From positions 38,881 through 102,880 of the forward strand of contig JBDRQD010000030.1 in NCBI GenBank assembly GCA_043826455.1: a DNA stretch of 64,000 nt, given 5' to 3'. A model generated the notes under the pieces. The model was not told where the DNA came from. It did not search any database and saw nothing but the letters and a program-made list of their open reading frames with translations. A program made the position numbers and the translations under genes. Shown here piece after piece: positions 1 through 64,000 of the stretch. The stretch's first letter is position 1. The number at the start of each line of letters is the position of its first letter. The stretch is from Candidatus Bathyarchaeota archaeon (GTDB lineage: Archaea; Thermoproteota; Bathyarchaeia; TCS64).

Positions 1-1
1 T

Positions 2-232
2 GGCGAAGAGTAGGCAGTCCACTCCACCCTCTCTGATGCGGGGTATATCGATCTGGCCGTGCTCAGACCTTTCTCCCAGCGTCCGCCTTGGCGGAAGCGG
101 GTTGGATTCGGAGGAAATGAATGGGGGTGCTTTGATGAGGTGGAGGACGGTGTCGTTGTGGGTGTCCACCACCAGAGAGGACTTATGGATGGCATGGGCC
201 CTCTCAGTCTGATCCTTGGACAGGTTAAACAT
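2..232 (-). CDS. Membrane dipeptidase (peptidase M19 / renal dipeptidase family), N-terminal part, runs off the window start
   Basis: Manual translation (not in ORF track): MFNLSKDQTERAHAIHKSSLVVDTHNDT...GQIDIPRIREGGVDCLLFA. The DxHND and D-x-PR-x-REGG motifs are typical of M19. Confidence 0.8.
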   Translation of the reverse strand, partial: MFNLSKDQTERAHAIHKSSLVVDTHNDTVLHLIKAPPFISSESNPLPPRRTLGERSEHGQIDIPRIREGGVDCLLFA

Positions 233-298
233 GGTTCTACTTGTTGTGTTCAGAGATTTATCAGGATCGCACATGCTGGTTGAGAGTCGTTCAGCTCC

Positions 299-1705
299 TC
301 AGGCCCCGAACTCGAAACCAAGCTCCTCCATCTCTTTCCTCATCTTATCGTATAGTTCCTGGAACTCCTGTCTCGGTGTTAGTGTCCTCGTGTTGTACAT
401 TTCGCCAAAGGTGTACCCCCATGGTCCGCCGTCATCGGTGACTTTTTTCTCGTATTTCTGTACGATCTGTCGCACCAGCTCGTTGGCGTCGTCTCTCTTG
501 ATGCCCACGGCGGCGCGTCCAAGCTCTGCGTGGAACTTGTTCTCCAGAGCGCTTCCCAGCATGGGCTTCACCTTGTACCTGCGTATCCCGCCGCCGCAGA
601 AGAGGTCGCGCCCTGAGGCCAGTCCGGCGATGCATAGCGCCGCTATCTCCCAGAGCTGCATCTCCGTGCCCGGCCCGGCGGCTGTCAAGAAGAACCTCCC
701 ATTGACTCCACGATAGTTTCTGGCTATAGCCTGCCCCGTGAGCTCTGTGCCCCACATCCCAGGGTTGATGCTTGAGATGGGCACAGGGCCCGGGCACCTC
801 GTCAGCCCGTGGTCGCCGTAGACGGGGCTTACCCTATGGTGGTAGACCATCGCTGCACCCAGGAAGTCCGCTATGGAGACCACAGCTGCGCCCTCGGGTC
901 CACCGCCCCAGCCGCCAATGACTGACCCTCCATGTGTGGCCCTTATGCAGCCGTAATCGAGGGCGTAGGCTACTTTCCCCAGGGCTTCGTAGTCAGTCTT
1001 GAGCTCAGCTATGAGAGATACCATCAGGCCATCGGAACTTCTGACACCATTCTCAGGGTTGCACGCAGCGATGTCCGCGATGGCTGACGGACACGCTGAG
1101 ACAAAGTGTAGCCCAGGTCTCCCCGCCCTCCTTATGGCTTCGCGCGCCCACGACGCCATACACCTGCCCAGGTGCAGCTCAAGGGGCGACCCCTTTCGTA
1201 GCGTGTGGCCCTCAGATGTGTGAACGGGGGGCCCCACGTAGAGCCCATCGATGAGAGGTTCCTGGGCTATGCTCTGATACAGCTTGACGAAGTTCTCTCC
1301 TTCCTGTATGTCGCTCTCGATGACGCCCCCGATGATTACAGGTGGCCTGGTTCCCTCTATACCTCTACGAGTTACTACCCGTTTTTCGCCCCCTTCGCCG
1401 ATCTCGACTTCACCGCGGACGTCTCTTAGCGCCTCTTTTACCTCGGATTCCTTGAACTTGATTACGCGCCTGGTGTTCACACAGTATACGCCGAGTTCCA
1501 GGAAAAGCTCGAAACCCGCCTTCCAGACGTCGTCGGCCAGGCTGTCGTCGTTGGGCACGTAGACCTCTGGATCATATTTTATTTCATATTCGTTAACTAG
1601 CCTCGACGCCGATCTGAATATCTTCATGTCGAAGTCTCTTACACTCGTCTCCGCTCCAGTGTTGCATGCCCTGTTGAGTATCTCCCAGAAGTTTGTGGTG
1701 CTCAC
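299..1705 (-). CDS. mtmB: Monomethylamine methyltransferase MtmB homolog, pyrrolysine-free
   Basis: 468 aa; DDSLADDVWKAG, GVYCxNTRRVIKF, RRAGRPG, GGGPEGAA and AGPGTEM motifs; no in-frame TAG. Confidence 0.85.
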   Translation of the reverse strand: MSTTNFWEILNRACNTGAETSVRDFDMKIFRSASRLVNEYEIKYDPEVYVPNDDSLADDVWKAGFELFLELGVYCVNTRRVIKFKESEVKEALRDVRGEVEIGEGGEKRVVTRRGIEGTRPPVIIGGVIESDIQEGENFVKLYQSIAQEPLIDGLYVGPPVHTSEGHTLRKGSPLELHLGRCMASWAREAIRRAGRPGLHFVSACPSAIADIAACNPENGVRSSDGLMVSLIAELKTDYEALGKVAYALDYGCIRATHGGSVIGGWGGGPEGAAVVSIADFLGAAMVYHHRVSPVYGDHGLTRCPGPVPISSINPGMWGTELTGQAIARNYRGVNGRFFLTAAGPGTEMQLWEIAALCIAGLASGRDLFCGGGIRRYKVKPMLGSALENKFHAELGRAAVGIKRDDANELVRQIVQKYEKKVTDDGGPWGYTFGEMYNTRTLTPRQEFQELYDKMRKEMEELGFEFGA

Positions 1706-1736
1706 CTTTTCTATCCTCCGTGATCATATTCGGTTG

Positions 1737-3155
1737 CTAGAACTCGAGTCCCAGGTCCTCCAGCTCCTTCTTCACCCCATCATATACTTCGAGGAACTTC
1801 TTCCTAGGCTTCAAGGTCTTCAGGTCGTATATCTCGTCGAAGGTGTACCCCACGGGGCCGCCGTCCGAGTCCCTAGTGATCCTGTGCTCATACTTTGAGA
1901 GCATCTCGTCAGCTAACGTGTTGGCGAAGTCGCGCTTCACCTTTGACATTGCGTGGCCGACCTCACCCCAGAACCTGTTCTCCAGGCCGCTGCCCAGGAG
2001 AGGCTTCACCTTGAACCTTCTAACCCCCTGGGAGAGCCCTTCTCTGCCGCATGGGATCGACGCGCACAGGGCCGCCACAATCTCCTGGAACTGCATCTCT
2101 GTGCCCGGCCCCGCGTTGGTCATGGCTACAGCCGTGTTGATGATCTTGGTGTTCCTCGAGATGGCTTGGCTGCCGATGGCTGAGCCCCAGACGCAGGGGC
2201 GGGTGACGAAGGCGCTGTAGTTGGGTGTCGAGGCCCTCAGGTAGCCCAGGGCGTGGTAGGATGCCCCTACCCCAACCTTGTAGACCATCACCGCCATTAT
2301 GGCGTTGGCGATGGACACGATCAGCGCGCCCTCTGGTCCGCCGGCCCAGCCTCCGATCATCCCTCCGTTATACACGTGTTTCACGCAGCCGTAGTCGTGG
2401 CTGTAGACCACCTTGTTCAGGTTCTCGTAATCAGTCTTCAGCTCAGGCATGATCGTGGAGACGATCCCATCCGATCTCCGCAGCCCCTCGATGGGGTCGC
2501 AGGCGGCTACGTTGGCGATGGCCGATGTGCACGCCGATATGAAGTGCATCCCCGGCCTACCTGCCCGCCTCGTCGCCTCGCGCACCCAGGACGCCATGGA
2601 GCACCCGAGGTGCGTCTCCAGGGGCGTCCCAGACCTGACCATTTTGCCTTCAGATGATTGAAGAGGAGGGCCGACATAGAAGCCGTCGATGAGGGGCTCC
2701 TGGGCTATCGACTGGTAGAGCTTGACGAAAAGCTCCCCCTCGGGGACGTTGCTCTCGATTACGCCCCCGCAGACGATGGAGGGGGGGCTCCTATCCTCCA
2801 CGCCTCTGAGAGTCAGGTGTCTTCTTTCTGAGCCCTCGCCGATGACGGCCTCGCCCCTGAGCTCCCTGAGCCCCTCTTTAATCTCCGAGTCGTCGAAGCT
2901 GATCACTCTGCTGGAGTTCATGCAGTACGCCCCCACCTCTGTGAAGAGCTGGAGGCCTGCCCTCCAGGCGTCGTCGGCCAGGCTGTCGTCGGAAGAAACC
3001 GGTGTCGTGGGATCATATTTGATGCCGTACTCGCCCACGAGCCTTGAAGCCACCTTGAACAGCTTCATGTCGAAGTCTTTTGTAGCCATAGGCTTCCCGG
3101 TGTTACAGGCCCTGTCTAGGACCTCCCAGAGGCTCGGAGCTGCCAGCGTTATCAC
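1737..3155 (-). CDS. mtmB: MtmB homolog, pyrrolysine-free (paralog 2)
   Basis: 472 aa; clearly paralogous to 299..1705 (KLYQSIAQEPLIDG, AGRPGMHF, GGPEGA, AGPGTEM). Confidence 0.85.
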   Translation of the reverse strand: MITLAAPSLWEVLDRACNTGKPMATKDFDMKLFKVASRLVGEYGIKYDPTTPVSSDDSLADDAWRAGLQLFTEVGAYCMNSSRVISFDDSEIKEGLRELRGEAVIGEGSERRHLTLRGVEDRSPPSIVCGGVIESNVPEGELFVKLYQSIAQEPLIDGFYVGPPLQSSEGKMVRSGTPLETHLGCSMASWVREATRRAGRPGMHFISACTSAIANVAACDPIEGLRRSDGIVSTIMPELKTDYENLNKVVYSHDYGCVKHVYNGGMIGGWAGGPEGALIVSIANAIMAVMVYKVGVGASYHALGYLRASTPNYSAFVTRPCVWGSAIGSQAISRNTKIINTAVAMTNAGPGTEMQFQEIVAALCASIPCGREGLSQGVRRFKVKPLLGSGLENRFWGEVGHAMSKVKRDFANTLADEMLSKYEHRITRDSDGGPVGYTFDEIYDLKTLKPRKKFLEVYDGVKKELEDLGLEF

Positions 3156-3808
3156 TCCTGTTTTGAGACGAGCTTCTTGGCTACCTTGACAGCCTCACTC
3201 GCGTCCTTGCCGTACCCGTCTGCGCCGATGGCTGTCGCCCACTCCTTCGAGACCGGCCCGCCTCCGATCAATATCTTGTACTTGTCCCTGAGGCCAGCGG
3301 CCTCCAGGGCCTCGACTAGGTCCTTCATGAAGGGCATCGTTGTCGTCATGAGAGACGACGCCGCGATGATGTCCGCGTCGACCTCCTTTGCTTTTTCTAT
3401 GAAGGCCAGGCTCTGTGTGTTGCAACCCATGTCGTAGACCTTGAACCCGTTCGCCCTGAGCATCGAGGCGACGATGCGAAGGCCGAGATCGTGGATGTCT
3501 CCCTCGACGGTCCCTATCACAACTGTTCCCCGGCTCGTGGCCTCCAGCTCCTCTTTAGGCATGTGGGCTTCAAGGACCTTGATGGCGGCTTCCATGGCCT
3601 CCGCGCCGAGCACCAGGTGAGGCAGCCACAGCTCCCCAGCCTCAAACTTGTCTCCGATTGTTCGCAGGCCCACTGCCAGACCCTCCTCGATGGCCTTCAC
3701 AGGGTTTATTTTCGCAGCGACAGCGGCCCTCGCAGCGTCAGCCGCGGCTTCGGCGTCAAAACTCTGCACAGCGTCAGATAGCCCTTTTAAAATCTCGTTT
3801 TCCTTCAC
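3152..3808 (-). CDS. Methyltransferase cognate corrinoid (B12-binding) protein, MtmC/MtbC-like
   Basis: N-terminal cap domain; DIHDLG (DxHxxG), SSLMTT and IGGG cobalamin-binding motifs. Confidence 0.92.
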   Translation of the reverse strand: MKENEILKGLSDAVQSFDAEAAADAARAAVAAKINPVKAIEEGLAVGLRTIGDKFEAGELWLPHLVLGAEAMEAAIKVLEAHMPKEELEATSRGTVVIGTVEGDIHDLGLRIVASMLRANGFKVYDMGCNTQSLAFIEKAKEVDADIIAASSLMTTTMPFMKDLVEALEAAGLRDKYKILIGGGPVSKEWATAIGADGYGKDASEAVKVAKKLVSKQE

Positions 3809-3885
3809 TTTGAATACACTAGATTTAAAATACGTTTGATAAAATATGTAAAGCTACTTACGCGTTCACACGCGGCGGTACCGAT

Positions 3886-5271
3886 GTGGATGACATGATA
3901 AGCCTAGTGGAAATCGCTGACCGTATGCGTACCGGCCCAAAGATGGCCGCCAAGGACTGGGACATGGCCTTGTTCAGGAGAATGACGGGGCTCGTGAAGG
4001 AGTACGACATCAAGTGTCCCACAGAGCAATCCAACTGGTTAAACACCGACGACAGCCTGGCCGACGCCGCATGGAAGGCAGCGGTGGATTTCGTCGTCGA
4101 AAACGGTTGCCTGTGCCTCGACAGGGAGCGTGTCATCAGGTTCACGGAGGAGGAGGTCAGGGAGGCTGTGCGCTCCATGCAGCGGGAGGTTGTGATGGGC
4201 GAGGGCAAGGACGCCCGCGTGTGGAAGCAGCACAAGATAGAGGGGACAGAGCCTCTTAACATCGCGCCCGGGCACCACGCCCCCTTCACGGAGGACCTGG
4301 CGAACACGGTTGTCCACAACTTCGCCATGATCCCTCGCCTCGACTTCCTAGAGGGATTCAACTTCCCAATGATCGACGGCTACGACATCTACGGGTTACC
4401 CCTCGAGGCGTACGCGTCCAGACGCCAGGTAGCGTGGCTCAGAGAAGGAGTGAGGAAGGCCGGCAGACCAGGCGCAGCCATCGTCTACTACCCCATCTCC
4501 ACGGCGGCCTCCTCGTTCCTAGCCACCATCGACACCGTGGCCGGGCTGAGGCCGACGGACGGCGTCCTACTGTCAGTGCTGCCCGACGTGAAGGTGCAGT
4601 ACGACCTGTTAACGGCGGCCCTCGTCCTCCAGAGCCACGGATACTTCGGGATCAGCGGCAGCTTCGGCATAGCCGGCGGCTTCGCCGGAGGCCCCGAGGG
4701 CGCCATAATCGAGAGCCTGGTGAAGACCATCGTCGCATGGATCGTATACCGGGACAACCTGTACTACAACGGCGTCGAGCACTTCAGCCACGTCAGCGGA
4801 GGCAGACGATGCATGTTTCCCATAAACTTTGCGCGCTCAGTCGTCTACCAGGCGACGATAAGGAACAGTAACGGCATCCCGATGCAGTGGCCCATCCCCG
4901 TCAGCGAGCTCTGCACGGAGAGCCACCTGGAGGAGCTGGTCCTGAGAAGCATAGAGGCGGCCGTGAACGGCGCCAACCTGTACGTCCCCCGCGTGAGCCG
5001 AAGCCGCATGAACGGCGGGCAGACCCCGGCGGACGCCGAACTCATGATAGAGGCCTCTGACGCGGCCATCCGGACAGGGATAAAGCGGGGCGAAGTGTAT
5101 GAGATGTTCAAGCCCATCATAGAGAAACTCTTGGCCAACTCAACGCCGGAGCCGGGCAAATTGATCACAGAGTGCTACGACCTCCAGCGCCACAAGCCGA
5201 GCACAGAGTACCAGGAACTCATCACGAGAGTCAAGGACGAGTTCAGCGGCTGCGGGCTACGGTGGGAGTGA
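3886..5271 (+). CDS. mtmB: MtmB homolog, pyrrolysine-free (divergent paralog 3)
   Basis: 461 aa; DDSLADAAWKAA, RVIRFTEEEV, RKAGRPG and GFAGGPEGA motifs; no TAG. Confidence 0.82.
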   Translation: MDDMISLVEIADRMRTGPKMAAKDWDMALFRRMTGLVKEYDIKCPTEQSNWLNTDDSLADAAWKAAVDFVVENGCLCLDRERVIRFTEEEVREAVRSMQREVVMGEGKDARVWKQHKIEGTEPLNIAPGHHAPFTEDLANTVVHNFAMIPRLDFLEGFNFPMIDGYDIYGLPLEAYASRRQVAWLREGVRKAGRPGAAIVYYPISTAASSFLATIDTVAGLRPTDGVLLSVLPDVKVQYDLLTAALVLQSHGYFGISGSFGIAGGFAGGPEGAIIESLVKTIVAWIVYRDNLYYNGVEHFSHVSGGRRCMFPINFARSVVYQATIRNSNGIPMQWPIPVSELCTESHLEELVLRSIEAAVNGANLYVPRVSRSRMNGGQTPADAELMIEASDAAIRTGIKRGEVYEMFKPIIEKLLANSTPEPGKLITECYDLQRHKPSTEYQELITRVKDEFSGCGLRWE

Positions 5272-5345
5272 GCGAAAGCTCTCCACCCCCATACCCATTT
5301 CTGTAGATCATGAGGAGAGTCAATCATTTTAATCCTTAAACGCTG

Positions 5346-7253
5346 TTGAATACATCCATGCATGGCCCTGACAGCGAAGCTTCAGTCAGAATAGTCTTTG
5401 AACCCGACGGTAACACGGTTCGAGTTCAGCCCGGAGTCAGTCTGTCCAAAGCAGCCGTCAGGGCGGGCAACATGATGAGGTTCGAGTGCGGCGGGAACGG
5501 TAAGTGCGGGAAATGCAGGATGATCGTAAAGGATCAAGGCCCGTTAACGGAGATCACGATCCATGAGAGAAGGCACCTGTCCCCCTCCGAGATAGAGGCA
5601 GGGTACCGCCTAGCGTGTCAGGCACACGTCAACAAGGACGTCGTGGTCTACATACCTCCGGAGAGCCGGGTTGAGCGGAGGAAGCTACAGGTCACAGGCC
5701 ACGAGACGCCCATCACCATAGATCCCTACGTGGATAAATTCCACGTCGTTCTACCGAAGCCCACTCTAGACGACTCTAAGCCCGATCTTGAGAGACTCGC
5801 CAGCATTCTCCAGGAAGAGCACGGCGTGGGGGCACTTGAGATCGAGCAAGCCCTCCTGCAACAGCTGCCAAGGGTCCTCCGTGAGGCCGAATGGGACATA
5901 ACCGTCGCGGTCTGGGAAGGCGATAAGATCATCGCCGTCGAGCCTGGGGATACAACCGGAATAATGTATGGGGTAGCCGTCGACGTTGGGACCTCCAAGA
6001 TGGTTGTACATCTTGTAGACCTTTTAACAGGTGAGACTCACGGGGTCGGGTCAGTCGAGAACCCTCAGATAATGCGCGGCGAGGACCTGCTCACCCGCGT
6101 CTCGTACACCATGACAGAGGTGGGCGGCCTTGCCGAATTACAGAGCCAGGCGGTGAGCGGGGTGAACACCGCATTACGAGCCGCCTGCCGAGAGGCAGCC
6201 GTCGATCCTAGCCACATCTACGAGGCGACGGTTGTCGGTAACACCGTGATGCATCACTTCCTTCTCGCCATCGAGCCCAGGTACCTCTCATTATCACCCT
6301 TCACACCGGCCTTGAAGGGGCCGATCAATGTGAGGGCGAGAGACCTCGGCTTCCAGATGAACCCCCACGGTGTCGTCATCATGATGCCCCTCGTAGCTGG
6401 CTTCGTCGGATCAGACGCGGTGGCGGATGTCTTATCGAGCGGCGTATATGAAGGGAGGGAGGCCTCACTACTCCTCGATATTGGCACCAATACGGAGATT
6501 TTTCTGGGCAACGACGAGGGCTTAATATGCTGCTCCTGCGCCTCAGGCCCCGCCTTCGAGGGGGGCCACATCAGGCACGGCATGAAGGCCGTGACAGGGG
6601 CCATCGAGAACGTTTCCCTCAACCCCTCAACTCATCGGGCTGACTTCAGCACGATCGGAGGCGGCAGGCCAAGAGGCCTCTGCGGCTCAGCCATGATAGA
6701 CATAGTCGCGGAGTTGAGGAGGAACGGGGTAATCGACAGCACAGGAAAGTTTGTGTCAGGCCATGACTCCCCGTCGCTAAAAATGGGTGAAGGTAAGCCC
6801 GTGTTCGTCCTGGTGAATGAGGAGGACTCGGCGACGGGGCAGGAGATAGTGGTGACTCAGAGGGATATCAACGAGATCCAGAGAGCAAAGGCAGCCATCT
6901 ACTCTGGCTGCTCCATACTGATGAGAAGAAGAAACCTTAGAGAAGGAGACATCTCACGTATACTGATCTCAGGGGCCTTCGGGAGAAGCCTGAACCCTGA
7001 GAACGCGAGGCTTCTCGGCTTGGTGCCTGATCTGCCCGCGGAGAAGATCAGGTTACTGGGTAACACGGCGGTGACAGGCGCGAAGATGGCACTCCTCTCA
7101 AAGAAGGCTAGAGAACAAGCGAACGTGATATCGGATAAGGTAAAATATCTCGAGCTTTCCAGTGACCCCTTGTTCGGCTCCGAGTTCGCTATGGCCCTCT
7201 TCATCCCGCACAGAGACTCGACCCGGTTTCAGTCCTTATCCCTGTCCTCCTGA
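5346..7253 (+). CDS. ASKHA-domain reductive activator of corrinoid proteins (RACo/RamA-like) with N-terminal 2Fe-2S ferredoxin
   Basis: CGGNGKCGKC...RLAC 2Fe-2S motif; DVGT, DIGTNTEI, GPAFEG and GLCGS motifs. The true start may be the ATG at 5358. Confidence 0.9.
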   Translation: MNTSMHGPDSEASVRIVFEPDGNTVRVQPGVSLSKAAVRAGNMMRFECGGNGKCGKCRMIVKDQGPLTEITIHERRHLSPSEIEAGYRLACQAHVNKDVVVYIPPESRVERRKLQVTGHETPITIDPYVDKFHVVLPKPTLDDSKPDLERLASILQEEHGVGALEIEQALLQQLPRVLREAEWDITVAVWEGDKIIAVEPGDTTGIMYGVAVDVGTSKMVVHLVDLLTGETHGVGSVENPQIMRGEDLLTRVSYTMTEVGGLAELQSQAVSGVNTALRAACREAAVDPSHIYEATVVGNTVMHHFLLAIEPRYLSLSPFTPALKGPINVRARDLGFQMNPHGVVIMMPLVAGFVGSDAVADVLSSGVYEGREASLLLDIGTNTEIFLGNDEGLICCSCASGPAFEGGHIRHGMKAVTGAIENVSLNPSTHRADFSTIGGGRPRGLCGSAMIDIVAELRRNGVIDSTGKFVSGHDSPSLKMGEGKPVFVLVNEEDSATGQEIVVTQRDINEIQRAKAAIYSGCSILMRRRNLREGDISRILISGAFGRSLNPENARLLGLVPDLPAEKIRLLGNTAVTGAKMALLSKKAREQANVISDKVKYLELSSDPLFGSEFAMALFIPHRDSTRFQSLSLSS

Positions 7254-7420
7254 ATCGCTTCAGTCGACGGCATCGCTGATAGATGGTTCACTCACGCGTT
7301 TCACTATTGTAGCCTGCAGAAAGGAACCCACACCGTGACGGTGCAGTGGAGAAACCAGGGGCCAGTACAGGGTCGCCTGTACGATAGGGTACTGGAAGTC
7401 TTCGCCATACTCACCCATGG

Positions 7421-8497
7421 TCAATTGATGATGTTTTCGTTTCTCAGTATGTCGATGAATCTCTCAGCTATGGTGCTCCACTCGAACTTCTCTATCATCA
7501 GCTTCCTGCCCGCGGCGCCCATCCTCAGTCTCTGCTCAGGGGCTTCCATGAGCTGCTCCACCCTCAGGACGAACTCGTCGAGGTCGTTGGTGGTGTAGCC
7601 GCTGACGCCGTCCTCAACCACCTCAGGTATGCCGCCGACCCGTGACGCGACCACGGGTTTACCTGAGGCCGCTGCTTCCTGGAGAACCATCCCCAGGGTG
7701 TCGAGGGATGAGGGGTGGATCACAAGGTCGCAGCTGGAGTAGTGTTTCTCTATGTCGTTTACGTAGCCTTTGAAGAAAACCTGATCTGAGAGCCCCAACT
7801 GGTCGACGTGGCGCTGAACCCTCGCCCTGTGGGGGCCGTCCCCCAGGAAGGTGATGGTGTAGTGGAGGCCGCTCTCCTTATACCTTCGCAGAAACGCGTA
7901 AAGGAGGCTGATCTTCTTGGGGACGGCGAAGTTCATGACGCACAGGATCTGGGACCTGTAGCCCTCAACCGGGGGCCTTATGTTGAATCTCTCCGTGTCC
8001 ACTCCGCATGGCAGCGCGTAAACTGGTTTCTCTAGGCCGTTTCTCTCCGCGCTTCTCTTCAGATACTCGGAGACGGCGACAACGAAGTCCACGTCGTCCA
8101 TGGAGACAGCGTTCTGGAGCAGCTTCACCCTGTAACCCAGCTTCTGTTTAAGGGATAGATCGTTATCCCTTGACTCCTCCCAGTAGTCGCCCTTAAGCCT
8201 CAGAATCACGGCTTTGGTTCGCCCCATCCTCTTGGCCATGCTGGCCCCCATGATCCCGTGGTAGGGGTTGTGAGTTACCAACAGGTCGCAGTCCACGGCA
8301 TCGATATAGCTTCTGGTGGGCAGCGACAGGGAGTTCCGGATGCTCTTCAACGGTATGGTGCTGCAAGTGAACCCCGCCGCTGACAGCTGAGCCCCGAGGG
8401 CCTCGAACTCTCCCCTCCACTCTATGAACTGGATGGAAGGCAGAGCAGAGCCGCTTCCATGATGAACTGTGCTTAAGGAGGCCGTTCGTTGATCCAC
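7421..8497 (-). CDS. Glycosyltransferase family 4 (GT-B)
   Basis: GVDTERF, GDGP and LQEAAASGKPVVASRVGGIPEVV motifs. Confidence 0.88.
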   Translation of the reverse strand: MDQRTASLSTVHHGSGSALPSIQFIEWRGEFEALGAQLSAAGFTCSTIPLKSIRNSLSLPTRSYIDAVDCDLLVTHNPYHGIMGASMAKRMGRTKAVILRLKGDYWEESRDNDLSLKQKLGYRVKLLQNAVSMDDVDFVVAVSEYLKRSAERNGLEKPVYALPCGVDTERFNIRPPVEGYRSQILCVMNFAVPKKISLLYAFLRRYKESGLHYTITFLGDGPHRARVQRHVDQLGLSDQVFFKGYVNDIEKHYSSCDLVIHPSSLDTLGMVLQEAAASGKPVVASRVGGIPEVVEDGVSGYTTNDLDEFVLRVEQLMEAPEQRLRMGAAGRKLMIEKFEWSTIAERFIDILRNENIIN

Positions 8498-8609
8498 GGC
8501 TCAAAGAGCGGATGTATTGATAAAATTCTATGTGAGTAAACTGTGACTACACGCTAGCAAGAGCTTTTGTTGGAAACGGACTTTTATATCCTCACGGGGT
8601 TAAGAGTTA

Positions 8610-9089
8610 GTGATGACAGAAAGATACGTTCTGAGGACCGGCGGCACCGGAAGGGTGGTCGTCGCCAGACTCAAGCCGAGGTCTGACCTTCTCCGCTCAC
8701 TCCAGCGGATTGTCGAGGAGAAGGGGGTCAAGGCCGCCGTCATCCTCTCCGGGGTTGGTCTCCTGTCGAATGCGTCGCTGCGGAACTGTAAGACGCTGCC
8801 GGACGAGTACCCCATCACAGACCGTAACAGAAGCTTCATGTCCTTCGATAAGCCCCTGGAGATCATAGGCTTGTCAGGGGACGTCAGCATGGTAGAGGGG
8901 AAGCCTCTTGTTCACGCCCATGTTATCCTTTCATACGTTGAGGACGAATCCATTAGGGTGGTGGGTGGCCACTTGGTTGAGGGTTGTAGGGTGTTCGGGT
9001 TCGCCGAGGTTTTCCTCCTGGAGCTCACAGGGATAGAGATGGTGAAGAACCTCGACGAGGAGACCCGGACACATCAGCTCTTCACATGA
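8610..9089 (+). CDS. PPC domain (DUF296) protein
   Basis: LEIIGLSGDV, HAHV and GGHL motifs. Confidence 0.85.
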   Translation: MMTERYVLRTGGTGRVVVARLKPRSDLLRSLQRIVEEKGVKAAVILSGVGLLSNASLRNCKTLPDEYPITDRNRSFMSFDKPLEIIGLSGDVSMVEGKPLVHAHVILSYVEDESIRVVGGHLVEGCRVFGFAEVFLLELTGIEMVKNLDEETRTHQLFT

Positions 9090-9140
9090 CTGCTGGTGTG
9101 CTTCCTGTTCCTCTGCCATGCGCATGGTTGGGTGCTTGTG

Positions 9141-9395
9141 CGCTCAGGGTCGGGTAACTTGTTTTATGGTGGAATAAACCGTTATAAAATGATACCCCCT
9201 ACGTTTTTTACACTCTGCTGCCATTGCTCTGTGCCTGATGTGCTGAATGAACCGTGATTTTGTGTGGAATGGGCGGCGTATTTGCATAGAATGGGATTGT
9301 AAAGGCGCGTTTCCTGGTTTCCTTTTTGCTTGGGGCGGCTGTTTCCGGTTCCTTCGCTCTACCCCCTCTCTGCTAATATCGCGGTTGGGGCTAGC
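9141..9395 (-). repeat. Non-coding ~250-bp repeat, copy A (approximate ends)
   Basis: Its reverse complement aligns by eye with 19445-19680 and 37745-38170, e.g. AACCGGAAACRGCYGCCCCA and AAAAAA(C)GTAGGGGG(G)TA. Confidence 0.8.
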
Positions 9396-9490
9396 CAGAT
9401 TTCTGCGACAACTGTAAAGTCTCAACGGACACGCCTTAAAACCATGAGTTATGTGTACCATAAACCTTTTCTTTTACCAATAAACTTGGA

Positions 9491-9724
9491 ATGGGGGTAA
9501 ATATGTCAATAGTTACCATTGATGCTCAGCGTCGCATATACCTCCCCAGGGAGCTGGGCTTCAAAGCAAAGAAGGCAATCATAGTACCTAGAGGAGAAAC
9601 CTACGTAATAATACCTGTCCCCGACGAAATCACCCCCATAGAGGCAGACGCAACAATAGAGGAGCTCAAGCACAGGGCCGAGGCGAAGGCGAGGAAGGAG
9701 GCCGAGGATGCTAATAGAGTCTGA
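9491..9724 (+). CDS. vapB: AbrB/MazE/SpoVT-type antitoxin
   Basis: VTIDAQRRIYLP swapped-hairpin motif; overlaps the downstream PIN gene. Confidence 0.75.
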   Translation: MGVNMSIVTIDAQRRIYLPRELGFKAKKAIIVPRGETYVIIPVPDEITPIEADATIEELKHRAEAKARKEAEDANRV

Positions 9725-10142
9725 TCTGTTTATCGCTTACATGAAGAAGGGCGACTGGCTCAAACCAGTGGCGGAGGAGATATTTGACGCCATATCATCG
9801 AAGCGGCTCAAAGATGTCCAGGCCTCATCGGAGGTCCTCCACGAGCTATACTACGTCTTTGTCGAGCACGCCCCCGTCTCCATCATACTAGGTAACGCAG
9901 CCAGGATGGCTACCATGGAGAACATTAGGTATGTAGACGCGACCCGGGAGATCTACCTATCCGCCCTCGAACTCGTGTCCACATACCAGCTGGCCTCCAT
10001 ATTCGACGCCATCTACGCGGCCACAGCCCTCACAGACACGGTTCCAGATCACACCATGCTGTCCACTGACTCAGCCTACGATAGGGTGCCCGGCTTAGCG
10101 AGGGTCGACCCAAGGAACCTAAAGATACCCTCAATGGCGTAG
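9708..10142 (+). CDS. vapC: PIN-domain VapC toxin
   Basis: LIESD, VLHEL, FDAIYAATA and LSTD acidic PIN motifs. Confidence 0.85.
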   Translation: MLIESDLFIAYMKKGDWLKPVAEEIFDAISSKRLKDVQASSEVLHELYYVFVEHAPVSIILGNAARMATMENIRYVDATREIYLSALELVSTYQLASIFDAIYAATALTDTVPDHTMLSTDSAYDRVPGLARVDPRNLKIPSMA

Positions 10143-10226
10143 ATGTGCAGTTTTTCAAGTAACTGGTGAGATTCAGCAGCTTGTATGCATAGAAAGCATT
10201 TGAGTTACCTGAGTTGAAACGGTTAA

Positions 10227-10454
10227 ATGGGTGCGGTTTTGAGGTTCAGCGTCATCGTCGAGCGGGACCAAGACGGTGTTTATGTCGGCTCCGTCCCTGA
10301 GCTTCCAGGCTGCCATACCCAAGCAAGGACCGTTGGCGAGCGCATGGAGCGCATACGTGAGGCTGTGGAGCTGTACCTGGAGGTCGAAGAAGTAGAGGGA
10401 GGGCGAGAGTTCATAGGCGTCCAGTTTCTAAAAGTCCCCTCACGTGAGCCTTAA
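10227..10454 (+). CDS. hicB: HicB family antitoxin
   Basis: YVGSVPELPGCHTQART...IREAVELYLE. Confidence 0.88.
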   Translation: MGAVLRFSVIVERDQDGVYVGSVPELPGCHTQARTVGERMERIREAVELYLEVEEVEGGREFIGVQFLKVPSREP

Positions 10455-10502
10455 ACCAGTCAAGGCCACATAGTTCATTGCATTTGTTAAATGCGGGGCT
10501 TC
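10444..10502 (+). pseudogene. HicA N-terminal remnant
   Basis: A GTG overlapping the hicB end reads SLKPVKAT*FIAFVK, resembling the start of HicA, then stops. Confidence 0.4.
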
Positions 10503-10637
10503 TGTAGTGAACTTTCTATTTTATTGCTGTGCCTTTGGTTGTGACTATTGCCGGAATGATAGGGCGCACAATGTTGCATCGACACTTTTCTTATGTTCTT
10601 TCAGTCTTTCGTGACGGACTTGAACTTGAGATAGCCT

Positions 10638-11033
10638 TCACTGTGTTGGGTTTAATTGGCCCTCTCCAAGTCTTTCTCTGATGAATGTGAGGATGATCCT
10701 CGCCGCCTGCATCGGGTCATCCGGCAAATAGCTTTCATGTACACTGTTATCTGATCCTTCATGGTAGTGTTTTGGGAAGGTTTTCACGTGGCTCCACTTA
10801 GGGTGTGGGGCATTATCATGCCTGTGTATCTGTCCTGTGATGTGTCTGTGTTCCCAGTGGTAGGAATACTTGCCTGACCCGGATAACCATATGTCCAAGT
10901 AGCTTCCATCGACGATGTAGACCCTGAGCTTTGCAGGCGTACCAGAGGACGTATGATGGATGTGGGTGTCTTCCACAATGTCAGGGTACTCGTTCATGCC
11001 GAGGTTGGATATCTCCCTGTAGAGGTTTTCCAA
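10638..11033 (-). CDS. DUF6516/TumE-like putative toxin
   Basis: YSYHW...RHDNAPH...TFPKHYH motif. Confidence 0.75.
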   Translation of the reverse strand: MENLYREISNLGMNEYPDIVEDTHIHHTSSGTPAKLRVYIVDGSYLDIWLSGSGKYSYHWEHRHITGQIHRHDNAPHPKWSHVKTFPKHYHEGSDNSVHESYLPDDPMQAARIILTFIRERLGEGQLNPTQ

Positions 11034-11045
11034 TCCCTGTTCCGC

Positions 11046-11339
11046 CTACTTGGGCATGGAGTCTAGTTCCCGCCGGATCTTCTCGGCCTGCTCGACGAGG
11101 TTCTCGTACTGGATGAGATCTTCCCACGTGGGGTGCTCCTCCACTGAGCCCTTCTTGATCTTCTCCTCCAGCTCACATGGGCTCCTGACCCTGTACCTGT
11201 TCTCCACGTCTTTGAGTTCGGCCTGGATCATCCTAAGCCTGGCTCTCAGGTACATCTTGACGCCCCCGGCGACGAGTTCCTCTGGGGGTACCCCCAGGGA
11301 CTTGGAGACTCTATCTACAAGTTCGCTGGTCTCGGTCAT
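11046..11339 (-). CDS. Putative cognate antitoxin (TumA-like)
   Basis: Small helical protein with EEHPTWEDLIQYENL, directly upstream of the DUF6516 gene. Confidence 0.65.
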   Translation of the reverse strand: MTETSELVDRVSKSLGVPPEELVAGGVKMYLRARLRMIQAELKDVENRYRVRSPCELEEKIKKGSVEEHPTWEDLIQYENLVEQAEKIRRELDSMPK

Positions 11340-11429
11340 CTACGTCGGTGATCTTTTCTCGGCGTGGCTTAATAACTTCACCGGAGGGCTCGTCGGCGTT
11401 GTTGTTGCGCCCGCGAGCGCGATGTTGTT

Positions 11430-11825
11430 CTAGATGTTGATGTTATCTCTTGCCTCAAGATCTTTCCTGATAATGTCCCTAAGGTAGTCTGATGCCTGGA
11501 AATAGAGTCCAGAGTCTAGCACCTGGTCTAAGACCTCTTTCAGGGGGATAGGTATTCGGGTGGAGACGACGACTGTGTCGAGAAGTAGTTTCTGTTCACT
11601 GGGCTCCTTCTTCTCATCTTTTTTAACGCTTACCTTTATCATCCTCAGCTGGATGCCTTTTTCTTCGAGGTCCTTTCGTATAAGGTAGTTCACGTACTCG
11701 GAGAGGTTGAGGTAGGCGCCGGTTTCGAGGATCCGGAGTAAAGCATCGTAGATGGGGGCCGTCACCCTCACGTTGAACGAGTATGAGCTTTTCGTTAGGC
11801 TCCATATATTTTCATCATCTTTCAA
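11430..11825 (-). CDS. Tandem ribbon-helix-helix DNA-binding protein
   Basis: Two RHH-like repeats: VRVTAPIYDALLRILETGAYLNLSEYVNYLIRKDLE and TRIPIPLKEVLDQVLDSGLYFQASDYLRDIIRKDLE. Confidence 0.7.
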   Translation of the reverse strand: MKDDENIWSLTKSSYSFNVRVTAPIYDALLRILETGAYLNLSEYVNYLIRKDLEEKGIQLRMIKVSVKKDEKKEPSEQKLLLDTVVVSTRIPIPLKEVLDQVLDSGLYFQASDYLRDIIRKDLEARDNINI

Positions 11826-12190
11826 GTATGATTATAGTGTCTTAAACAGTATTTAATGTTGATTCGGGCTCTATTTTTCTGTTAACCTCGTGCACGTATT
11901 AGAGTTGGGCTTCTGAGAATGAGGGCGGTGTGTTCTGAGGCTTGGTATTTATGAATTTTCTGAACAAACTGAAGCAATTGATATGTATGGATTAATTTTT
12001 TGTAGAATCCTGGATGTTTTTAACATGAATATCTAAAGTGATTTTGGTTTGAAGTGTGCTTATTCTCTATTTAGCTTATGTTCAGCATTTGTTAGGTATA
12101 TATAGTGGTGGTTAGTTTCGTTAACATACACTGCGTTTCCTTATTTTCGCCTCATTATTGTATACATTGAAAGTTTTTTGTGTACATACG

Positions 12191-12284
12191 TTTAAGTACT
12201 GCACTCTGTTTGTGTGTCTTGATCGTTGAGCAGGGTAGATTTAGCTATAATTTATCTCCCCTGTTCGCGACGATTAAAAGGTGA
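12191..12284 (+). promoter_or_regulatory. Putative TATA box, 5'-UTR stem-loop and SD of the S-layer gene
   Basis: TTTAAGTA at 12191; stem ATCGTTG/CGACGAT + AGCAGGG/CCCTGTT + AGAT/ATCT over 12222-12274; AGGTGA at 12279-12284. Confidence 0.5.
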
Positions 12285-12293
12285 AAAAGAAAA

Positions 12294-14780
12294 ATGAATA
12301 GTAAAAAAGCGATTACTCTACTAGTATTAGCAACACTCATAATGTCATTTGTACCTCTGGTACCTGTCAGAGCCATCACTATGAACGCTTACACCGGTAA
12401 GAAAGGTGGCGCTCTCCCCGAGCTTAGGAAGGGAAGCGTCATCGAGGTCACCGGTGGCGGCGTGACTGCTGGTGCAACGATCAACCTCTACTGGGACAAC
12501 GCCTTTAAGGAAACATTCAGTAGCGGCTCCGGTAAACTGAACTCGACAACAGCCAAGAATACAGGCGCCTACACAGTTAGGTTCAAGATACCTGAGGCTG
12601 TTGCAGGAGCCCACTACATCTGGGTGAAAGACACAGCCACCGGCGATACTCTAGGTGGTATCACTGTAGCTCAGTCAGCTCTAACACCTGTGCCTTACCT
12701 GAAGCTATCCCCAACCACAGGACTGGCCGGCGACACCATCACATTAACAGGCTACCACTTCGGCGACGAGGTTGACATCACACCCATCTCAGACAACTTC
12801 GTAGACTCTTACCCCTCCCCACTGGAAGCGACAGAGACTCCAGCAACACCCGAAACAACGGATCTGGGTACATTCACGTGTACCTTCAAAGTACCAGCAA
12901 CTACTGCCTACGGCTCCTACACAATCACGGCCACCGACACTACAAACACTGACACAGTACCCTTCACGGTTGGCGCCGCCATCTCACTCAACATTGAGGA
13001 GGGCCCAGTCGGCAAGGTAGTGCAGGTGTCAGGAAGAGGCTTCACTTCAGGACGTAACATTGAAAAAGCCGGAGTGACGATCAGCGCTACTCAATGCTAT
13101 GTCATCAACGATCCCGTTGTTGTAAAAGCAGACGGAACCTTCAAGGCATCCATAGTGATCCCCCAGGTAGCATCCACAAACGACTACACGATCACTGTTA
13201 CAGAGTCCGGTGCGTCACCGAAATCTGGTACAGCCGACTTTGAGGTAGTTGGATTAGCCGAGATTAAGGCTACTCCCGCCTACGGTCCTCAGGGATCGCA
13301 GATAACGGTTGAGGGCTGGAACTTTACACAGATCTCCAACACCAACGTGGTCGTCACACTCGCCACTGTAGGCTCTAAGACCTTCAAGACTGACTCCAAG
13401 GGCTACTTCAAGGGCATATACACTGTTCCCGCTGTAGCGGCTGGTGTTCAGACACTCATGGCAGAGCAGGCTTCCTACAACATTGACGCAGACGCGAACT
13501 TCAGGGCTGGCTTGATGATAGTTATCCTATCACCCAACTCAGGCCCGGCAGGCACCAAAGTCACTCTAACAGGCACAGGCTTCACTACAGGCGGCACGAC
13601 GCAGTGGAACGCAACCTTCGGCAACAATGATTGGGTAGATGAGACAATCCTGAACACAGATGGCACCCTATCCAAGGAGGTCTACGTCCCGACAATCACG
13701 CCAGGGGCATACACGGTCACCGTACTGGACATTGATGCCGAGATCGAGGTCACAGCAAGCTTCACCGTCACAAAGACGACGAACGTCACCCCTGACCCCC
13801 TCGTAGCTCCAAACGGCTACAAGGTAAAGTTCAAGGGCACGTTCTTCGCCGCAGACGATGACGACACAGAGGATGTGACACTTGACTGGGTGCTTTGGAA
13901 CGCCACAAGCAACTGGGACATGGACGTGTACAACAACACCTTGCTGACCATCGACTCCTTAGTCTGGGACACGGGTAACTTCACAGCCTACTGGGAAGTG
14001 CCCGATGACGACACCCTCGACCTAGGCGTCTACTGGGTCAACGTGACCGACAGCGAGGACCTGTTCTACCAGTTCCAGTTCGAGGTCGTGTCAAAGACCA
14101 CAGCCATCACGCCGAGGAAGGCCACCTTCAGGATCAGTGAGACAGTCGCCTTCAACGTACAGAGCAGCTTCTCCCAGGTGAACTCATACATCAAGGTATG
14201 GGACCCTGCAAGCAACCTGTACTGGAAGACAGACCTGTTCGTCACCGGTAACTGGATCAAGGTAGGCACCCTACAGGTGTATCCCTTCTACGAGCAGACC
14301 GCCGGCGGAAACCCGATGGTCCTCCTGGAGGACGCACCCCTGGGCACCTACACCTGGAAGTGGTACGACGAAGATGACGAGGTAGTCAGCTCAGGCACCC
14401 TCATGGTCGCAGCCGCGACCGAGTCGGTGCTTGGCGCACAGATCGAGGACCTGAACAAGGCAGTCACTGACCTGCAGACCGACATATCCACGGTCAGCAC
14501 AGAGATGGCCGGAGTCAGGACCCAGATCACCAACGCCATCAACGCAGCCAACGCAGCAGTCCAGGCAGCCAACGCGGCCACACAGGCCGTCAACGCAGTC
14601 GCCCAGACCGCCAGCGCAGCGTCCACAGCAGCCACCAACGCAGCTAACGCTGCCACGGAGGCCAAGAACGCCGCCAACGGCCTGACGACACTGGTCTACG
14701 GCGCCATCGGCGCATCACTAGTAGCAGCACTCGCAGCAATCGTAAGCCTAATGCAGATAAGCAGAAGGATCGCGGGCTAA
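12294..14780 (+). CDS. S-layer / major surface glycoprotein with repeated Ig-like (IPT/TIG-like) domains, coiled coil and C-terminal TM anchor
   Basis: Signal peptide; repeated P-x-x-G-P-x-G-x-x-V-T-x-x-G-x-G-F units; many N-x-S/T sequons; Ala/Asn-rich coiled coil; hydrophobic tail ending SRRIAG. Confidence 0.8.
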   Translation: MNSKKAITLLVLATLIMSFVPLVPVRAITMNAYTGKKGGALPELRKGSVIEVTGGGVTAGATINLYWDNAFKETFSSGSGKLNSTTAKNTGAYTVRFKIPEAVAGAHYIWVKDTATGDTLGGITVAQSALTPVPYLKLSPTTGLAGDTITLTGYHFGDEVDITPISDNFVDSYPSPLEATETPATPETTDLGTFTCTFKVPATTAYGSYTITATDTTNTDTVPFTVGAAISLNIEEGPVGKVVQVSGRGFTSGRNIEKAGVTISATQCYVINDPVVVKADGTFKASIVIPQVASTNDYTITVTESGASPKSGTADFEVVGLAEIKATPAYGPQGSQITVEGWNFTQISNTNVVVTLATVGSKTFKTDSKGYFKGIYTVPAVAAGVQTLMAEQASYNIDADANFRAGLMIVILSPNSGPAGTKVTLTGTGFTTGGTTQWNATFGNNDWVDETILNTDGTLSKEVYVPTITPGAYTVTVLDIDAEIEVTASFTVTKTTNVTPDPLVAPNGYKVKFKGTFFAADDDDTEDVTLDWVLWNATSNWDMDVYNNTLLTIDSLVWDTGNFTAYWEVPDDDTLDLGVYWVNVTDSEDLFYQFQFEVVSKTTAITPRKATFRISETVAFNVQSSFSQVNSYIKVWDPASNLYWKTDLFVTGNWIKVGTLQVYPFYEQTAGGNPMVLLEDAPLGTYTWKWYDEDDEVVSSGTLMVAAATESVLGAQIEDLNKAVTDLQTDISTVSTEMAGVRTQITNAINAANAAVQAANAATQAVNAVAQTASAASTAATNAANAATEAKNAANGLTTLVYGAIGASLVAALAAIVSLMQISRRIAG

Positions 14781-14800
14781 ACCCGCAACCCCCTTTTCTT
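14668..14800 (+). repeat. S-layer 3' end and terminator, copy 1 of a direct repeat
   Basis: Matches 15446-15578 at an offset of 778 bp. Confidence 0.95.
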
Positions 14801-14811
14801 TAATTTCTTTT
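14781..14811 (+). terminator. Oligo-T archaeal terminator after the S-layer gene
   Basis: CCCCCTTTTCTTTAATTTCTTTT just after the stop codon. Confidence 0.55.
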
Positions 14812-14901
14812 AATCCCCGAAACCAGTGGACACTAGGATCGGTCAATTCCCTCAATTACCCAAACATTGTAGAGAACAAACAAAAGTCTACTCTAAGATG
14901 T

Positions 14902-15159
14902 CTACCTGTAAACTGTTCTCCTGTGCTGTACATCCAGGAGCGTCACAGAGAGTCCCACATCATCAACAATGTAAATAACGCGATAATCACCCACCCTGAG
15001 GCTCCACCTGCCAGACAGAGGCCCCTTCAGGGGCTTACCTAAGTGTGGATCTTCTTCAAGATTAGTAACCGCCTCATCGATCCTTACACGCTGAATCTTG
15101 TTCAATAATCTAAGGTTCTTCTCGAAGGTCCGGGTAACCTTGAGGCTATACCTCGTCAC
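14902..15159 (-). CDS. relE: RelE/ParE family toxin
   Basis: GKPLKGPLSGRWSLRVGDYRVIY...HRRTVYR. Confidence 0.9.
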   Translation of the reverse strand: MTRYSLKVTRTFEKNLRLLNKIQRVRIDEAVTNLEEDPHLGKPLKGPLSGRWSLRVGDYRVIYIVDDVGLSVTLLDVQHRRTVYR

Positions 15160-15373
15160 CCCGTCTCAACTCCTCTATGAGGTCCCTGTAATCCCGTACC
15201 CTCCCCGCCTTAACATCCTCCTCTGCCTCACGGAGGCTCGCCAAAGCCTCCTCATCCTCCAGGATCTCCAGGGTTTCTGTGATACCCTCAAGAAGCCCTC
15301 CGACGCGTAAGAGAAGTGCCCTATCCTCATCCGTGAGTAGAAGATCGCCTTCAGCCATGTACGCACCAACCAT
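15146..15373 (-). CDS. RelB/Phd-like antitoxin
   Basis: ETLEILEDEEALASLREAEEDVKAGRV; overlaps relE. Confidence 0.75.
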   Translation of the reverse strand: MVGAYMAEGDLLLTDEDRALLLRVGGLLEGITETLEILEDEEALASLREAEEDVKAGRVRDYRDLIEELRRGDEV

Positions 15374-15445
15374 ACAGGAGAGTGCTTCCTATATGAACCT
15401 AACTTCAAGAAAATGAAATATTATTATCGTGATGGATGAACATTT

Positions 15446-15578
15446 ACGCAGCCAACGGCCTGACCACACTGATCTACGGCGCCATCGGCGCATCGCTAGT
15501 AGCCGCACTCGCAGCAATCGTAAGCCTGATGCAGATAAGCAGAAGGATCGCGGGCTAAACCCGCAACCCCCATTTTCT
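15446..15578 (+). repeat. Orphan copy of the S-layer gene 3' end (anchor, stop and terminator)
   Basis: Encodes AANGLTTLIYGAIGASLVAALAAIVSLMQISRRIAG*; 6 substitutions relative to copy 1 in the coding part. Confidence 0.95.
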
Positions 15579-15899
15579 TATTTTTTATTATTCTAAGGAG
15601 TCCAAAGTAGTGATATCTAGGCTTAGCTCCACGCCCAGAAGAAGCTTAATCTTCCCCGTCTCTGCGAAGCGTACATTGAGCTACTAGACAGTATTGGCGA
15701 TGGGGATTCAGGATCATTCAATAATAACTTTCGTAGAAGATTTTTCTCGGCCCTATTTACGGCAGCTCTTAACCACACAGACACTGATGCTGCAACCAGC
15801 AATGTGGCGTGTCGTTTAGACCCTGAAGAGGATGCAGCTCACATACTTTCAGCGAATACTAAAAAAAGGCGACTCAAAGTATATGATGTTGAATACTGG

Positions 15900-16070
15900 C
15901 GCTCTCCTAGCTGCCTGTCGTCGGCTGTGACCCGAAGGGCGTTCTACTGGTTAGAGTGGACTAAACACGCATCGTAGATCGTCGCGTTGAGGCATTTTGA
16001 TGTGGCAGCTGCCTGTCTCATGCCTTTGTCGTCTTCTGTATAGACTCTGTCTTTCTCTATGCGGTTTCTA
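15900..16070 (-). pseudogene. VapC/PIN C-terminal remnant
   Basis: Reads ...LNATIYDACLVHSNQ*NALRVTADDRQL (compare TVYDSC...YTSDRK in 17279..17695); internal stop; 5' part missing. Confidence 0.55.
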
Positions 16071-16076
16071 TTAGTT

Positions 16077-16090
16077 TATTGGTACCAATA
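16077..16090. repeat. Palindrome TATTGGTACCAATA, copy 1
   Basis: Exact 14-mer; shares 20 bp (TAGTTTATTGGTACCAATAG) with copy 4. Confidence 0.95.
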
Positions 16091-16249
16091 GTGTTAATCG
16101 GAGCCCTATTTTCCTAAGAAACGGGGAAACTATGGTTGAATTGGTTCCCAACCGTAGAGGGATCTTGACTCATCACCTCTTGTCAGCCCAGGTCCACAGG
16201 CCACACATGGAATACCTACACGTTTTTCCCGTTAAACCCCGGAAGGCGC

Positions 16250-16790
16250 TCCATGCCTGTGCTCCTTGAACCTCCCCGGAGCACCCTCCTTCTCGTCAAG
16301 CAGCCGGAGAGTTGAGCCCACGGCAGAGGATGCAGAGGGTGCCCCTGAGGGGGTCACGGAGGGTGCCTCTAAGGGTACAAGGGTACCTCGGAGGGGGCTT
16401 AGGAGGGGGCTCCTATACCCCCTCCCCTTTGGCTAAGGAGGCCGGTTACACAATGGAGGAGCTACCCCCCTGGGTAGGCTCTAGCCTCGTAAGGGCCAGG
16501 CAAGGCACCCCCACAGGAGCCACAGGCCGAAGAGAGGCCCCTGCCCAAGCCCATGCTAGGCCCAGAGGAGGCCGCCAGGAGGCTGGCTAAGAGGCTACAG
16601 GCCAGGCGTCAAGCCGAGCCAGAGGCTAACACTATGCTCCTAGGGGGGGTGGTTCAGCAGACGCTGAGGGGGGCCTGGCCTCTGGCCTAGGTAGGGGCCT
16701 AGATGGGGGCTCTGATACCCCCTCCCCTTAGGCTATGAGGAGGCTCTCCAGCTGCTCAACCAGAAAGAGAGCGGCTCTATTGTCGAGTGT
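16250..16790. repeat. GC-rich low-complexity non-coding tract with a ~36-bp direct repeat
   Basis: GGGGGCTCCTATACCCCCTCCCCTTTGGCTA (16405) versus GGGGGCTCTGATACCCCCTCCCCTTAGGCTA (16705); recurring GAGGG/AGGC. Confidence 0.6.
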
Positions 16791-17042
16791 CAGGGGGCAA
16801 GTACCGGGTTACCAGCGTCAACGGGGAAATCAAGCTCACCCCAATAACCCAGACAGAGGTGCTGGCCGGCCTTTCCCTGGCGGCGGCGGTAAGTAAGGCC
16901 ATGGTTAACAACGTCGAGGTGAGCATGCTGGTCGTCGCAAGAAGGTGACCCACCCTTCAGGGATCGCTGAATTGCCCTGATCCGGAGAGCCATTCTGGAA
17001 AAGTTAGAAAAGTATATAATCCTGGAAAACCCAACAACACAT

Positions 17043-17303
17043 ATGAGCGTCAGCATCAAGGATCTCGACGAGAACGCCTACAGGAACCTCAAAGCCGAAG
17101 CCATCCGCCACGGCATGAGGGTAAGCGAGGCCGCAACCGAAGCCTTCAGACTCTGGGTCGCCTCCAAGAGACAGACGCGCCAAAGAGACCAGGAACGCAT
17201 GCGGAACGCGGCAGAAGACATGGACACGCTGAGAAGCCAAGGCAAGGTTATATGGTCCGGGGCTGAGGAGATAAGGAGATGGCGGGACGAACGGAAGCGG
17301 TAG
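17043..17303 (+). CDS. vapB: VapB-type antitoxin (RHH-like)
   Basis: SIKDLDENAYRNLKAEA...SGAEEIRRWRD; overlaps the PIN gene. Confidence 0.75.
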   Translation: MSVSIKDLDENAYRNLKAEAIRHGMRVSEAATEAFRLWVASKRQTRQRDQERMRNAAEDMDTLRSQGKVIWSGAEEIRRWRDERKR

Positions 17304-17695
17304 TCGACGCCTCCACAGCCATTAAATGGCTATCCGAGGAAGAGGGAACCCCCGCCGCCCTCAAACTGAGAGAAGAACACATAGAGGGAACCACAGTCCT
17401 GTCCGCCCCCGATCTACTCCTCTACGAGCTGGCCAACGCCCTCCGATACAGACCAGACTATGACGACGAGAAAGTGACGCAAGCCCTAATCAACGTCATC
17501 GACCTCCAGATCGACCTGATAACCCCCGGAAGGGAACTCCTCCAACAATCCACCAAAGACGCATACATCTACGATACGACAGTCTACGACTCATGTTACC
17601 TCGCCCTCGGTGAACTCATGGGGGTCGAAGTTTACACGTCTGACAGAAAGTTTTACGAGAAGGCGAAGGGATCAGACATTCTAAGGCTCATTTAA
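17279..17695 (+). CDS. vapC: PIN-domain VapC toxin
   Basis: VVDASTAIKW, YELANAL, VYDSCYLAL and TSD motifs. Confidence 0.9.
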   Translation: MAGRTEAVVDASTAIKWLSEEEGTPAALKLREEHIEGTTVLSAPDLLLYELANALRYRPDYDDEKVTQALINVIDLQIDLITPGRELLQQSTKDAYIYDTTVYDSCYLALGELMGVEVYTSDRKFYEKAKGSDILRLI

Positions 17696-17771
17696 CTCCA
17701 AAGCTGCGCGCGCCATGTGTGTGCATCGATTACAGCCCTGCGCACTTTGAAAGGTGATGCGTACACGCCTC

Positions 17772-18203
17772 CTACCCTAACACTTTAAGAAACTCATCGG
17801 GAGTGAGCGAGGCGATGAAGGCGGAGGCTTTAGTGAACTGCTTGTCCTCAGTGATGACATGGCTGGCCCCTGAGATCACGCCGGAAGCAGCGATGATGGC
17901 GTCAGGGAGCCTCATCCCGGTTTTCGCCCTTATCTTGCCGGCGAGCTCCGCCAACCCGGTATCGACGTCCACGATCGCGTACTCGCCTGTGGAGCGGAAG
18001 TGCAGGACGAAGTCCTTGAGCCCGGTCTCATCACCCGATGTGTGGTAGCCGACAGCGACCTCGGCGATGGTCACAGTTGAGATCGCGGCCCTGGCTTTCC
18101 CCGACTCAACCTGGTCAAGGATCTCAACCACGCCTTCATACCCAGGCTCCCGGTTGTACACCTTGAGTAGGACGTTCGTGTCGAGAACTACTCTCGGTCC
18201 CAC
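17772..18203 (-). CDS. vapC: PIN-domain VapC toxin
   Basis: VVLDTNV, TIAEV, LPDAIIAAS and ITED motifs. Confidence 0.9.
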   Translation of the reverse strand: MGPRVVLDTNVLLKVYNREPGYEGVVEILDQVESGKARAAISTVTIAEVAVGYHTSGDETGLKDFVLHFRSTGEYAIVDVDTGLAELAGKIRAKTGMRLPDAIIAASGVISGASHVITEDKQFTKASAFIASLTPDEFLKVLG

Positions 18204-18433
18204 TCCCTACGTAGCCTCCTCTGGAATGCTAGACTCGGCTCGCCGAGGGGCTTCGCCCTCATTAATATGTCGCTGAGCTTATCCTTTGGAACTTTCCTCA
18301 GCGTCACCGTGTCTCCGTCAGCCTGGAATATTACTTTGTCCCCTTCAGATACACCTAGAGCCACCCGGATGTCCTTCGGTATCGTGACTTGACCCTTGGA
18401 TGTGACTGAGCTTACTCCTACCTCCAACACCAT
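18188..18433 (-). CDS. vapB: AbrB/MazE/SpoVT antitoxin
   Basis: VTSKGQVTIPKDIRVALGVSEGD. Confidence 0.88.
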   Translation of the reverse strand: MVLEVGVSSVTSKGQVTIPKDIRVALGVSEGDKVIFQADGDTVTLRKVPKDKLSDILMRAKPLGEPSLAFQRRLRREWDRE

Positions 18434-18558
18434 CCCCCGAATAGACGGTCTACATACTTACTTATATGCATTACATTTCTTACTCGAAAATAAGAAAAAC
18501 TGTGTCTTTGCATGAAGATGACCCAGCAAATCTGTGTTACAGGGTCATGAGCGTAGGC

Positions 18559-18666
18559 GTGAACTACCCACCTTGCGCCTATATGAAGGCGTATATATCC
18601 CTTACGATGCGGGTTCAATTCATCCCATGACTGAAGTCATGGACTTTCTTGAACCCGCATCGTAAG
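18559..18666 (+). mobile_element. Hairpin element resembling IS200/IS605-family ends (non-autonomous remnant)
   Basis: GTGAACTACCC at 18559; perfect 18-bp inverted repeat 18601-18618/18649-18666 enclosing TTCATC-CCATGAC-TGAA-GTCATGG-ACTTTC. Confidence 0.45.
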
Positions 18667-18710
18667 AGAAAGCTTTATACCATTACACCATAGAAACAAT
18701 AATTGGTAAA

Positions 18711-18977
18711 ATGGCAGAAATAGTCGAAGTTGATAAATCAGGCCGAATAGTGCTCCCGAAGAGGCTCCGCGACGAGCTAGGCATCCGCGAGAGAACACGG
18801 CTGATACTCATGAAGAGAAACGGCAAAATAACAATGATGCCCCTCGATGTAGACGAGATAGCCCGAAGGCTAGAGAAAGAGCTAGAGGGGATGGAAGTTG
18901 AGGAGATCGCCGCATCCATCAGGAGGGAGATCAACGCCAAGATCGCGAAGGAGCACCCGGAGCTTTCTGCTGGATAA
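18711..18977 (+). CDS. vapB: AbrB/MazE/SpoVT antitoxin
   Basis: VEVDKSGRIVLPKRLRDELGI. Confidence 0.88.
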   Translation: MAEIVEVDKSGRIVLPKRLRDELGIRERTRLILMKRNGKITMMPLDVDEIARRLEKELEGMEVEEIAASIRREINAKIAKEHPELSAG

Positions 18978-19380
18978 CAACGTCTTCGTGGCAGCCATAG
19001 CCAAACCAAGCCGGACCACTGGAACACTTAGACTGATCCTCCACCTCATCGCAGACGACGACATACAGCTTATAGGCGACAGGTACCTCGCCGAGGAGAT
19101 GATCCGCTACGCAGAGGTCTACCCCTCAGAGACGGCGGCGTCGCTCCTGGAGGCCCTCGCCTCAAAATTAAAGCTCGTCGATGTAGAGGAAAAGTACCTA
19201 AAGATATGCAAGGAATACATTGGGACAAATGATCTATCTGACGTGTACCACGCAGCTGCCTGCCTTCAGACCGGATCGGCCCTGATAAGCGATGATGGAC
19301 ACTTCAACCGGATACGGGACGAGGGTATAATTAATGTCTGGAGCACCCATCAGGTAATAAAGGAGCTTCTGGGCGTCTAG
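18898..19380 (+). CDS. vapC: PIN-domain toxin (true start uncertain, probably further downstream)
   Basis: FLLDNNVFVAA, LAEE, DVYHAAAC and LISDDGHF motifs. Confidence 0.8.
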   Translation: MRRSPHPSGGRSTPRSRRSTRSFLLDNNVFVAAIAKPSRTTGTLRLILHLIADDDIQLIGDRYLAEEMIRYAEVYPSETAASLLEALASKLKLVDVEEKYLKICKEYIGTNDLSDVYHAAACLQTGSALISDDGHFNRIRDEGIINVWSTHQVIKELLGV

Positions 19381-19444
19381 AGGAACCTATAATATGATGT
19401 TTAGATTCACCTAATTCACGGTCTCACCTCCGGAAGCCGAGGCA

Positions 19445-19680
19445 CAGCAGCCCCAGAAAGAAGGAGGGGGTAACGCGGAGAAACCGGAAACGGCTGCCCC
19501 ACGCCAAAAGGAGCCACGGAAACACGCCTTCACGATCCCATTCCATACAGAAACATGGCCCACCCAGCTCATCAGGTGCAGCGCAACGAAAGGGTCTGAT
19601 GTGAAAAAAGTAGGGGGGTATTATATAATGGCGAATTTTTTCATTATTATACGAGATACCAGCCCCCGACGAGGCCGATG
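19445..19680 (+). repeat. Non-coding ~250-bp repeat, copy B (approximate ends)
   Basis: GGAGGGGGTAACGCGGAGAAACCGGAAACGGCTGCCCC...TGTGAAAAAAGTAGGGGGGTATTATATAATGGCGAATTTTT. Confidence 0.8.
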
Positions 19681-19811
19681 ACTCGGCACCAAGCCAAAGA
19701 TAATCAAGATTCTCTTAACTAAACTGTGGTAATGTGAATATGATAAAATACCATAGGATTCACTATATCCACATAGATTTAGAGCATTACCTGAGGCTAC
19801 ATGGAGGCTGC

Positions 19812-21377
19812 TTGGCGCTGGTTGAAGGTTTAAACGAGGCCGTCAGGGGGTCGGCGCGGGGCAGCCTCCTGCTCATGGTGGGGCAGGTGGCGTCGACGGT
19901 CGTCTCAGCCCTCACCGTTATGGCTGTGGCGAGGCTCCTGGGACCTGAGAACTATGGGGTCGTCACCGTCGTCATGGTGCCCATCGGCCTCGCCCTCCTC
20001 ATACAGGACCTGGGAGTGAACACAGCCCTCACCCGGTTCACAGCCCTCCTGCGGAGAGAGGGGCGCCTAGGTGACATAAGGGTCCTTGTCCGGGTCGGCC
20101 TAACCTTCAAAGCAGCTGTCGCTGGGACGATAGCCCTGGGCTACTGGGCTGGGGCCGGGACCATCGCCTCCTTCTATCTCCAGAGGCCTGAGCTCGAGGG
20201 GCTCATCAGGGTAGTATCGCTAAGCGTGCTGGGGGAAGCCTTGATGACGGCTGTGCAGGCGGTCCTAGTGGGGCACGAGATGATGGGTTACAGGAGCTTC
20301 ACCCAGGTGCTCTGGACGGTGCTGAGGGGATCCACATCCATCACGCTTGTCTGGATCGGGTTCGGCCCACTAGGACACCTAGTGGCCAACACCGCCGCAC
20401 CCTTCGCCACGGCCGCGGTAGCCCTCATTGTCTTACTCTCAACCCTAAAGAAGGATGGCGGAGAGACACACCTGACCAGCCTGGAGGCGCTGAGGATCAT
20501 CCTGGGGTTCAGCCTACCCCTATACGGCGCCACGCTCGTAGGGGGCGGCCTCACCCAGATCCAGAACCTTCTCATGACCCTGCATGTGCCCAACAGCGTG
20601 ATCGGTAACTACTCCGCGGCCGTCAACTTCGGGGTCCTGATAAGTTTCTTCACCGTCCCCATCGCGACGGTGCTCTTCCCCCTATTCTCAAGGCTGCCCC
20701 GCGGTAGCCCTGAGCTGAGCACCGTGTTCAGGAACTCGGTGAAGTACACCACCTTCATCACGTTGCCCGTAGCCCTCTGCCTGGTGGCGCTCTCGGAGGC
20801 AGTCATAGCCGTGGTGTACGGTGGTGGGTACCCGCTGGCCGCAGTCTTCATGAAGGTCTACCTCATCCTCTTCCTGTTCGAGGGGATCGGCGGGCTGAGC
20901 CTCGGGAACCTGGTGGTGGGCGTAGGGGAGGCAAAGGTGGCTTTGGCGGCGAACCTGTTGACGGTGCTGGTGGGCGCCCCCATGAGCCTCGTACTGATCC
21001 CCTTGTACGGGATCTGGGGCCTGCTCGCAACCCTGATAGTTGCACCGAGGGTCGGAGCCCTCTTCATGCTCTGGTGGGTGTGGAAAAGCCTAGGCTTCAC
21101 GGTGGACTGGGGCGCATCTCTTCGTCTTTACGTGGCTGGACTGGCCGCGTTCCTCACAGCATCCCTCGCCCTCATATTCACCGGAATTAGTGGATGGGCT
21201 GCAATCCTGTTAGGCGGAGGACTGTTCGCCGCGTCTTACCTAATTACGGTGCCGGCGCTGGGGGCTCTAAGAAAGAGCGACTTAGACGACTTATCCACAA
21301 TAACCGACGTGAGTGGCCCCCTCAAGCTACCTCTCACATTGGTACTAACTATTATGGTGCGATTCGTTAAAGAATAA
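19812..21377 (+). CDS. Oligosaccharide flippase (Wzx/MOP family)
   Basis: About 14 TM segments; ARLLGPENYG, GNYSAA and LFPLFSR motifs; TTG start at 19812 after GGAGG (the ORF track starts it at 19734). Confidence 0.88.
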   Translation: MALVEGLNEAVRGSARGSLLLMVGQVASTVVSALTVMAVARLLGPENYGVVTVVMVPIGLALLIQDLGVNTALTRFTALLRREGRLGDIRVLVRVGLTFKAAVAGTIALGYWAGAGTIASFYLQRPELEGLIRVVSLSVLGEALMTAVQAVLVGHEMMGYRSFTQVLWTVLRGSTSITLVWIGFGPLGHLVANTAAPFATAAVALIVLLSTLKKDGGETHLTSLEALRIILGFSLPLYGATLVGGGLTQIQNLLMTLHVPNSVIGNYSAAVNFGVLISFFTVPIATVLFPLFSRLPRGSPELSTVFRNSVKYTTFITLPVALCLVALSEAVIAVVYGGGYPLAAVFMKVYLILFLFEGIGGLSLGNLVVGVGEAKVALAANLLTVLVGAPMSLVLIPLYGIWGLLATLIVAPRVGALFMLWWVWKSLGFTVDWGASLRLYVAGLAAFLTASLALIFTGISGWAAILLGGGLFAASYLITVPALGALRKSDLDDLSTITDVSGPLKLPLTLVLTIMVRFVKE

Positions 21378-21388
21378 CTAGAAACCAC

Positions 21389-21402
21389 TATTGGTACCAA
21401 TA
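21389..21402. repeat. Palindrome TATTGGTACCAATA, copy 2
   Basis: Extended hairpin AAACCA-C-core-TGGTTT, 11 nt after the flippase stop. Confidence 0.95.
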
Positions 21403-21519
21403 TGGTTTATTTGATGTTGCTGCACACGTGAAAATTACGAATTGTTCCCTATGAATGAGCGTGCACGCATGACGCAACTTTTTTAACCATTATGTAATGC
21501 TATATGCTTTGCCACGAGG

Positions 21520-21711
21520 GTGTGTGAGATGGCTAAAATAGTGTTTGAAGTGCCGAACGTCTGCGACAGGTGCGGCTTTCACAACTTCAACATAGTTGGA
21601 TCGATCTACAATGGAGGCTTCAACTATACTCACCTAGCCGTGCAGTGTATGAGGTGCGGCCACAAACAGGTCGAGATACGCCTCAGACACAGTATTATGG
21701 AGACCCTGTAA
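21520..21711 (+). CDS. Small zinc-ribbon protein
   Basis: CDRCG...CMRCGH. Confidence 0.5.
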   Translation: MCEMAKIVFEVPNVCDRCGFHNFNIVGSIYNGGFNYTHLAVQCMRCGHKQVEIRLRHSIMETL

Positions 21712-21828
21712 AACCCGCCATAAAACAATACATGAAAACCAGAGATGAATAAACACATATTAGATATTCCGTCCACAATGCATTGTACAACCCAATAAAA
21801 CACAAACCTCATAAACAATAGTTTCCAT

Positions 21829-22452
21829 ATGGCAACTAAAGTTTACGGTGATAGTATGTTACTCCACAGATACCTTGAAACCCTCCTAGGATCCAAGACC
21901 AAAATAAAGATCCTCAGAACGCTCCACAGGCACGAAGGAAAAGAATTCACAATAAGAGAACTCTCAAACTTCATCAATACCTCACATACAGGCGTACAAA
22001 AAGCACTCCAAGACCTCTACGAGATGAACGCGGTAACCCTCAAAGCAGTTGGAAGGTCTCACACAGTGTCACTCAAAGAGGAAAGCCACCTAACCCCAAT
22101 ACTCACCAGCTTATTCAACTATGAGGAAGAAACTATTAGGGAACTCCAGAAAGATATCAGAAAACATCTCTGCCATGAACCCACCATAAAACAAGTGAAA
22201 ATATTCGGCAGCGTAGCCCGAGGCCAAGAAGAACCTCGAAGCGACATCGACCTCCTAATAATAACCAGCGACAGGGAAAAAACAGAAGAAATCCTCACCG
22301 GGTTACAAATCCTGTGTAACAATAAATACGGAAACCCCATCATACCCCATATAATAGCAGAGGACGAAAAAAGCAGCCAAAGTCTAATAGAAGAAATACA
22401 GGACAAACACATCACCATCTGCGAGAAAACCCGGGAGATAGAATATGTCTAA
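21829..22452 (+). CDS. wHTH-fused minimal nucleotidyltransferase (MNT antitoxin)
   Basis: N-terminal HTH; FGSVARG...SDIDLL. Confidence 0.88.
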   Translation: MATKVYGDSMLLHRYLETLLGSKTKIKILRTLHRHEGKEFTIRELSNFINTSHTGVQKALQDLYEMNAVTLKAVGRSHTVSLKEESHLTPILTSLFNYEEETIRELQKDIRKHLCHEPTIKQVKIFGSVARGQEEPRSDIDLLIITSDREKTEEILTGLQILCNNKYGNPIIPHIIAEDEKSSQSLIEEIQDKHITICEKTREIEYV

Positions 22453-22846
22453 AACAAGGCATGTAAACAAGGAACTCTACCGAAACTATCTTCAAAAAGC
22501 ACGTGAAAACTTAGAAACCGCAAAAGAGTCACTACAAGCCGGACGCTGGAACGCCGCCGTAATAAACGCGGTTCACAGCGGCATAAGCGCAACCGACGCC
22601 ATAACCGTCTTTATGGTGGGTGTAAGACACGCAGGAGATAGGCACGAGGATGCTCTTGCGTTACTCCAAACCCTAAATCTACCAAAAGATACACTCAGGG
22701 CAAAAAGTAGACAACTGAGTAGACTACTCAGCATCAAGAACGCCTCTGAGTACGAAGAGAGACTCATCAGGGAAAAAGAGGCGATAGAAGCCGTAAAAGA
22801 CGCTGAAAGATACTTTGAATATGTGGAAGCTATACTTCACACATAA
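22445..22846 (+). CDS. HEPN domain protein (MNT-HEPN toxin partner)
   Basis: YLQKARENLETA...WNAAVINAVHS...KNASEY; overlaps the MNT gene. Confidence 0.82.
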   Translation: MSKTRHVNKELYRNYLQKARENLETAKESLQAGRWNAAVINAVHSGISATDAITVFMVGVRHAGDRHEDALALLQTLNLPKDTLRAKSRQLSRLLSIKNASEYEERLIREKEAIEAVKDAERYFEYVEAILHT

Positions 22847-22904
22847 CTCATCATCTATTCTTACATTTTAAGAGGAACTTGATCTTAGGTAACCAGCGTC
22901 AATA

Positions 22905-23517
22905 ATATATCCCATAGTGGTCGCAGTCGTCGCCCTGGCCTCCCCAAGTAGTGTACGCGTTATACGCAGAGGGCTACCTGTACGCGGACGCCTACATGAG
23001 GCTCTACATGCTTCAGTTCATCTCCCTCAGGTTAGGTGGAGTAGGTCTGGTAAGCCTCTTAATCGCGTTAAAGGAGACCCGCGTCGTCTTCACCTATTCT
23101 CTCATCAACTTTCTGGTAACCATCTCCTTGGGACTGGTACTTATACCGGGGCTTGGCGTCAACGGGCAAATAGCATCCATCACTCTAGGCCCGTTAACCG
23201 GGCTATCCTACGGGCTATGGTGGGTTAAGAAAAATCTGGGCATCACAATCGACTTTACAGTCGCATCCAAAACCCTTCTAGCAGCCATCGCCGCCTGCCT
23301 CACCACCAACGTATTCGTCTCTATGTCTAACCTCAACCCCTGGCTCACTTTGCTTATAGACAGAGCCATATGCATGACCGTCTACGTCGCCTCAGTCATC
23401 ACATTAAAGGTGCTGAACCACAGGGACATAGACAACCTAGAGAACATCACCACCGGCCTAGGACCCCTATCGCCGCCCCTAACACACGTACTCAGATTGT
23501 TGAAACAGGTCACCTAG
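22905..23517 (+). pseudogene. Flippase C-terminal fragment (5'-truncated, frameshifted)
   Basis: PIVVAVVALASP, frameshift, then LYAEGY..AYMRLY...WWVKKNLGITIDF...DIDNLENIT, paralleling the C-terminal third of 19812..21377. Confidence 0.75.
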
Positions 23518-23609
23518 TATGCGCACGCGGCCCCCCTCTCACCCCTTATATTTCACTGAACCCTAGCCACTTTAAACATGTTTTATAATCTCGTCAACCT
23601 AAACCAGCA

Positions 23610-23623
23610 TATTGGTACCAATA
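23610..23623. repeat. Palindrome TATTGGTACCAATA, copy 3
   Basis: ATATTGGTACCAATAT at 23609-23624, preceded by AAACCA as in copy 2. Confidence 0.95.
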
Positions 23624-23815
23624 TAGCGCCGGGTGCTCACACCCAGCCCAATCAACTCACTTTGGACGCATAAGTGCTATCAAGCTTGATACTGGTTGAA
23701 TAGCGTCAGTTGTGCCGTTGAGAAAAAAGGGTGACCTCGCAATGCGGCACATGGTTGGCGGTATCAAAGAAATGGTGTTGATTGGATCTAATTCATTACC
23801 TTATCTGTGTTAGCT

Positions 23816-24440
23816 CTACCTCGATCCTCTCTGAGACCCACGTGGTCCCTGTAGAGCTCCAGTAGGATTACCCGGAGCTCGCCTCTTCTCAGGGTGGTTG
23901 GACAGCAGGGCCTCTCTCAGGTCGGTGACCTGGTCCGATCCCTTCTTGAATGCTTGGATGTACCTGTCACGCAGGTAAGTGTACATGTCTCCCTCGAGGA
24001 GGCTGAGTATGATCCTCAGGGCTGTACCCCTCACCCTGGCATCAGTTGTCTCCAGGAGCCTCTCCATGGCTCCCTGTGTCGCCTCACGCACCCTGCGCCT
24101 CGACTCCTCGCTACCCCTGCTGAGGATGTTCTGGACAACCTTGGTTAAAGGTTGGATGCTGTGTTGACAATGTGTCATAAGCAGTATAGCGACCTTACAA
24201 TGTGCTTGTTGAGTGGTTCAAGGTGAAGCGCATGCGGTTATTGGTGCTGTCAGAGGCTCTACTCTGGGATCGTCTATAGCTCTCGAGGAACTTGAGGCCT
24301 TAGGATGCACGCTAGTAGGAGCGCCCAGGTCCAAGGGAGAACCTGTTGACAGCGGCGATCATGGATGCGAGGATGTCTATATCTTGTTGAGGATCATGCG
24401 GGTTATGGCGGCGAAAGCGGCTGCGTAAGCATCCATGGTG
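23816..24440 (-). pseudogene. Degenerate HEAT-repeat-like gene
   Basis: Fragments RAIDDPRVEPL and LLETTDARVRGTALRII in broken frames. Confidence 0.35.
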
Positions 24441-25020
24441 AGAGGTTGCATAGACTGAAGATTTGGGCAGGTGGCGTGGTGAGTTTACTATGAGCTTCGC
24501 CCAGTGTTCTCAGGGTATCTACGATTTAATGTCTTTTTTCAGATAGACCATAGTACACATTGGGGAGTCCTCGGCCCTCCAGGAAACCAGTTATTGGCTA
24601 CACGTGTGGGGACCAGGAACTCTTCAACGAACTGGTTGAAAAGGTACTTCCTAACCAACGGGTTGGCTGGCGCTCAAGGATTCGCTCAAGACCCTGTTGA
24701 GACTGAAGGAACTGGGCATCGCCGTTGGGAAACCTCCTTTGTAGGTAGGTTCGATAACCATGGGAGCCTAACAGGAACTTGGGTCATAACTACAGCAGGA
24801 GCAGCCTTAACCTGAGCCGGAACCAGTTGGGGAACCTCCTCAACTTAAGCAACAACCTGTTAATGAACCTCAGTAGAACCAGGCTAAGCAACCTAAACCT
24901 GAACTTAAACTATACTTACTAGAAATTCAGTTCCTAGGGACTGGTCCTTCGTGGCCGCCCGTTCAAGTTCAGTTTCAGGTTCCAATAGGGGTATAACAAC
25001 CGGTTCACAAACTGGTTCAC

Positions 25021-25338
25021 TCAGGTTCCTCTCAGGTTTCCTTCGTGTTATGCTCAGGTTTCTCTCAGGTTCAATTTGGCTATCCTCCAGTTATCGCTTG
25101 GTTTCCATCAGGCTTTCCCATGGTTTCCCTCAGGCTTTCCTCCGGCTTTCGCGTGGCTTCACTAAGGCTTCCTTCAGCTTCCCTTCAGCCTTCGCGTGGC
25201 TTCCCTTAGGTTATCCTTCAGCTATCCCGTGGTTTCCATCAGGCTTCCCTCCAGCTATCCCGTGGTTCCTTCCAGTTGTCACGCGGTTTCCCTCTAGCTA
25301 TCCTCCAGTTATGCCGTGGCTCCCCTCAGGTTCAACCA
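25021..25338 (+). repeat. Degenerate tandem array with ~11-bp period (~29 units)
   Basis: Units such as TCAGGTTCCTC, TCAGGTTTCCT, TTGGTTTCCAT, CAGGCTTTCCC, CAGCTATCCCG. Confidence 0.8.
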
Positions 25339-25467
25339 AGTTCACTCTCTAGCTCTGGATACGGCTCTCCAGTTGCTCAGCCAGAAGATGACAGGCTCGT
25401 GAGACGTGAACTTGGGGCCCTTCAACGAGGCGATGTGGGAAAATATTAGGTAGTTACTGGAGCCAAG

Positions 25468-25698
25468 GTGCCCTACAACTTCCACAGGATAGCCGCCGAG
25501 ATAAGCCGCCTCAGAGAGGTCCAGGAGCTCCACCTGATGGCTGGAGAATAGAACTTCATGGTCAAGATCAGGGCCAGGGACAGCGGAGAGGTGGGCAGCT
25601 TCGTCATGGACAGGCTTAGGCTCGTCCAGGGCGTGGAGCGGTGCCTCACGTGTATTGTCTTCGAGACTGTGAAGGAGTCAGCTGATATCCCTATCTGA
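25468..25698 (+). pseudogene. Lrp/AsnC regulator C-terminal (RAM) fragment with an internal TAG
   Basis: IAAEISRLREVQELHLMAGE*NFMVKIRARD...VQGVERCLTCIVFETVKE; no HTH; TAG at 25549. Confidence 0.75.
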
Positions 25699-25719
25699 GC
25701 TTGCCCATTTAACCTAGTT

Positions 25720-25733
25720 TATTGGTACCAATA
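25720..25733. repeat. Palindrome TATTGGTACCAATA, copy 4
   Basis: 21 nt after the Lrp fragment stop; flanked by AACCTA...TAGGTT. Confidence 0.95.
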
Positions 25734-25805
25734 GGTTCGCCTCTTCACATGTATCATCATCACCTTATGAACGCCAAAGTGCAGCCTTGAAGTATATTTC
25801 AAGTG

Positions 25806-26033
25806 TTAGAAACGTTCTAGTTTACATATCTTGCACGGTTGCCAGATGTAGCGCTGCTTCTGGCTCTCATAGAAGTTGTATGCTTCCTCGACTGTCTTGA
25901 AGCTGAACCATCCGCCGGAGCCCCTCATGGCGCCGACACCCTTGGACAGGGATTCCTCGGGTCTGCAGAAGAGGCAGCTCTCATGGTGGAGCTTCCATAT
26001 CCTTGTGGGCAAGTCGGCGTTGAGCCAGAACAT
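25806..26033 (-). CDS. Small putative Zn-binding protein
   Basis: LHHESC...PCKIC, spacing like the Ada metal-binding motif. Confidence 0.5.
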   Translation of the reverse strand: MFWLNADLPTRIWKLHHESCLFCRPEESLSKGVGAMRGSGGWFSFKTVEEAYNFYESQKQRYIWQPCKICKLERF

Positions 26034-26137
26034 TGTACGCGGATACGTCCCACGATGGTTAATTATGGTTTATGAATGACTGGTCATAAGCTGCCACGTC
26101 TCCTCCGGATGCCCGTAGAGGGGTATTGATACCCGCA

Positions 26138-26692
26138 TCAGGTGTCCTCGGCTCGCTCACCGGCGATGAGCCGCGCCCCTGTCAACGCCTTCTTGTACAC
26201 GTCCACGTGCAGCCAGAAGCCGCACGCTATGAGAAGATCGAGGCACTCCACGAACTCGTCAAAAGTCAAGTGTCCCTCAGCCAAACCATACAACAATACG
26301 CCTACAGTGCCCATGGAGCGCACTCCAAACACCCGGGCCGTCCCAGCTGCCTCCCTCTCATCAACCAGGAAGACTGTGCCCAGCCTCCGGGCCAGGAGGA
26401 CCGCCTCGGCCTCGCCTGTGTGCAGCCCGGAGACTGCGACCAGGGCGGAGGCGTCGTCCTCGGCTTCCGCCGAGACCCGTAGCCATCCCTCCGCCAGGGC
26501 TTTCCTGATCAGCAAAGAGTCGGCGGACTCTCCGGAGGAGGCCTCCTCCCTCACCTTCTCCGGTATGAGGATCTCGCCGAAGAGGTGCTTCAGGGTGGAG
26601 AGCCTGTTGATCTTTGCCAACCAGATTAACGGACTGCTATCGCTAACTGCGCCTGCTTCGCTTGACATACTCCAGGTCACGGTCCAGCTCAT
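26138..26692 (-). CDS. DUF3368 PIN-like toxin (start probably ~26668)
   Basis: VSDSSPLI, LHTGEAEAV, LVDEREA and GTVGVL motifs. Confidence 0.85.
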   Translation of the reverse strand: MSWTVTWSMSSEAGAVSDSSPLIWLAKINRLSTLKHLFGEILIPEKVREEASSGESADSLLIRKALAEGWLRVSAEAEDDASALVAVSGLHTGEAEAVLLARRLGTVFLVDEREAAGTARVFGVRSMGTVGVLLYGLAEGHLTFDEFVECLDLLIACGFWLHVDVYKKALTGARLIAGERAEDT

Positions 26693-26963
26693 CTAGCGTA
26701 TAGGGTACGGGAACCTTACGCTCCTTCACGATCTCCATAATCTCTCTAAGGGAGAGGCCCGCCATCTCGGAGGCCCTCCAGAGGGTTACCTTACCGTCCC
26801 GGTAGTCCTTGACGGCTTCATCTATCCTTCTCTGTCGGAGAGCTGCATCCAGTAGACGCCTGATCAACTCGGAGCGATCAACCTTCTCCTTCTTCGCGGT
26901 CGCCTCGATCTCCTCAAGCATTTCTCTGGAGAGCCTCGCGGTCACTGATTCAAGAGACATCAA
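26643..26963 (-). CDS. UPF0175 family antitoxin with RHH
   Basis: VDRSELIRRLL...YRDGKVTLWRASEMAGLS. Confidence 0.85.
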   Translation of the reverse strand: MMSLESVTARLSREMLEEIEATAKKEKVDRSELIRRLLDAALRQRRIDEAVKDYRDGKVTLWRASEMAGLSLREIMEIVKERKVPVPYTLDELDRDLEYVKRSRRS

Positions 26964-27053
26964 ACGTCGTGTACAAAAGAATCAATCGCACACTATAAGT
27001 ATTGCTTTCATACTGACAGCCTGAGACGAAGCCAGTTTATGCCTTTTCTTCAA

Positions 27054-27404
27054 TCAAGTGGGTTGAGGTTTTCCCGGCATGAGACTTGTTCCGCATTCTG
27101 GGCAGAACTTCACCTCGGCTGAGACACGGCTGCCGCATCCTGGGCATATCACAAGTGTTCTAACAACCTGTTGGGGCGGCTGCGGCTGTATCGGCTGCGA
27201 AACAGCCCCTGTCTCGCCTTTAGACATTAAACCCATGATAAGAAAAACGATTCCAATGAAGGTGACCACAGGTGCAATCCTCGGGTCAAACATTTCTCCG
27301 GGAGATAGTAGACCCAGACTAGGAAGAATCGCCGCGAATACACCCAGACATATAAAGAAGATTCCAAACCCAACGTTGTTTTTATCCATGCCGGGTGCTT
27401 CCAA
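27054..27404 (-). CDS. Membrane protein with C-terminal zinc ribbon
   Basis: Two TM helices; CPGCG...FCPECG. Confidence 0.75.
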   Translation of the reverse strand: MEAPGMDKNNVGFGIFFICLGVFAAILPSLGLLSPGEMFDPRIAPVVTFIGIVFLIMGLMSKGETGAVSQPIQPQPPQQVVRTLVICPGCGSRVSAEVKFCPECGTSLMPGKPQPT

Positions 27405-27706
27405 GCTCTTTATGTAAGGACTCTAAATAGAGTTTGAGAATTAAGACATATTTAACGCTTCTATAGGGAATACTTGTTTTAAGGGGTTAATCAAAACCTC
27501 TTATGAATGTTAAGGAAGGGTAGAATGCGTTTTACCCCTAGCATCGATCATTAAAATATGTGATTTGTTATCAACTCAACACTTGCAGTCTGGGAAAGGA
27601 GGCATCGTGGGTACCCCATCAGAAATATTCTGGTTTCAGGAAAAGTATACCTTGGAGCAATAAGCTGAGATACTCCTCCCAGCAACTTCTCTCCAACTGA
27701 GACACG

Positions 27707-28759
27707 TTAACTGATGGGCGCGTAAGTGGTCTCACCAACCCGCACGAACCGGGGCTGGTCCGAGGCTATGTCTCTGAAAACCGCGTCGACTCTATACCCC
27801 TGGATATCTCCACCAGTGTTCCACCGGTAGGTCTGATTGAATGGCCCTGTCCAGCTTCGGCTCTCAGGAGCCAGCTGATCCACAACAAGCCTCCTTGGAG
27901 TATTCCCGGATCCATCATAGTACAGTCGGGTCACCTCGTAGCCATACAGCTGATACTTTGAACGATCATAGCTGGAGGTGCCCCACTCAATTAAAACCCG
28001 CCTGTTATCCCAGTTAGCCCTCAGGTTAAGATTGTCAGGCAGCCCCGAGAGTTGGTTCCCGACTCCCATAGGAGGGTTTACCGGGGGTGGTGGGACCCCT
28101 ATCGTGGAAGGAGGGACGCCGTGTTCCCCGCTGGGCGCATCAGGTTCTGATGCTAAATATTCTCCAGTACTAATGTAGCGACCACGTTTCTTGGGGTCGA
28201 GCCCGTGATGCTTTTTACTTGCTACGGTGGTCACTATTGAGATGAACATTATCGCAGCGAATACTACCACCGCTGTACCTACGGCGGATGCGGTCGTACC
28301 AGTAAACCCAATGGCCTCACCTATGAAGGAGAACATGTTCATAATGTCAAGGATCATGTAAGGCCAGCTAGTTCCTCCACCGGATACCCTCTGGACACTC
28401 CACCGACCCGCGAGGCCCTGCCCGTCCACGTATGTCCCCTCTCCTGTGCCGTCTGACTTGATGGCCCCCGAGAAGGTCGCCGACCCGCCGCCATAGGGGG
28501 AAGGCCCCGTGAACCTGACGTTTCCTGCCGAGTCCACGGTCCCGCTCAGGGCCGGCGGGTCACTGGATACGACACCGCTACGTACTATGAAGCCGTTGTT
28601 GACGCGGCGGGTCTCCCAGCCACTGGGCCCGTTGAGGTTATAGGCGTAGTTGTAGACGCCGTCGAAGGACGCGGCCTTAACCATGGTAACGGTATGGACC
28701 CGTGTCAGGCCACCCAAGAACATGATTATCAAGAACGCGAGAACCTTTTTCCCAGTCAT
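27707..28759 (-). CDS. Hypothetical secreted/membrane protein with FN3-like C-terminus
   Basis: Signal peptide, central TM, Pro-rich linker, PDNLNL...IEW...YGYEV. Confidence 0.6.
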   Translation of the reverse strand: MTGKKVLAFLIIMFLGGLTRVHTVTMVKAASFDGVYNYAYNLNGPSGWETRRVNNGFIVRSGVVSSDPPALSGTVDSAGNVRFTGPSPYGGGSATFSGAIKSDGTGEGTYVDGQGLAGRWSVQRVSGGGTSWPYMILDIMNMFSFIGEAIGFTGTTASAVGTAVVVFAAIMFISIVTTVASKKHHGLDPKKRGRYISTGEYLASEPDAPSGEHGVPPSTIGVPPPPVNPPMGVGNQLSGLPDNLNLRANWDNRRVLIEWGTSSYDRSKYQLYGYEVTRLYYDGSGNTPRRLVVDQLAPESRSWTGPFNQTYRWNTGGDIQGYRVDAVFRDIASDQPRFVRVGETTYAPIS

Positions 28760-28888
28760 CCGACCTCACCTAATCTATATCATCCCTATTCCTGTATATA
28801 TTAACCGATATGAGAAGCCAAGAATTGTAAAGACATACGAGTAACTTATGGGCTCTCCACGGTAAATACTTCTAATAAAAATGAGGGT

Positions 28889-29116
28889 TTAGAGGACTAT
28901 CATGGTGATGGTGGACCTCACATTCTCTAATCGCCGAATCTTCCAGCTGATGACATCCTTCAGCTCCTGCATAGTCGTCGCTTCGACCATGGTGATGATG
29001 TCGTAGACCCCGTAGACCATGTACGCCTCCTTCACCTCAGGGATCTTTGAGACCGCTTTGAGTACATCGGCCTCCGCCCCAATCTCCGCGTTGATCAACA
29101 CATACGCCTTAGCCAA
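28889..29116 (-). CDS. Stand-alone Lrp/AsnC ligand-binding domain protein
   Basis: AYVLIN...VKEAYMVYGVYDII...IRRLENVRSTITMIV. Confidence 0.9.
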   Translation of the reverse strand: MAKAYVLINAEIGAEADVLKAVSKIPEVKEAYMVYGVYDIITMVEATTMQELKDVISWKIRRLENVRSTITMIVL

Positions 29117-29273
29117 ACCACCACCGATTCACACTAGCCCGTAAACGTTGATAAACGCTTCTCAACACAGTACTAGCAATATTACACTGGGACATATGAG
29201 TGATGGTCTCGATACTCTATCAGAGGCTTTGCCCGCGAGCGTTATGTTTCATGAGCCCGGTGTATGTTATTCT

Positions 29274-29882
29274 TTATATCAGGTCTGGGGGAACTTTGTC
29301 ATGCTGGAAGAATCGGTAGGTTTCGCAGGTTTCCCCTACGCAGTAGTATCTTGGCCTGCCTTTCCCCATGCAACAGCGTATGCACCTCGCCCGGTCCCGT
29401 AAACGTCTGACGGCCCGGTTTTTCCTTATCCAGAAAAACCGGTAAAAGGCCCTGAACTTGGGGCTCCTAATGACGGGCATCGCGGCGTCGAGCACCGCGT
29501 CACGGAGGGCTCCGAGGGGTCGGAGGTCCACGGACTCTGTGAACCTGTCCTCCTCGGCGCTGTACGCATACACCTTGTCGAAGAGTCCTCGTAGCTGTCT
29601 CCAGTCGTGCCTACTGTACTGGGTCTCCGGGACCACCAGGACGTAGACGTCGGCCCAGGGGGACTGGTTTCTGCGTCGCCCTTTCTCGCGGAGCCTCCTG
29701 ATGCTGGGCCTGGTCTCGCACTCGACGTAAATGCTTCGTCTGCGGCGCATGAATTGTACGTCCGCTCGCTGGCTGCCGCTGCCGCTCCAGGGAACCATTA
29801 ATGACTCGAACCAGCATTGGCTTCCCTCCGCCATATGCCGCTCCACGGCCTTCTTGAGGGCTATGTGCAGCTGGGACTCCAT
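29274..29882 (-). CDS. Putative PD-(D/E)xK nuclease-fold protein
   Basis: ESQLHIALK...RADV...YVECET. Confidence 0.55.
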   Translation of the reverse strand: MESQLHIALKKAVERHMAEGSQCWFESLMVPWSGSGSQRADVQFMRRRRSIYVECETRPSIRRLREKGRRRNQSPWADVYVLVVPETQYSRHDWRQLRGLFDKVYAYSAEEDRFTESVDLRPLGALRDAVLDAAMPVIRSPKFRAFYRFFWIRKNRAVRRLRDRARCIRCCMGKGRPRYYCVGETCETYRFFQHDKVPPDLI

Positions 29883-30005
29883 CTCAGGTTACTCTCCTAG
29901 ACCGCGGATATAGGTCTAACATGTGCAGCGCCCAAGTCTGTTTCCTTGATTTCGCAAGACTATTTCTGACCTTGAAAACACTCGATCCTGAACCTGTAGG
30001 CTTTG

Positions 30006-30776
30006 CTAGTCTCCGAGTCTTTCTATGATGCCCTCATAGGTTTTCAGGGCTTTGATGCCCTCCTCGGTGATCCTGTACTTGTATCGGCGGGCCGTGGCCT
30101 TCTCCCGGGTGAGGTACCCCTTGGTTACAAGATCATCAACCATGCTCTTCCCGGGGTTCCACGGGATAACCGTCCTGTTGAGCATCCTGTTCAGCACGGT
30201 CTCCCCCTCGTACACCGCCTTAAGCAGGTCATGGTACCTGTCCATGCTGGAGCGGGCCTTAACCTGGTACACAACCCGTGACCCATCCATCAGCGCATAT
30301 TTCTCCCTCACCCTGTGGACGGCGCCAGCTATCACACCGGCGAAGGCCTCGGCGGTCTCCGCGTCCTTCTCCGAGAAGCGTCCAGGATGGCGGCTCTCGA
30401 AGTTGACTGTCCCCAGCACCTTTCCACCGTGGATAAGTGGGACGCATAGCTCGGACAGCATGGTGAAGCTGTCGCTGCCGTTGCCTGGGAAGTAGTCCGG
30501 GTCCTCTCTGGTGTCGTTGACCAACTGCGTCTGCCTGGTCTTTATGGTGCGGGCGTTTATGCTGGGCCAGTCCAGGTTCAGGTCCATGATCACTCGTTCG
30601 CCTATTGTGCTTACCGACTTGAGGATGCTGCCCTCTATTACGGCTAGGGCGACCTTGTCTGTGGGTATGACTGAGTACAGCATGGTTGTGGCGAACATGG
30701 CCACGTCTTCCAGGGTGTAGAACTGGTCTAGTGTTTCTCGGGTGAACCTTAGTTTTTCTTCCATATCACCACACAC
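30006..30776 (-). CDS. GAF domain + winged-helix regulator
   Basis: VNDTREDPDY...SELCVPL...FSEKD GAF; C-terminal YRITEEG wHTH. Confidence 0.8.
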   Translation of the reverse strand: MCGDMEEKLRFTRETLDQFYTLEDVAMFATTMLYSVIPTDKVALAVIEGSILKSVSTIGERVIMDLNLDWPSINARTIKTRQTQLVNDTREDPDYFPGNGSDSFTMLSELCVPLIHGGKVLGTVNFESRHPGRFSEKDAETAEAFAGVIAGAVHRVREKYALMDGSRVVYQVKARSSMDRYHDLLKAVYEGETVLNRMLNRTVIPWNPGKSMVDDLVTKGYLTREKATARRYKYRITEEGIKALKTYEGIIERLGD

Positions 30777-31209
30777 GCGTGATATTCTGGGAGTCGATTA
30801 CAATACCCTCTTAAGAGATGTTCTTATAAGTTTAATGAATTCAGTTACCAGCTTGGTCCTCACCCTCCACTTCCCTGATCTCTCTGATGTCCATCATCAG
30901 CAGCGTGAGTGTGAGCATGTCGCCGCCGATCATGCGGTGCAGGGCCCTGCCCCATACATGGTCCAGCGCCTTCACAAGGGCCTCTTTTATTTGTCCTAGT
31001 GGGTTCATTTTTCTCACTTCAACCTCATCGCGCTTTCATGGCCTGATCATCTGGTTTCAGCGACTCTCCTCCGAGCCTATTTGGATCGAAACCAGCACAA
31101 CATCCACAATATATACGTGTTATGGACGGCTCCCCGTACATACGTCGTGCAAAACCTATTTATGGTTTACCCAATCCATCCAATGAAACGGACACTTTAG
31201 GGATAAAAC

Positions 31210-31365
31210 ATGCCTGAACTAAGGGTCACTATACCTGACAAGATGAACGAACTGCTGGACGAGCTCGTGGAGACCGGGCTCTTCACCTCCAAGGCCGACC
31301 TGGTCAGGTTCGCCACCGTCGCCTACCTGAAGGAACTGGGCTGGATCAAGAAACCAGAAGATTAG
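31210..31365 (+). CDS. Small ribbon-helix-helix (CopG-like) protein, 51 aa
   Basis: Manual translation MPELRVTIPDKMNELLDELVETGLFTSKADLVRFATVAYLKELGWIKKPED (below the ORF-track cutoff). Confidence 0.7.
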   Translation: MPELRVTIPDKMNELLDELVETGLFTSKADLVRFATVAYLKELGWIKKPED

Positions 31366-31598
31366 AGTAGTCCTCTTCTAGCTTGGCTTTTAATCGATAG
31401 TGCCCCACAAGGTGAACTGCTCTACATTCCAAGGGCTTCTCTCCAGGGTGCCGATGACCGTGTCGAAGTCTTCCCGCTCAATGTTCTGCTCGCTGCACAC
31501 TATCAGCCAGGCTACCTCTTCTCCTTCCCCTATATGAGGAATTACACCTTGAGACGCTTTCCTTGTAATGACTGTGTCTTGATTGGAAAATCGTTTAT

Positions 31599-32882
31599 AT
31601 GCAAGCCAACGTTAAAAAAGAGTGGGTCTGGAGCGTGTGCGAGAACCCTATTAGAGTATTATTAGTAGACAGTGATCATCAGGCGGCCAGGTTCACCAAG
31701 GTCAACCTGAGGATCCTGGCCCCTGACATCGAGGTCACTCTCACCGGCTCGCCGGGGCAAGCGCTTGAAAAGTTGAAGCAGGAAGAGTACCACTGTGTCG
31801 TCTCCGAGTACGCGTTACCGGAGATGCACTTCGTCCAGCTATGCTCAAGAGTCAAGGAGCTCACCGACCTGCCCTTCATCCTCTACACGGGGTGGAGAGA
31901 CGAGGAACTGGCTGAGCAAGCCTACACTAGTGGAGTGGACACCGTCATCAGGAAAGAGGAGAGTATAGGCCACTTCAACATTCTCGTAAAGGGGATCCGC
32001 GACGCAGTCGAAGCCTACTGGCAGAGAAGGCTCTACAGGGACATAGTGGAGGGCAGCCGCGACGCCATAATGATCACCGTCGAGTCCACGATAAAGTACG
32101 TCAACGACGCTTTCCTCGACATGTTCAGGGCCACACATGATAAGGTTGTAGACTCATCTATCATGGATTTCATGGGGCCCCTGGAGAGGCGCCTCATCGA
32201 GGGAGTCGAGGCACAGACGATTGTCCCTCGAAGACCCATAATCTATGAAATCGCCTACAGTCCCGTGAAGGGTGTAGAGCATAGATACGAGGCCTCTGCA
32301 TCCTCCATGACCTACAGAGGACAGACAGCTAAGCTGTTCTTCATCAGAGACGTTACGGATAGGCGTGAAAGAGACCATCTGCTGAAGGCGTTGTACAATC
32401 ACTTGATCCTTCTGGAAGAGACAAAAGAAGTATCTGAGGTGGCGGATATAACCTTGGACATCATGGAGCAGGTCCTGGGTTTCCAGTTCGCCTGCTTCCA
32501 GTTAGAGCGAGGTGGTGTCCTTCACGCTATTGGAACCAGAGGCGCACCTCTCATAAGTAAAGGTTTGCCGTTGACAGGCAATGGGGTGACCGTCCGAGCC
32601 GCGGTCACGGGTAGAACCCAGTATGTCCCGGATATCCGCGTGGATCCAGACTTCATCAAGGGTTCCACAGATTCCCTTTCGGAGCTAGCCGTCCCTGTGA
32701 TAATCGGCGATAGGGCAGTTGCGGTCTTAAATGTGGAGCGCCTGGAGGCCGATGCCTTCACGGCCTTCGACCAGCAACTCTTAGAGACATTAGCTCTACA
32801 AGTTGCCTCAGCCCTCAAAGGAGGCCCTCAATTGACGCGTATGGAACACGAAAAAGTCGCGAAGTCTCTAAACCCTCATTGA
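31599..32882 (+). CDS. Receiver-PAS-GAF signalling protein without a kinase domain
   Basis: LLVDSD/VVSEY/FILYTG receiver; YVNDAF...IRDVTDRR PAS; SELAVPV GAF. Confidence 0.82.
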   Translation: MQANVKKEWVWSVCENPIRVLLVDSDHQAARFTKVNLRILAPDIEVTLTGSPGQALEKLKQEEYHCVVSEYALPEMHFVQLCSRVKELTDLPFILYTGWRDEELAEQAYTSGVDTVIRKEESIGHFNILVKGIRDAVEAYWQRRLYRDIVEGSRDAIMITVESTIKYVNDAFLDMFRATHDKVVDSSIMDFMGPLERRLIEGVEAQTIVPRRPIIYEIAYSPVKGVEHRYEASASSMTYRGQTAKLFFIRDVTDRRERDHLLKALYNHLILLEETKEVSEVADITLDIMEQVLGFQFACFQLERGGVLHAIGTRGAPLISKGLPLTGNGVTVRAAVTGRTQYVPDIRVDPDFIKGSTDSLSELAVPVIIGDRAVAVLNVERLEADAFTAFDQQLLETLALQVASALKGGPQLTRMEHEKVAKSLNPH

Positions 32883-33021
32883 GTAAAGTACGATTCATGG
32901 AACACCGAAAAGGATTCTATGAGTAGACTTCCCTCTTTTCAGCCATAATTTGCGCGCTCGTGATCCTGGTTGTCCCTGCTAACGATGATCCATGAATCCG
33001 GCTCAACCGTTAAGACCATGG

Positions 33022-33035
33022 TATTGGTACCAATA
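33022..33035. repeat. Palindrome TATTGGTACCAATA, copy 5
   Basis: GTATTGGTACCAATACACGT, 20 bp identical to copy 6. Confidence 0.95.
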
Positions 33036-33067
33036 CACGTATATTTTGGGTTAACCTACACTAAGCT

Positions 33068-33298
33068 ATGGTTCGCAGGCACAGGATCAGCGAGGAGGAG
33101 GTTAGGCCTGTGATGAGGGCTGTGCATCGGTGCCTCGCCGAGATGGTTGGGGCTGAGCTGCTCTCCGAGGACGCGTACCACCTGTACACGTTACTGTGGA
33201 GGTTTAAGGAGCACAGGTCGGGGCCGCCCCACTACCCCGACGCGACCCGCGAGGCCATATTAAGTCTCCTTGATGAAACCTCTGCGATGCTCTGGTGA
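33068..33298 (+). CDS. Hypothetical protein
   Basis: 76-aa ORF with ATG and coding-like composition; no recognised motif. Confidence 0.5.
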   Translation: MVRRHRISEEEVRPVMRAVHRCLAEMVGAELLSEDAYHLYTLLWRFKEHRSGPPHYPDATREAILSLLDETSAMLW

Positions 33299-33445
33299 GG
33301 GCGCGCAGGAGTAGCCACTGACTATTCCATACGTGTGTGTATCTACTACCTGCATAGTTTGAAAGGAAGCAGGTGATTAGGACTTTCACTCATGTGCCGC
33401 CAATCTGTGCGTAGGTTTCTTTCCACAGGGCTCCAAGTATTTGCC

Positions 33446-34096
33446 ATGAATTATGTTGTCGTTCTCGGTGAGGCGCTTCTCGCCGCCGAGCCCGAGGAGA
33501 AGGTCAGGATAGCCCATGCAATCTATGAGCTGGAGGACGCCCGGGCTGAGGCGTACCTCCTCGACGCGCTGGGCGAGTCTGACAATCAGGCGCGGGCAGC
33601 TGTAGCCTACGCCCTCAGCGTCTCCGCCACCCACAGATCAGAGGAGAGGCTAATCCAGCTCCTTGACGACTCCTACTTTGCTGTGAGGGTCTGGGCAGCC
33701 TGCGGATTGGCCCACCTTAGGAGTCGTGCCGCGGTGCCGAGGCTGATTGAGGCGCTCCACGATGAAGAGGAGGGTGTCGTGGCCGCCGCTGTGTCCGCCT
33801 TGGGGGAAATAGTGGACCGGAGGGCCGTGGAGCCCTTGGTGGGGCTTCTCACTGGCAGGAGGTACATCTCTGGAGTTTTACTGTCGCTGGGCTCCATAGG
33901 AGACCCCGGTGTAGTCGAGATCATCGCGGGCTACCTGGACGACTCCGACCAGGATATACGAGAATCAGCGTTGATAGCCCTCAGACGCTTCCCCGGCTCT
34001 GTTCCCCGCGCAGAACTGCAGAGGCTCCTGGAGTGGGAGAGGGATGCAGTGAATAGAGGCTTGGCCAGTTACCTGTTAGGACTTGAACCTAACTGA
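33446..34096 (+). CDS. HEAT/PBS-lyase repeat protein
   Basis: Repeated AVPRLIEALHD / ALGEIVDRRAVEPL units. Confidence 0.85.
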   Translation: MNYVVVLGEALLAAEPEEKVRIAHAIYELEDARAEAYLLDALGESDNQARAAVAYALSVSATHRSEERLIQLLDDSYFAVRVWAACGLAHLRSRAAVPRLIEALHDEEEGVVAAAVSALGEIVDRRAVEPLVGLLTGRRYISGVLLSLGSIGDPGVVEIIAGYLDDSDQDIRESALIALRRFPGSVPRAELQRLLEWERDAVNRGLASYLLGLEPN

Positions 34097-34183
34097 TGGA
34101 TCACATTGCTAACGCAACACAGCATTCACAGCCACTACATAATTTTAATATTAACTTAATTATATCAATAGCGGGGCGTCTGG

Positions 34184-34552
34184 ATGAGCTATGAACTTGA
34201 CACCGGTAAGGAGGGCCTCCTAATGTTCTTCAAGCCCTGGGAGTTCAGGATCATGTCATACCTTTGGGGCATCAAGCCCTCGGGCGCTAACAGCAGAGCC
34301 GTCTGGATCCATAATCATCAAACCATGGCTGAGCCCATCAGCAGGACCTCGGTGATCAAATTCCTGAAGCTCATGGCTGAAAAAGGGGTTCTCACGGTAG
34401 AGGAAAAGTCTGGTAAAGGAGGCTACCAAGGGATATATTATCAGAAGTACACTGAGCCGGAGTTTAGGCAGTACATTGCTAAACACTTCATAACTAAGCT
34501 GTTGAAGGAGTTTCCTGAGAAGACGCGAAAAGTCATAGAGAGTTATACATGA
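34184..34552 (+). CDS. BlaI/CopY-like winged-helix regulator
   Basis: IMSYLW...SRTSVIKFLKLMAEKGVL...GKGG. Confidence 0.7.
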   Translation: MSYELDTGKEGLLMFFKPWEFRIMSYLWGIKPSGANSRAVWIHNHQTMAEPISRTSVIKFLKLMAEKGVLTVEEKSGKGGYQGIYYQKYTEPEFRQYIAKHFITKLLKEFPEKTRKVIESYT

Positions 34553-34615
34553 TAACGTGAGCACAATTAGGAATCATTTTAAATAACTCTTTTTGTATAT
34601 TTTAATTGATATAAT

Positions 34616-34858
34616 ATGAGTGAAGTCAATTATGATCTTACTCCTGTTGAGAAAAAACCAGGCAGAAGGTATCGTAAAGGAAGCAAGTATGACCCTATAC
34701 TTGATAAATTCCTCGAAGGTAAGCATAAACTAGTCACAGTTGATGTGGCTGGAAAGGAAGCTAACTACATTAGCATGCAGCTGAAGAAAAGGATCGATGC
34801 TCGCGGACTCAAGGTCAGAGTATCAGTGGCAAATAACAAAGCCTACCTAGAAAAATAA
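34616..34858 (+). CDS. Small basic hypothetical protein
   Basis: 80 aa, Lys/Arg-rich, ATG start after an AT-rich promoter region. Confidence 0.6.
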   Translation: MSEVNYDLTPVEKKPGRRYRKGSKYDPILDKFLEGKHKLVTVDVAGKEANYISMQLKKRIDARGLKVRVSVANNKAYLEK

Positions 34859-34901
34859 CTTGCGTACAATTCTAATAATATCAAGGCGCAGGAGTAAGGT
34901 G

Positions 34902-35834
34902 ATGACTGAGATACTTGTGACCGGCGGAGCAGGCTTCATAGGCACTAATCTGGTCAACGAGCTGAGGCGCCGCGGCCACCGGGTTCACGCCGCAGACCTC
35001 ATCAACACAGACCGAGAAGGCTACACCCGGGTCGATGTCCGCAGCTACAGACAACTCGAAAAGCTGCTCGACGCCCACAAGTTCGATGTCGTATACCACC
35101 TGGCGGCGGAGTACGGCCGCTGGAACGGTGAGGACTACTACGAGAACCTCTGGCAGACAAACTGCGTAGGCACCAAGCACATTATACGGTTACAGGAAAA
35201 ACTTGGCTTCAGGATGATCTTCTTCAGCAGCGCCGAGGTATACGGCGACTACACGGGCACCATGACCGAGGACGTCATGATCAACAACCCCGTCAAAGAC
35301 ACCCTCCAGATGAACGACTACGCCATCACCAAGTGGGCCGGCGAACTCATGTGCATCAACGCAGCCAAGATGACCGGCGCAGAGATAGTCCGCACCCGGC
35401 CAGTGAACTGCTACGGCCCCCACGAGCACTACACGCCCTACCGCGGCTTCATACCCAAGTTCATCTACCACGCACTACACAGGAAACCCTACACCGTCTA
35501 CACAGGCCACAAACGCATCATCGACTACGTCGAAGACTCGTGCCGCACATGGGCCAACATAGTAGACAACTTCAAGCCGGGCGAAGTCTACAATGTGGGC
35601 GGCTGCCCCGAGTGGATGCACACCATCAAGGAGTACAGCGACATGGTCCTCGAGGCCGTGGGCCTCGACGACCGCCTGGTCACCTACAAGCCCACGGAGC
35701 CCCACACAACCCAGATCAAGACCATCGACTGCACCAAGGCTGTACGCGACCTCAAGCACGACCCCAAGGTGCCCCCCGAGGAGGGCATCAGGCGAACAGT
35801 TGAATGGATGAAGTGGTACTATAGGATGGATTAG
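34902..35834 (+). CDS. NAD-dependent sugar epimerase/dehydratase
   Basis: VTGGAGFIG, HLAA, YAITK (YxxxK) and NCYGP motifs. Confidence 0.9.
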   Translation: MTEILVTGGAGFIGTNLVNELRRRGHRVHAADLINTDREGYTRVDVRSYRQLEKLLDAHKFDVVYHLAAEYGRWNGEDYYENLWQTNCVGTKHIIRLQEKLGFRMIFFSSAEVYGDYTGTMTEDVMINNPVKDTLQMNDYAITKWAGELMCINAAKMTGAEIVRTRPVNCYGPHEHYTPYRGFIPKFIYHALHRKPYTVYTGHKRIIDYVEDSCRTWANIVDNFKPGEVYNVGGCPEWMHTIKEYSDMVLEAVGLDDRLVTYKPTEPHTTQIKTIDCTKAVRDLKHDPKVPPEEGIRRTVEWMKWYYRMD

Positions 35835-35835
35835 G

Positions 35836-36831
35836 ATGAGCGTATACGACTGCGTGAAAGATAAGACGGTTCTGGTCACCGGCGGAGCCGGAGCCATCGG
35901 AGGCAACCTGGTCAGGAAGCTGGTCGAGCTCCAAGCCAAGGAGGTAGTGATCCTCGACAACCTCAGCAGCAGCTACGCCTGGAACATCCCCCCAGCCCCC
36001 GGCGTCAGGTTCATCCAGGGCGACATCCTGGACGACGAGAAACTCAAGTGGGCCTTCAAGCACAAGCCCGAAATCGTCTACCACCTTGCCGCCCACTTCG
36101 CAAACCAGAACAGCGTCGACAACCCTGAGACAGACCTCATGGTGAACGGCATGGGCATCCTTAAAGTGCTTCAATACAGCCAACTCACCGGCGTAGACCG
36201 CTTCATCTACGCGTCCAGCGGCTGCGGCATATACGGAGAGGACAGCCCCATGCCCTTCAAAGAGGAGTCCGTCTCCATGAAGCTCTACACCCCCTACCAG
36301 GTCACCAAGATGCTGGGCGAACTCTACACCAACTACTACCACAACCTCTACGACATGCCCACCGTCAACGCCCGGTTCTTCAACAGCTACGGCCCCGGCG
36401 AGGTCCCCGGCAGGTACAGGAACGTCATCCCCAACTTCATATACTGGGCCATCAACGGCCAGCCCCTACCAATAACAGGCACCGGCGACGAGACCAGGGA
36501 CTTCACCTATGTAGGCGACATCGTCGACGCCCTGATCCGCATGGCGTACTTCGATGAAGCAATAGGGGAAGCCTTCAACATAGGAACCTCCAGAGAGATA
36601 ATGATCAAGGACCTAGCACAGTGGATCAATGAATTAACTGAAAACTCGGCCGGAATCGTTTACAAGCCTCGCCGCAACTGGGATAAGAAAAACCGGCTTC
36701 TAAGTAGCATAGAGAAAGCCCGAAGAGTCCTCAGATACGATCCAAAGACCGACTTCAAGGAGGGCCTCGGCCACACCTACAACTGGTTCACAGAGAACCT
36801 GGACAACATCAAACACTCAGCAGAGTTCTAA
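35836..36831 (+). CDS. NAD-dependent sugar epimerase/dehydratase
   Basis: VTGGAGAIG, YQVTK, RFFNSYGP and TRDFTYV motifs. Confidence 0.9.
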   Translation: MSVYDCVKDKTVLVTGGAGAIGGNLVRKLVELQAKEVVILDNLSSSYAWNIPPAPGVRFIQGDILDDEKLKWAFKHKPEIVYHLAAHFANQNSVDNPETDLMVNGMGILKVLQYSQLTGVDRFIYASSGCGIYGEDSPMPFKEESVSMKLYTPYQVTKMLGELYTNYYHNLYDMPTVNARFFNSYGPGEVPGRYRNVIPNFIYWAINGQPLPITGTGDETRDFTYVGDIVDALIRMAYFDEAIGEAFNIGTSREIMIKDLAQWINELTENSAGIVYKPRRNWDKKNRLLSSIEKARRVLRYDPKTDFKEGLGHTYNWFTENLDNIKHSAEF

Positions 36832-36902
36832 GCCGCCTGAAGACCTTAACCCTTACCCGACATCAGAAATCAACAACATGCCCCCCTAACAGATATAAAC
36901 CC

Positions 36903-37151
36903 GTGTACAGAACCGTTTACATGGCCACCATGACACAGGTCCAAGTCAAAATACCGGAGAACCTCGTCAAAAAGATTGACGAATGGATCATAGACGGCAG
37001 GTTCACCAGCAGAAGCGAGGCCATCAGAACCATCCTCACCCTCTACGAGGAACGGGAACGCACCCGAGAGTTCTACACGATGCTCCACGGCAGAGCCTCC
37101 GAGGCCCAGGAGCACCCCGAGCTGCTCATACCCTTAGAGGAAGCCCCTTGA
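36903..37151 (+). CDS. RHH antitoxin
   Basis: VQVKIPENLVKKIDEWI..GRFTSRSEAIR. Confidence 0.78.
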   Translation: MYRTVYMATMTQVQVKIPENLVKKIDEWIIDGRFTSRSEAIRTILTLYEERERTREFYTMLHGRASEAQEHPELLIPLEEAP

Positions 37152-37411
37152 GGATCCTCCTCCACCCCAAGGCTGCCGAGTACCTCATGAAAAGTAGCGA
37201 CGATCCTCGGTCAAGAATAAAGCAGCGCCTACACGAGTTGGACGACCAGCCCGAGAAGAAGGGAAAACGACTGAAACACTCGCCCTATTATAGCCTTCGG
37301 ATAGGAGACTACAGAGCCATCTACATGGTAGACCCGGTTAAAGCCCAAGTCGTCATCCTGTACATCGGCCACAGAAAGGACGTCTACGACGCCTTCGATA
37401 AAATATTCTAA
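37148..37411 (+). CDS. relE: RelE/ParE family toxin
   Basis: TTG overlapping the antitoxin stop; YSLRIGDYRAIY...IGHRKDVY. Confidence 0.85.
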   Translation: MRILLHPKAAEYLMKSSDDPRSRIKQRLHELDDQPEKKGKRLKHSPYYSLRIGDYRAIYMVDPVKAQVVILYIGHRKDVYDAFDKIF

Positions 37412-37448
37412 CTAAACAAACACGGCATATAGTAGCCGTACAATAATA

Positions 37449-37667
37449 ATGAAAGCCAAGAAAATAGGTCTCACTGCTCCAATCCCGTCGCTTCTCCAGG
37501 GGCTTCTCCATGGCGTACCCAGCTCTCGCCGGGCTGCCGTAAACCAAAGTATCGATGGGCACATCTGGCCAGAGACCTATACGGTTACCGTGTTCTGCAG
37601 GATTGATGTCGTAGATTACCATGCAGTAATGAACGACGAGCACAGCGACTACAAGTGGGTAAACTAA
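37449..37667 (+). pseudogene. Possible NUDIX hydrolase C-terminal fragment
   Basis: Ends MNDEHSDYKWV, typical of a NUDIX C-terminus; no NUDIX box. Confidence 0.35.
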
Positions 37668-37744
37668 GCACCAGAAGACGCTCGCCCTCCTACTGCAAAT
37701 GATCTAGGAATCAAAGATCTTCCTACAATAATGACAACCATGCA

Positions 37745-38170
37745 TCAACCGCTAAGAAAGGGTAGAGAGGTGTCCTAAGCAAAAAATCCGTAAAATATGG
37801 GTCTTAATTTATCCATTCAGCGGAGACGAAGCCGCCCCAAGGAATAGTAATAGATTACATGAAAAGCACTCACAATGGTTGAAGAACCCTTGCTTGCAAC
37901 TCCCATTATTAGCACCAATCCCTTCACTATCCTGCCACATACAGAAAAGCACCGAAAAGCATCAACCCTGAAAAAGATGAATTTTTTTCCGCCTTATCCC
38001 GGCGGGGGCGGGATAAGAGGCACGGACACACTGGGTAATGAGTCCACTGTGAAAAAACGTAGGGGGGTACTATATTATGACGAATTTTTCTACCATAAAA
38101 CGGGTCACTCGCCACCCGCGAGGCCAAAAAAACCCGGGGAACACACGTGAAAAAGGTAGGGGGGTACCAA
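37745..38170 (+). repeat. Non-coding repeat, copy C (with insertions and a second G-string motif)
   Basis: GCCGCCCCAAG at ~37831, CCTTCACTATCC..CATACAGAAA at 37921, TGTGAAAAAACGTAGGGGGGTAC at 38048, GTGAAAAAGGTAGGGGGGTACC at ~38147. Confidence 0.7.
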
Positions 38171-38418
38171 TTTTAGGAAGAGAAAACCTCCTAAAATAGG
38201 GGTCAGAGCCCCATACATGAGGCAAAAGAAGCCCATGACCACGACACTCACACCAAAGAAGATAACTAAAATCCTCTGAATTAGGTTGCCTCGTTCCTAT
38301 GTTGTTCAAGGAGGGCATCGGTCACACCTATAACTGGTTTATGTGAACTGGGAAAACATCAAACAGTCAGCCGAGTTCTAACTCAACAATAAAATAACTG
38401 TACATCAATCTTAGACTG

Positions 38419-39498
38419 ATGGCTCTCGGCATCATCCTCGGCACCCGCCCCGAGATAATAAAGATGGGCCCCATAATACGCCTATGCGAGAAGAGGTCCG
38501 TCCCCTACTACCTGCTCCACACTGGCCAGCACTACAGCTACGAGATGGATCAGGCCTTCTTCAGGGACCTGGAGCTACCCGAGCCCAGGATCAACCTGAA
38601 CGTGGGCTCAGGCACCCACGCGGAGCAGACGGCCAGCATCATGGTCGGCGTAGAGAAGACCCTGCAGAAGGAGGACACAGGCGTAGCCCTCGTCCAGGGG
38701 GACACCAACACCGTCCTGGCCGGCGCCTTGGCCGCCGCCAAGCTCCAGGTTCCAGTGGGCCATGTGGAGGCCGGGCTGCACAGCTACGACAGGGGGATGC
38801 CGGAGGAGATCAACCGGGTGGTAGCCGACCACCTGTCCGACTTCCTCTTCGCGCCCACAGAGGAATCCAAGAGAAACCTCCTCAAGGAGGGCATACCCGA
38901 TGAAAGGATCCATGTCACAGGCAACACAGTGGTGGACGCCGTCCACCAGAACCTGGAGCTGGCCAAGGAGAAGTCAACGATCCTGAAGAAGCTGTCCCTG
39001 GAGCCCGGCCAGTACATGGTGGTCACAGCCCACCGCGCCGAGAACGTCGACCGCAGAGACCGGCTCACAGGGATAATAGAGGGCCTTGGCCTAGTCGCGG
39101 AGCACCTGGACCAGCCCATCATCTACCCCGTCCACCCCCGGACACAGAAGATGATCAAGGAGTTCAGGCTGACGACCCGGAACCTCAAGATCGTTCAGCC
39201 CCTAGGCTACCTGGACTTCCTGGCCCTGGAGGCATCATCTAGCCTGGTCCTCACCGACTCCGGCGGCGTCCAGGAGGAGGCCTGCATACTGGGCGTCCCC
39301 TGCGTCACGCTGCGGGAGAACACGGAGCGCCCCGAGACCCTTCAGGTGGGCTCGAATGTCTTGGTCGGGGCAGAGCCGGAGAGGATACTCCAAGGAGCCT
39401 TGGAGATGAGCCGGAGGAAGAGGGGTTGGCCTAATCCCTTCGGGGACGGAAACGCGGCGGAGAAGATTATTAAAATTATCGAGGAATCCCGAAATTAA
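38419..39498 (+). CDS. wecB: UDP-N-acetylglucosamine 2-epimerase (non-hydrolysing)
   Basis: GTRPEIIKM, HTGQHY, QGDTNT, PEEINR, TDSGGVQEEA and NPFGDG motifs. Confidence 0.95.
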   Translation: MALGIILGTRPEIIKMGPIIRLCEKRSVPYYLLHTGQHYSYEMDQAFFRDLELPEPRINLNVGSGTHAEQTASIMVGVEKTLQKEDTGVALVQGDTNTVLAGALAAAKLQVPVGHVEAGLHSYDRGMPEEINRVVADHLSDFLFAPTEESKRNLLKEGIPDERIHVTGNTVVDAVHQNLELAKEKSTILKKLSLEPGQYMVVTAHRAENVDRRDRLTGIIEGLGLVAEHLDQPIIYPVHPRTQKMIKEFRLTTRNLKIVQPLGYLDFLALEASSSLVLTDSGGVQEEACILGVPCVTLRENTERPETLQVGSNVLVGAEPERILQGALEMSRRKRGWPNPFGDGNAAEKIIKIIEESRN

Positions 39499-39522
39499 CG
39501 TGTATTGGTACCAATACACGTT
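39497..39522. repeat. Palindrome copy 6, perfect 26-bp AACGTGTATTGGTACCAATACACGTT
   Basis: Overlaps the wecB stop codon; core at 39503-39516. Confidence 0.95.
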
Positions 39523-39665
39523 TATCGACACTGGGTATGCCTGAGTCTCTAAGGTACGTACGTGTCATTGTCTGCGCTCTGCCTGGCTCCTAGCGACTGG
39601 TCTTGGATCAGGATGCAAAGTTCTTAACAGCCAAAAATAATGCTACAGGTGCGCGGTGATCCTGG

Positions 39666-40841
39666 TTGGCTTCTGCCCTCAAGAACATAAGGATAGTTGA
39701 CCTCACTCAGCACCTCTCTGGCCCGTTCTGCACGATGCTTCTGGCAGACATGGGCGCCGAGGTCTTCAAAGTGGAGCCCATCTGGGGCGACGCCTCTCGC
39801 ACATCCGCCCAGTACCCCACGGTGGAGGGGCATAACGCTTACTTCATGCACGTCAACCGGAACAAGAGGAGCATCGTGCTGGACCTAAAAACTGGGAAGG
39901 GCGTGGAGGCCCTGAAGAGGCTCGTCGAGGTCTCAGACATCGTCGTCGAGAACTTCAGGCCGGGCGTCATGGACAGGCTCGGCATAGGATACGAGGCGCT
40001 GAGAGAGATTAACCCAGGGATCGTCTACGCATCCATCTCAGGCTTCGGGCAGAGTGGCCCCTACGTCAAGCGACCATCCTTCGACATCATCGCCCAGGCC
40101 ATGAGCGGATGGATGTGGCTCAACAGCCGGGAGACCCGAGGCCTAAACAGCCAAGCCCCCATGGAGCCGTCGTGCCTAGCAGGAAGCCCGGGGGACACCA
40201 TACCGGGCGTCTTCTGCGCCCTCAGCATCCTGGCGGCGCTGCTCCATAGACAGGCCACGGGCCGGGGGCAGAGGATCGACGTTGCCCAGACAGACTCCCT
40301 GATGGCTGTTTCGGGGCTGAGCCTAATCCGATACCTCTACTCAGGCGGCGCCGCCGATGAGCGGGCCGGTCGACCCTCCACCCAGATCCATGGAGTCTAT
40401 GAGGCTAGAGACGGGTACGTGGCTGTCCGCGTCATCGGAGACGATGCGATAAAGTCCGTGGCTGATGTGACCGGCGTAGATGTTGATGAAGTCAATCCTT
40501 CCTCCGGCGCCCTGCGAGACTGGTTCAAGCAGAGGAGCAGAGACCAGATAGTTGATCTCCTCGCCGAGAAGGTCCCGTGCGCGCCGGTGGTCACAGACGA
40601 GGAGCTGGTGCAGGACCCAAACGTCAAGGAGCGGGGGATGATCATCGAACGACGGCACCTTCAGGGCTTCACCTACCGAACCATCGCGACAGGCGTAAAG
40701 TTCTCTGAGACACCCACCCGAATCGAGCTCCTCCCCCCTGAGCTGGGGGCTGACACCGTCGACGTTCTCCGGCTGATCGGGTACGACGACGATGAGATCA
40801 GGGTCTTAATGGATGAGGGCGCGGCGCGTGGACTCGCCTGA
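39666..40841 (+). CDS. Class III CoA-transferase (CaiB/BaiF family)
   Basis: GPFCTMLLADMGAEV, NRNKRSI, ENFRPG, SGFGQSGP motifs and catalytic PGD. Confidence 0.93.
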   Translation: MASALKNIRIVDLTQHLSGPFCTMLLADMGAEVFKVEPIWGDASRTSAQYPTVEGHNAYFMHVNRNKRSIVLDLKTGKGVEALKRLVEVSDIVVENFRPGVMDRLGIGYEALREINPGIVYASISGFGQSGPYVKRPSFDIIAQAMSGWMWLNSRETRGLNSQAPMEPSCLAGSPGDTIPGVFCALSILAALLHRQATGRGQRIDVAQTDSLMAVSGLSLIRYLYSGGAADERAGRPSTQIHGVYEARDGYVAVRVIGDDAIKSVADVTGVDVDEVNPSSGALRDWFKQRSRDQIVDLLAEKVPCAPVVTDEELVQDPNVKERGMIIERRHLQGFTYRTIATGVKFSETPTRIELLPPELGADTVDVLRLIGYDDDEIRVLMDEGAARGLA

Positions 40842-40891
40842 GAATGTTTCGCGCGAGAAGAATTAATGTAGCGAGTCACCCTCTCATCATC

Positions 40892-41881
40892 ATGGGTTCA
40901 ACGATCCCCCATCACACCGATGTTGAGAGCCTCGTCAGGCGCTCTTCACTGATCTTCCCGGTAAACGTGGAGAGGTTCGCCGAGAAGGCGCACCTGCGGG
41001 GGGCGGACTGCGTCATCATGGACTTGGAGGATTCCGTGCCTGAGGGTGAGAAGGACAAGGCGAGGAGCCTGATCAGAGGCTACATACCCGTCGTCGGTAA
41101 GGGGGGCGGGGACGTCGCGGTCCGGATCAACCGCCCCATCAAACAGGCGACACAGGACTTGGAGGCCTCCGTGTGGCGTGGGCTGACCTGCGTGTCTCTA
41201 CCCAAGGTCGAGTCGGCGGAGGAGGTCCGGCTGATAGACCAGATCATAACCGGCTTGGAGAGAAAAAGAGGGATGGGTGTCGGCACCGTACAAATGGCTA
41301 TAGCCGTGGAGACGGCGCTCGGCGTAGTCAGAGCCTATGAGATCGCGTCCGCCAGCCCGAGAACAGTGACCATGGGCGTTGGCGCAGAGGACCTGACCCA
41401 GGAGATGGGCGTCCAGACAACCAAGGAGGGCCAGGAGCTATGGTACGCCCGATCGAAGGTCCTCACGGATGCCTACGCTGCCGGTGTCCAGCCAATGGGG
41501 CTAGTAGGAGTTGAGCCCTTCACTCTGCAGGAGCCTGAGAGGGCCTACGACACTGCTTTAAACTCCCGCAAGCTGGGCTACAAGGGCGCCCAGTCCATCC
41601 ACCCGGCGCCTATCCTCTATCTAAACAAGGGCTTCTCCATACCCCCTGAAGAAGTCGACCAGATGAGGAGGACCCTAGAAGCCTTCGAGGAGGGGCTGAG
41701 GAAGGGGACGGCTTCCGTGAACGTGGACGGCAGGATGATAGACATAGCCTCAGCGGAGAGATGCAGGAGGGTCCTCAGGAGGGCAGACGCCATCACGGGT
41801 ATGGATAGGAGGAAGAGTGAGGCCCTGAAAGACCCTGACCTCGTTGAAAGTAAGCTCAGGACCGCGTTAGATGACATCTAG
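40892..41881 (+). CDS. CitE-like acyl-CoA lyase (HpcH/HpaI aldolase-citrate lyase family)
   Basis: RRSSL, MDLEDSV, VRIN, PKVES, ETALG, GAEDL and IHP motifs. Confidence 0.9.
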   Translation: MGSTIPHHTDVESLVRRSSLIFPVNVERFAEKAHLRGADCVIMDLEDSVPEGEKDKARSLIRGYIPVVGKGGGDVAVRINRPIKQATQDLEASVWRGLTCVSLPKVESAEEVRLIDQIITGLERKRGMGVGTVQMAIAVETALGVVRAYEIASASPRTVTMGVGAEDLTQEMGVQTTKEGQELWYARSKVLTDAYAAGVQPMGLVGVEPFTLQEPERAYDTALNSRKLGYKGAQSIHPAPILYLNKGFSIPPEEVDQMRRTLEAFEEGLRKGTASVNVDGRMIDIASAERCRRVLRRADAITGMDRRKSEALKDPDLVESKLRTALDDI

Positions 41882-41954
41882 GCACGCTATCCGCGGGTGG
41901 TGCTCACCCGGAAAAGGGTTTTATGCTCACGTTCTCGCATAACAATGTTACTTC

Positions 41955-42860
41955 ATGCAAGAGGAGCACGGAATCGTCTTCGACGTCAAGCACTTCGCCG
42001 TCCACGACGGGCCGGGCATCAGAACCACGGTCTTCCTGAAGGGGTGCCCCCTCAGGTGCCTCTGGTGTCACAGCCCGGAGTCCCAGAGCCTCGCCCCCGA
42101 GATCATGATCCACCCTGAGAGATGCATCGGATGCAAAGCCTGCGTGAAGGCGTGCCCCCAAGGCGCACTGAAGCACCCAGGCGACCCTGAGCCGGCGGGC
42201 TGCACCCACTGCGGGGCCTGCGCCCAGGCCTGCTACTCGGGCGCCAGAGTCCTGCTCGGGGCCAGCCTTACCGTCGAAGAGGTCATGATCTCGGTCAGGA
42301 AGGACAAGCGGCTCCATGAGGCCTCCGGGGGCGGAGTCACGATCTCGGGAGGTGAACCCACGCACCAACCCGGGTTCACCTACACGCTGCTCCAGGCCCT
42401 GAAGGAGGAGGGCTACCACACGGCGCTGGACACCTGCGGCTGCACCACGTGGGAGACGCTTAAGCGGATGCTACCCCTCACCGATCTATTCCTCTACGAC
42501 CTGAAGCACCTCGATCCTGACACCCATCGCAGATTAACGGGCAGGGACAACGACCTGATCCTCTCAAACCTTAGACGGTTGTCCGAGATGGATGCCCGCG
42601 TCGTGGTCAGGGTACCCCTGATCCCGGGCCTCAACGACTCCGAGGAGCACCTGAAGAGCGTAGAAGGGCTCCTCAGGGGCCTGAACGTGGAGGCCGTCGA
42701 GATCCTGCCGTACCACAGGCTGGGGGTGCCCAAGTACGAGTCCCTGGGCAGAAGGTACACTTTGGCCGATCTGGAGCCACACAGCGAGGCTCACCTTCTC
42801 AGAGTCCAGGAGCACCTGAGAGCCAACGGGTTGAACGTAGTGGTTGAGGGATTGATGTGA
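41955..42860 (+). CDS. Glycyl-radical enzyme activating enzyme (radical SAM with ferredoxin insert)
   Basis: HDGPGIRTTVFLKGCPLRCLWCHSPES; CxxCxxCxxxC insertions; SGGEP. Confidence 0.95.
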   Translation: MQEEHGIVFDVKHFAVHDGPGIRTTVFLKGCPLRCLWCHSPESQSLAPEIMIHPERCIGCKACVKACPQGALKHPGDPEPAGCTHCGACAQACYSGARVLLGASLTVEEVMISVRKDKRLHEASGGGVTISGGEPTHQPGFTYTLLQALKEEGYHTALDTCGCTTWETLKRMLPLTDLFLYDLKHLDPDTHRRLTGRDNDLILSNLRRLSEMDARVVVRVPLIPGLNDSEEHLKSVEGLLRGLNVEAVEILPYHRLGVPKYESLGRRYTLADLEPHSEAHLLRVQEHLRANGLNVVVEGLM

Positions 42861-45115
42861 GTAGAGTGGATGCCATCAGAAGAAACCTGGACCGATACGA
42901 GGTCGTCGAGACACCGATAGTCAGATCCACCGTGTTAAAGGAGCCCGGCGTCGAAGCCAAACCCGTGATCATCAGGAAGGCGCTGGCCCTGGAGCGCATG
43001 CTGGAGGAGGCCCCGGTCCACATCTACCCCCACGAACTCATCGTGGGCATCCCCTTCAGAGAGAGGCCGAGCCCCGAGGACCCATCCAAACGGCTGATAC
43101 TTCCGGAGAGCGTGTCAGGGCAGGGTTACACGGACTTCGCCAACAAGCTCATCGCCCTGGGCCACCGGGACGCCACCTATCACCCCGTGATCCAGTGCCT
43201 CAGCAGATACGGCGGCAGCGACATGTTCTGCGTGTTCCCCCACTACGCGACCTCCGAGGAGGTCGACGAGGCCAGGAGGCTGGGCCTTGACGCGAACTGC
43301 AACCCGGGCCACCTCCAAGGAGGCCACGCCCAGGTGATCAAGCACGGCTGGAGCGGCCTCAGGAATACAGCAGAGGACCACCTCAGCCGGTTAAGCCCAA
43401 CGTCTGAGCACACCCAGAGGCAGGCCGCCTTCCTGGAGGCCGTCATCATCACGCTTCAGGCCGCCCAGGGCTACGCCCATAGATACGCGCAGCACGCCGA
43501 GGACCTGGCCAGAAAAAAGGCCTCCGGCCAGCGAAGGAGCGAGCTCGCCAAGATAGCTGAGGTGTGCAGGAACGTGGCGGTCAGGGCGCCTCAGACTTGG
43601 TGGGAGGCCTTGCAGCTCAACTGGTTCACGCACCTGATCAATCACACGCAGGGCGCCCACCAGCTTGGACGGTTCGATCAGTACATGTGGCCTGTGCTCA
43701 GACGGCAGCTTGAGAGGGGAGAGACGACCATGGATGAGGCCCAGGAGCTCCTGGAGTGTCTCTGGCTCAAGTTCAGCACCTACACGGCCGTGGACATGGA
43801 TAACCTTCAGAACATAATCATCGGGGGCATGACCCCTGATGGGGGCGACGCCACCAACCCCCTCAGCTACATGTGTCTGGAGGCCACGGACAAGCTGGGC
43901 ACCATTGACCCCAAGTGGAGCATCAGAGTACACAAGGATAGCCCCCAGGAGTTCCTGAGCCGCGCCGCCGAGATAATAAAGAAGGGGGGAGCCGAGCCCG
44001 GCATATACAACGACGAGATAATCATCAAGGCCCTCACAGACACCGGGGTCCCCCTGGAGGACGCGCGGGACTACACCAACGACGGCTGCTCTGAGATCCT
44101 CGTCCAGGGCAGCACAAACCCTTGGGCCTTCGAGGCCAGGGTGAAGCTCCTCAAGTGCCTGGAGTCGACTGTCGACGGCATCCAAGACCTCCAGACCTTT
44201 GAGGAGCTCTACGCCTCCTTCAAGGACAGGGTGTCGGTCGCTGTCTCCCTCGCCGTCTCCAACGCCAACGTCCTCCAGGAGGCCGTGCCTAGGATAAGCC
44301 CGAACCCGTGGATCTCCGCGGGGGTCGAGGGCTGCCTGGAGAAGATGATGGACGTCACCGAGGGGGGCGCCAAATATAACTCGGCGGCTGTGTGCGTGAC
44401 AGGCTTGGCGGACGCCGTAGACTCGCTGGCGGCCCTGAAGAAGCTGGTTTACGAGGATAAGCTCATCGCACCAGTGGAGCTCCTCAAGGCCTTGAAGGCA
44501 GATTTCGAGGGGCATGAGCGCATGAGGCAGCTCCTCCTGAACAGGGCCCCCAAGTTTGGTAATGACGACGACTACGTGGACAGCATAGCCACAGACCTCG
44601 TTGAGCACCTGCACCGCGAGGTCACGAGGCACAGGAACCCGCGGGGAGGCGGGTACGTCCTGGGCCTGTTCAGCTACGGAGACTACATCGGCCACGGCCT
44701 GGTCACGGGCGCCACACCCAACGGCAGGAGGTCCGGGGACAGCATATGCCCCAACTTCTCCCCCAGCCCAGGCAGGGACAAGGCCGGGCCCTGGGCCGCC
44801 ATGAAGTCCACGGCAAAGGTCAACCAGGCCCTCACAGCGAACGGGAACGCCCTGGACCTGACAATACACCCCTCGGCCTTCACGGGGCCCCAGGGGACAG
44901 AGAACCTGGTCAGTCTGATACGCGCCTTCAACTCGATAGGGGGCATTCAGGTCCAGTTCAACATAGTCGACTCGGAGACCTTGAAGGCGGCGCAGCGTGA
45001 GCCCGAGAAGTACCAGAACCTGACGGTGCGTTTGTGGGGGTTCCCCGCCTACTTCACCAGACTGCCGAGGGAGTTCCAGGAACACCTCATAGCCAGGTCA
45101 GAGCACAAACTGTAA
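42857..45115 (+). CDS. Glycyl radical enzyme (PFL-like/PflD superfamily), unknown substrate
   Basis: GRFDQY, Cys loop DGCSE, PKFGNDD, GATPNGR, QVQFN and Gly loop VRLWGFPAYF. Confidence 0.9.
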   Translation: MSRVDAIRRNLDRYEVVETPIVRSTVLKEPGVEAKPVIIRKALALERMLEEAPVHIYPHELIVGIPFRERPSPEDPSKRLILPESVSGQGYTDFANKLIALGHRDATYHPVIQCLSRYGGSDMFCVFPHYATSEEVDEARRLGLDANCNPGHLQGGHAQVIKHGWSGLRNTAEDHLSRLSPTSEHTQRQAAFLEAVIITLQAAQGYAHRYAQHAEDLARKKASGQRRSELAKIAEVCRNVAVRAPQTWWEALQLNWFTHLINHTQGAHQLGRFDQYMWPVLRRQLERGETTMDEAQELLECLWLKFSTYTAVDMDNLQNIIIGGMTPDGGDATNPLSYMCLEATDKLGTIDPKWSIRVHKDSPQEFLSRAAEIIKKGGAEPGIYNDEIIIKALTDTGVPLEDARDYTNDGCSEILVQGSTNPWAFEARVKLLKCLESTVDGIQDLQTFEELYASFKDRVSVAVSLAVSNANVLQEAVPRISPNPWISAGVEGCLEKMMDVTEGGAKYNSAAVCVTGLADAVDSLAALKKLVYEDKLIAPVELLKALKADFEGHERMRQLLLNRAPKFGNDDDYVDSIATDLVEHLHREVTRHRNPRGGGYVLGLFSYGDYIGHGLVTGATPNGRRSGDSICPNFSPSPGRDKAGPWAAMKSTAKVNQALTANGNALDLTIHPSAFTGPQGTENLVSLIRAFNSIGGIQVQFNIVDSETLKAAQREPEKYQNLTVRLWGFPAYFTRLPREFQEHLIARSEHKL

Positions 45116-45147
45116 TCCCCCGTCCATACAGCTTTCTTGGATCGGCT

Positions 45148-45348
45148 CTATTTCTTGGTCTGGGTGCCGCAGCAGCTGCATACTATGTATCCCTGTTTCA
45201 GCTTCCTCTCTATGAAGTCGCTGCACTCCTTCTTGTCCAGGAAGAGGGGCTGCCCACAATCCTTGCAGCGCTCCTCAGGGGTCTCAGCTGTCGACATCCC
45301 TGATATCTTCGAGTCGATGGTTAATAACTTGTACCATAAAAGCGCCAC
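45148..45348 (-). CDS. Small Zn-finger protein
   Basis: CKDCG...CSCCG. Confidence 0.55.
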   Translation of the reverse strand: MALLWYKLLTIDSKISGMSTAETPEERCKDCGQPLFLDKKECSDFIERKLKQGYIVCSCCGTQTKK

Positions 45349-45411
45349 ATCGCATACGAGACAATTGTGTAGTTATTGTTGTCGTTATCTAGAAGAAACG
45401 CGTGTGTCCAG

Positions 45412-47100
45412 TCAAAGTTGTCTCCCCTGGGGTAATGTCCTGTACTGGGATATGGGTGCCAACTCGTACCTATCTATCAGCACGTCTATGATGGCGGGTT
45501 TACCTGAGGCGAAGGCGGACTGTATGGCCTCCTTCAGTTCGCCTGGTCTATCGATTCTCTGGCCGTAGCAGTTGAATGCCTCGGCCACCCGCCCATAGTC
45601 TACGTCGATGAAGTCTGATGATCTCAGCGCCTTTCCCTGGCCTCTCCACTTGAACCCGTAGTGGAGCATCCCCAGGGTGACGTTGTTGAAGACCACGGCC
45701 ACGAAGGGCTTGTCGCAGCGCAGGGCGGTCTCCAGCTCTGCTATGTGGTAGGCGACGCCGCCGTCCCCCGTCACGTCCAGCACCTTCCTGTTCCCGGCGG
45801 CGAACTTGGCGCCGATAGCCGCCGGGAGACTCCACCCCAGCGTCCCCGCGGCCCTTATGTAGGTCCTCCCGGGGGCGGCCAACGGGTAGAGAACCCCCGT
45901 CCATGCCGCCATTTGCCCCGTGTCGGCGACGAGGATATCCTGCTCGCCTAGAACCTGCCTGATCTCCTTGATGACGCGATGGGGTTTGATGGGCACCGCA
46001 TCGGAGCTCATCACAGCAGAGGCCTGGTCGCTCCACTCCTTCTTCAACGCCTCCACGTGTTCAAGGTACTGCCTTTTCTGGGGCTTATCCATCATCTTCC
46101 TCAACACTTTGTGAAGATCTCTGACCCCATTCTTGGCGTCGCATACCATTCTTGACGCCACATTGTAGTTCCTGCCAATGGTCTCTGCCTCGATGTCGAG
46201 TTGTAGTATGGTGGCGTCCTGCCCGGGCACGGTCCAGTTGTCCGTTGCCATCCCCCCTGCTCTGGAGCCGATAAAAAACACGACATCAGCGTCGTCCACT
46301 ACCTTGTTCGCCGTCGAGCTCGAGTATCTACCCACCACACCCACGGACAGCGGGTGCTCGTCTGGGATAGCCCCTTTTCCGCTGAGAGTCGTAGCCACAG
46401 GTATAAAGTAGGACTCAGCGAGCTTGATGAGTTCGTTCCAGGCACGTGATACCATCACCCCGCCGCCCGCAACTATCACTGGGCGCTGAGCTTTGGCGAG
46501 GATCTCCGCCGCCTTCTTCACGTCCTCTGGGTCCGGGCTTGTTCTCGCCGAGGGGTACGTCTTACACCTCAGATCAGCGTACGGCTCAGGAACGTCGGCT
46601 ATACTATTTGCGGCGTCGTAGTGAAGATTGATGTGAACTGGCCCAGGGCATCCGCTTGTAGCGATTATGAAGGCGTCCCGGGTGATCTCGGCCGCTCTCT
46701 CAGCCTGGTAGATGTGGGCGTTCCACTTTGTGGTGGGCTCAAAGAAGGGCATCTCGTCCAGCTCCTGGTACTGGAACTTGTACAGCTCGGGGACGTTGGT
46801 TGAGCCCGTGAGAGCTATGACGGGCGTGCACGTCCAGTAAGCCTCGGATATACCGGCTGCGAGGTTAATTGCGCCCGGCCCAGCCTGCCCATAGCATACG
46901 CTCGGCTCGTAGCTTACCCGAGAGTAGCCGTCAGCCATGTACGCCGCCGCTTTCTCACTCCGCGCCAATACGAGGTCGATGCCCGCCTCCTCCATCTCGA
47001 TGAAGAGGGAGATCATGCCTCCTGAGACGTGGAAAAAGTGTTTTACTCCATGATTTTTCATGGTTTCCGCCACAGCCTTCGCTCCACTCATGTGAACCAT
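45412..47100 (-). CDS. Thiamine-diphosphate enzyme, acetolactate synthase-like family
   Basis: RSEKAAAYMADGY, GPGAIN, GPVHI and TGDGG...FNN ThDP motifs. Confidence 0.9.
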   Translation of the reverse strand: MVHMSGAKAVAETMKNHGVKHFFHVSGGMISLFIEMEEAGIDLVLARSEKAAAYMADGYSRVSYEPSVCYGQAGPGAINLAAGISEAYWTCTPVIALTGSTNVPELYKFQYQELDEMPFFEPTTKWNAHIYQAERAAEITRDAFIIATSGCPGPVHINLHYDAANSIADVPEPYADLRCKTYPSARTSPDPEDVKKAAEILAKAQRPVIVAGGGVMVSRAWNELIKLAESYFIPVATTLSGKGAIPDEHPLSVGVVGRYSSSTANKVVDDADVVFFIGSRAGGMATDNWTVPGQDATILQLDIEAETIGRNYNVASRMVCDAKNGVRDLHKVLRKMMDKPQKRQYLEHVEALKKEWSDQASAVMSSDAVPIKPHRVIKEIRQVLGEQDILVADTGQMAAWTGVLYPLAAPGRTYIRAAGTLGWSLPAAIGAKFAAGNRKVLDVTGDGGVAYHIAELETALRCDKPFVAVVFNNVTLGMLHYGFKWRGQGKALRSSDFIDVDYGRVAEAFNCYGQRIDRPGELKEAIQSAFASGKPAIIDVLIDRYELAPISQYRTLPQGRQL

Positions 47101-47262
47101 AAAACGCCACCCACTTGTGTCCTACTTGTGATAGTAACAAGTAACCTGTAAACACTATATGTTTATTGCATATCCGCGCTAGCAGAAAATATATTTTATC
47201 TCATCCAACGCACTCCGATCATCTGGGTTAACCCTATAATCTAGGGCGTCCACGTATCAGTC

Positions 47263-48354
47263 ATGGTAAGAATCGGAGACCCCGTCGAGGAGATAGACAC
47301 GCCCGCGCTGCTCCTCGACCTCGACATCATGGAGTCCAACATAAGGAAGATGGCCGACAGGTTCAAGCGAATGCCCGCGGACCTGCGGCCCCACGTGAAG
47401 ACCCACAAGATCCCCATCATAGCCTGGAAACAGATTGAGGCCGGGGCCATCGGGGTGACCTGCGCCAAGCTGGGCGAGGCCGAGGTGATGGCCGAGGCGG
47501 GGATCAGAGACATACTCATAGCCAACCAGGTGGTGGGTGAGCCCAAGGTCACCCGCCTCATGAGCTTGGCCAAGCACAGCGACGTCATCGTGGCCGTGGA
47601 TGACAGCCGCAACGTCAAGCACCTGGCGGAGAGGGCCCGTGAGAAGAAGGTTGAGCTCGGTGTCCTTGTGGAGGTGGACGTTGGCAACAACCGGTGCGGG
47701 ACCATGCCGGGCGAGCCAGCCCTCCAGCTGTCCAAGGAGGTGATGCGGTACCCCAGCTTGGACTTCAAGGGGCTAATGGGCTACGAGGGGTTCTGCCAGT
47801 TCATCCCGGAGCTGGAGGCGAGAAGGGCTAAGGCCACAGAGGCCATGGACAAGCTGGTGGGCACCAGGCACCTCCTGGAGAATAACGGCGTAGACGTGGA
47901 CATCGTCAGCGGGGGCGGCACAGGCACCCACATGATAACCGGTAACCACCGGGGGGTGACCGAGGTGGAGGCGGGCAGCTACGTGTTCATGGACGCCAAG
48001 TACAGCACAGTTGAGGGCTTGGAGGAGTTCGGTCAGGCCCTTACCGTCCTCTCCACCATCGTAAGCACCAGCCGCAAAGACAAAACAATATGCGATGTGG
48101 GGCTGAAAACCATGACTTTCGAGCACGGGATGCCCCTCATCAAGGGCAGAGACGACATGGAGTACGTGCGCGGCAACGAGGAGCACGGCCACATCCAGGT
48201 GGGGCCAGGGTTTGACCTGAAGCCCGGCGACAAGTTCGAGCTCATTCCCACCCACTGCTGCGCCACCACCAACCTCTACGATGTCCTGCACTGCGTCAGA
48301 GGCGGCGTCCTCGAGGCCGTGTGGAGGGTCCAGGCGAGAGGTAAGAGCCAGTAA
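47263..48354 (+). CDS. DSD1/D-threonine aldolase-like PLP enzyme (alanine racemase fold)
   Basis: TPALLLD, LRPHVKTHK, GYEG, GGGTG, AGSYVFMD, EEHG and HCC motifs. Confidence 0.9.
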   Translation: MVRIGDPVEEIDTPALLLDLDIMESNIRKMADRFKRMPADLRPHVKTHKIPIIAWKQIEAGAIGVTCAKLGEAEVMAEAGIRDILIANQVVGEPKVTRLMSLAKHSDVIVAVDDSRNVKHLAERAREKKVELGVLVEVDVGNNRCGTMPGEPALQLSKEVMRYPSLDFKGLMGYEGFCQFIPELEARRAKATEAMDKLVGTRHLLENNGVDVDIVSGGGTGTHMITGNHRGVTEVEAGSYVFMDAKYSTVEGLEEFGQALTVLSTIVSTSRKDKTICDVGLKTMTFEHGMPLIKGRDDMEYVRGNEEHGHIQVGPGFDLKPGDKFELIPTHCCATTNLYDVLHCVRGGVLEAVWRVQARGKSQ

Positions 48355-48436
48355 GGATCATCTCATAACCCTTTTTTCGTTGATTCAGGCCTATGCAAGT
48401 CAAATCATAAAAGGGGCGAAGGGCACCATCTTCTCC

Positions 48437-49396
48437 ATGGAACCACCTACACTCAAGGACGTTCTATTCGCGAGGAAGACCATCGCGCCATACCTGGCCA
48501 AGACGCCGCTACACACATACTCGTTATTGAACGATTGCCTTGGCTTCGAGGCCTACGTGAAGCACGAGAACCATCAGCCCACGGGCGCCTTCAAGATTAG
48601 AGGAGGCATCAACCTCATCAGCCAGCTATCGCCGGATGAGCGGAGACGGGGCGTGATAACGGCGAGCACCGGGAACCACGGCCAGAGCATAGCCCTCGCG
48701 GGCAGGATGTTCGGGGTCGAGGCTAAGGTCTGCGTGATGGATGGGGCGAACCCCGATAAGGTTGCCGCCATCAAGAGCTATGGCGCGGAGATAATACAGC
48801 AAGGAGCAGACTACGACGAGTCGAGGCTCAACGCCGAGCGCCTCGCCAAGGAGTACGGCTACAGGTACGTGCACAGCGGAAACGAGCCCCTGCTTATCGC
48901 CGGCGTGGGTACCATGGCTTTGGAGATGATAGAGGATGAGCCGGACCTGGACGTGATGTTCTCGCCGGTGGGCGCAGGCACCAACGCGGCGGGCGTAGCC
49001 ATAGTCTACAAGGCCCTGAGCCCGGAAACTCGCATAATAGCCGTCCAGTCCGAGAACGCGCCCAGCGTCTACCTGAGCTGGAAGAGCGGCAAACTCGAAT
49101 CCACCAGCTCAGCTAAGACCATAGCTGACGGGCTGGCTACAAGGCAGGCCTTCGAGCTGCCAACTAGGATTCTCCGCGAACTCGTGGACGACTTCGTGCT
49201 GGTGTCGGACGATGAGATCGCCCGCGCCATCAAGCTCTACGTGGAGAAGGTTCACACTGTAGCTGAGGGGGCGGGCGCCGCGACTCTGGCAGCCGCCGCT
49301 AAGATGAGGGACCGGCTTCAGGGTAAGAAGGTGGGCCTCATACTAAGCGGAGGCAATATCACTCTCGAGAACCTTTTGAGGTGCTTAGCCAAATAA
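48437..49396 (+). CDS. Threonine/serine dehydratase (PLP, fold type II)
   Basis: KHENHQPTGAFKIRG, STGNHG, TIADG and SGGN motifs. Confidence 0.9.
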   Translation: MEPPTLKDVLFARKTIAPYLAKTPLHTYSLLNDCLGFEAYVKHENHQPTGAFKIRGGINLISQLSPDERRRGVITASTGNHGQSIALAGRMFGVEAKVCVMDGANPDKVAAIKSYGAEIIQQGADYDESRLNAERLAKEYGYRYVHSGNEPLLIAGVGTMALEMIEDEPDLDVMFSPVGAGTNAAGVAIVYKALSPETRIIAVQSENAPSVYLSWKSGKLESTSSAKTIADGLATRQAFELPTRILRELVDDFVLVSDDEIARAIKLYVEKVHTVAEGAGAATLAAAAKMRDRLQGKKVGLILSGGNITLENLLRCLAK

Positions 49397-49501
49397 ATCA
49401 GTAGACTGGCTGCGGTGTGCAGCCGTCTCATTAAAATTCACCCGGGCTTGATTGAGAGACACAGTTTAAAGATAAATGCGTGTTCCGCGTATGTATCCTC
49501 C

Positions 49502-49759
49502 GTGCCAAGGGCCAGGAAGGGCGTCGTGCAGATACGCTTCGAGATACTTGAGTACCTCTACTATAACCCGGCCCCCCAGCCCAGGACCCACGTGTGGCGC
49601 AAGGCCACCACCCTGAGCTACGACGACTTCCTGAAGCATATGGAGTACCTGAGAGACCGAGGCCTCGTGGCGGAGGACGAGGAAGGAAACAGCGCAATCT
49701 CCCCGGAGGGCCGAGATGTCTTCAACAAGCTGAGGCAGGTGTTGCCCAGCATACTCTAG
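49502..49759 (+). CDS. Archaeal winged-helix protein
   Basis: EILE..KATTLSYDDFLKHMEYL..GLV..ISPEGR. Confidence 0.7.
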   Translation: MPRARKGVVQIRFEILEYLYYNPAPQPRTHVWRKATTLSYDDFLKHMEYLRDRGLVAEDEEGNSAISPEGRDVFNKLRQVLPSIL

Positions 49760-49807
49760 ATGCATCTTTGGTGCACAGACCTTAAAAGAACCCGGTAAGA
49801 GGCTGAT

Positions 49808-50140
49808 GTGATGGCGGAGAAGGAGAGAGAAGAGGCCAGGCTACCCCTGAGGAGCATCCACGATTTCCTTTTCGAGATAGACTCCGAGTGGAGCAGCTTC
49901 AGGACGGGCAGCCTCCTCAGCCTCATCACCACCATCCTCCTATTTCTCATCTTCCTGCCCAGGTACTTCCTGGTAACCCTACGACAGGGCGGCCCCCTAG
50001 ACAAGCTCGTCGCCGTCACCATAGCTGGCCTCCTAGTCTACAGCGCCTATACCTCCTGGAGGCAGCACAAGTTCTACCAGAGATGGGAAAAGCGTCTCGG
50101 CCTACTGCTGCACTTGGAGCAGGAGCTGCTGGGCGAGTAG
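49808..50140 (+). CDS. Hypothetical two-TM membrane protein
   Basis: Two hydrophobic segments. Confidence 0.6.
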   Translation: MMAEKEREEARLPLRSIHDFLFEIDSEWSSFRTGSLLSLITTILLFLIFLPRYFLVTLRQGGPLDKLVAVTIAGLLVYSAYTSWRQHKFYQRWEKRLGLLLHLEQELLGE

Positions 50141-50224
50141 ACCAAACCTGTTCACCAGAGATGAATACGAGGGGTGAGAAACCCCTATTATATATCTCGG
50201 CGAGGTACGCCCGGTGAAGACAAG

Positions 50225-50701
50225 ATGGAAAAGAAACATCTGGCGGCCATGTGCGCCCTGCTGGTAGCCTTCAGCGCGTTCATGGTCTTACCCCCCGTTT
50301 ATGCGGAAGGAGAAACAGACGACATGGAGTCGGTAACGAGACAAAACGGCGCCTGGAGACCGATAAACAGGCTAAGACTCCTCATCTACATCCTCAGGAA
50401 CGGAGAACCAGCGACAGTGACAGGCGACACAGTAGCCCTCGAGGGCCACATCCTGGTTATGAGCGTCACAGGCGACCTAGAGAACATCATCCTACCGGGT
50501 AAATGGGTGCTCGGCGGACAGATCATAGCCTTGCAGGAGCTCTACGATGAGTACATGTCAGGCGGCGAGATCACGGTCCACACACTAAAACTTGAGCTTG
50601 CTCAGGAGAGCAAGACTGTCACGGTCTACTTCGGCTACAAGATAGCGGCCGGCGGAGCCGTCGCCGAGGCAGTGCTCCCGTTCAACGTACAGGTACCTTA
50701 A
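50225..50701 (+). CDS. Hypothetical secreted protein
   Basis: MEKKHLAAMCALLVAF... signal peptide; T-rich tract after the stop. Confidence 0.6.
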   Translation: MEKKHLAAMCALLVAFSAFMVLPPVYAEGETDDMESVTRQNGAWRPINRLRLLIYILRNGEPATVTGDTVALEGHILVMSVTGDLENIILPGKWVLGGQIIALQELYDEYMSGGEITVHTLKLELAQESKTVTVYFGYKIAAGGAVAEAVLPFNVQVP

Positions 50702-50887
50702 AGCACGTACAATCTACTCTCCTCTTTTTTCTTATGCGCTAAAAAGTTACCTTATGTATATGCAATGTTGAGATACGCCGTGTGACCCATAAAATAACGT
50801 CACATTTGTGTTTTCGACTGCAGAAAATATGAAACTTCAAACCATAATCAAATTATATAATTTTCATTCTATCCACAGACACAGATC

Positions 50888-53029
50888 ATGTACAAGCTTA
50901 GAGCAATGACGGTTTTCTTAGTCGTTATTCTAGCATACACCATTGTTCCGCCACACTCGGTGGCCGCCGCCGCGCCCGAGGCTACACTCGTGGGAGGGCG
51001 GATAAGGCGAGACACCGTCTGGAGCCAGGAAAACAACCCCTACGTCTTGGAAGACGACCTCATCATCCCAGCCGGGGTCCGCCTAACCATAGAGGAAGGA
51101 GTCAAAGTCAACTTGACGCTGTGGTCGATCATCGTCGAGGGGGAGCTAAGAGCCGAAGGCGCCCCCGACAACAAGATATCGTTCCATATAACCATGCCGC
51201 CGCTTAAGGATAACAAGAAAGCGAGGATCTACTTCACCCCCGAGAGCCGCGCATACAGGGAAAACAACCAGGGGTGCATGATCGAGCACGCCCGCATAAT
51301 CTGCGCGGACTACTCCATCAGTTACGGCGTGATCCATGCGAACCGGCTAAAACTCGACGACGTAGAAATAATCGGAGGATTATCCCACTGGAAAGAGTAC
51401 GCCGTCAAGACCAACGGCACCATCACCAACTGCCTTTTCGATGGCCTGTACAGGGGTATCATGATGAAGGAAGGAACCATCGCCTACAACAGGTTCCTGA
51501 ACACGAGGTACGCCTCGGCAATCAACATAGGAAACGGGGAAGTTAAGAACAACCTCATCGATGGGGGGCGAGGCGGAATAAAAGTAAAGAACGCACTGGT
51601 CAAGGGGAACACCATAATTAACCAAGCAGGCTCAGGCATACACGTTAACAATTACGGCGCCCCATACGTCACTGGTAAACTATCTCCGATACTAACCCAA
51701 AACACCATCATGAAATGTGAGAAGGCAGTAATATTGTCAGGTGAAATAAAGCCGATAATAGTGAACAACGTATTCACTGACAACATGTACGGAGTCTGCT
51801 TTGAGGTCGACGCCTTCTACAATGACGTCAAACCCAAGATAGAGTACAATGTATTCTATGGCAACGAGTACGATGTCTACAGCTACAAGGAAGACCCGAG
51901 AATAGAGGTAAACTTGGATAACAACTGGTGGGGAACCACCGACCCCGCAGTGATTGATGAAAAAATATTTGACGTCAACGACAACCCGAGGCTCTGCTCA
52001 GTGATATACGCTCCCATCCTGAACGAGCCACCCAGATCATTACCCAAAGTATCATACCAGTTGACGGTAAACGAGCCCACCTCAATTGTTGAAATATTGA
52101 GCAGCGTAGATATAACTGGGAAGATCATCCCCCCCTTGACTGTGCTGAGCATACATGTCACATGTAATGGGCCTGATGGCGCAAGAGTAGAGAAGAAGGC
52201 GATTACAGACTCCGACGGAGAGTTCTCACTCCAGTTCACCCCGACCTCGGTAGGCGTCTGGGGCTTCACTGTGGCTCCGGAGGAAAACGGGTTGGTCGAG
52301 GCAAACCTCGTGGAAGTACAGGTATACGTGACCAAGATAAAAAGTGAGATCGACCTCAGTTACTCCCCTAAAATCTGCTTTGAGGGCGCTGGGGTCACTG
52401 TCAACGGTTTACTAATACCAGGCATGTATAACGAGAAAGTAGAGGCCAGCTTCCTATGCCCTGATGGGTCAGAGAATAGAGAAACCGCCCTCACGGATAG
52501 TGGAGGCGCGTTCATGTACAAGCCTAATGACGCTCAGCCGGGTGTCTACACGGTCACGTTGACGTGGCCAGGAACCAGCGAGTACCAAGGCGTCACAGAA
52601 ACCCTCGTGTATAGAGTCCATTCTCCAAGCACGTTGAACATGGTAATAATGGATGAGTCAGGGTCACCAGTTCAAAACGCTGCAGTAGCATCTACGACCC
52701 AGCCCGAGGGCCAGATAAGCCTCTCAGGAGTAACAAATCCACAAGGCGCTTTAACCTTTGATAAGATACTGTCAGGCTCCTACACCTTCCAGGTGGAAAA
52801 GCAAAACTATGAGCCGAGCACAGTCTCATTAAATGTACCTGAAGGCGAATCAACGCACATCCAGTACGCCATAAAAAACAGAGCCGAGAACCCATCCACA
52901 GGCTCGCCTGCCTCAAGTGATGGCTCAGGCTCGGAGGGTGACCCCTGGTACATGGGGTTCGTACCCAGCGCCCTAACATTCGTTGTTCTCATAACTCTAT
53001 ACGTCGTCTTGCATAGACTGAGGCGCTGA
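50888..53029 (+). CDS. Surface protein: parallel beta-helix, Ig-like/carboxypeptidase-regulatory-like domains, C-terminal TM
   Basis: Signal peptide, NPYVL..LTIEEGV, I-x-x-N repeats, NNWWGT, TDSDGEF, TM tail. Confidence 0.8.
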   Translation: MYKLRAMTVFLVVILAYTIVPPHSVAAAAPEATLVGGRIRRDTVWSQENNPYVLEDDLIIPAGVRLTIEEGVKVNLTLWSIIVEGELRAEGAPDNKISFHITMPPLKDNKKARIYFTPESRAYRENNQGCMIEHARIICADYSISYGVIHANRLKLDDVEIIGGLSHWKEYAVKTNGTITNCLFDGLYRGIMMKEGTIAYNRFLNTRYASAINIGNGEVKNNLIDGGRGGIKVKNALVKGNTIINQAGSGIHVNNYGAPYVTGKLSPILTQNTIMKCEKAVILSGEIKPIIVNNVFTDNMYGVCFEVDAFYNDVKPKIEYNVFYGNEYDVYSYKEDPRIEVNLDNNWWGTTDPAVIDEKIFDVNDNPRLCSVIYAPILNEPPRSLPKVSYQLTVNEPTSIVEILSSVDITGKIIPPLTVLSIHVTCNGPDGARVEKKAITDSDGEFSLQFTPTSVGVWGFTVAPEENGLVEANLVEVQVYVTKIKSEIDLSYSPKICFEGAGVTVNGLLIPGMYNEKVEASFLCPDGSENRETALTDSGGAFMYKPNDAQPGVYTVTLTWPGTSEYQGVTETLVYRVHSPSTLNMVIMDESGSPVQNAAVASTTQPEGQISLSGVTNPQGALTFDKILSGSYTFQVEKQNYEPSTVSLNVPEGESTHIQYAIKNRAENPSTGSPASSDGSGSEGDPWYMGFVPSALTFVVLITLYVVLHRLRR

Positions 53030-53107
53030 ATAACTACTGGTAGAGTAAGACTACATCCTCCTATGTTTCCCGGAAACCATTTAATGTCCTTCAGCCACAC
53101 TTTAACC

Positions 53108-53368
53108 ATGTCCAAACCTTTAGTGAAAGTTGGTGAAATAAGCCACTACTACTCCAACATAGGTGTGGCCGTCGTCGAGCTGGCGGACACACTAAAAGTC
53201 GGAGACAGCATAACCGTGGCCGGCGCCACCACCGACTTCACCCAGGTGGTGAGATCCATGCAGATAGAGCATAAGCAGGTGGAGGAGGCCGGCGCCGGAG
53301 ACTCCATAGGGCTCAAGGTGCAGGATAGGGTCCGTAAAGGAGACGTCGTGTACAGGACAAAAATATAA
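53108..53368 (+). CDS. EF-Tu domain-2-like / U32 peptidase C-terminal-like small protein
   Basis: VGEISHYYSNIGVAVV..LKVGD..SMQIEH..VRKGDVVY. Confidence 0.75.
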   Translation: MSKPLVKVGEISHYYSNIGVAVVELADTLKVGDSITVAGATTDFTQVVRSMQIEHKQVEEAGAGDSIGLKVQDRVRKGDVVYRTKI

Positions 53369-53429
53369 CCCTTCTTTTTCACTGAGAAATAATGTGATAA
53401 GCGTGGTAACCCACATTATCTTGAGGACC

Positions 53430-53876
53430 ATGGTTAAGGCATTAGTACTTTACCACTCTCAGCAGCACGGTAACACTGATAAGATGGCCAAGGCAGTGGC
53501 CGAGGGACTGGAAGCGGAGGGATGCAAGGTGACCCTCCACAACGCCAACACGAAAAGGTACCCCATCGAGGAGTATGCCGACTTCGACGCAGTGGCCTTC
53601 GGGACACCGGACTACTTCAGCTACATCGCTGGCACCCTGAAGACCTTCATGGACGACTGGTACATCAACAGGAACAAGCCAGGTTACGCAGGCAAACCCT
53701 ACGCCGTCTTCTACAGCCACGGAGGGGGTGGCAGGGTCAAAGACTCCCTGTCTCTCTTCAGCAGGGTGGGATCACAGGTCGGCAAGGCGGTGGAGTCGAG
53801 CGGAGCACCCAGCAAGTCGGTGCTGGACCAGTGCAGGGCGCTGGGGGCTGAGTTGGCGAAAACCGCTAACAAATAA
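53430..53876 (+). CDS. Flavodoxin/WrbA-like protein
   Basis: YHSQQHGNTDKMA, GTPDYF. Confidence 0.85.
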   Translation: MVKALVLYHSQQHGNTDKMAKAVAEGLEAEGCKVTLHNANTKRYPIEEYADFDAVAFGTPDYFSYIAGTLKTFMDDWYINRNKPGYAGKPYAVFYSHGGGGRVKDSLSLFSRVGSQVGKAVESSGAPSKSVLDQCRALGAELAKTANK

Positions 53877-53959
53877 ACCCTCTTTTTTCTGAGATATGAT
53901 TTGTTATTCTATATCACTACACTCGAACCCTAATATCGAGTACTCCTGAAACAAGTGCA

Positions 53960-54871
53960 GTGATGAAGCCCCTCATCGTCGCATGTATCCCCGCGTATAA
54001 TGAGAGCAAGTCTATAGCGGACACAGTGAGCAAGGTATCAAAATACGTCGAGCATGTGATAGTGTGTGACGACGGCTCCAAGGACGGCACAGGAAAGATA
54101 GCCGAACAACATGGGGCTATAGTTATCTGGAACCCCACAAACCTAGGCAAGGGCGCAGCCCTCAGAAACTGCTTCAAGACAGCCAAGAAGATATCAGCTG
54201 ACGTCGTGGTCACACTGGACGCCGACGGCCAGCACAACCCGGACGATATCCCCAAACTGATGAGACCCATAATGAGGGGCGAGACAGACTTAGTGATAGG
54301 CTCACGGTACCTTGAGGGCTCAAGCATGGACCCCCCGCTGTACAGGCGCGTGGGGTTGACGGTCATCAACTCCCTCGGCCAGTCCGCCATGGTATCTGTA
54401 AAGGACACTCAGAGTGGGTTCAGGGCCTTCAACAAGAAGGCGCTGGAGCTCTTCGCGGACTCCGATGAGCCAGGTTTCGGCGTAGAGTCAGAGCAACTGG
54501 CAATAGCCCGCCGGTTTGAGCTGAGAGTACAGGAGGTGCCCACCACCATCAGGTATGCGGGACTTGAGAACACCTCCAAGAAGGACCCTGTGGCCCACGG
54601 CCTGGAGCTCGTCACCGTGGCCATCAAGCTACTCATCCACGATAGGCCTCTCATGATGATCGGTTTCCCAGGGGCTCTGTTCATCGCTTCGTCTATAGTG
54701 GCAGGCTATCTTTTAGTCAAGGAGTTCAACCTGTACGGCTACTTCAGTGTCCCCATGGCTCTGATCACCTTCACTTTTCTAACCCTGGGCACTCTTCTGA
54801 TACTCAGCAGCCTAATATTCTACGCGATATTCCTGCTGAAACTGGAGTTAAAGAAACTAAAAATCGAGTAA
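53960..54871 (+). CDS. Glycosyltransferase family 2 (polyprenol-phosphate glycosyltransferase-like)
   Basis: IPAYNE, DDGSKD, DADGQH, DTQSGFR motifs; two C-terminal TMs. Confidence 0.92.
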   Translation: MMKPLIVACIPAYNESKSIADTVSKVSKYVEHVIVCDDGSKDGTGKIAEQHGAIVIWNPTNLGKGAALRNCFKTAKKISADVVVTLDADGQHNPDDIPKLMRPIMRGETDLVIGSRYLEGSSMDPPLYRRVGLTVINSLGQSAMVSVKDTQSGFRAFNKKALELFADSDEPGFGVESEQLAIARRFELRVQEVPTTIRYAGLENTSKKDPVAHGLELVTVAIKLLIHDRPLMMIGFPGALFIASSIVAGYLLVKEFNLYGYFSVPMALITFTFLTLGTLLILSSLIFYAIFLLKLELKKLKIE

Positions 54872-55003
54872 ACCCGTTTCAGCTACATTCTATAAAAATA
54901 GATTATTTTTAGGGTGATATTCAGGCATATGGACACCTGTATTCTCTGTTCTTTAATTGTATTCCATATTTACACACAAGCTCTTTTCTCTTAATCATCT
55001 CGA

Positions 55004-56266
55004 TTGAAAGTCATGCCTTACCTTGACAGTGACGCAGTCTTCGATGGTCTTCAAAGGTGTATCCGGTGTCTTCTACCTGACAGTTTCCCCTACATACGGT
55101 TCGATGATTCAGGAGTGTGTAACTACTGTCACAGCGACACTCGGTCCGTGGAGAAGGGTGAGACGGCTTTCACCAGTTTGCTGGAATATTACCGAGGTAA
55201 GGGAAGAGAATACGACTGCATTGCACCCATCAGTGGAGGAAGAGACAGCGCCTACGTTTTACACCAGATGGTTACCAAGTATGACATGAGGACGCTGGCC
55301 CTCACTGTTGACAGCGGCTTCATCACCGACGAGGCTCTGAACAACATTGAAACCATCACCAGCAGCCTCGGCGTCGATCACGTTTGGATCAGAGAAGAAA
55401 ATCAGATACGGATAGCCAGGAAAAACACCGCGATAAAATTCCAAGGCTGGCTTAGGAACCCATCCATTCACAACGTTGTGCCCGTCCTTAACAGTGGAGA
55501 CAAGGTCATGAACCTCAGAATGTTCAGGTACGCTTCACAAAACGAAATACTGCTTCTACTAGGAGGCAACGTGGTTGGCACCAGCACCTACGAGCACGGT
55601 AACTCGCGGACAGGATACCTGGGAGTGTTCCCCGACAACCACGGAGTCTACTCCTTCACCGACAAGATACGGCTAATACTATACTACGGCTGGGACTTTT
55701 TATCCAACTCCTATAACTGGTACCCGAGTATCTTCACGGAGTACCTCACTGGAGCCGCCGTCTACTTCTTCGACCAGCTTCTCAAGCCGAGAGACGTAGA
55801 GATGGTCGGATTCTACGACTACCTGCCGTGGAACGAGAAGCAGATAGTCAGCACCATCAAGAAAATCGGTTGGCGGGGCGCTGACGACACCACTACGACT
55901 TGGAGGATCGACGACTCAGCTTACTCGGTGATCAACTACCTGTACTTCTACCTGGCAGGGATCGATGAACACGTAGAGCTCTACAGCAAGATGATCCGGG
56001 CAGGACAGATAACACGAGACGAGGCGTATGCCCGGTGCAGAAGCGACTCGAATCCAAGGATTCCCAGCCTGGAGAAGGCCTGGAGGGGGCTTGGGGTCAC
56101 CGAGGAGCAGGTCGATAAAGCTCTTAATAAGTATAGGGAGAAGATGATTAGACAATACCTGAAAGGAACGAGCTTCGAGAGATGCGTGTCCTCATACTCG
56201 CCCAGTACTTCCCCCCCGACCTTGGAGGCTCCTCAACCAGAGCCTACAACGTTGCACGGGGGCTAG
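55004..56266 (+). CDS. N-acetyl-sugar amidotransferase-like PP-loop protein (WbpG-like)
   Basis: CIRC...GVCNYC, ISGGRDS, SKMIRAGQITRDEA. Confidence 0.78.
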   Translation: MKVMPYLDSDAVFDGLQRCIRCLLPDSFPYIRFDDSGVCNYCHSDTRSVEKGETAFTSLLEYYRGKGREYDCIAPISGGRDSAYVLHQMVTKYDMRTLALTVDSGFITDEALNNIETITSSLGVDHVWIREENQIRIARKNTAIKFQGWLRNPSIHNVVPVLNSGDKVMNLRMFRYASQNEILLLLGGNVVGTSTYEHGNSRTGYLGVFPDNHGVYSFTDKIRLILYYGWDFLSNSYNWYPSIFTEYLTGAAVYFFDQLLKPRDVEMVGFYDYLPWNEKQIVSTIKKIGWRGADDTTTTWRIDDSAYSVINYLYFYLAGIDEHVELYSKMIRAGQITRDEAYARCRSDSNPRIPSLEKAWRGLGVTEEQVDKALNKYREKMIRQYLKGTSFERCVSSYSPSTSPPTLEAPQPEPTTLHGG

Positions 56267-57468
56267 TGCTTAACGGCGTAAACACGACGGTGGTGACGTC
56301 ATACCCTCACTACCCGCACGGCGTCATATCTAGAGAATACGCTTGGAAACCTTATGCTGTTGAGCAGATGAACGGAGTCAAGGTAATCAGGACATTCATG
56401 ATACCCCTGGAGTCAAAGGGCCTAATGAGACGATTAGTCACGTTCATCGCCTTCATCATAAGCTCACTTCAGGGGCTCCTGCTCGTCAGAGACATCGATG
56501 CTGTGTTGGTGGCCAACCCAGACATCTTCGGAATAATACCTGGAATAGTCTATAAGCATGTTCACAGGTGCCCCATAATATTCAATGTCGATGACCTCTC
56601 CATCGAGGACGTCGAAAACCTGAAGATGATGGAGGCACAATCCCTGCCCTTTAGGCTGGTTAAACGCGTCTCAAGCCTACTGTACAGGATGGTGGACGCT
56701 GTTACGCCGATAAGCCCAGGGTATCTTGAAGGCATACAACGGTTGGGAGTACGGAAGGGAAGGATATATCCCGTCCTGGGCGGGGTTGACCTCGACGTTT
56801 TCAAACCTCAACAAGGAACCATGTCCAGTGTCTTCACCGTCGCCTACAGTGGCTCCTTCTCGGTTGCCTACGACTTCGACCAGGTATTGGATGCCGCTGA
56901 GCTCCTCAGCGGAAAAAATAGCGTTGTCTTCATGATTCAGGGTAAAGGAGAGCTGGGAGAGGAACTTCAAAGGAAGGTATCGGCGAGACGCATTAGTAAC
57001 GTCCAGTTAATCGATAAAATATTGACCCGCGACGAGGTCTCCGGCTTACTCGGCCAAGCTGACGCCCTGATCCTTCCCCTCAGAGACTTTGGCGCACCAT
57101 ACAGGGGCATCTCATCCAAGATCTACGAGTACCAAGCTCTCGCTAAGCCCATTATTTGCTGCGCCAAGGGCCAGCCTGCCGACTACATTGAGGAGACCAG
57201 ATCAGGGATAGTCGTTACGCCGGGGGATAGTCGGGAGCTGGCCGATGCCGTGCTATTATTAAGTGAGGACGCCAACTTGGCCCGTTCTCTGGGGGAGTCG
57301 GGCCGTAAATACGTGGAGCAGAACGTAGCTCTGGATCGCATAGGATCGAGGATGAAGAGCGTCATAACTCATACCCTCAATGAGAAGCGAGGATACATTG
57401 ATCCGGGTTCAGGCGCTGAAAATAATCTAAAGAGCCGCGTAGATGCCCTCGATGAGGTGACAAGTTGA
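56182..57468 (+). CDS. Glycosyltransferase family 4 (WbuB-like)
   Basis: QYFPPD, YPHYPHG and SKIYEY motifs. Confidence 0.88.
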   Translation: MRVLILAQYFPPDLGGSSTRAYNVARGLVLNGVNTTVVTSYPHYPHGVISREYAWKPYAVEQMNGVKVIRTFMIPLESKGLMRRLVTFIAFIISSLQGLLLVRDIDAVLVANPDIFGIIPGIVYKHVHRCPIIFNVDDLSIEDVENLKMMEAQSLPFRLVKRVSSLLYRMVDAVTPISPGYLEGIQRLGVRKGRIYPVLGGVDLDVFKPQQGTMSSVFTVAYSGSFSVAYDFDQVLDAAELLSGKNSVVFMIQGKGELGEELQRKVSARRISNVQLIDKILTRDEVSGLLGQADALILPLRDFGAPYRGISSKIYEYQALAKPIICCAKGQPADYIEETRSGIVVTPGDSRELADAVLLLSEDANLARSLGESGRKYVEQNVALDRIGSRMKSVITHTLNEKRGYIDPGSGAENNLKSRVDALDEVTS

Positions 57469-58583
57469 AGGTCCTCCAAGTCTACGACAACCTGAGCCCA
57501 AACACCTCAGAGGGCAGAAGAGTAATCACAGTGTCCAACGAGCTCACGCTTCGAGGCCACAGGGTCTCCATCCTCACAGCGGCTGAGCATGAAAACGATT
57601 TCACAGATGTACTCAGGGAAGGCGTCGAGGTAATCACCCACAAGCCCCTATTCAACGTGAGGAAGTTCGGGTTTTCCCCCTCGATCCACAGTATAATCTT
57701 AAAGGGGGACTATGACCTCATTCACGCTCACAGCTACCGGCACTACGGCACATTTGCCTCAGCGATACATAGTGCACGGTTCAAGACGCCCCTGGTTCTG
57801 AGTCCCTACGGAACCATATCCTACGCGTCATCCGAGAACTTCACAACAATGTACAGGCTGCAGGACATCCTCACCATGAAGCTGCCTCTCAGGCAGGCAT
57901 CCAGGATCCTTGCCAACACCATGTACGAGAAGAACCAGATCATAGAGTACGGGGGAGACTCCTCCCGGATAGATGTCGTTTACCGCGAGGTGGACACAGA
58001 GCTCTTCAGGAAGGTGAAGAGCACCATGCTTGAACCTGGGACCATCATATACGTCGGAAGGGTCACGCCTCTGAAGGGGCTAGAGCTTCTAATAGACTCG
58101 ATGACACACATCAGCCCTGATTATAGCCTGGCCATTGTTGGGCCCATCGAAGACGAAAAATACCATGAGGCTCTTCGACACCAGGCTCAGACGCTTGGAT
58201 TATCTAATAGAGTTGGCTTCATCGGGCCTGTCGAGTACAGTGAGATACCTCTCTACCTCTCGTCAGCCGAAGCTCTCGTATTACCATCCTTGTACGAGAA
58301 CCTGGGCGGCGTCCTCTTGGAGGCGCAGGCGTGCGAGTGCCCTGTCGTGGCCACGGACGTCGGGGGCGTATCAGGGTCCATGGTCGAGGACGTAACCGGT
58401 TACTTGATCAGGTGTAGAACACCAGAAAACTTGGCGGCCAAGATCAAGTTGCTCCTAGAGGATAAATCAAGAAAACAGTGGATGGGTGAACAGGGAAGAA
58501 AATTCATCCAGAATAATTTCTCCATAGAAAAGTACATCGACAAAATCGCGGAATCCTACAGTTTAGCTATTTTAGATCGCTAA
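57465..58583 (+). CDS. Glycosyltransferase family 4
   Basis: IHAH, YVGRVTPLKG, PSLYENLGGVLLEA. Confidence 0.88.
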   Translation: MKVLQVYDNLSPNTSEGRRVITVSNELTLRGHRVSILTAAEHENDFTDVLREGVEVITHKPLFNVRKFGFSPSIHSIILKGDYDLIHAHSYRHYGTFASAIHSARFKTPLVLSPYGTISYASSENFTTMYRLQDILTMKLPLRQASRILANTMYEKNQIIEYGGDSSRIDVVYREVDTELFRKVKSTMLEPGTIIYVGRVTPLKGLELLIDSMTHISPDYSLAIVGPIEDEKYHEALRHQAQTLGLSNRVGFIGPVEYSEIPLYLSSAEALVLPSLYENLGGVLLEAQACECPVVATDVGGVSGSMVEDVTGYLIRCRTPENLAAKIKLLLEDKSRKQWMGEQGRKFIQNNFSIEKYIDKIAESYSLAILDR

Positions 58584-58626
58584 TATTTTATTTTAATGCC
58601 ACTGTAGGCCCGTTAATTCTAGTCGC

Positions 58627-59262
58627 CTAAATCTTTCTGAATAGGCCCACAATCTCATTTGAGCCATACAGCAATCCGATGATTAACCTGTTGACGCCGG
58701 GGGAGAACCTTATGACGTTTGGCCAGATATTGATCGACTCGCCTGTCACATGCTCTGGTTTAAAGTCTGCTCGCCTCGCCAGATTCGTAAGAGTCTGATA
58801 GTTGAAGCTATACAGGTGGCTGCCTATGTCTGGTAACTTGGCGTATGCGTTGGGGACCGCGACCAACATATGTCTCCCAGTCACCTTGTGGAATTCTCTT
58901 AAAGCAACGATAGGAGAGTCAAGGTGCTCCAAGACGTGTAGGCAGGTTATCAAGTCGTGTGAGTCGTTCTCGTAGGTTCGGGTTAACGTCTCGGCGCCCT
59001 CTACTTTCACGTTCAGACCGTTTTCCTGTCCCCACTTTACTAGGTTTTCGTCTATGTCGCAGCCGGATACTGTGTATCCTTTGCCCTGTAAGGTTTGTAG
59101 AAACTCGCCTCTGCCAAAACCAATGTCAAGGACGGTTTGAGTGTCTTCAGGTATGTAACTGAGGTAGTGTTGGTACTGTTTTGTTCTAATTGTGTTGTAC
59201 TCTATGTGAATCGAATGAGTGTCGTTTTCCTCGTGTGTTGTGACTATTGTGTATCCTCTCAA
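58627..59262 (-). CDS. Class I SAM-dependent methyltransferase
   Basis: VLDIGFGRG, HVLEH and VPN motifs. Confidence 0.85.
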   Translation of the reverse strand: MRGYTIVTTHEENDTHSIHIEYNTIRTKQYQHYLSYIPEDTQTVLDIGFGRGEFLQTLQGKGYTVSGCDIDENLVKWGQENGLNVKVEGAETLTRTYENDSHDLITCLHVLEHLDSPIVALREFHKVTGRHMLVAVPNAYAKLPDIGSHLYSFNYQTLTNLARRADFKPEHVTGESINIWPNVIRFSPGVNRLIIGLLYGSNEIVGLFRKI

Positions 59263-59478
59263 ATATTGATGGCTGCTGATTTTAACTATATATTAATGCA
59301 TGTAGCCCATTCTACCCTATAATGTTACTTTTCTTTTTTAATGATCGATGCCGTGGTCAAGGCTGTACAGATTAAATGTCGCCAATCTCATGGTGAGTTT
59401 TAAAACTTGTCACGCTGATTATTTGTAGTAGCGGTCTATACAAATGCCATTATATTAACATACATTTACTAGAGTCTC

Positions 59479-62475
59479 ATGATTAGCCCGGGAAAACAGA
59501 GGTCACTGATATTACTGTTTTCCCCCGCAGTAATCATGCTTTCAATCACGTTTCTAGCATACAGTAACTGGTTTCCTGAGTCCCTCGGTTTCAAATGGCT
59601 GATCCTATTAACCATCTTGAACATACCTGGCCTATACCTTTCGAACATGATGAAGGAGGAGCTGGGCCTTGACCTTGACGAGTTTCTCATGCTGAACCTG
59701 ATGATCAGCTCAATGGTCTCAGTTTTCACCTACATGTACCTGTCTTATGCAGTTCCTCAAGTCTCCCGGATTCACGTTTTCACAGCTCTGACTCTGCTCG
59801 TCCTTTTGCAGGGAGTTGTCTTTCACATGAGACGCTGGAGGTTTACCTTCTATCGCGATCTACCTGTGCTCAAGGTTCTTCAATGCGAGATAGCCGTCAT
59901 AACCAGTTGCCTAGTGAGCTCTGCCTTGGTCTTAAAGCGGTTCACACCCGAGTTATGGATTGGAAATGACCCCTGGGAGACGGCCATTGTTTGTAGGAAC
60001 ATAATTAAGTTGGGGCTTTCTCCGACGGAGGCTCTCAGTTACTATGAGACTTTTCTCACGATGAGCCACCCTGTGTTCTACTACCTTGTGTCTCTCGTGT
60101 CCCTGGTGTGTGAGGTTGATGTCGATCTCATTGTCAGGTCTGGTCCCCTGGTTTTTGCTGCGGTCTGTGGAACACTGACGTACTTAGCCGTGAAGCGGGT
60201 AGTGAACCCTGCGGCTGGTTTGGTTGCCCCTGTTTTCCTTTTCTTGAACCCCTTTTTCAACTTCAGGTTCAGCATGCTGCTCAGGGAAAACCTTAGTATA
60301 ATGATCCTTGTGTTGTCCTTCACCCTTCTGCATGCGAGGAGGCGCGCTGATTACAGGATTTTACCGGGTTTCGTTATAGTTAATGGGCTGCTTCTTGCCG
60401 CAATCACGATCACTCATCCTTTTACCGTTCTTTTTCTTCTGGGGATAATGGTGGTGTATATTTACATTGATCATGTCAATAATGGGATCATATTTTTTAA
60501 AGAGGCAGTTATTTCATCCATTTTATGTATTGTGCTTATTATTCCAAACATAATTCCTATGTATATTCCTGTTAACTATTTTTTAATTAACAACAGATCG
60601 TCTATTGACGCCATGATAATCATTTCTGTGAGCGTATTCATCGCATCTGTACTTACATTTGTTTACATAAATAAAATATGGAGACTCGTTAATACTTTGG
60701 ATGTTAAATGGGTTAGAGGAGTATATGTGGGTGTTATTTTGTTGCTCTTTTCTTACATTATTTTTAAGCCGACGATTCTGAGCAACTACATGTATGAGTA
60801 CATTAGGTTAAACATGTTCTCTACGATAGTTATCGTCCTCGGTGTGCTTGGCTTCATATTTGAGCCGTCTTCAACGAGAAACGTTATGGTAAGCTCTATG
60901 ACTGTTTCTGTTTCACTTCTTGTGTGCGTGTACCTCCTTGGAGTTGCGGTCCCCCTTGACCGCACAGCCGTCTACACAGCCTGGATTCTGTCATACTACG
61001 CGTCACTCTACTTCTCAAAGCTCTTAGATCCCTTCACGCTTAGACTGGTCAGCGTGCCCCATAATCTACGTGATGTTGCAGGTTTGCTGAAGAACTCTCA
61101 GCAATACCTTGTACTGCTGTTTCTATTATCAACCGTTGTCTACTGGGAGGCCTCAGCTCTACGCCCGAGCTTCACGGAGTTCTCATCCGCTGACATAGAT
61201 TCAGCTCGGTTATTCGTCTCCTCTCTTGAGAAAGGGGACTTGGTCATTCCCATAAAAACAAATTATATCATACAGTATGTTGACGTTCCAAGAGACTACG
61301 TCGTCACCACCCACGCTGAAAGGGAGTGGATGTGGAGGATATGTGGTGCGGATACACCTGATCAACTGTTCGTGGATGCACCTGAGCGATTTGCGGGTGT
61401 AAAACGCCTAAAGTTCTGTCTCCTGTTCAATGACTTATTTGGGTCAAGGAGCCTCAAGCCCTCGAAAGAGTTTCTAGAAGAATACGGTGGCTTCAACTTT
61501 TACGGGTCTTTGATCGTGTTCACGGTCGATGTGCCCTACGATGAGACCGGGAGGCCTTTGAATAGAGTAAAATATGTCAGCGGAGTCTCTGATGAGTCGA
61601 TCCTGTCCGGAGGATCGCCTGATGATCTGGGGGTCTTCGTCACTGGTGTGAGTAACATCGTCGTTGATCCCTCGCAGGGCATGAACCGATACAGGTTATA
61701 TTATGTCGGTGAGGATAGGTCTGGGATTATGGGAATATGGTGCGCACTGTCAAGCGATGGTTTAACCTGGGAGAGGCGTCCCGAACCGGTCATTTTAGGT
61801 GAGTACAGCGAGCCGTTCGTCATGGTGGACAACGGCGCCTTCCGCCTTTTCTGCGATGACACCGCCTCCAACGAGGTGATAAGCCTCAGCAGCCAGGACG
61901 GGGTCCACTGGTCCGGCAAGACGGTGATCGCAGCTAACCAGGATGCCTCAAACCTTTTCTGGAGAGCCTCGTCCCCAGTGGTCTGGGCTGAAGGCGGCTC
62001 GTATCACATAATATACGAGGAGACAACGGTTTCTGAGCAGGGGTCCAACGTATCTCTAGTTCAGTTAACATCAGAAGACTGTAGTAGCTGGACGGTTCAA
62101 AACAGGCCCCTTCGACTATGGGCGGTCGACTACTCTTTCTGGACCGTAAAGTTGGACCGTGTACTAATCGATGACGTCGTCGTAACCGATGAAGGGACCA
62201 TATTCGTTGTCAGGGCTCTGAGGAGCACCTTCAGTAATAAAACTTGGGTGACGGGTACCCTGTTCATGAAGCCAGGGCGCCCCGATCAATCATATTTCCA
62301 GGAGATCGAGTTGATGAATTTCCCCGCAAAGTCAGGCACCGTCGACGCTGTCCACGTGTTATTGGACTCAGGCACGGGTGCACCCATCTTCTACGTTTAC
62401 GAACAGGAACTCGGCAATAATTCAGGAGCAGGTCTGTACATCGGCCATCCGATTGCTGCTCCTATGATCCATTGA
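59479..62475 (+). CDS. Multi-pass membrane protein (GT-C-like) fused to a C-terminal beta-propeller glycoside-hydrolase-like domain
   Basis: Many TM helices, loop motif GNDPW; C-terminal SSDGLTW / SQDGVHW / SEDCSSW repeats. Confidence 0.6.
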   Translation: MISPGKQRSLILLFSPAVIMLSITFLAYSNWFPESLGFKWLILLTILNIPGLYLSNMMKEELGLDLDEFLMLNLMISSMVSVFTYMYLSYAVPQVSRIHVFTALTLLVLLQGVVFHMRRWRFTFYRDLPVLKVLQCEIAVITSCLVSSALVLKRFTPELWIGNDPWETAIVCRNIIKLGLSPTEALSYYETFLTMSHPVFYYLVSLVSLVCEVDVDLIVRSGPLVFAAVCGTLTYLAVKRVVNPAAGLVAPVFLFLNPFFNFRFSMLLRENLSIMILVLSFTLLHARRRADYRILPGFVIVNGLLLAAITITHPFTVLFLLGIMVVYIYIDHVNNGIIFFKEAVISSILCIVLIIPNIIPMYIPVNYFLINNRSSIDAMIIISVSVFIASVLTFVYINKIWRLVNTLDVKWVRGVYVGVILLLFSYIIFKPTILSNYMYEYIRLNMFSTIVIVLGVLGFIFEPSSTRNVMVSSMTVSVSLLVCVYLLGVAVPLDRTAVYTAWILSYYASLYFSKLLDPFTLRLVSVPHNLRDVAGLLKNSQQYLVLLFLLSTVVYWEASALRPSFTEFSSADIDSARLFVSSLEKGDLVIPIKTNYIIQYVDVPRDYVVTTHAEREWMWRICGADTPDQLFVDAPERFAGVKRLKFCLLFNDLFGSRSLKPSKEFLEEYGGFNFYGSLIVFTVDVPYDETGRPLNRVKYVSGVSDESILSGGSPDDLGVFVTGVSNIVVDPSQGMNRYRLYYVGEDRSGIMGIWCALSSDGLTWERRPEPVILGEYSEPFVMVDNGAFRLFCDDTASNEVISLSSQDGVHWSGKTVIAANQDASNLFWRASSPVVWAEGGSYHIIYEETTVSEQGSNVSLVQLTSEDCSSWTVQNRPLRLWAVDYSFWTVKLDRVLIDDVVVTDEGTIFVVRALRSTFSNKTWVTGTLFMKPGRPDQSYFQEIELMNFPAKSGTVDAVHVLLDSGTGAPIFYVYEQELGNNSGAGLYIGHPIAAPMIH

Positions 62476-62537
62476 TCTGCCAGAAAGTAACGCGGGTTCT
62501 CTGAGTGTGATTTGAAATACAAACAACCATTCATACA

Positions 62538-63440
62538 ATGAAAAGTGGAACCCTATTCCATATGAGTAGCACTCTAGCCGAGGCCTACCAGCAGGTAAGA
62601 AAAACAAACCCCTTCCCCGGGCAGATGGATAGGAAGCTGGATAAGTACTCCGAGATCGTATCCGAGGTCAGAGGAGTCGCTGTGCCCGGGTCTGAAATAC
62701 TATCCATAGGGGCGGGCGTGTGTGAAGTAGAGGCTATTCTATCCGTATTAGGCTATCATGTGACCGCCGTCGACGATCTGAGCGACATCTGGCACTTTCT
62801 AGGCCGAAACAGGGAGAGGATCATGAGCTTCGCTGAGAGCCACGGGGTCAAGCTCATCATTAAGCCCTTCGAGGAGGCGGGGCTTCAACAACAGTTCGAT
62901 GTTGTCATTCTGATAGATGTCCTCGAGCACATATTGTTCAGCCCCAGGGAGCTGCTGAACAAGGTGCTGGAGTGCCTTAAACCGGGGGGCGCTTTACTGG
63001 TTGAGACGCCTAACGCCGCCAGGCTCTACTACCGGTTGAGGCAGCTTCTTGGTAAGCCTAACTACATAGACTTAGAGGGTTTCTACTGGAGCGTCGGGCC
63101 GTACAGGTATCACTTGAAAGAGTACACGGCGGACGAGCTCAAGACCATGATGAGACTTCAAGGGCTGAAGGACGTACGTGTACGCTCTTACAACGTTGCC
63201 ACGAAGCTAGTTGACCCGGAGGACGGCCTCCATAGGGTGGCCCTGAAACTGTATGATCTGGTCTCGGGGGCGTGTTCCGGTTTCAGAGACACATTGATGA
63301 CCTCGGGAGTGAAACCAGAGGGCTGGAAGCCAGTTGAGGCGGACTTGGAGAAGATCATCCGGTATAGACCAGAGTTGATGAGCTACAATCTTGACAACCA
63401 GCCGCTGCATGAACTCGTGGAAGCCCGTGGGATGGGTTAA
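62538..63440 (+). CDS. Class I SAM-dependent methyltransferase
   Basis: ILSIGAG, DVLEH, LKPGG and ETPN motifs. Confidence 0.85.
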   Translation: MKSGTLFHMSSTLAEAYQQVRKTNPFPGQMDRKLDKYSEIVSEVRGVAVPGSEILSIGAGVCEVEAILSVLGYHVTAVDDLSDIWHFLGRNRERIMSFAESHGVKLIIKPFEEAGLQQQFDVVILIDVLEHILFSPRELLNKVLECLKPGGALLVETPNAARLYYRLRQLLGKPNYIDLEGFYWSVGPYRYHLKEYTADELKTMMRLQGLKDVRVRSYNVATKLVDPEDGLHRVALKLYDLVSGACSGFRDTLMTSGVKPEGWKPVEADLEKIIRYRPELMSYNLDNQPLHELVEARGMG

Positions 63441-63443
63441 CGC

Positions 63444-64000
63444 ATGAGTGCCCATGAAGGAGAAACCCCCATCCGGTTCGGCGTCATGGCTGACGACCAC
63501 AGTGTCAGCGATTGGCAGATGCTGTGCATCGAGGAGCTGATGAAGCTGGATGACGTAGAGCTGACCCTTCTCATCGTCAACTCCTCGGAGAAAAACGTCA
63601 CTCTCAGCCGCATCCTTAAGGCCGGGCTTGACACGGCGACACTTGAGGCGTATTACCGAATAGCCGGGTTCAAGGCAGGCAAGCAAAGAGAGCTAAACCT
63701 CCACGGCGAGGTGCCGACCCTTGAATGCGGCGTGGTGACCAAGAGAAAGTTCTCCCAATATTTTCTCGACGAAGACATCTCCAAGATAAGATCATACGGC
63801 CTCGACTTCATCCTCAGGTTCGGCTTCGGGATCATACGCGGCGACGTCCTGAGCGCGGCTAGGTACGGCGTCTGGTCCTACCACCACGGCGACGAAGAAA
63901 AGTACAGGGGCGGCCCACCCGGGTACTGGGAGATATACAAGGGAGATCCAGTCAACGGCGTCATACTCCAGAGGTTGACCAACCGCCTCGACGGCGGCGT
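63444..64000 (+). CDS. Formyltransferase family protein, partial (runs off the window end)
   Basis: Manual translation ...LDFILRFGFGIIRGDVL..YGVWSYHHGDEEKYRGGPPG..LQRLTNRLDGG. Confidence 0.8.
   Translation, partial: MSAHEGETPIRFGVMADDHSVSDWQMLCIEELMKLDDVELTLLIVNSSEKNVTLSRILKAGLDTATLEAYYRIAGFKAGKQRELNLHGEVPTLECGVVTKRKFSQYFLDEDISKIRSYGLDFILRFGFGIIRGDVLSAARYGVWSYHHGDEEKYRGGPPGYWEIYKGDPVNGVILQRLTNRLDGG

Follow-up and report, generated by a model that had tools for sequence, protein, structure and literature searches.

A variable cell-surface and toxin-antitoxin gene region of a Bathyarchaeota archaeon, and a palindrome that is most likely the operator of a small protein

The stretch of DNA analysed here (the window, 64,000 nucleotides of a Candidatus Bathyarchaeota archaeon) contains between positions 9141 and 39522 an island of cell-surface and glycan genes. 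These specify an S-layer-like surface protein with a TIG domain and a membrane anchor at its C-terminus (12294..14780, + strand), an intact polysaccharide flippase (19734..21377, +), two NAD-dependent epimerase/dehydratases (34860..36831, +) and UDP-N-acetylglucosamine 2-epimerase (wecB; 38419..39498, +), all recognized by Pfam and all named in an earlier reading of the letters by themselves (the sequence-only reading). A 202-amino acid protein (29274..29882, - strand) is without a sequence-family match; its predicted fold is PD-(D/E)XK nuclease-like, the closest structures being of the XisH family. The G+C content is 0.46–0.57 across the interval versus 0.58–0.63 in the flanks, and the interval forms the left portion of a larger region of cell-surface and glycan genes that is low in G+C and changing fast, and in which toxin-antitoxin (TA) cassettes have accumulated. 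As had been stated, it encodes no integrase or transposase: such domains are absent from the 45 island ORFs scanned, and whole-genome searches with PF00589, PF01797, PF07282 and PF00239 gave no match on this contig. The junctions are spanned by contigs that were assembled separately in a public run, probably from the same sample.

The TA pairs, previously put at about nine, number about ten, with one solo HicB in addition. They comprise a cluster with a PIN pair, HicB, a TumE pair and a ParD-like ORF (9491..11825); a ParE toxin (14902-15159) with a small upstream partner (15146-15373), together occupying 14902..15373 on the - strand; three PIN pairs (17043..19380); a nucleotidyltransferase/HEPN pair (21829..22846, +) between the flippase and a flippase fragment; a DUF3368/UPF0175-RHH pair (26138..26963, -); and a ParD-like (RHH) and ParE pair (36903..37411, +), the ParE of which is 45% identical to that at 14902. 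The cassettes are 85–94% identical to copies elsewhere in the genome or in other species (94% for 16979-17713 and its copy on contig C38), whereas the flanking housekeeping genes reach only about 70–75%.

Displaced gene 3' ends beside TA cassettes, a feature already remarked upon, are real in three cases (S-layer, flippase and epimerase), and in each a cassette lies between the displaced end and its intact gene. The S-layer 3' end at 14668-14815 recurs at 15446-15593 with 91% identity, and weaker similarity runs on to about 14845 and 15630, respectively. The first copy of this direct repeat (14668..14845, +) includes a T-rich tail; the second, displaced copy (15446..15630, +) has the same downstream flank as in the relative G013, and a 40-amino acid ORF there (15436-15558) is equal to the membrane anchor. 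The ParE toxin and its partner at 14902..15373 lie between the two. The flippase fragment (22951..23517, +) comes from another flippase allele, of which it is the C-terminal third, matching residues 361–547 of the intact protein with 33% identity (E 5e-30). The 3' end of the second epimerase gene (36754..36831, +) is repeated with 85% identity at 38305..38381 (+), 38 nt before wecB; this displaced end was missing from the earlier list.

From these duplications and their layout we infer that the displaced ends are scars, left when homologous ends of genes recombined. DNA with one gene end and a TA cassette on it would have been inserted, or would have partly replaced the resident gene, with the old end staying behind; to judge from the layout, either a single crossover or a partial replacement could have made the scars. 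The cassettes would then persist because they are addictive. The distant congener G020 has the same duplication of the S-layer end, around an insert ending in a ParD-like gene, and in G004 ParDE is found directly 3' of the S-layer gene. Since the layout of S-layer gene, ParDE and duplicated end is present in G020 as well, it is old or recurrent and gives no evidence of ongoing module addition.

Several other gene pieces reported from the interval did not survive analysis. The supposed 3' half of an Lrp gene (28889-29116) aligns with positions 2–71 of AsnC_trans_reg, a model of 73 positions. Paralogs of equal length occur on three other contigs, and many relatives contain matches; it is therefore a whole stand-alone gene. 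The putative NUDIX end (27054-27404) is a membrane and zinc-ribbon protein. As to half of a PIN gene, the four PIN ORFs each span 102–118 positions of a 120-position model, and an all-against-all search in six frames revealed no partial PIN copy; the start of a HicA gene was looked for and not found.

Comparison with relatives showed that the gene order of the island is not kept. The interval is thus a variable region of surface and glycan genes, as the earlier reading had it, and is compositionally distinct. In G013 and G008 the island genes are spread over separate contigs, and they are absent upstream of the CoA-transferase gene in four of five relatives. Since the relatives compared are different species with fragmented assemblies, "variable" here refers to a species-level comparison.

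Flexible genomic islands in which the genes for exposed cell structures get replaced have been described (Lopez-Perez et al. 2014, PMC4033161), as has the cell-wall island of Haloquadratum walsbyi (Martin-Cuadrado et al. 2015, PMC4535781). As characterized in those papers, such islands resemble the present one in having compositionally distinct S-layer, surface glycoprotein and glycan-synthesis genes, a content that differs among relatives, and no integrase of their own; exchange is thought to proceed via homologous recombination, sometimes with mobile elements, and phage pressure is the proposed driver (PMC4033161, PMC4535781). They were defined by comparison, at one fixed site, of strains belonging to a single species, whereas our comparison is among different species and fragmented assemblies; the density of TA cassettes and the three cassette-flanked displaced ends are particular to this island relative to the descriptions of islands in these sources. 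Virus evasion, suggested before for this locus, may be a reasonable function for surface and glycan islands generally.

Chromosomal integrons are likewise variable cassette arrays, with many TA cassettes, a palindromic element at the cassette ends and stabilization through addiction. The island resembles them as a variable array with many TA cassettes and a palindromic element (see below), but it is without an integron integrase, its palindromes are perfect and of 14 nt whereas attC sites are long and imperfect, and the segments between its sites measure 2–7 kb and hold several genes on both strands. In elements mobilized by tyrosine integrases a duplicated gene 3' end (the att sites) flanks the insert and the gene itself is left whole. 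The S-layer and epimerase 3'-end repeats also flank an insert beside an intact gene. Unlike att-flanked elements, however, these inserts are of 0.6 and 1.5 kb and carry nothing but a ParDE pair (with some repeat debris), an integrase being absent; the flanking repeats, of about 180 and 78 nt, are long and no more than 85–91% alike, and the S-layer arrangement is common to the distant congener G020 too.

The sequence-only reading had taken two non-coding signals, a long repeat and a palindrome, to be dedicated recombination sites confined to the interval. The long repeat is not so confined: nhmmer gave 85 matches on 29 of the 81 contigs, and 24 of the matches are close to full length (the family unit is about 300 nt). 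The local copies are at 9144..9370 (-), just upstream of the flippase (19422..19717, +; full length, at a position also occupied in G008), and upstream of wecB (38030..38278, +; two partial copies). It is a genome-wide dispersed family, marking nothing specific to the locus.

The palindrome, TATTGGTACCAATA, is indeed restricted to the interval: its six exact copies fall within 23.4 kb (0.17 expected; a count of six was reached in 0 of 100 shuffles), and there are no others among the 81 contigs of the 2.95-Mb genome. Copy 1 (16077..16090) is in non-coding DNA that separates the displaced S-layer end from a TA pair; copy 2 (21389..21402) is 12 nt past the flippase stop, with a small zinc-ribbon ORF following after about 130 nt; copy 3 (23610..23623) is 93 nt past the stop of the flippase fragment, the only displaced end of the three with a palindrome at its edge; and copy 4 (25720..25733) is intergenic. 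Copy 5 (33022..33035) is 46 nt upstream of a small gene, p76, and abuts the TATA-like TATATTTT about 25 nt from its start codon. Copy 6 (39503..39516), 5 nt past the wecB stop, extends to a 24-nt perfect palindrome, and the boundary with sequence common to G008 lies about 64 nt beyond it. The site before the HEAT-repeat gene has a degenerate counterpart at the same place in G008. Five of the six sites are not obviously in promoters, three being just past gene ends (flippase twice, wecB), and no consensus among the six was found outside the 14 bases.

The p76 gene (33068..33298, +) specifies a 76-amino acid protein, our candidate for the palindrome binder. Its N-terminus is basic (RRHRI), three helices are predicted, and a G-P-P-x-Y-P loop is conserved. 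It matched no Pfam family and neither Arc nor RHH; its predicted three-helix fold (pLDDT 87) found no match among known DNA-binding folds. The 14-mer is present in 12 of 24 sampled relatives of the genus and in none of 16 genomes outside it. In six relatives arrays of 3–8 copies, spaced at 38–66 nt, are located directly upstream of p76 homologs, and at most loci the last site is 7–46 nt from the p76 start codon. The DNA upstream of 19 readable p76-homolog loci contained TTGGTACCAA (9 loci), mainly ATGGTACCAT (6), a mixture (1), TTTGTACAAA (1) or none of these (2). The half-site variant tracks the p76 subfamily: the loop is G-P-P in seven readable TTGGTACCAA loci and G-R/H/A-P in five readable ATGGTACCAT-dominated loci, and G015, G016 and G017 each possess two paralogs with different site types. 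In the set of 25 genomes screened for the two kinds of motif, a p76 homolog occurs in 13 of the 15 that bear a motif versus one of the 10 that do not; in a metagenome scan for paired sites it stood beside the array in 7 of 30 loci. Sites are also found at a metabolic gene, that for methylene-H4MPT dehydrogenase (MTD): G013 and G019 have two upstream of it, in the gap to a divergent neighbour, and the ortholog in the present genome has four of the ATGGTACCAT type.

The association of sites with the gene, their promoter positions and their co-variation with the p76 family constitute the behaviour of a protein and its operator. On these sequence comparisons the palindrome is most likely the operator of p76, which represents a family of small proteins not described before. 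The protein would bind as a symmetric dimer and may repress or tune its own promoter and neighbouring island genes. A parallel is Stf76 of pSSVx, an ORF80 relative and one of those small proteins of archaeal mobile elements that bind DNA and regulate their own genes (PMC4027180). As presented in that source, Stf76 is like p76 in its size of about 76 residues, in having no close sequence relatives, in the repeated specific sites in its own promoter and in the presence of family members on mobile elements; it is a winged helix-turn-helix protein, whereas the p76 model has three helices and no wing, and the p76 sites differ in being perfect palindromes of 14 nt, which form arrays with as many as 8 members and also occur away from the gene. 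Certain bacterial integrative elements, in records including gut metagenome contigs, carry three TATTGGTACCAATA copies about 40 nt apart just upstream of a 68–78-amino acid ORF, with integrase and excisionase genes alongside. These share a small gene and a palindrome array with the p76 locus, but the ORF scores as an Arc-like or NikA-like domain, a different protein family, and the likeness is one of DNA word and layout, not of descent.

It is unlikely, in our view, that a different regulator, for example a small winged-helix protein, binds the palindromes and that the p76 genes are simply heavily regulated targets. None of the 18 ATGGTACCAT-type sites in this genome has a p76 paralog beside it, so another protein may bind at least that class; in two records (G008 and one metagenome contig) mixed alternating arrays are divergent from a gene for a MarR-like winged-helix protein of roughly 90 amino acids; one metagenome contig has an array at the G013-like position with the p76 gene missing; and the p76 model is without a recognisable DNA-binding fold. 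Against this, site type follows p76 subfamily even among paralogs in one genome, p76 and the motifs co-occur across genomes, and a last site so close to the p76 start is what autoregulated genes usually have. Rather improbable, too, is that the palindromes are centromere-like or domain-boundary sites, with p76 a segregation or chromatin adaptor and not a gene regulator. Up to eight evenly spaced sites before a tiny gene are indeed reminiscent of the sites that plasmid adaptor proteins use in partition, p76 paralogs occur on contigs of this genome that look like mobile elements, and the three island sites past gene ends are not in promoters; but no partition ATPase gene adjoins any of the arrays read, and metabolic-gene promoters also hold sites.

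That the palindromes are crossover or accessory sites for a recombinase encoded elsewhere, p76 being an architectural or directionality factor of the excisionase kind, we regard as doubtful, less so than the centromere-like role and more so than a different regulator. The genome does contain six tyrosine integrase genes, all of them outside the island. Paralogs of p76 adjoin two of the six (on C67 and, weakly, on C11), a third follows a primase-polymerase gene, and on C11 an orphan S-layer 3' end is about 500 nt from the integrase/p76-like pair. Also in favour are the confinement of all six copies to the island, the palindrome 3' of both the intact flippase and its displaced fragment, the XisH-like nuclease fold encoded in the island, and copies 5 and 6, which have about 30 nt in common (inverted, 90% complementary) and enclose 6.5 kb that G008 does not have upstream of its CoA-transferase gene. 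Yet the arrays of relatives lie between housekeeping genes, the single case that was read completely has no recombinase within 12 kb, and the MTD promoter holds sites; the palindrome is absent from the junctions of two of the three displaced ends, the six sites have nothing in common beyond 14 nt, and the site before the HEAT-repeat gene is in an ancestral position common to G008. Public-run contigs over 9001-29000, which cannot reveal rare forms, have no joint at a palindrome.

Taken together, we consider it about 60% probable that this is a variable surface and TA region without dedicated recombination sites, in which the palindrome is the p76 operator, the repeat is a genome-wide family and the displaced ends are scars. 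The pairing of p76 with its palindrome is undescribed, and is worth testing.

The interval between about 9 and 39.5 kb of the window is a flexible surface/glycan region of known kind, carrying many toxin-antitoxin (TA) cassettes and genuine recombination scars. Its G+C content is 0.46-0.57, compared with 0.58-0.63 in both flanks and 0.578 genome-wide. The window itself covers bases 38881-102880 of C30, one of the 81 contigs of a 2.95-Mb genome. In a Pfam scan of the 45 ORFs within the interval, 12294-14780 proved to encode a surface (S-layer-like) protein of 828 amino acids that has a TIG domain and, at its C-terminus, a membrane anchor. The scan further identified genes for a polysaccharide flippase at 19734-21377 and two epimerase/dehydratases at 34860-36831, wecB at 38419-39498, a GAF/winged-helix regulator, a response regulator with PAS and GAF domains, and a HEAT-repeat protein. 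The gene content bears out the sequence-only reading of a cell-surface gene island, and the drop in G+C sets the interval apart in composition. It encodes exposed structures and glycan synthesis in DNA unlike the core genome in composition, and belongs with the flexible islands described in PMC4033161 and PMC4535781. The glycan theme extends beyond the interval originally delimited, to a GT4 glycosyltransferase gene at 7421-8497 and, across a 10-kb metabolic block, to a second low-G+C block (50888-63440) encoding a beta-helix surface protein, a GT2, two GT4 proteins and a methyltransferase. A 998-amino acid ORF in the latter has no Pfam match and sits in the lowest-G+C stretch of the window (0.43).

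According to Pfam the island contains some ten TA pairs (four PIN, two ParE, TumE, nucleotidyltransferase/HEPN and DUF3368/UPF0175), plus a solo HicB. The partners of the four PIN toxins are AbrB/MazE or RHH proteins, giving the adjacent small toxin- and antitoxin-domain genes of type II systems. The cassettes are 85-94% identical to copies elsewhere in the genome or in other species, as against 70-75% for the flanking housekeeping genes, a difference that would fit cassette mobility. Two of them (16979-17713 and 17756-18561) are 94% identical to a copy on another contig of the genome (C38) and 85-89% identical to those of more distant congeners; since this exceeds the identity of the housekeeping genes, recent transfer is suggested. 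Between two PIN modules lies a near-perfect hairpin (18598-18669; 35-nt arms, 83% complementary, 2-nt loop), and at 25020-25303, within a low-complexity ORF, a degenerate GGTTTCC-TCAGG-like sequence is tandemly repeated every 11 nt (33 nt). An Rfam scan of 8000-41000 (E 0.1) gave no match, and the window carries no tRNA genes. Scans of the unnamed island ORFs for defence systems and phage families returned the HEAT-repeat match only.

Three genes of the island possess displaced 3' ends. The last 113 bases of the S-layer gene recur 778 nt downstream together with 35 bases of its T-rich tail (65 at weaker similarity), the identity being 91% over 148 nt (82.5% over 183 nt), so that direct repeats at 14668-14845 and 15446-15630 enclose a ParE pair. 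The downstream copy is followed by the flank found after the single copy of relative G013 and is, on that ground, the original end. The displaced end has its own ATG (15436-15558, + strand) and would encode a 40-amino acid peptide consisting of the membrane anchor only. The anchor-plus-tail block also terminates two other surface-protein loci of the genome, on contigs C48 and C11. In G020, a distant congener whose S-layer ortholog has ~42% protein identity, the 3' end is likewise duplicated (175 nt, 85%) and the insert finishes with a ParD-like gene; in a further relative, G004, the S-layer gene is succeeded by a ParDE pair whose ParE is 76% identical, and its end is not duplicated. Since the copies cluster by lineage, the arrangement is either ancestral, with homogenisation within lineages and loss from G013 and G008 when the repeats recombined with each other, or of more than one origin; neither history points to recent module addition.

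In the flippase region the order is intact gene, palindrome, zinc-ribbon ORF, nucleotidyltransferase/HEPN pair, flippase fragment and again palindrome. The fragment derives from a different allele, of which it represents the C-terminal third; it is 33% identical to the intact flippase and aligns colinearly up to the final residue (E 5e-30). This looks like an older flippase gene that was partly replaced. At the third locus the sequence immediately in front of wecB duplicates, with 85% identity, the final 78 nt of the second epimerase gene, and the direct repeats at 36754-36831 and 38305-38381 are separated by a ParD/ParE pair and dispersed-repeat debris. The two ParE proteins of the island are 45% identical. 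The A+C content of the + strand is mildly high from 35000 to 39000 (0.55-0.66 per 200 nt; window mean 0.52), a stretch that takes in the epimerase genes as well as the ParDE insert and the repeat debris.

At each of the three loci a TA cassette lies between the working and the displaced end. Incoming DNA (which may have been circular) that carried a homologous gene end and underwent a single crossover with the chromosome would leave such a displaced end, and partial gene replacement could produce the same layout; we infer that one or other mechanism lies behind these structures. When the S-layer and epimerase loci were examined for att-type scars, the inserts proved to be flanked by direct repeats of the target, and no integrase was present in or beside them, their content being ParDE genes and repeat debris. 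Of the displaced ends which had been taken as traces of repeated module addition, those of the S-layer and flippase genes are real, and the epimerase gene supplies a third.

Comparison with relatives was at the level of other species only. In the closest, G013 and G008, the flanking proteins are 67-90% identical and the flanks and the island genes lie on separate short contigs. At a threshold of at least 35% identity and E ≤1e-8, four of the five relatives have no island genes upstream of the CoA-transferase gene, and G008 has the GAF regulator only. In G008 the second epimerase is 1.3 kb from the ortholog of a GT4 gene which in the window is 20 kb away, and sequence common to the two genomes begins on the right-hand side of palindrome 6, ~64 nt away from it. 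Where G008 has, between its GAF regulator and HEAT-repeat genes, a KaiC-type ATPase-like gene (recognised by eye) and then a degenerate palindrome, the window has a response regulator, a palindrome and a 76-amino acid ORF, p76 (33068-33298, + strand). The palindrome position before the HEAT-repeat gene is therefore ancestral, and the surrounding genes have changed. In G013 and G008 the island genes are scattered among contigs, as seen at species level in fragmented assemblies.

We also compared contigs from four public sequencing runs with 9001-29000. One run holds 96% of the sampled words and is probably the source sample, and thus not independent. Its contigs run uninterrupted and with no differences across 14764-15558, 15542-17016, 19667-25150 and 25246-29000, covering the S-layer/ParDE and flippase/fragment junctions and palindromes 1-4. 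No joints at palindromes were present in the public-run contigs over 9001-29000, although contigs cannot show rare forms; the joints that were seen (9685 to 19556, with a 20-nt side, and 14638 to 14732) fit the dispersed repeat and the C11 paralog. The other three runs contributed short parts only, mainly TA cassettes, the S-layer end and the repeat.

None of the 45 island ORFs has an integrase or transposase domain in Pfam, as the sequence-only reading had maintained. Genome-wide there are six tyrosine integrase (PF00589) matches, four TnpB-type matches, and a single Y1 transposase gene, which adjoins a TnpB-type gene on C11; all of the integrase and TnpB-type matches are on contigs other than that of the window, and no serine recombinase was found in a search of the whole genome. 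On C11 (8690-10677) an integrase and a weakly p76-like ORF stand in a row with the orphan 3' end of an S-layer gene, which lacks 87 nt internally, and with part of a transposase; an element may have integrated there beside a surface-protein gene. One island product, a 202-amino acid protein (29274-29882, - strand), has five relatives in a library of 5.8 billion proteins, an 'ADV ... VECETRP' motif and C-terminal cysteine pairs. Its model (pLDDT 79, from only six sequences) has as best Foldseek matches 2inb (E 3.8e-4) and 2okf (E 6.6e-4), which we take to be structures of the XisH excision-control family, with TM 0.34-0.53 and rmsd near 6.8 Å; other nuclease-fold chains rank next. The predicted fold is accordingly nearest to XisH-family and other nuclease-fold chains, and no XisH family model in Pfam or NCBIfam matched the sequence.

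Two non-coding signals had been proposed as marks of the island. The long repeat, present at 9144-9370, 19422-19717 and 38030-38278, does not serve as one: the three copies belong to a ~300-nt family with 85 nhmmer matches on 29 of the 81 contigs, 24 of them near full length. The family has copies in relatives as well, the one preceding the flippase being at the same place in G008, and it has no Rfam match. The long repeat is not specific to the island.

The palindrome fares differently. The 14-mer TATTGGTACCAATA occurs in six exact copies, at 16077, 21389, 23610, 25720, 33022 and 39503, and these are the only exact copies in the genome, so the original observation is real and stronger than when it was made. 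With up to two mismatches the window contains seven matches versus 0.17 in shuffled sequences, none of 100 shuffles reaching seven; the seventh (6479, one mismatch) is within a coding region. The second surface/glycan block (50888-63440) has no copy. The sites are 2.1-7.3 kb apart with several genes on both strands in between, and what is common to all six is the 14 bases and nothing more, while some pairs share a few extra bases. Copies 5 and 6 share an inverted match of ~30 nt, and in copy 6 the perfect palindrome extends to 24 nt. Copy 5 is 46 nt 5' of p76 and is directly followed by TATATTTT, ~25 nt from the start codon, the distance at which archaeal promoters would place the TATA box of a leaderless gene.

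Several familiar repeat classes were considered and set aside. Integron cassettes are single genes, each ended by an imperfect attC palindrome of tens of bases; the sites here are perfect 14-nt palindromes bounding multigene segments, and the contig has no integron-type integrase, the six PF00589 matches being elsewhere. A REP/RAYT system does not agree with six copies in one place and a single Y1 gene off on C11 beside a TnpB-type gene, nor a MITE with the lack of any shared flank past 14 bases. Import from a relative with sites of this type (core TTGGTACCAA) finds no support either: in G013, the closest such relative, the sites are not beside homologs of island genes. A literature search with the palindrome core gave cloning primers only and was too narrow to show absence; we know of no description of the palindrome in print.

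Across relatives the palindrome is associated with p76. A sample of 40 related genomes comprised 24 of the same genus, 12 of which carry the 14-mer, and 16 from outside the genus, none of which does. Its typical form in relatives is a tandem array of 3-8 copies spaced 38-66 nt, which in six of them ends 7-90 nt 5' of a p76 homolog. Such homologs occur in 16 of 32 genomes of the genus, and p76 matches no more than 36 representative clusters from a library of 1.84 billion proteins, three of these being repetitive false friends. Several metagenomic homologs have over-long predicted N-termini that are in fact translated palindrome, and arrays therefore accompany the family outside the genus too. 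In the 25 genomes checked for both site types, with cores TTGGTACCAA and ATGGTACCAT, a homolog is present in 13 of 15 with a motif and 1 of 10 without; as relatives are not independent these counts are descriptive. The regions upstream of 19 homologs (one further locus is cut by a contig end) carry sites of type TTGGTACCAA in nine, one of which was found in only one of two upstream readings, mainly ATGGTACCAT in six, a mixture in one, TTTGTACAAA in one and none in two. Which variant of the site is present follows a single residue in a loop of the protein, the motif being G-P-P at all seven readable TTGGTACCAA loci and G-R/H/A-P at all five readable ATGGTACCAT-dominated loci. Three genomes have two paralogs with different site types; such contrasts within a genome are difficult to account for unless the paralogs recognise separate sets of sites. 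With repeated sites in its own promoter that co-vary with the protein, p76 has the attributes of a putative autoregulated operator-protein pair.

A scan of metagenome contigs for paired sites yielded 30 loci, seven with a p76 homolog within 250 nt of the array. About half belong to bacterial integrative elements, a grouping made by eye on site spacing and gene neighbours. Here three identical 14-mers precede a 68-78-amino acid ORF, Arc-like in one of two records tested and NikA-like in both; integrase and excisionase genes adjoin it in L084, the sole record tested for these. In L080, L082, L084, L091 and similar loci the three 14-mers, ~40 nt apart, lie between an integrase/excisionase pair and the small ORF. 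These elements are an independent example of the small-gene-plus-array layout, with the same DNA word in an unrelated lineage. At two other loci, L086 (1510-1700) and L020 (412-607), two palindrome classes alternate 20-30 nt apart in arrays divergent from a ~90-amino acid MarR-like winged-helix gene, which suggests two binders together or a different binder.

No family in Pfam, NCBIfam, PADLOC or PHROG matches p76 at E ≤0.01; there was no usable match in the protein atlas and no relative on viral contigs. The AlphaFold2 monomer model (34 sequences, pLDDT 87) has three helices after an extended basic N-terminus with a nearly invariant R-R-H-R-I. Foldseek gave no solved structure at E ≤0.001, and the best Z of a full structural scan with VIA-align (6.5) is within the chance range for helical bundles. 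The other two family members in this genome are on mobile-element-like contigs, one between a replication-like gene and a tyrosine integrase (C67) and one after a primase-polymerase-like gene recognised by eye (C10); the weak third match, on C11, follows an integrase. In size and layout the family resembles small regulators of archaeal plasmids and viruses such as Stf76 (PMC4027180), but p76 has no detectable membership in the families of such regulators (RHH, Arc, winged helix, Sulfolobus plasmid regulator).

Sites also occur away from p76 genes. G013 and a further relative, G019, have two TTGGTACCAA-type sites upstream of a methylene-H4MPT dehydrogenase gene (Pfam match to MTD with E 1e-98), between this gene and its divergent neighbour, and the ortholog in the genome studied here has four of ATGGTACCAT type. 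This second class, (T/A)AATGGTACCATT(A/T), numbers 18 clustered copies in our genome (C6 46800-46957 and 60159-60302; C15 84610-84849; C48 84081-84407; C81 12759-12830), other clusters lying before an amidohydrolase-like gene, in a transporter/CoA-transferase-paralog gap and inside a membrane-protein gene, whose G008 ortholog has the TTGGTACCAA type at the same place. None of the 18 is beside any of the three p76-family genes of this genome. Judged by these positions, the sites away from p76 appear to behave as operators and not as recombination sites, the 18 copies that lack a p76 neighbour being one gap in this account.

The two marks of the island are a genome-wide repeat and, most likely, the operator of a new small protein family. 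We think it unlikely that palindromes bound by p76 assist recombination in addition; what speaks for it is the flippase case, the inverted palindromes on either side of 33-39.5 kb, and the fact that p76 paralogs have integrases as neighbours. A wider combination is likewise improbable, that p76 represents a new archaeal class of sequence-specific DNA-binding protein with a simple rule and that the palindromes are architectural exchange sites besides. The residue in the G-x-P-x-Y-P loop would then pick T or A at the fifth base from the palindrome centre; the palindromes, at the ends of glycan blocks and read by kin of integrase-adjacent proteins, would be architectural sites, at which distant integrases or the XisH-like nuclease of the island would exchange blocks of surface genes. 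If true, this would rescue the core of the idea that the island is shuffled at dedicated sites. Overall that idea is partly supported, and its observations partly confirmed: a variable surface island with scars stands, and site-marked shuffling is not supported.

The island fits the known picture of variable surface/glycan regions for which virus pressure is the supposed shaping force. Here it comes from an uncultured archaeal group that has received little study, and its richness in TA cassettes is unusual. A motif confined to one locus of one genome need not mark recombination, and it took comparison with relatives to tell in this case. Of more use is a side result, namely a small protein family without known relatives together with its arrays of perfect 14-base palindromes. 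If binding is confirmed, these would constitute a compact recognition pair of protein and DNA, open to testing, from archaea that resist cultivation, and part of the regulatory wiring of uncultured archaea would be readable from sequence alone.

Follow-up and report, generated by a model that had tools for sequence, protein, structure and literature searches.

Ribbon-helix-helix autorepressors such as Arc, MetJ (with its met-box arrays), CopG, ParG/ParR and omega act through repeated operators. Their ribbon is made of the N-terminal strands of two chains, and it exists only in the dimer. Among archaea, Lrp-type regulators (e.g., Ss-LrpB) use several regularly spaced palindromic boxes. FadR/PdhR-type GntR operators consist of the half-sites ATTGGT and ACCAAT with a 3-bp spacer between them. 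In the parC/ParR and ParG arrangements, short repeat arrays lie upstream of a small autoregulated binder. Bacterial parS sites are often found inside genes. Bathyarchaeia are abundant uncultured archaea of sediment and groundwater, and a limited literature search gave no regulator or operator described from them.

The window analyzed here is a 64,000-nucleotide stretch from a Candidatus Bathyarchaeota archaeon (source genome, G000). It carries six exact copies of the 14-bp palindrome TATTGGTACCAATA (Table 1), the same six that an earlier note on this DNA had listed. As that note had it, all are intergenic, lying outside called ORFs. When up to two mismatches are allowed, there are seven matches in the window, against a mean of 0.17 and a maximum of 2 in 100 dinucleotide-preserving shuffles, none of which reaches seven. 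The one-mismatch copy TATTGGCACCAATA at 6479, a possible further member of the set, was absent from the earlier list. The note had also suggested a genome-wide count: the whole assembly (2,947,636 bp, 81 contigs) holds six exact copies, every one within the window, where they cluster in 23 kb.

Table 1. Palindrome copies and associated features, in window coordinates.
Feature	Position	Strand	Remark
Copy 1 of the palindrome	16077..16090	none	exact
Copy 2 of the palindrome	21389..21402	none	exact
Copy 3 of the palindrome	23610..23623	none	exact
Copy 4 of the palindrome	25720..25733	none	exact
Copy 5 of the palindrome	33022..33035	none	exact; proposed p76 operator
Copy 6 of the palindrome	39503..39516	none	exact; centre of the 26-bp perfect palindrome
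One-mismatch copy	6479..6492	none	inside the RACo gene (5346-7253)
p76, 76-aa orphan ORF	33068..33298	+	proposed DNA-binding protein
TATA-like element	33040..33047	+	putative promoter element, read from the sequence
ParE-like toxin gene	14902-15159	minus	
Polysacc_synt/MurJ-type flippase gene	19734-21377		
Stand-alone RAM-domain ORF	28889-29116	minus	only Lrp-like gene found

Across 80 distinct copies from several genomes, conservation stops at 14 bases, and the flanks of these copies carry no general TATA-like signal. A 26-bp perfect palindrome is indeed present at 39497-39522, and two pairs of sites have 20 bp in common (16072-16091 with 25715-25734, and 33021-33040 with 39502-39521), as previously described. 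Two other proposed extensions of the dyad fail: AAACCA..TGGTTT is one base out of register at 21389, and AACCTA..TAGGTT is three bases out at 25720. The half-site TGGT/ACCA and the AT-rich outer positions resemble FadR/PdhR operators, but TATTGGTACCAATA has no spacer and no GntR-family gene came up beside the sites.

The sites lie in a mosaic island; in the nearest relative, its pieces are distributed over different contigs. Site 16077 falls in about 1.6 kb without a convincing ORF, between the ParE-like toxin gene and a PIN/antitoxin pair. Sites had been placed just past the flippase and wecB stops, and they are there: 21389 comes 12 bp after the stop at 21377, preceding an NT/HEPN pair by about 430 bp, and 39503 comes 5 bp after the stop at 39498. 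A third such placement, after an Lrp fragment, is not borne out, as the sole Lrp-like gene found adjoins no site. Site 23610 lies 93 bp past a flippase fragment (22951-23517) and ahead of the minus-strand ORF 23816-24178, to which no family is assigned; the stretch around 25720 has no family match. Rfam yields no match at the gathering score in window positions 14000-41000. The CoA-transferase locus of the nearest relative is homologous from 39579 onward, 63 bp past the end of site 39503, and the flippase homology runs out at a contig end. The view that the sites mark module borders thus stands in part: they do occur in mosaic intergenic DNA, one of them close to where homology begins, but the relatives' orthologues lack the site, both at the wecB, flippase, epimerase and NT/HEPN loci (0/9) and upstream of the CoA-transferase genes (0/12).

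Of the six sites in the window, 33022 alone is near a conserved gene start. The gene encodes p76, a 76-aa orphan (MVRRHRISEEEV...) and the sole member of its family in the window, with its ATG 32 bp past the end of the site. The TATA-like TATATTTT starts 4 bp past the site and ends 20 bp upstream of the ATG, the kind of TATA-to-start spacing typical of archaeal leaderless promoters. The predicted structure of p76 (pLDDT 87) has an unstructured basic arm (residues 1-8) followed by helices at 9-28, 34-47 and 61-75. The arm has the conserved sequence RRHRI, and the protein also carries a conserved W-R-x3-H-R-x-G-x-P-x-Y-P-E loop. Pfam gives nothing at E <= 1 except one unrelated match at 0.11, and there is no NCBIfam or PHROG match. 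The best hit of a PDB profile search is a designed coiled coil (E = 0.33); when the model is compared with the PDB by Foldseek, the best E is 2, with nothing at E <= 0.001.

From the order of helices in the monomer model, we read p76 as possibly ribbon-helix-helix-like. Such proteins have about 45-80 residues with a basic N-terminal segment and then two helices, short palindromic operators arrayed at their own promoter, and a specificity that appears linked to a few N-terminal residues. However, p76 matches no solved ribbon-helix-helix protein in sequence or fold, it has an extra third helix together with the loop, and its arrays differ from ribbon-helix-helix operators in their irregular spacing and in having some sites inside genes. 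The comparison with Lrp-type regulators such as Ss-LrpB is similar: a control region with multiple palindromic boxes, each about 15 bp long, and autoregulation (proposed for p76) are points in common, but domain searches detect neither an HTH nor a RAM domain in p76, and the spacing of its boxes is irregular.

The p76 family is found in 26 of 301 genomes, all from one family of Bathyarchaeia, and in none of the 230 genomes outside it. In Bathyarchaeia metagenome-assembled genomes (MAGs) of the same genus, the 14-mer recurs in arrays, each of 2-7 copies at irregular distances (20-108 bp), and the spacers between copies are unrelated. These arrays lie directly upstream of p76 homologues: at 16 of 25 loci of the genus, a copy with at most two mismatches is 4-75 bp upstream of the gene; this copy is usually the one closest to the gene in an array that can reach seven copies. 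In G013, the counterpart of site 33022 is the copy nearest the gene in an array of six. Genomes were called motif-positive when the AWTGGTACCAWT count was clearly above that of its reversed control. A TGGTACCA-type p76 is present in 15 genomes of the genus, every one motif-positive, and is missing from all 13 motif-negative genomes; one of the latter, G046, has a CTGTACAG-type p76 instead. The search finds no p76 in the motif-positive genomes G019 (64% complete), G041 (85%) and G009 (91%), and G042 is ambiguous. TAAT-type sites are present in G013 and G008, yet one p76 type is found in each; the G008 array contig stops just where the p76 gene would be. Each relative's genome has several arrays, spread over different contigs and located at divergent promoters of metabolic genes, and these can be far from any p76 gene. 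Further copies are found within coding sequence, at orthologous codons of the essential genes aroC, aroD, aroE and hmgA, which is not what a simple operator model would lead one to expect.

The palindrome also changes along with the arm of the protein beside it. In four genera whose proteins are about 30% identical, the RRHR codons follow a 14- or 15-bp palindrome at a distance of 3-16 or 36-38 bp from its end. The arm RRHR[I/L] goes with TGGTACCA, and RRHKL with TTGTACAA (in G017, TATTTGTACAAATA). RRHQL goes with CTGTACAG or AACTGTACAGTT at 10 of 10 loci, namely those of G046 and G228 and all eight metagenome loci in which the N-terminus is covered; a TGGTACCA-type site is absent from all ten. 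RRQRI accompanies a GGATCC core (AATGGATCCATT in G282), and RRRHRLN/DRRHRLN accompanies ATGG-T-CCAT (contig C67 of the source genome, and G263). Three variant palindromes each adjoin their cognate p76-family gene. Two of them, AACTGTACAGTT and ATTTGTACAAAT, have no second place in their host genomes and are absent from the other four genomes tested; AATGGATCCATT has two further copies in the source genome. In orthologous intergenic regions (M20-peptidase/Mtd, and after HAD genes), G019 and G013 have TATT-type sites where the source genome, which has p76 paralogues of both kinds, has TAAT-type ones. Since a gene and its adjoining site are inherited together, this covariation amounts to about five evolutionary events rather than many independent ones.

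Our best reading, from sequence comparison, is that p76 is an autoregulated DNA-binding protein, and TATTGGTACCAATA is probably its operator. A p76 dimer would read the palindrome, with the conserved basic arm contacting the GGTACC core and the three helices after it forming the dimer body, as in ribbon-helix-helix repressors. The suggestion that the site serves a dimeric protein gains support here, the 14-mer being exact across species amid diverged surroundings. Each family member would have its own palindrome, at its start or just upstream; by position, this is seen in four genera. In many members, the ATG is inside the palindrome, and the N-terminus MVP (ATG GTA CC, the palindrome core) is found in 27 of the 178 family proteins with a recognizable arm. 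This placement at or near the start suggests that p76 should repress its own promoter. Site 33022 would then be an autoregulatory operator, abutting the TATA-like box where TFB would bind. The earlier note had named as refuting its idea a known transcription-factor box at promoters: there is indeed a box at the start of one gene family, but box and protein are both undescribed. We infer that the other five copies are further p76 sites in the 23-kb variable island of cell-surface glycan genes and toxin-antitoxin pairs, where they may regulate neighboring promoters or block read-through past the flippase and wecB genes. A promoter role for these five is unsupported, as the conserved gene start is at 33022 only and the flanks have no TATA signal.

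A wider synthesis is possible, but we consider it doubtful. In it, p76 would be the founder of a separate class of minimal DNA-binding proteins in archaea. These would join an RRHR arm of 8 residues to a body of three helices, a fold that has no solved relative. The operator sequence would depend on one or two arm residues, in a recognition code that could be read off: a change from GG to TG would accompany R becoming Q or K, and a center changed from TA to AT would accompany H becoming Q. Paralogues would have private operators, some of them single-copy autoregulatory switches, and the TGGTACCA types would have expanded to regulons with arrays at metabolic promoters, plus selected sites inside essential genes and just after stop codons, at which bound protein would be a transcriptional roadblock or insulator.

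It is less likely that the palindrome belongs to a different transcription factor or a nucleoid protein, p76 being its most constant target and not its binder. The lack of a recognizable DNA-binding fold in p76 would fit this, as would the arrays at metabolic promoters remote from p76 genes. A candidate even exists, a small winged-helix gene (contig C6 of the source genome, 48383-48655) that 2 or 8 copies immediately precede in G013 and G008 and whose strict family is confined to motif-positive genomes. But that family is in only 8 of the 19 motif-positive genomes, and six of its nine loci have no nearby site. An unlinked factor would moreover have to shift its specificity some five times, each time together with the p76 arm, and keep the single-copy variant palindromes solely at p76 genes.

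A centromere-like or chromosome-organizing role (parS/parC-like) is improbable. Here p76 would be a centromere-binding adaptor, and its own upstream arrays the partition site, which does call to mind the parC/ParR and ParG arrangements. Like the sites of ParB-parS and Noc-NBS (14-16 bp), this is an exact palindrome of similar length, with few copies per genome, clustered (six within 23 kb) and sometimes intragenic in relatives. The differences are that these sites are linked to a 76-aa protein whose fold is another one, without known match, and that each genome has several arrays, on different contigs and at divergent promoters of metabolic genes. In the source genome (97.7% complete), PF02195 (ParB_N) has no match, the control search being positive in 10 of 14 reference genomes. 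The sole Cdc6_C match of the 81-contig assembly is on contig C60, not on the window's contig C30, and no ATPase gene is a regular neighbor of p76 in the neighborhoods inspected. The proposal of a parS or NBS site is thus not supported, with no ParB_N found and the Cdc6 gene on another contig.

The idea put first in the earlier note, a site-specific recombination or cassette-boundary site shuffling the modules of the island, is very improbable. It would suit the mosaic island, the 63 bp between site 39503 and the synteny breakpoint, and the p76 module (site and gene), whose neighborhood differs between genomes. But a perfect palindrome without an asymmetric core gives no direction, and orthologous genes in relatives do without the site. 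The source genome has six tyrosine recombinases (PF00589), none of them on C30, and no recombinase is among the scanned window ORFs. Array copies 26-67 bp apart are stable across species, and the copies inside aroC, aroD, aroE and hmgA persist with no rearrangement; active crossover sites would not be expected to survive in tight arrays and essential genes. The least credible option, a REP/MITE-like selfish repeat or a restriction-modification target preserved or avoided, has in its favor a short palindrome, mostly intergenic in the source genome, whose GGTACC core is a classical restriction site, but only 14 bp are common to the copies, with unrelated flanks and no Rfam family in the region, and a restriction target would neither form arrays where the genes of one family begin nor covary with the protein they encode. 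As for the REP-like element proposed before, the 80 copies have no conserved element beyond 14 bp, and those of the source genome are confined to 23 kb and not dispersed.

The 76-aa orphan protein and its proposed exact 14-bp site make a testable pair, and the natural specificity variants predict how residues read bases. If p76 is not the reader, the palindrome is nonetheless a DNA signal under strong selection, specific to this lineage and read by something else. If it is, archaeal transcription would gain a new small DNA-binding family, and its regulon would be mappable in MAGs, taking in peptidases, Mtd, CoA-transferases, the aro operon and the cell-surface glycan island.

All six exact copies of the 14-bp palindrome TATTGGTACCAATA raised in the earlier note are found by a pattern search of the window, and a copy with one mismatch lies at 6479. 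With up to two mismatches allowed, TATTGGTACCAATA matches seven times, whereas 100 dinucleotide-preserving shuffles average 0.17 matches and never reach seven. The exact 14-mer occurs six times in the whole assembly (G000; 2,947,636 bp, 81 contigs, G+C 57.8%), each time inside the window (C30:38881-102880), and the G+C content around the copies is 0.47-0.57, versus 0.57-0.63 in both flanking stretches. Every copy of this TATT type in G000 is within 17 kb of the genome's TATT-type p76 gene, which encodes a 76-residue orphan protein. Among the flank symmetries described earlier, the perfect 26-bp palindrome (39497-39522) and the two shared 20-bp pairs are real, but the other two are out of register. 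Homology of the CoA-transferase operon to the nearest relative starts at 39579, 63 bp past the copy at 39503, and this copy is thus part of the variable island and not of the conserved operon.

The island was annotated by Pfam, with the longest ORFs as gene calls (see table), and no Rfam family was found in the region of the palindrome copies. A repeat of about 75-165 bp (AAAAA.GTAGGGGGGTA.TATAT.ATG...) precedes both the flippase gene and wecB. More copies are present on contigs C43, C39, C48 and C31 of G000, and several relatives have them too, at 75-94% identity; glycan genes may share this repeat as a promoter or 5' element, or it may be a MITE. A stand-alone 75-aa ORF with an Lrp/AsnC RAM domain is not a gene fragment; its DNA is kept at about 70-78% identity, with matches listed in nearly all genomes of the genus, often in multiple copies.

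Features of the window and of related loci (window positions unless a contig or genome is named)
Feature	Location	Detail
Exact copies of TATTGGTACCAATA	16077, 21389, 23610, 25720, 33022, 39503	pattern search
p76 locus	33022-33035; 33040-33047; 33068-33298	site; TATATTTT; ORF from ATG 33068
Polysacc_synt/MurJ flippase	19734-21377	Pfam
Fragment of another flippase	22951-23517	Pfam
WecB	38419-39498	Pfam; two epimerases also in the stretch
GT4 glycosyltransferase; 828-aa TIG-domain protein	same low-G+C stretch	Pfam
GAF-wHTH protein; receiver-PAS-GAF protein	same low-G+C stretch	Pfam
HEAT-repeat protein; BlaI-like wHTH	same low-G+C stretch	Pfam
Toxin-antitoxin genes	same low-G+C stretch	Pfam; five PIN, two ParE, NT/HEPN, MazE, TumE
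Repeat 5' of flippase and wecB	19589-19676; 38037-38212
RAM-domain ORF	28889-29116 (minus)
Direct duplication of the 3' end of the TIG-domain gene	14668-14815; 15446-15593	148 nt, 91% identity; copy 0.8 kb downstream of gene
Inverted repeat between PIN/MazE genes	18598-18669	35 nt, 2-nt gap, arms 83% complementary
Degenerate tandem repeats	25024-25336	GGTTTCC.TCAGG...; six overlapping 95-nt copies, 60-71% identity, no family match
MtmB-like methyltransferase and adjoining RACo activase	3886-7253	methyltransferase has no in-frame stop
Operon right of island	39666-45115	family III CoA-transferase, HpcH-type aldolase, radical-SAM activase, glycyl-radical enzyme
Arrays of AATGGTACCATT, G000	C6:46719-46957; C6:60160-60353; C15:84611-84850; C81:12760-12831
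Array of AATGGTACCATT, G000	C48:84082-84408	wider spacing, 243 and 83 bp
Intragenic copies, exact or near-exact	L047 (G041:C70) 1873, 4407, 5387; L049 (G001:C282) 375, 1355
Intragenic copies, exact or near-exact	L002, L006; L007, L008	aroC; hmgA (HMG-CoA reductase)
Arm RRHR[I/L]	most loci	TGGTACCA
Arm RRHKL	G017	TATTTGTACAAATA
Arm RRHQL	G046 (this genus); G228 (another genus)	(T/G)AACTGTACAGTTA
Arm RRQRI	G282	TAATGGATCCATTT
Arm RRRHRLN / DRRHRLN	G000:C67; G263	ATGG-T-CCAT

A sister palindrome, TAATGGTACCATTA (in looser form AATGGTACCATT), makes arrays of 2-5 copies in G000, spaced 40-89 bp where they are tight, and 20 of the 26 copies of AWTGGTACCAWT in this genome fall outside ORF calls. Two paralogous M20-type peptidase genes and an Mtd-like gene have arrays in their divergent or upstream regions, and others are in the control regions of transporter/CoA-transferase and carbamoyltransferase/amidohydrolase pairs, these neighbours being named by eye from their translations. 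The TAAT arrays of G000 are at metabolic promoters, and the AATGGTACCATT arrays are candidates for the regulon of a p76 paralogue. Exact copies of the TATT form occur in 12/24 genomes of the same genus versus 0/16 of other genera, while the reversed control pattern has no match in either set; a broader pattern rises above its control in about 19/32 genus genomes. TATT arrays in same-genus genomes hold 2-7 exact copies at a spacing of 26-67 bp, with unrelated spacers. Over 80 distinct copies, conservation is limited to 14 bases, the last of them being A in 90%, and goes no further. In G019 and G013, the peptidase/Mtd spacer and the region 3' of two HAD genes carry the TATT type, where G000 has the TAAT type, and both types are interleaved within one array of G008. 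Judged from its sequence, the palindrome resembles a protein-binding site under selection, unlike a mobile repeat, and the proposal that it serves a dimeric protein appears to be right, the 14-mer being conserved and apparently selected.

Other regularities were looked for. As to helical phasing, the spacings in the arrays cluster near 27, 42, 53 and 66 bp but span 20-108 bp overall, and the peak at 66/67 arises because the arrays are related. The flank composition of the 80 copies gives no support for TATA-like boxes as a general rule. The motif is not kept with orthologues: it is at 0/9 loci with the relatives' wecB, epimerase, NT/HEPN or GAF-wHTH pieces, and at 0/12 regions upstream of the orthologous CoA-transferase.

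Homology between the window and G013 restarts right after site 33022, which corresponds to the end of the last copy in a six-copy array of G013, and the common piece is the p76 ORF, starting MVRRHRISEEEV... Homologues also adjoin arrays in G014, G015, G023 and G006, as in G013 (tblastn), and a profile search places the family in 17/32 genus genomes, with a copy of the palindrome (two mismatches at most) 4-75 bp upstream of the homologue at 16 of 25 matched loci. A p76 of the TGGTACCA type is present in 15 genomes, all of them motif-positive, that is, with the palindrome clearly above its reversed control, and in 0/13 motif-negative ones, although counts across kin genomes are non-independent; the family member in the motif-negative G046 belongs to a different type. 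Three motif-positive genomes have no p76 match (G019, G041 and G009, which are 64, 85 and 91% complete), but all genomes are MAGs, many of them fragmented, and such absences are therefore weak. Searched with the profile in six frames, the window has a single p76 gene (E 2.3e-31; runner-up 0.38) and no p76 relics beside the other five sites; two weak matches at 16235-16432 are not collinear.

No significant match to p76 was found in Pfam, NCBIfam or PHROG, none among PDB sequences (best E 0.33), and no usable one in the ESM Atlas. A large protein collection holds 67 relatives, the few named ones being "hypothetical protein" and none having a Pfam domain, and a representative library yields 256 clusters at E <= 0.001 (147 at E <= 1e-10). 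Related loci come from Bathyarchaeia MAGs. The family occurs in 26 of 301 sampled genomes of the class, all in one family of the class (25/70 genomes plus G000; by genus 16/31, 5/18, 2/5 and 2/5), and in 0/230 genomes of the other families. In a maximum-likelihood tree of 24 members, TATT-type genes are confined to one of two well-supported halves and the TAAT type is in both, with 7/21 branches open and a weak inner resolution. Besides its TATT-type gene, G000 has two paralogues, one on C10 with a TAAT-type site at its start and one on C67 with an ATGG-T-CCAT dyad there. The latter (C67:34621-34839, arm RRRHRLN) is directly before a short tyrosine-recombinase ORF (C67:34956-35453) and 4 kb from a full-length tyrosine recombinase (C67:30297-30788), and may lie within an integrated element. 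In-frame TAG is seen in a p76 homologue of G008 (C235:6695-6910) and in small wHTH homologues of G042 (C20, C78; one and three codons); these could be pseudogenes or cases of TAG read-through (pyrrolysine).

In three other genera also, the palindrome ends a few bases 5' of the codons for the RRHR arm, the conserved N-terminal basic residues of the family. In the majority of 31 loci, 3-16 or 36-38 bp separate the arm from the end of the best upstream 14/15-mer dyad; the arm or a convincing dyad is missing in G013 (array further upstream), G042, G016:C33, G015:C232 and G248. Variant arms are paired with variant palindromes (see table), with exceptions at G000:C10 (arm ERRHRLN, palindrome TAATGGTACCGTTA) and in G108 (irregular GTACAGTAC). 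A new set of 11 metagenome loci, 8 of them with the N-terminus, served to test the RRHQL pairing: AACTGTACAGTT or TACTGTACAGTT stands at -23 or -19 in 8/8, with a second copy at -52 in 6/8, and a TGGTACCA-type site in 0/8. Variant 12-mers lie beside the cognate genes, AACTGTACAGTT as a single copy in G046 and in G228, and ATTTGTACAAAT as two copies in G017. In G282, AATGGATCCATT flanks the gene with one copy on each side; G000 has two copies as well, one of them 1.4 kb from the C67 paralogue. With 6 nt between palindrome and arm, TAATGGTACC has its ATG in frame, which fits the MVP start of 27/178 family proteins with a recognisable arm.

The simplest account of these sequences is that each p76-family protein would bind the palindrome at its own start, its basic arm reading the core, and site 33022 is the predicted autoregulatory operator of p76. 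A separate regulator might read the palindrome instead, since the gene and its upstream DNA are co-inherited and the covariation thus comes down to about five events, but we consider this improbable. A small winged-helix protein (G000:C6:48383-48655) was rejected as the binder, its strict family being in only 8/32 genus genomes with sites upstream at only 3/9 loci; its gene is likely a target. Of the candidates in the earlier note, a recombination site lacks support as none of the six tyrosine recombinases of G000 is on C30, the contig of the window, a REP-like element because conservation stops at 14 bases, and a parS- or NBS-like site because the genome search found no ParB_N protein and the only Cdc6 gene lies outside C30. 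Nor was any link to viral contigs found, the one with two copies 60 bp apart being an unrelated phage (30% GC) that has a coding repeat in tandem, and a virus or plasmid origin was rejected.

Direct binding by p76 at its own start leaves other copies to be accounted for. The plain promoter-operator model does not explain those inside coding sequence, which two or three species have in common in aroC, aroE, aroD and the HMG-CoA reductase gene. They are at the same codon in aroC (G014, G011, G041) and in aroE and aroD (G041, G001), and near the same codon in hmgA (G021, G010). At the aroC site the peptide is GIGTNI in the relatives versus GLGVEV in G000, and the DNA signal thus seems to be retained despite some cost to the protein. 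As for the five window sites other than 33022, two stand 5 and 12 bp past stop codons and none has a conserved gene start within 40 bp; a roadblock or insulator role for them is a guess.

Ribbon-helix-helix repressors act by binding a palindrome at their own start, with a basic arm on the core. The AlphaFold2 model of p76 (19-row alignment; pLDDT 87, pTM 0.76) has irregular residues 1-8 followed by helices 9-28, 34-47 and 61-75, a predicted arm-helix-helix order that would fit this fold. However, there is a third helix and no similarity was detected, Foldseek giving no PDB match at E <= 0.001. A two-copy complex prediction scored 0.27, the mark being 0.42, and speaks neither for nor against a dimer. 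Because the similarity is lacking, the third helix is present and the dimer is only putative, p76 is not filed as a ribbon-helix-helix protein.

Among the literature matches listed, at the level of abstracts, there is no report of the palindrome as a binding site in Bathyarchaeia, and uses of TGGTACCA together with archaea look like primers or unrelated sequences. The palindrome is a predicted operator, so far undescribed, that goes with the small orphan proteins of the p76 family, found in a single family of Bathyarchaeia; together with p76 it would form an autoregulated repressor-operator pair.
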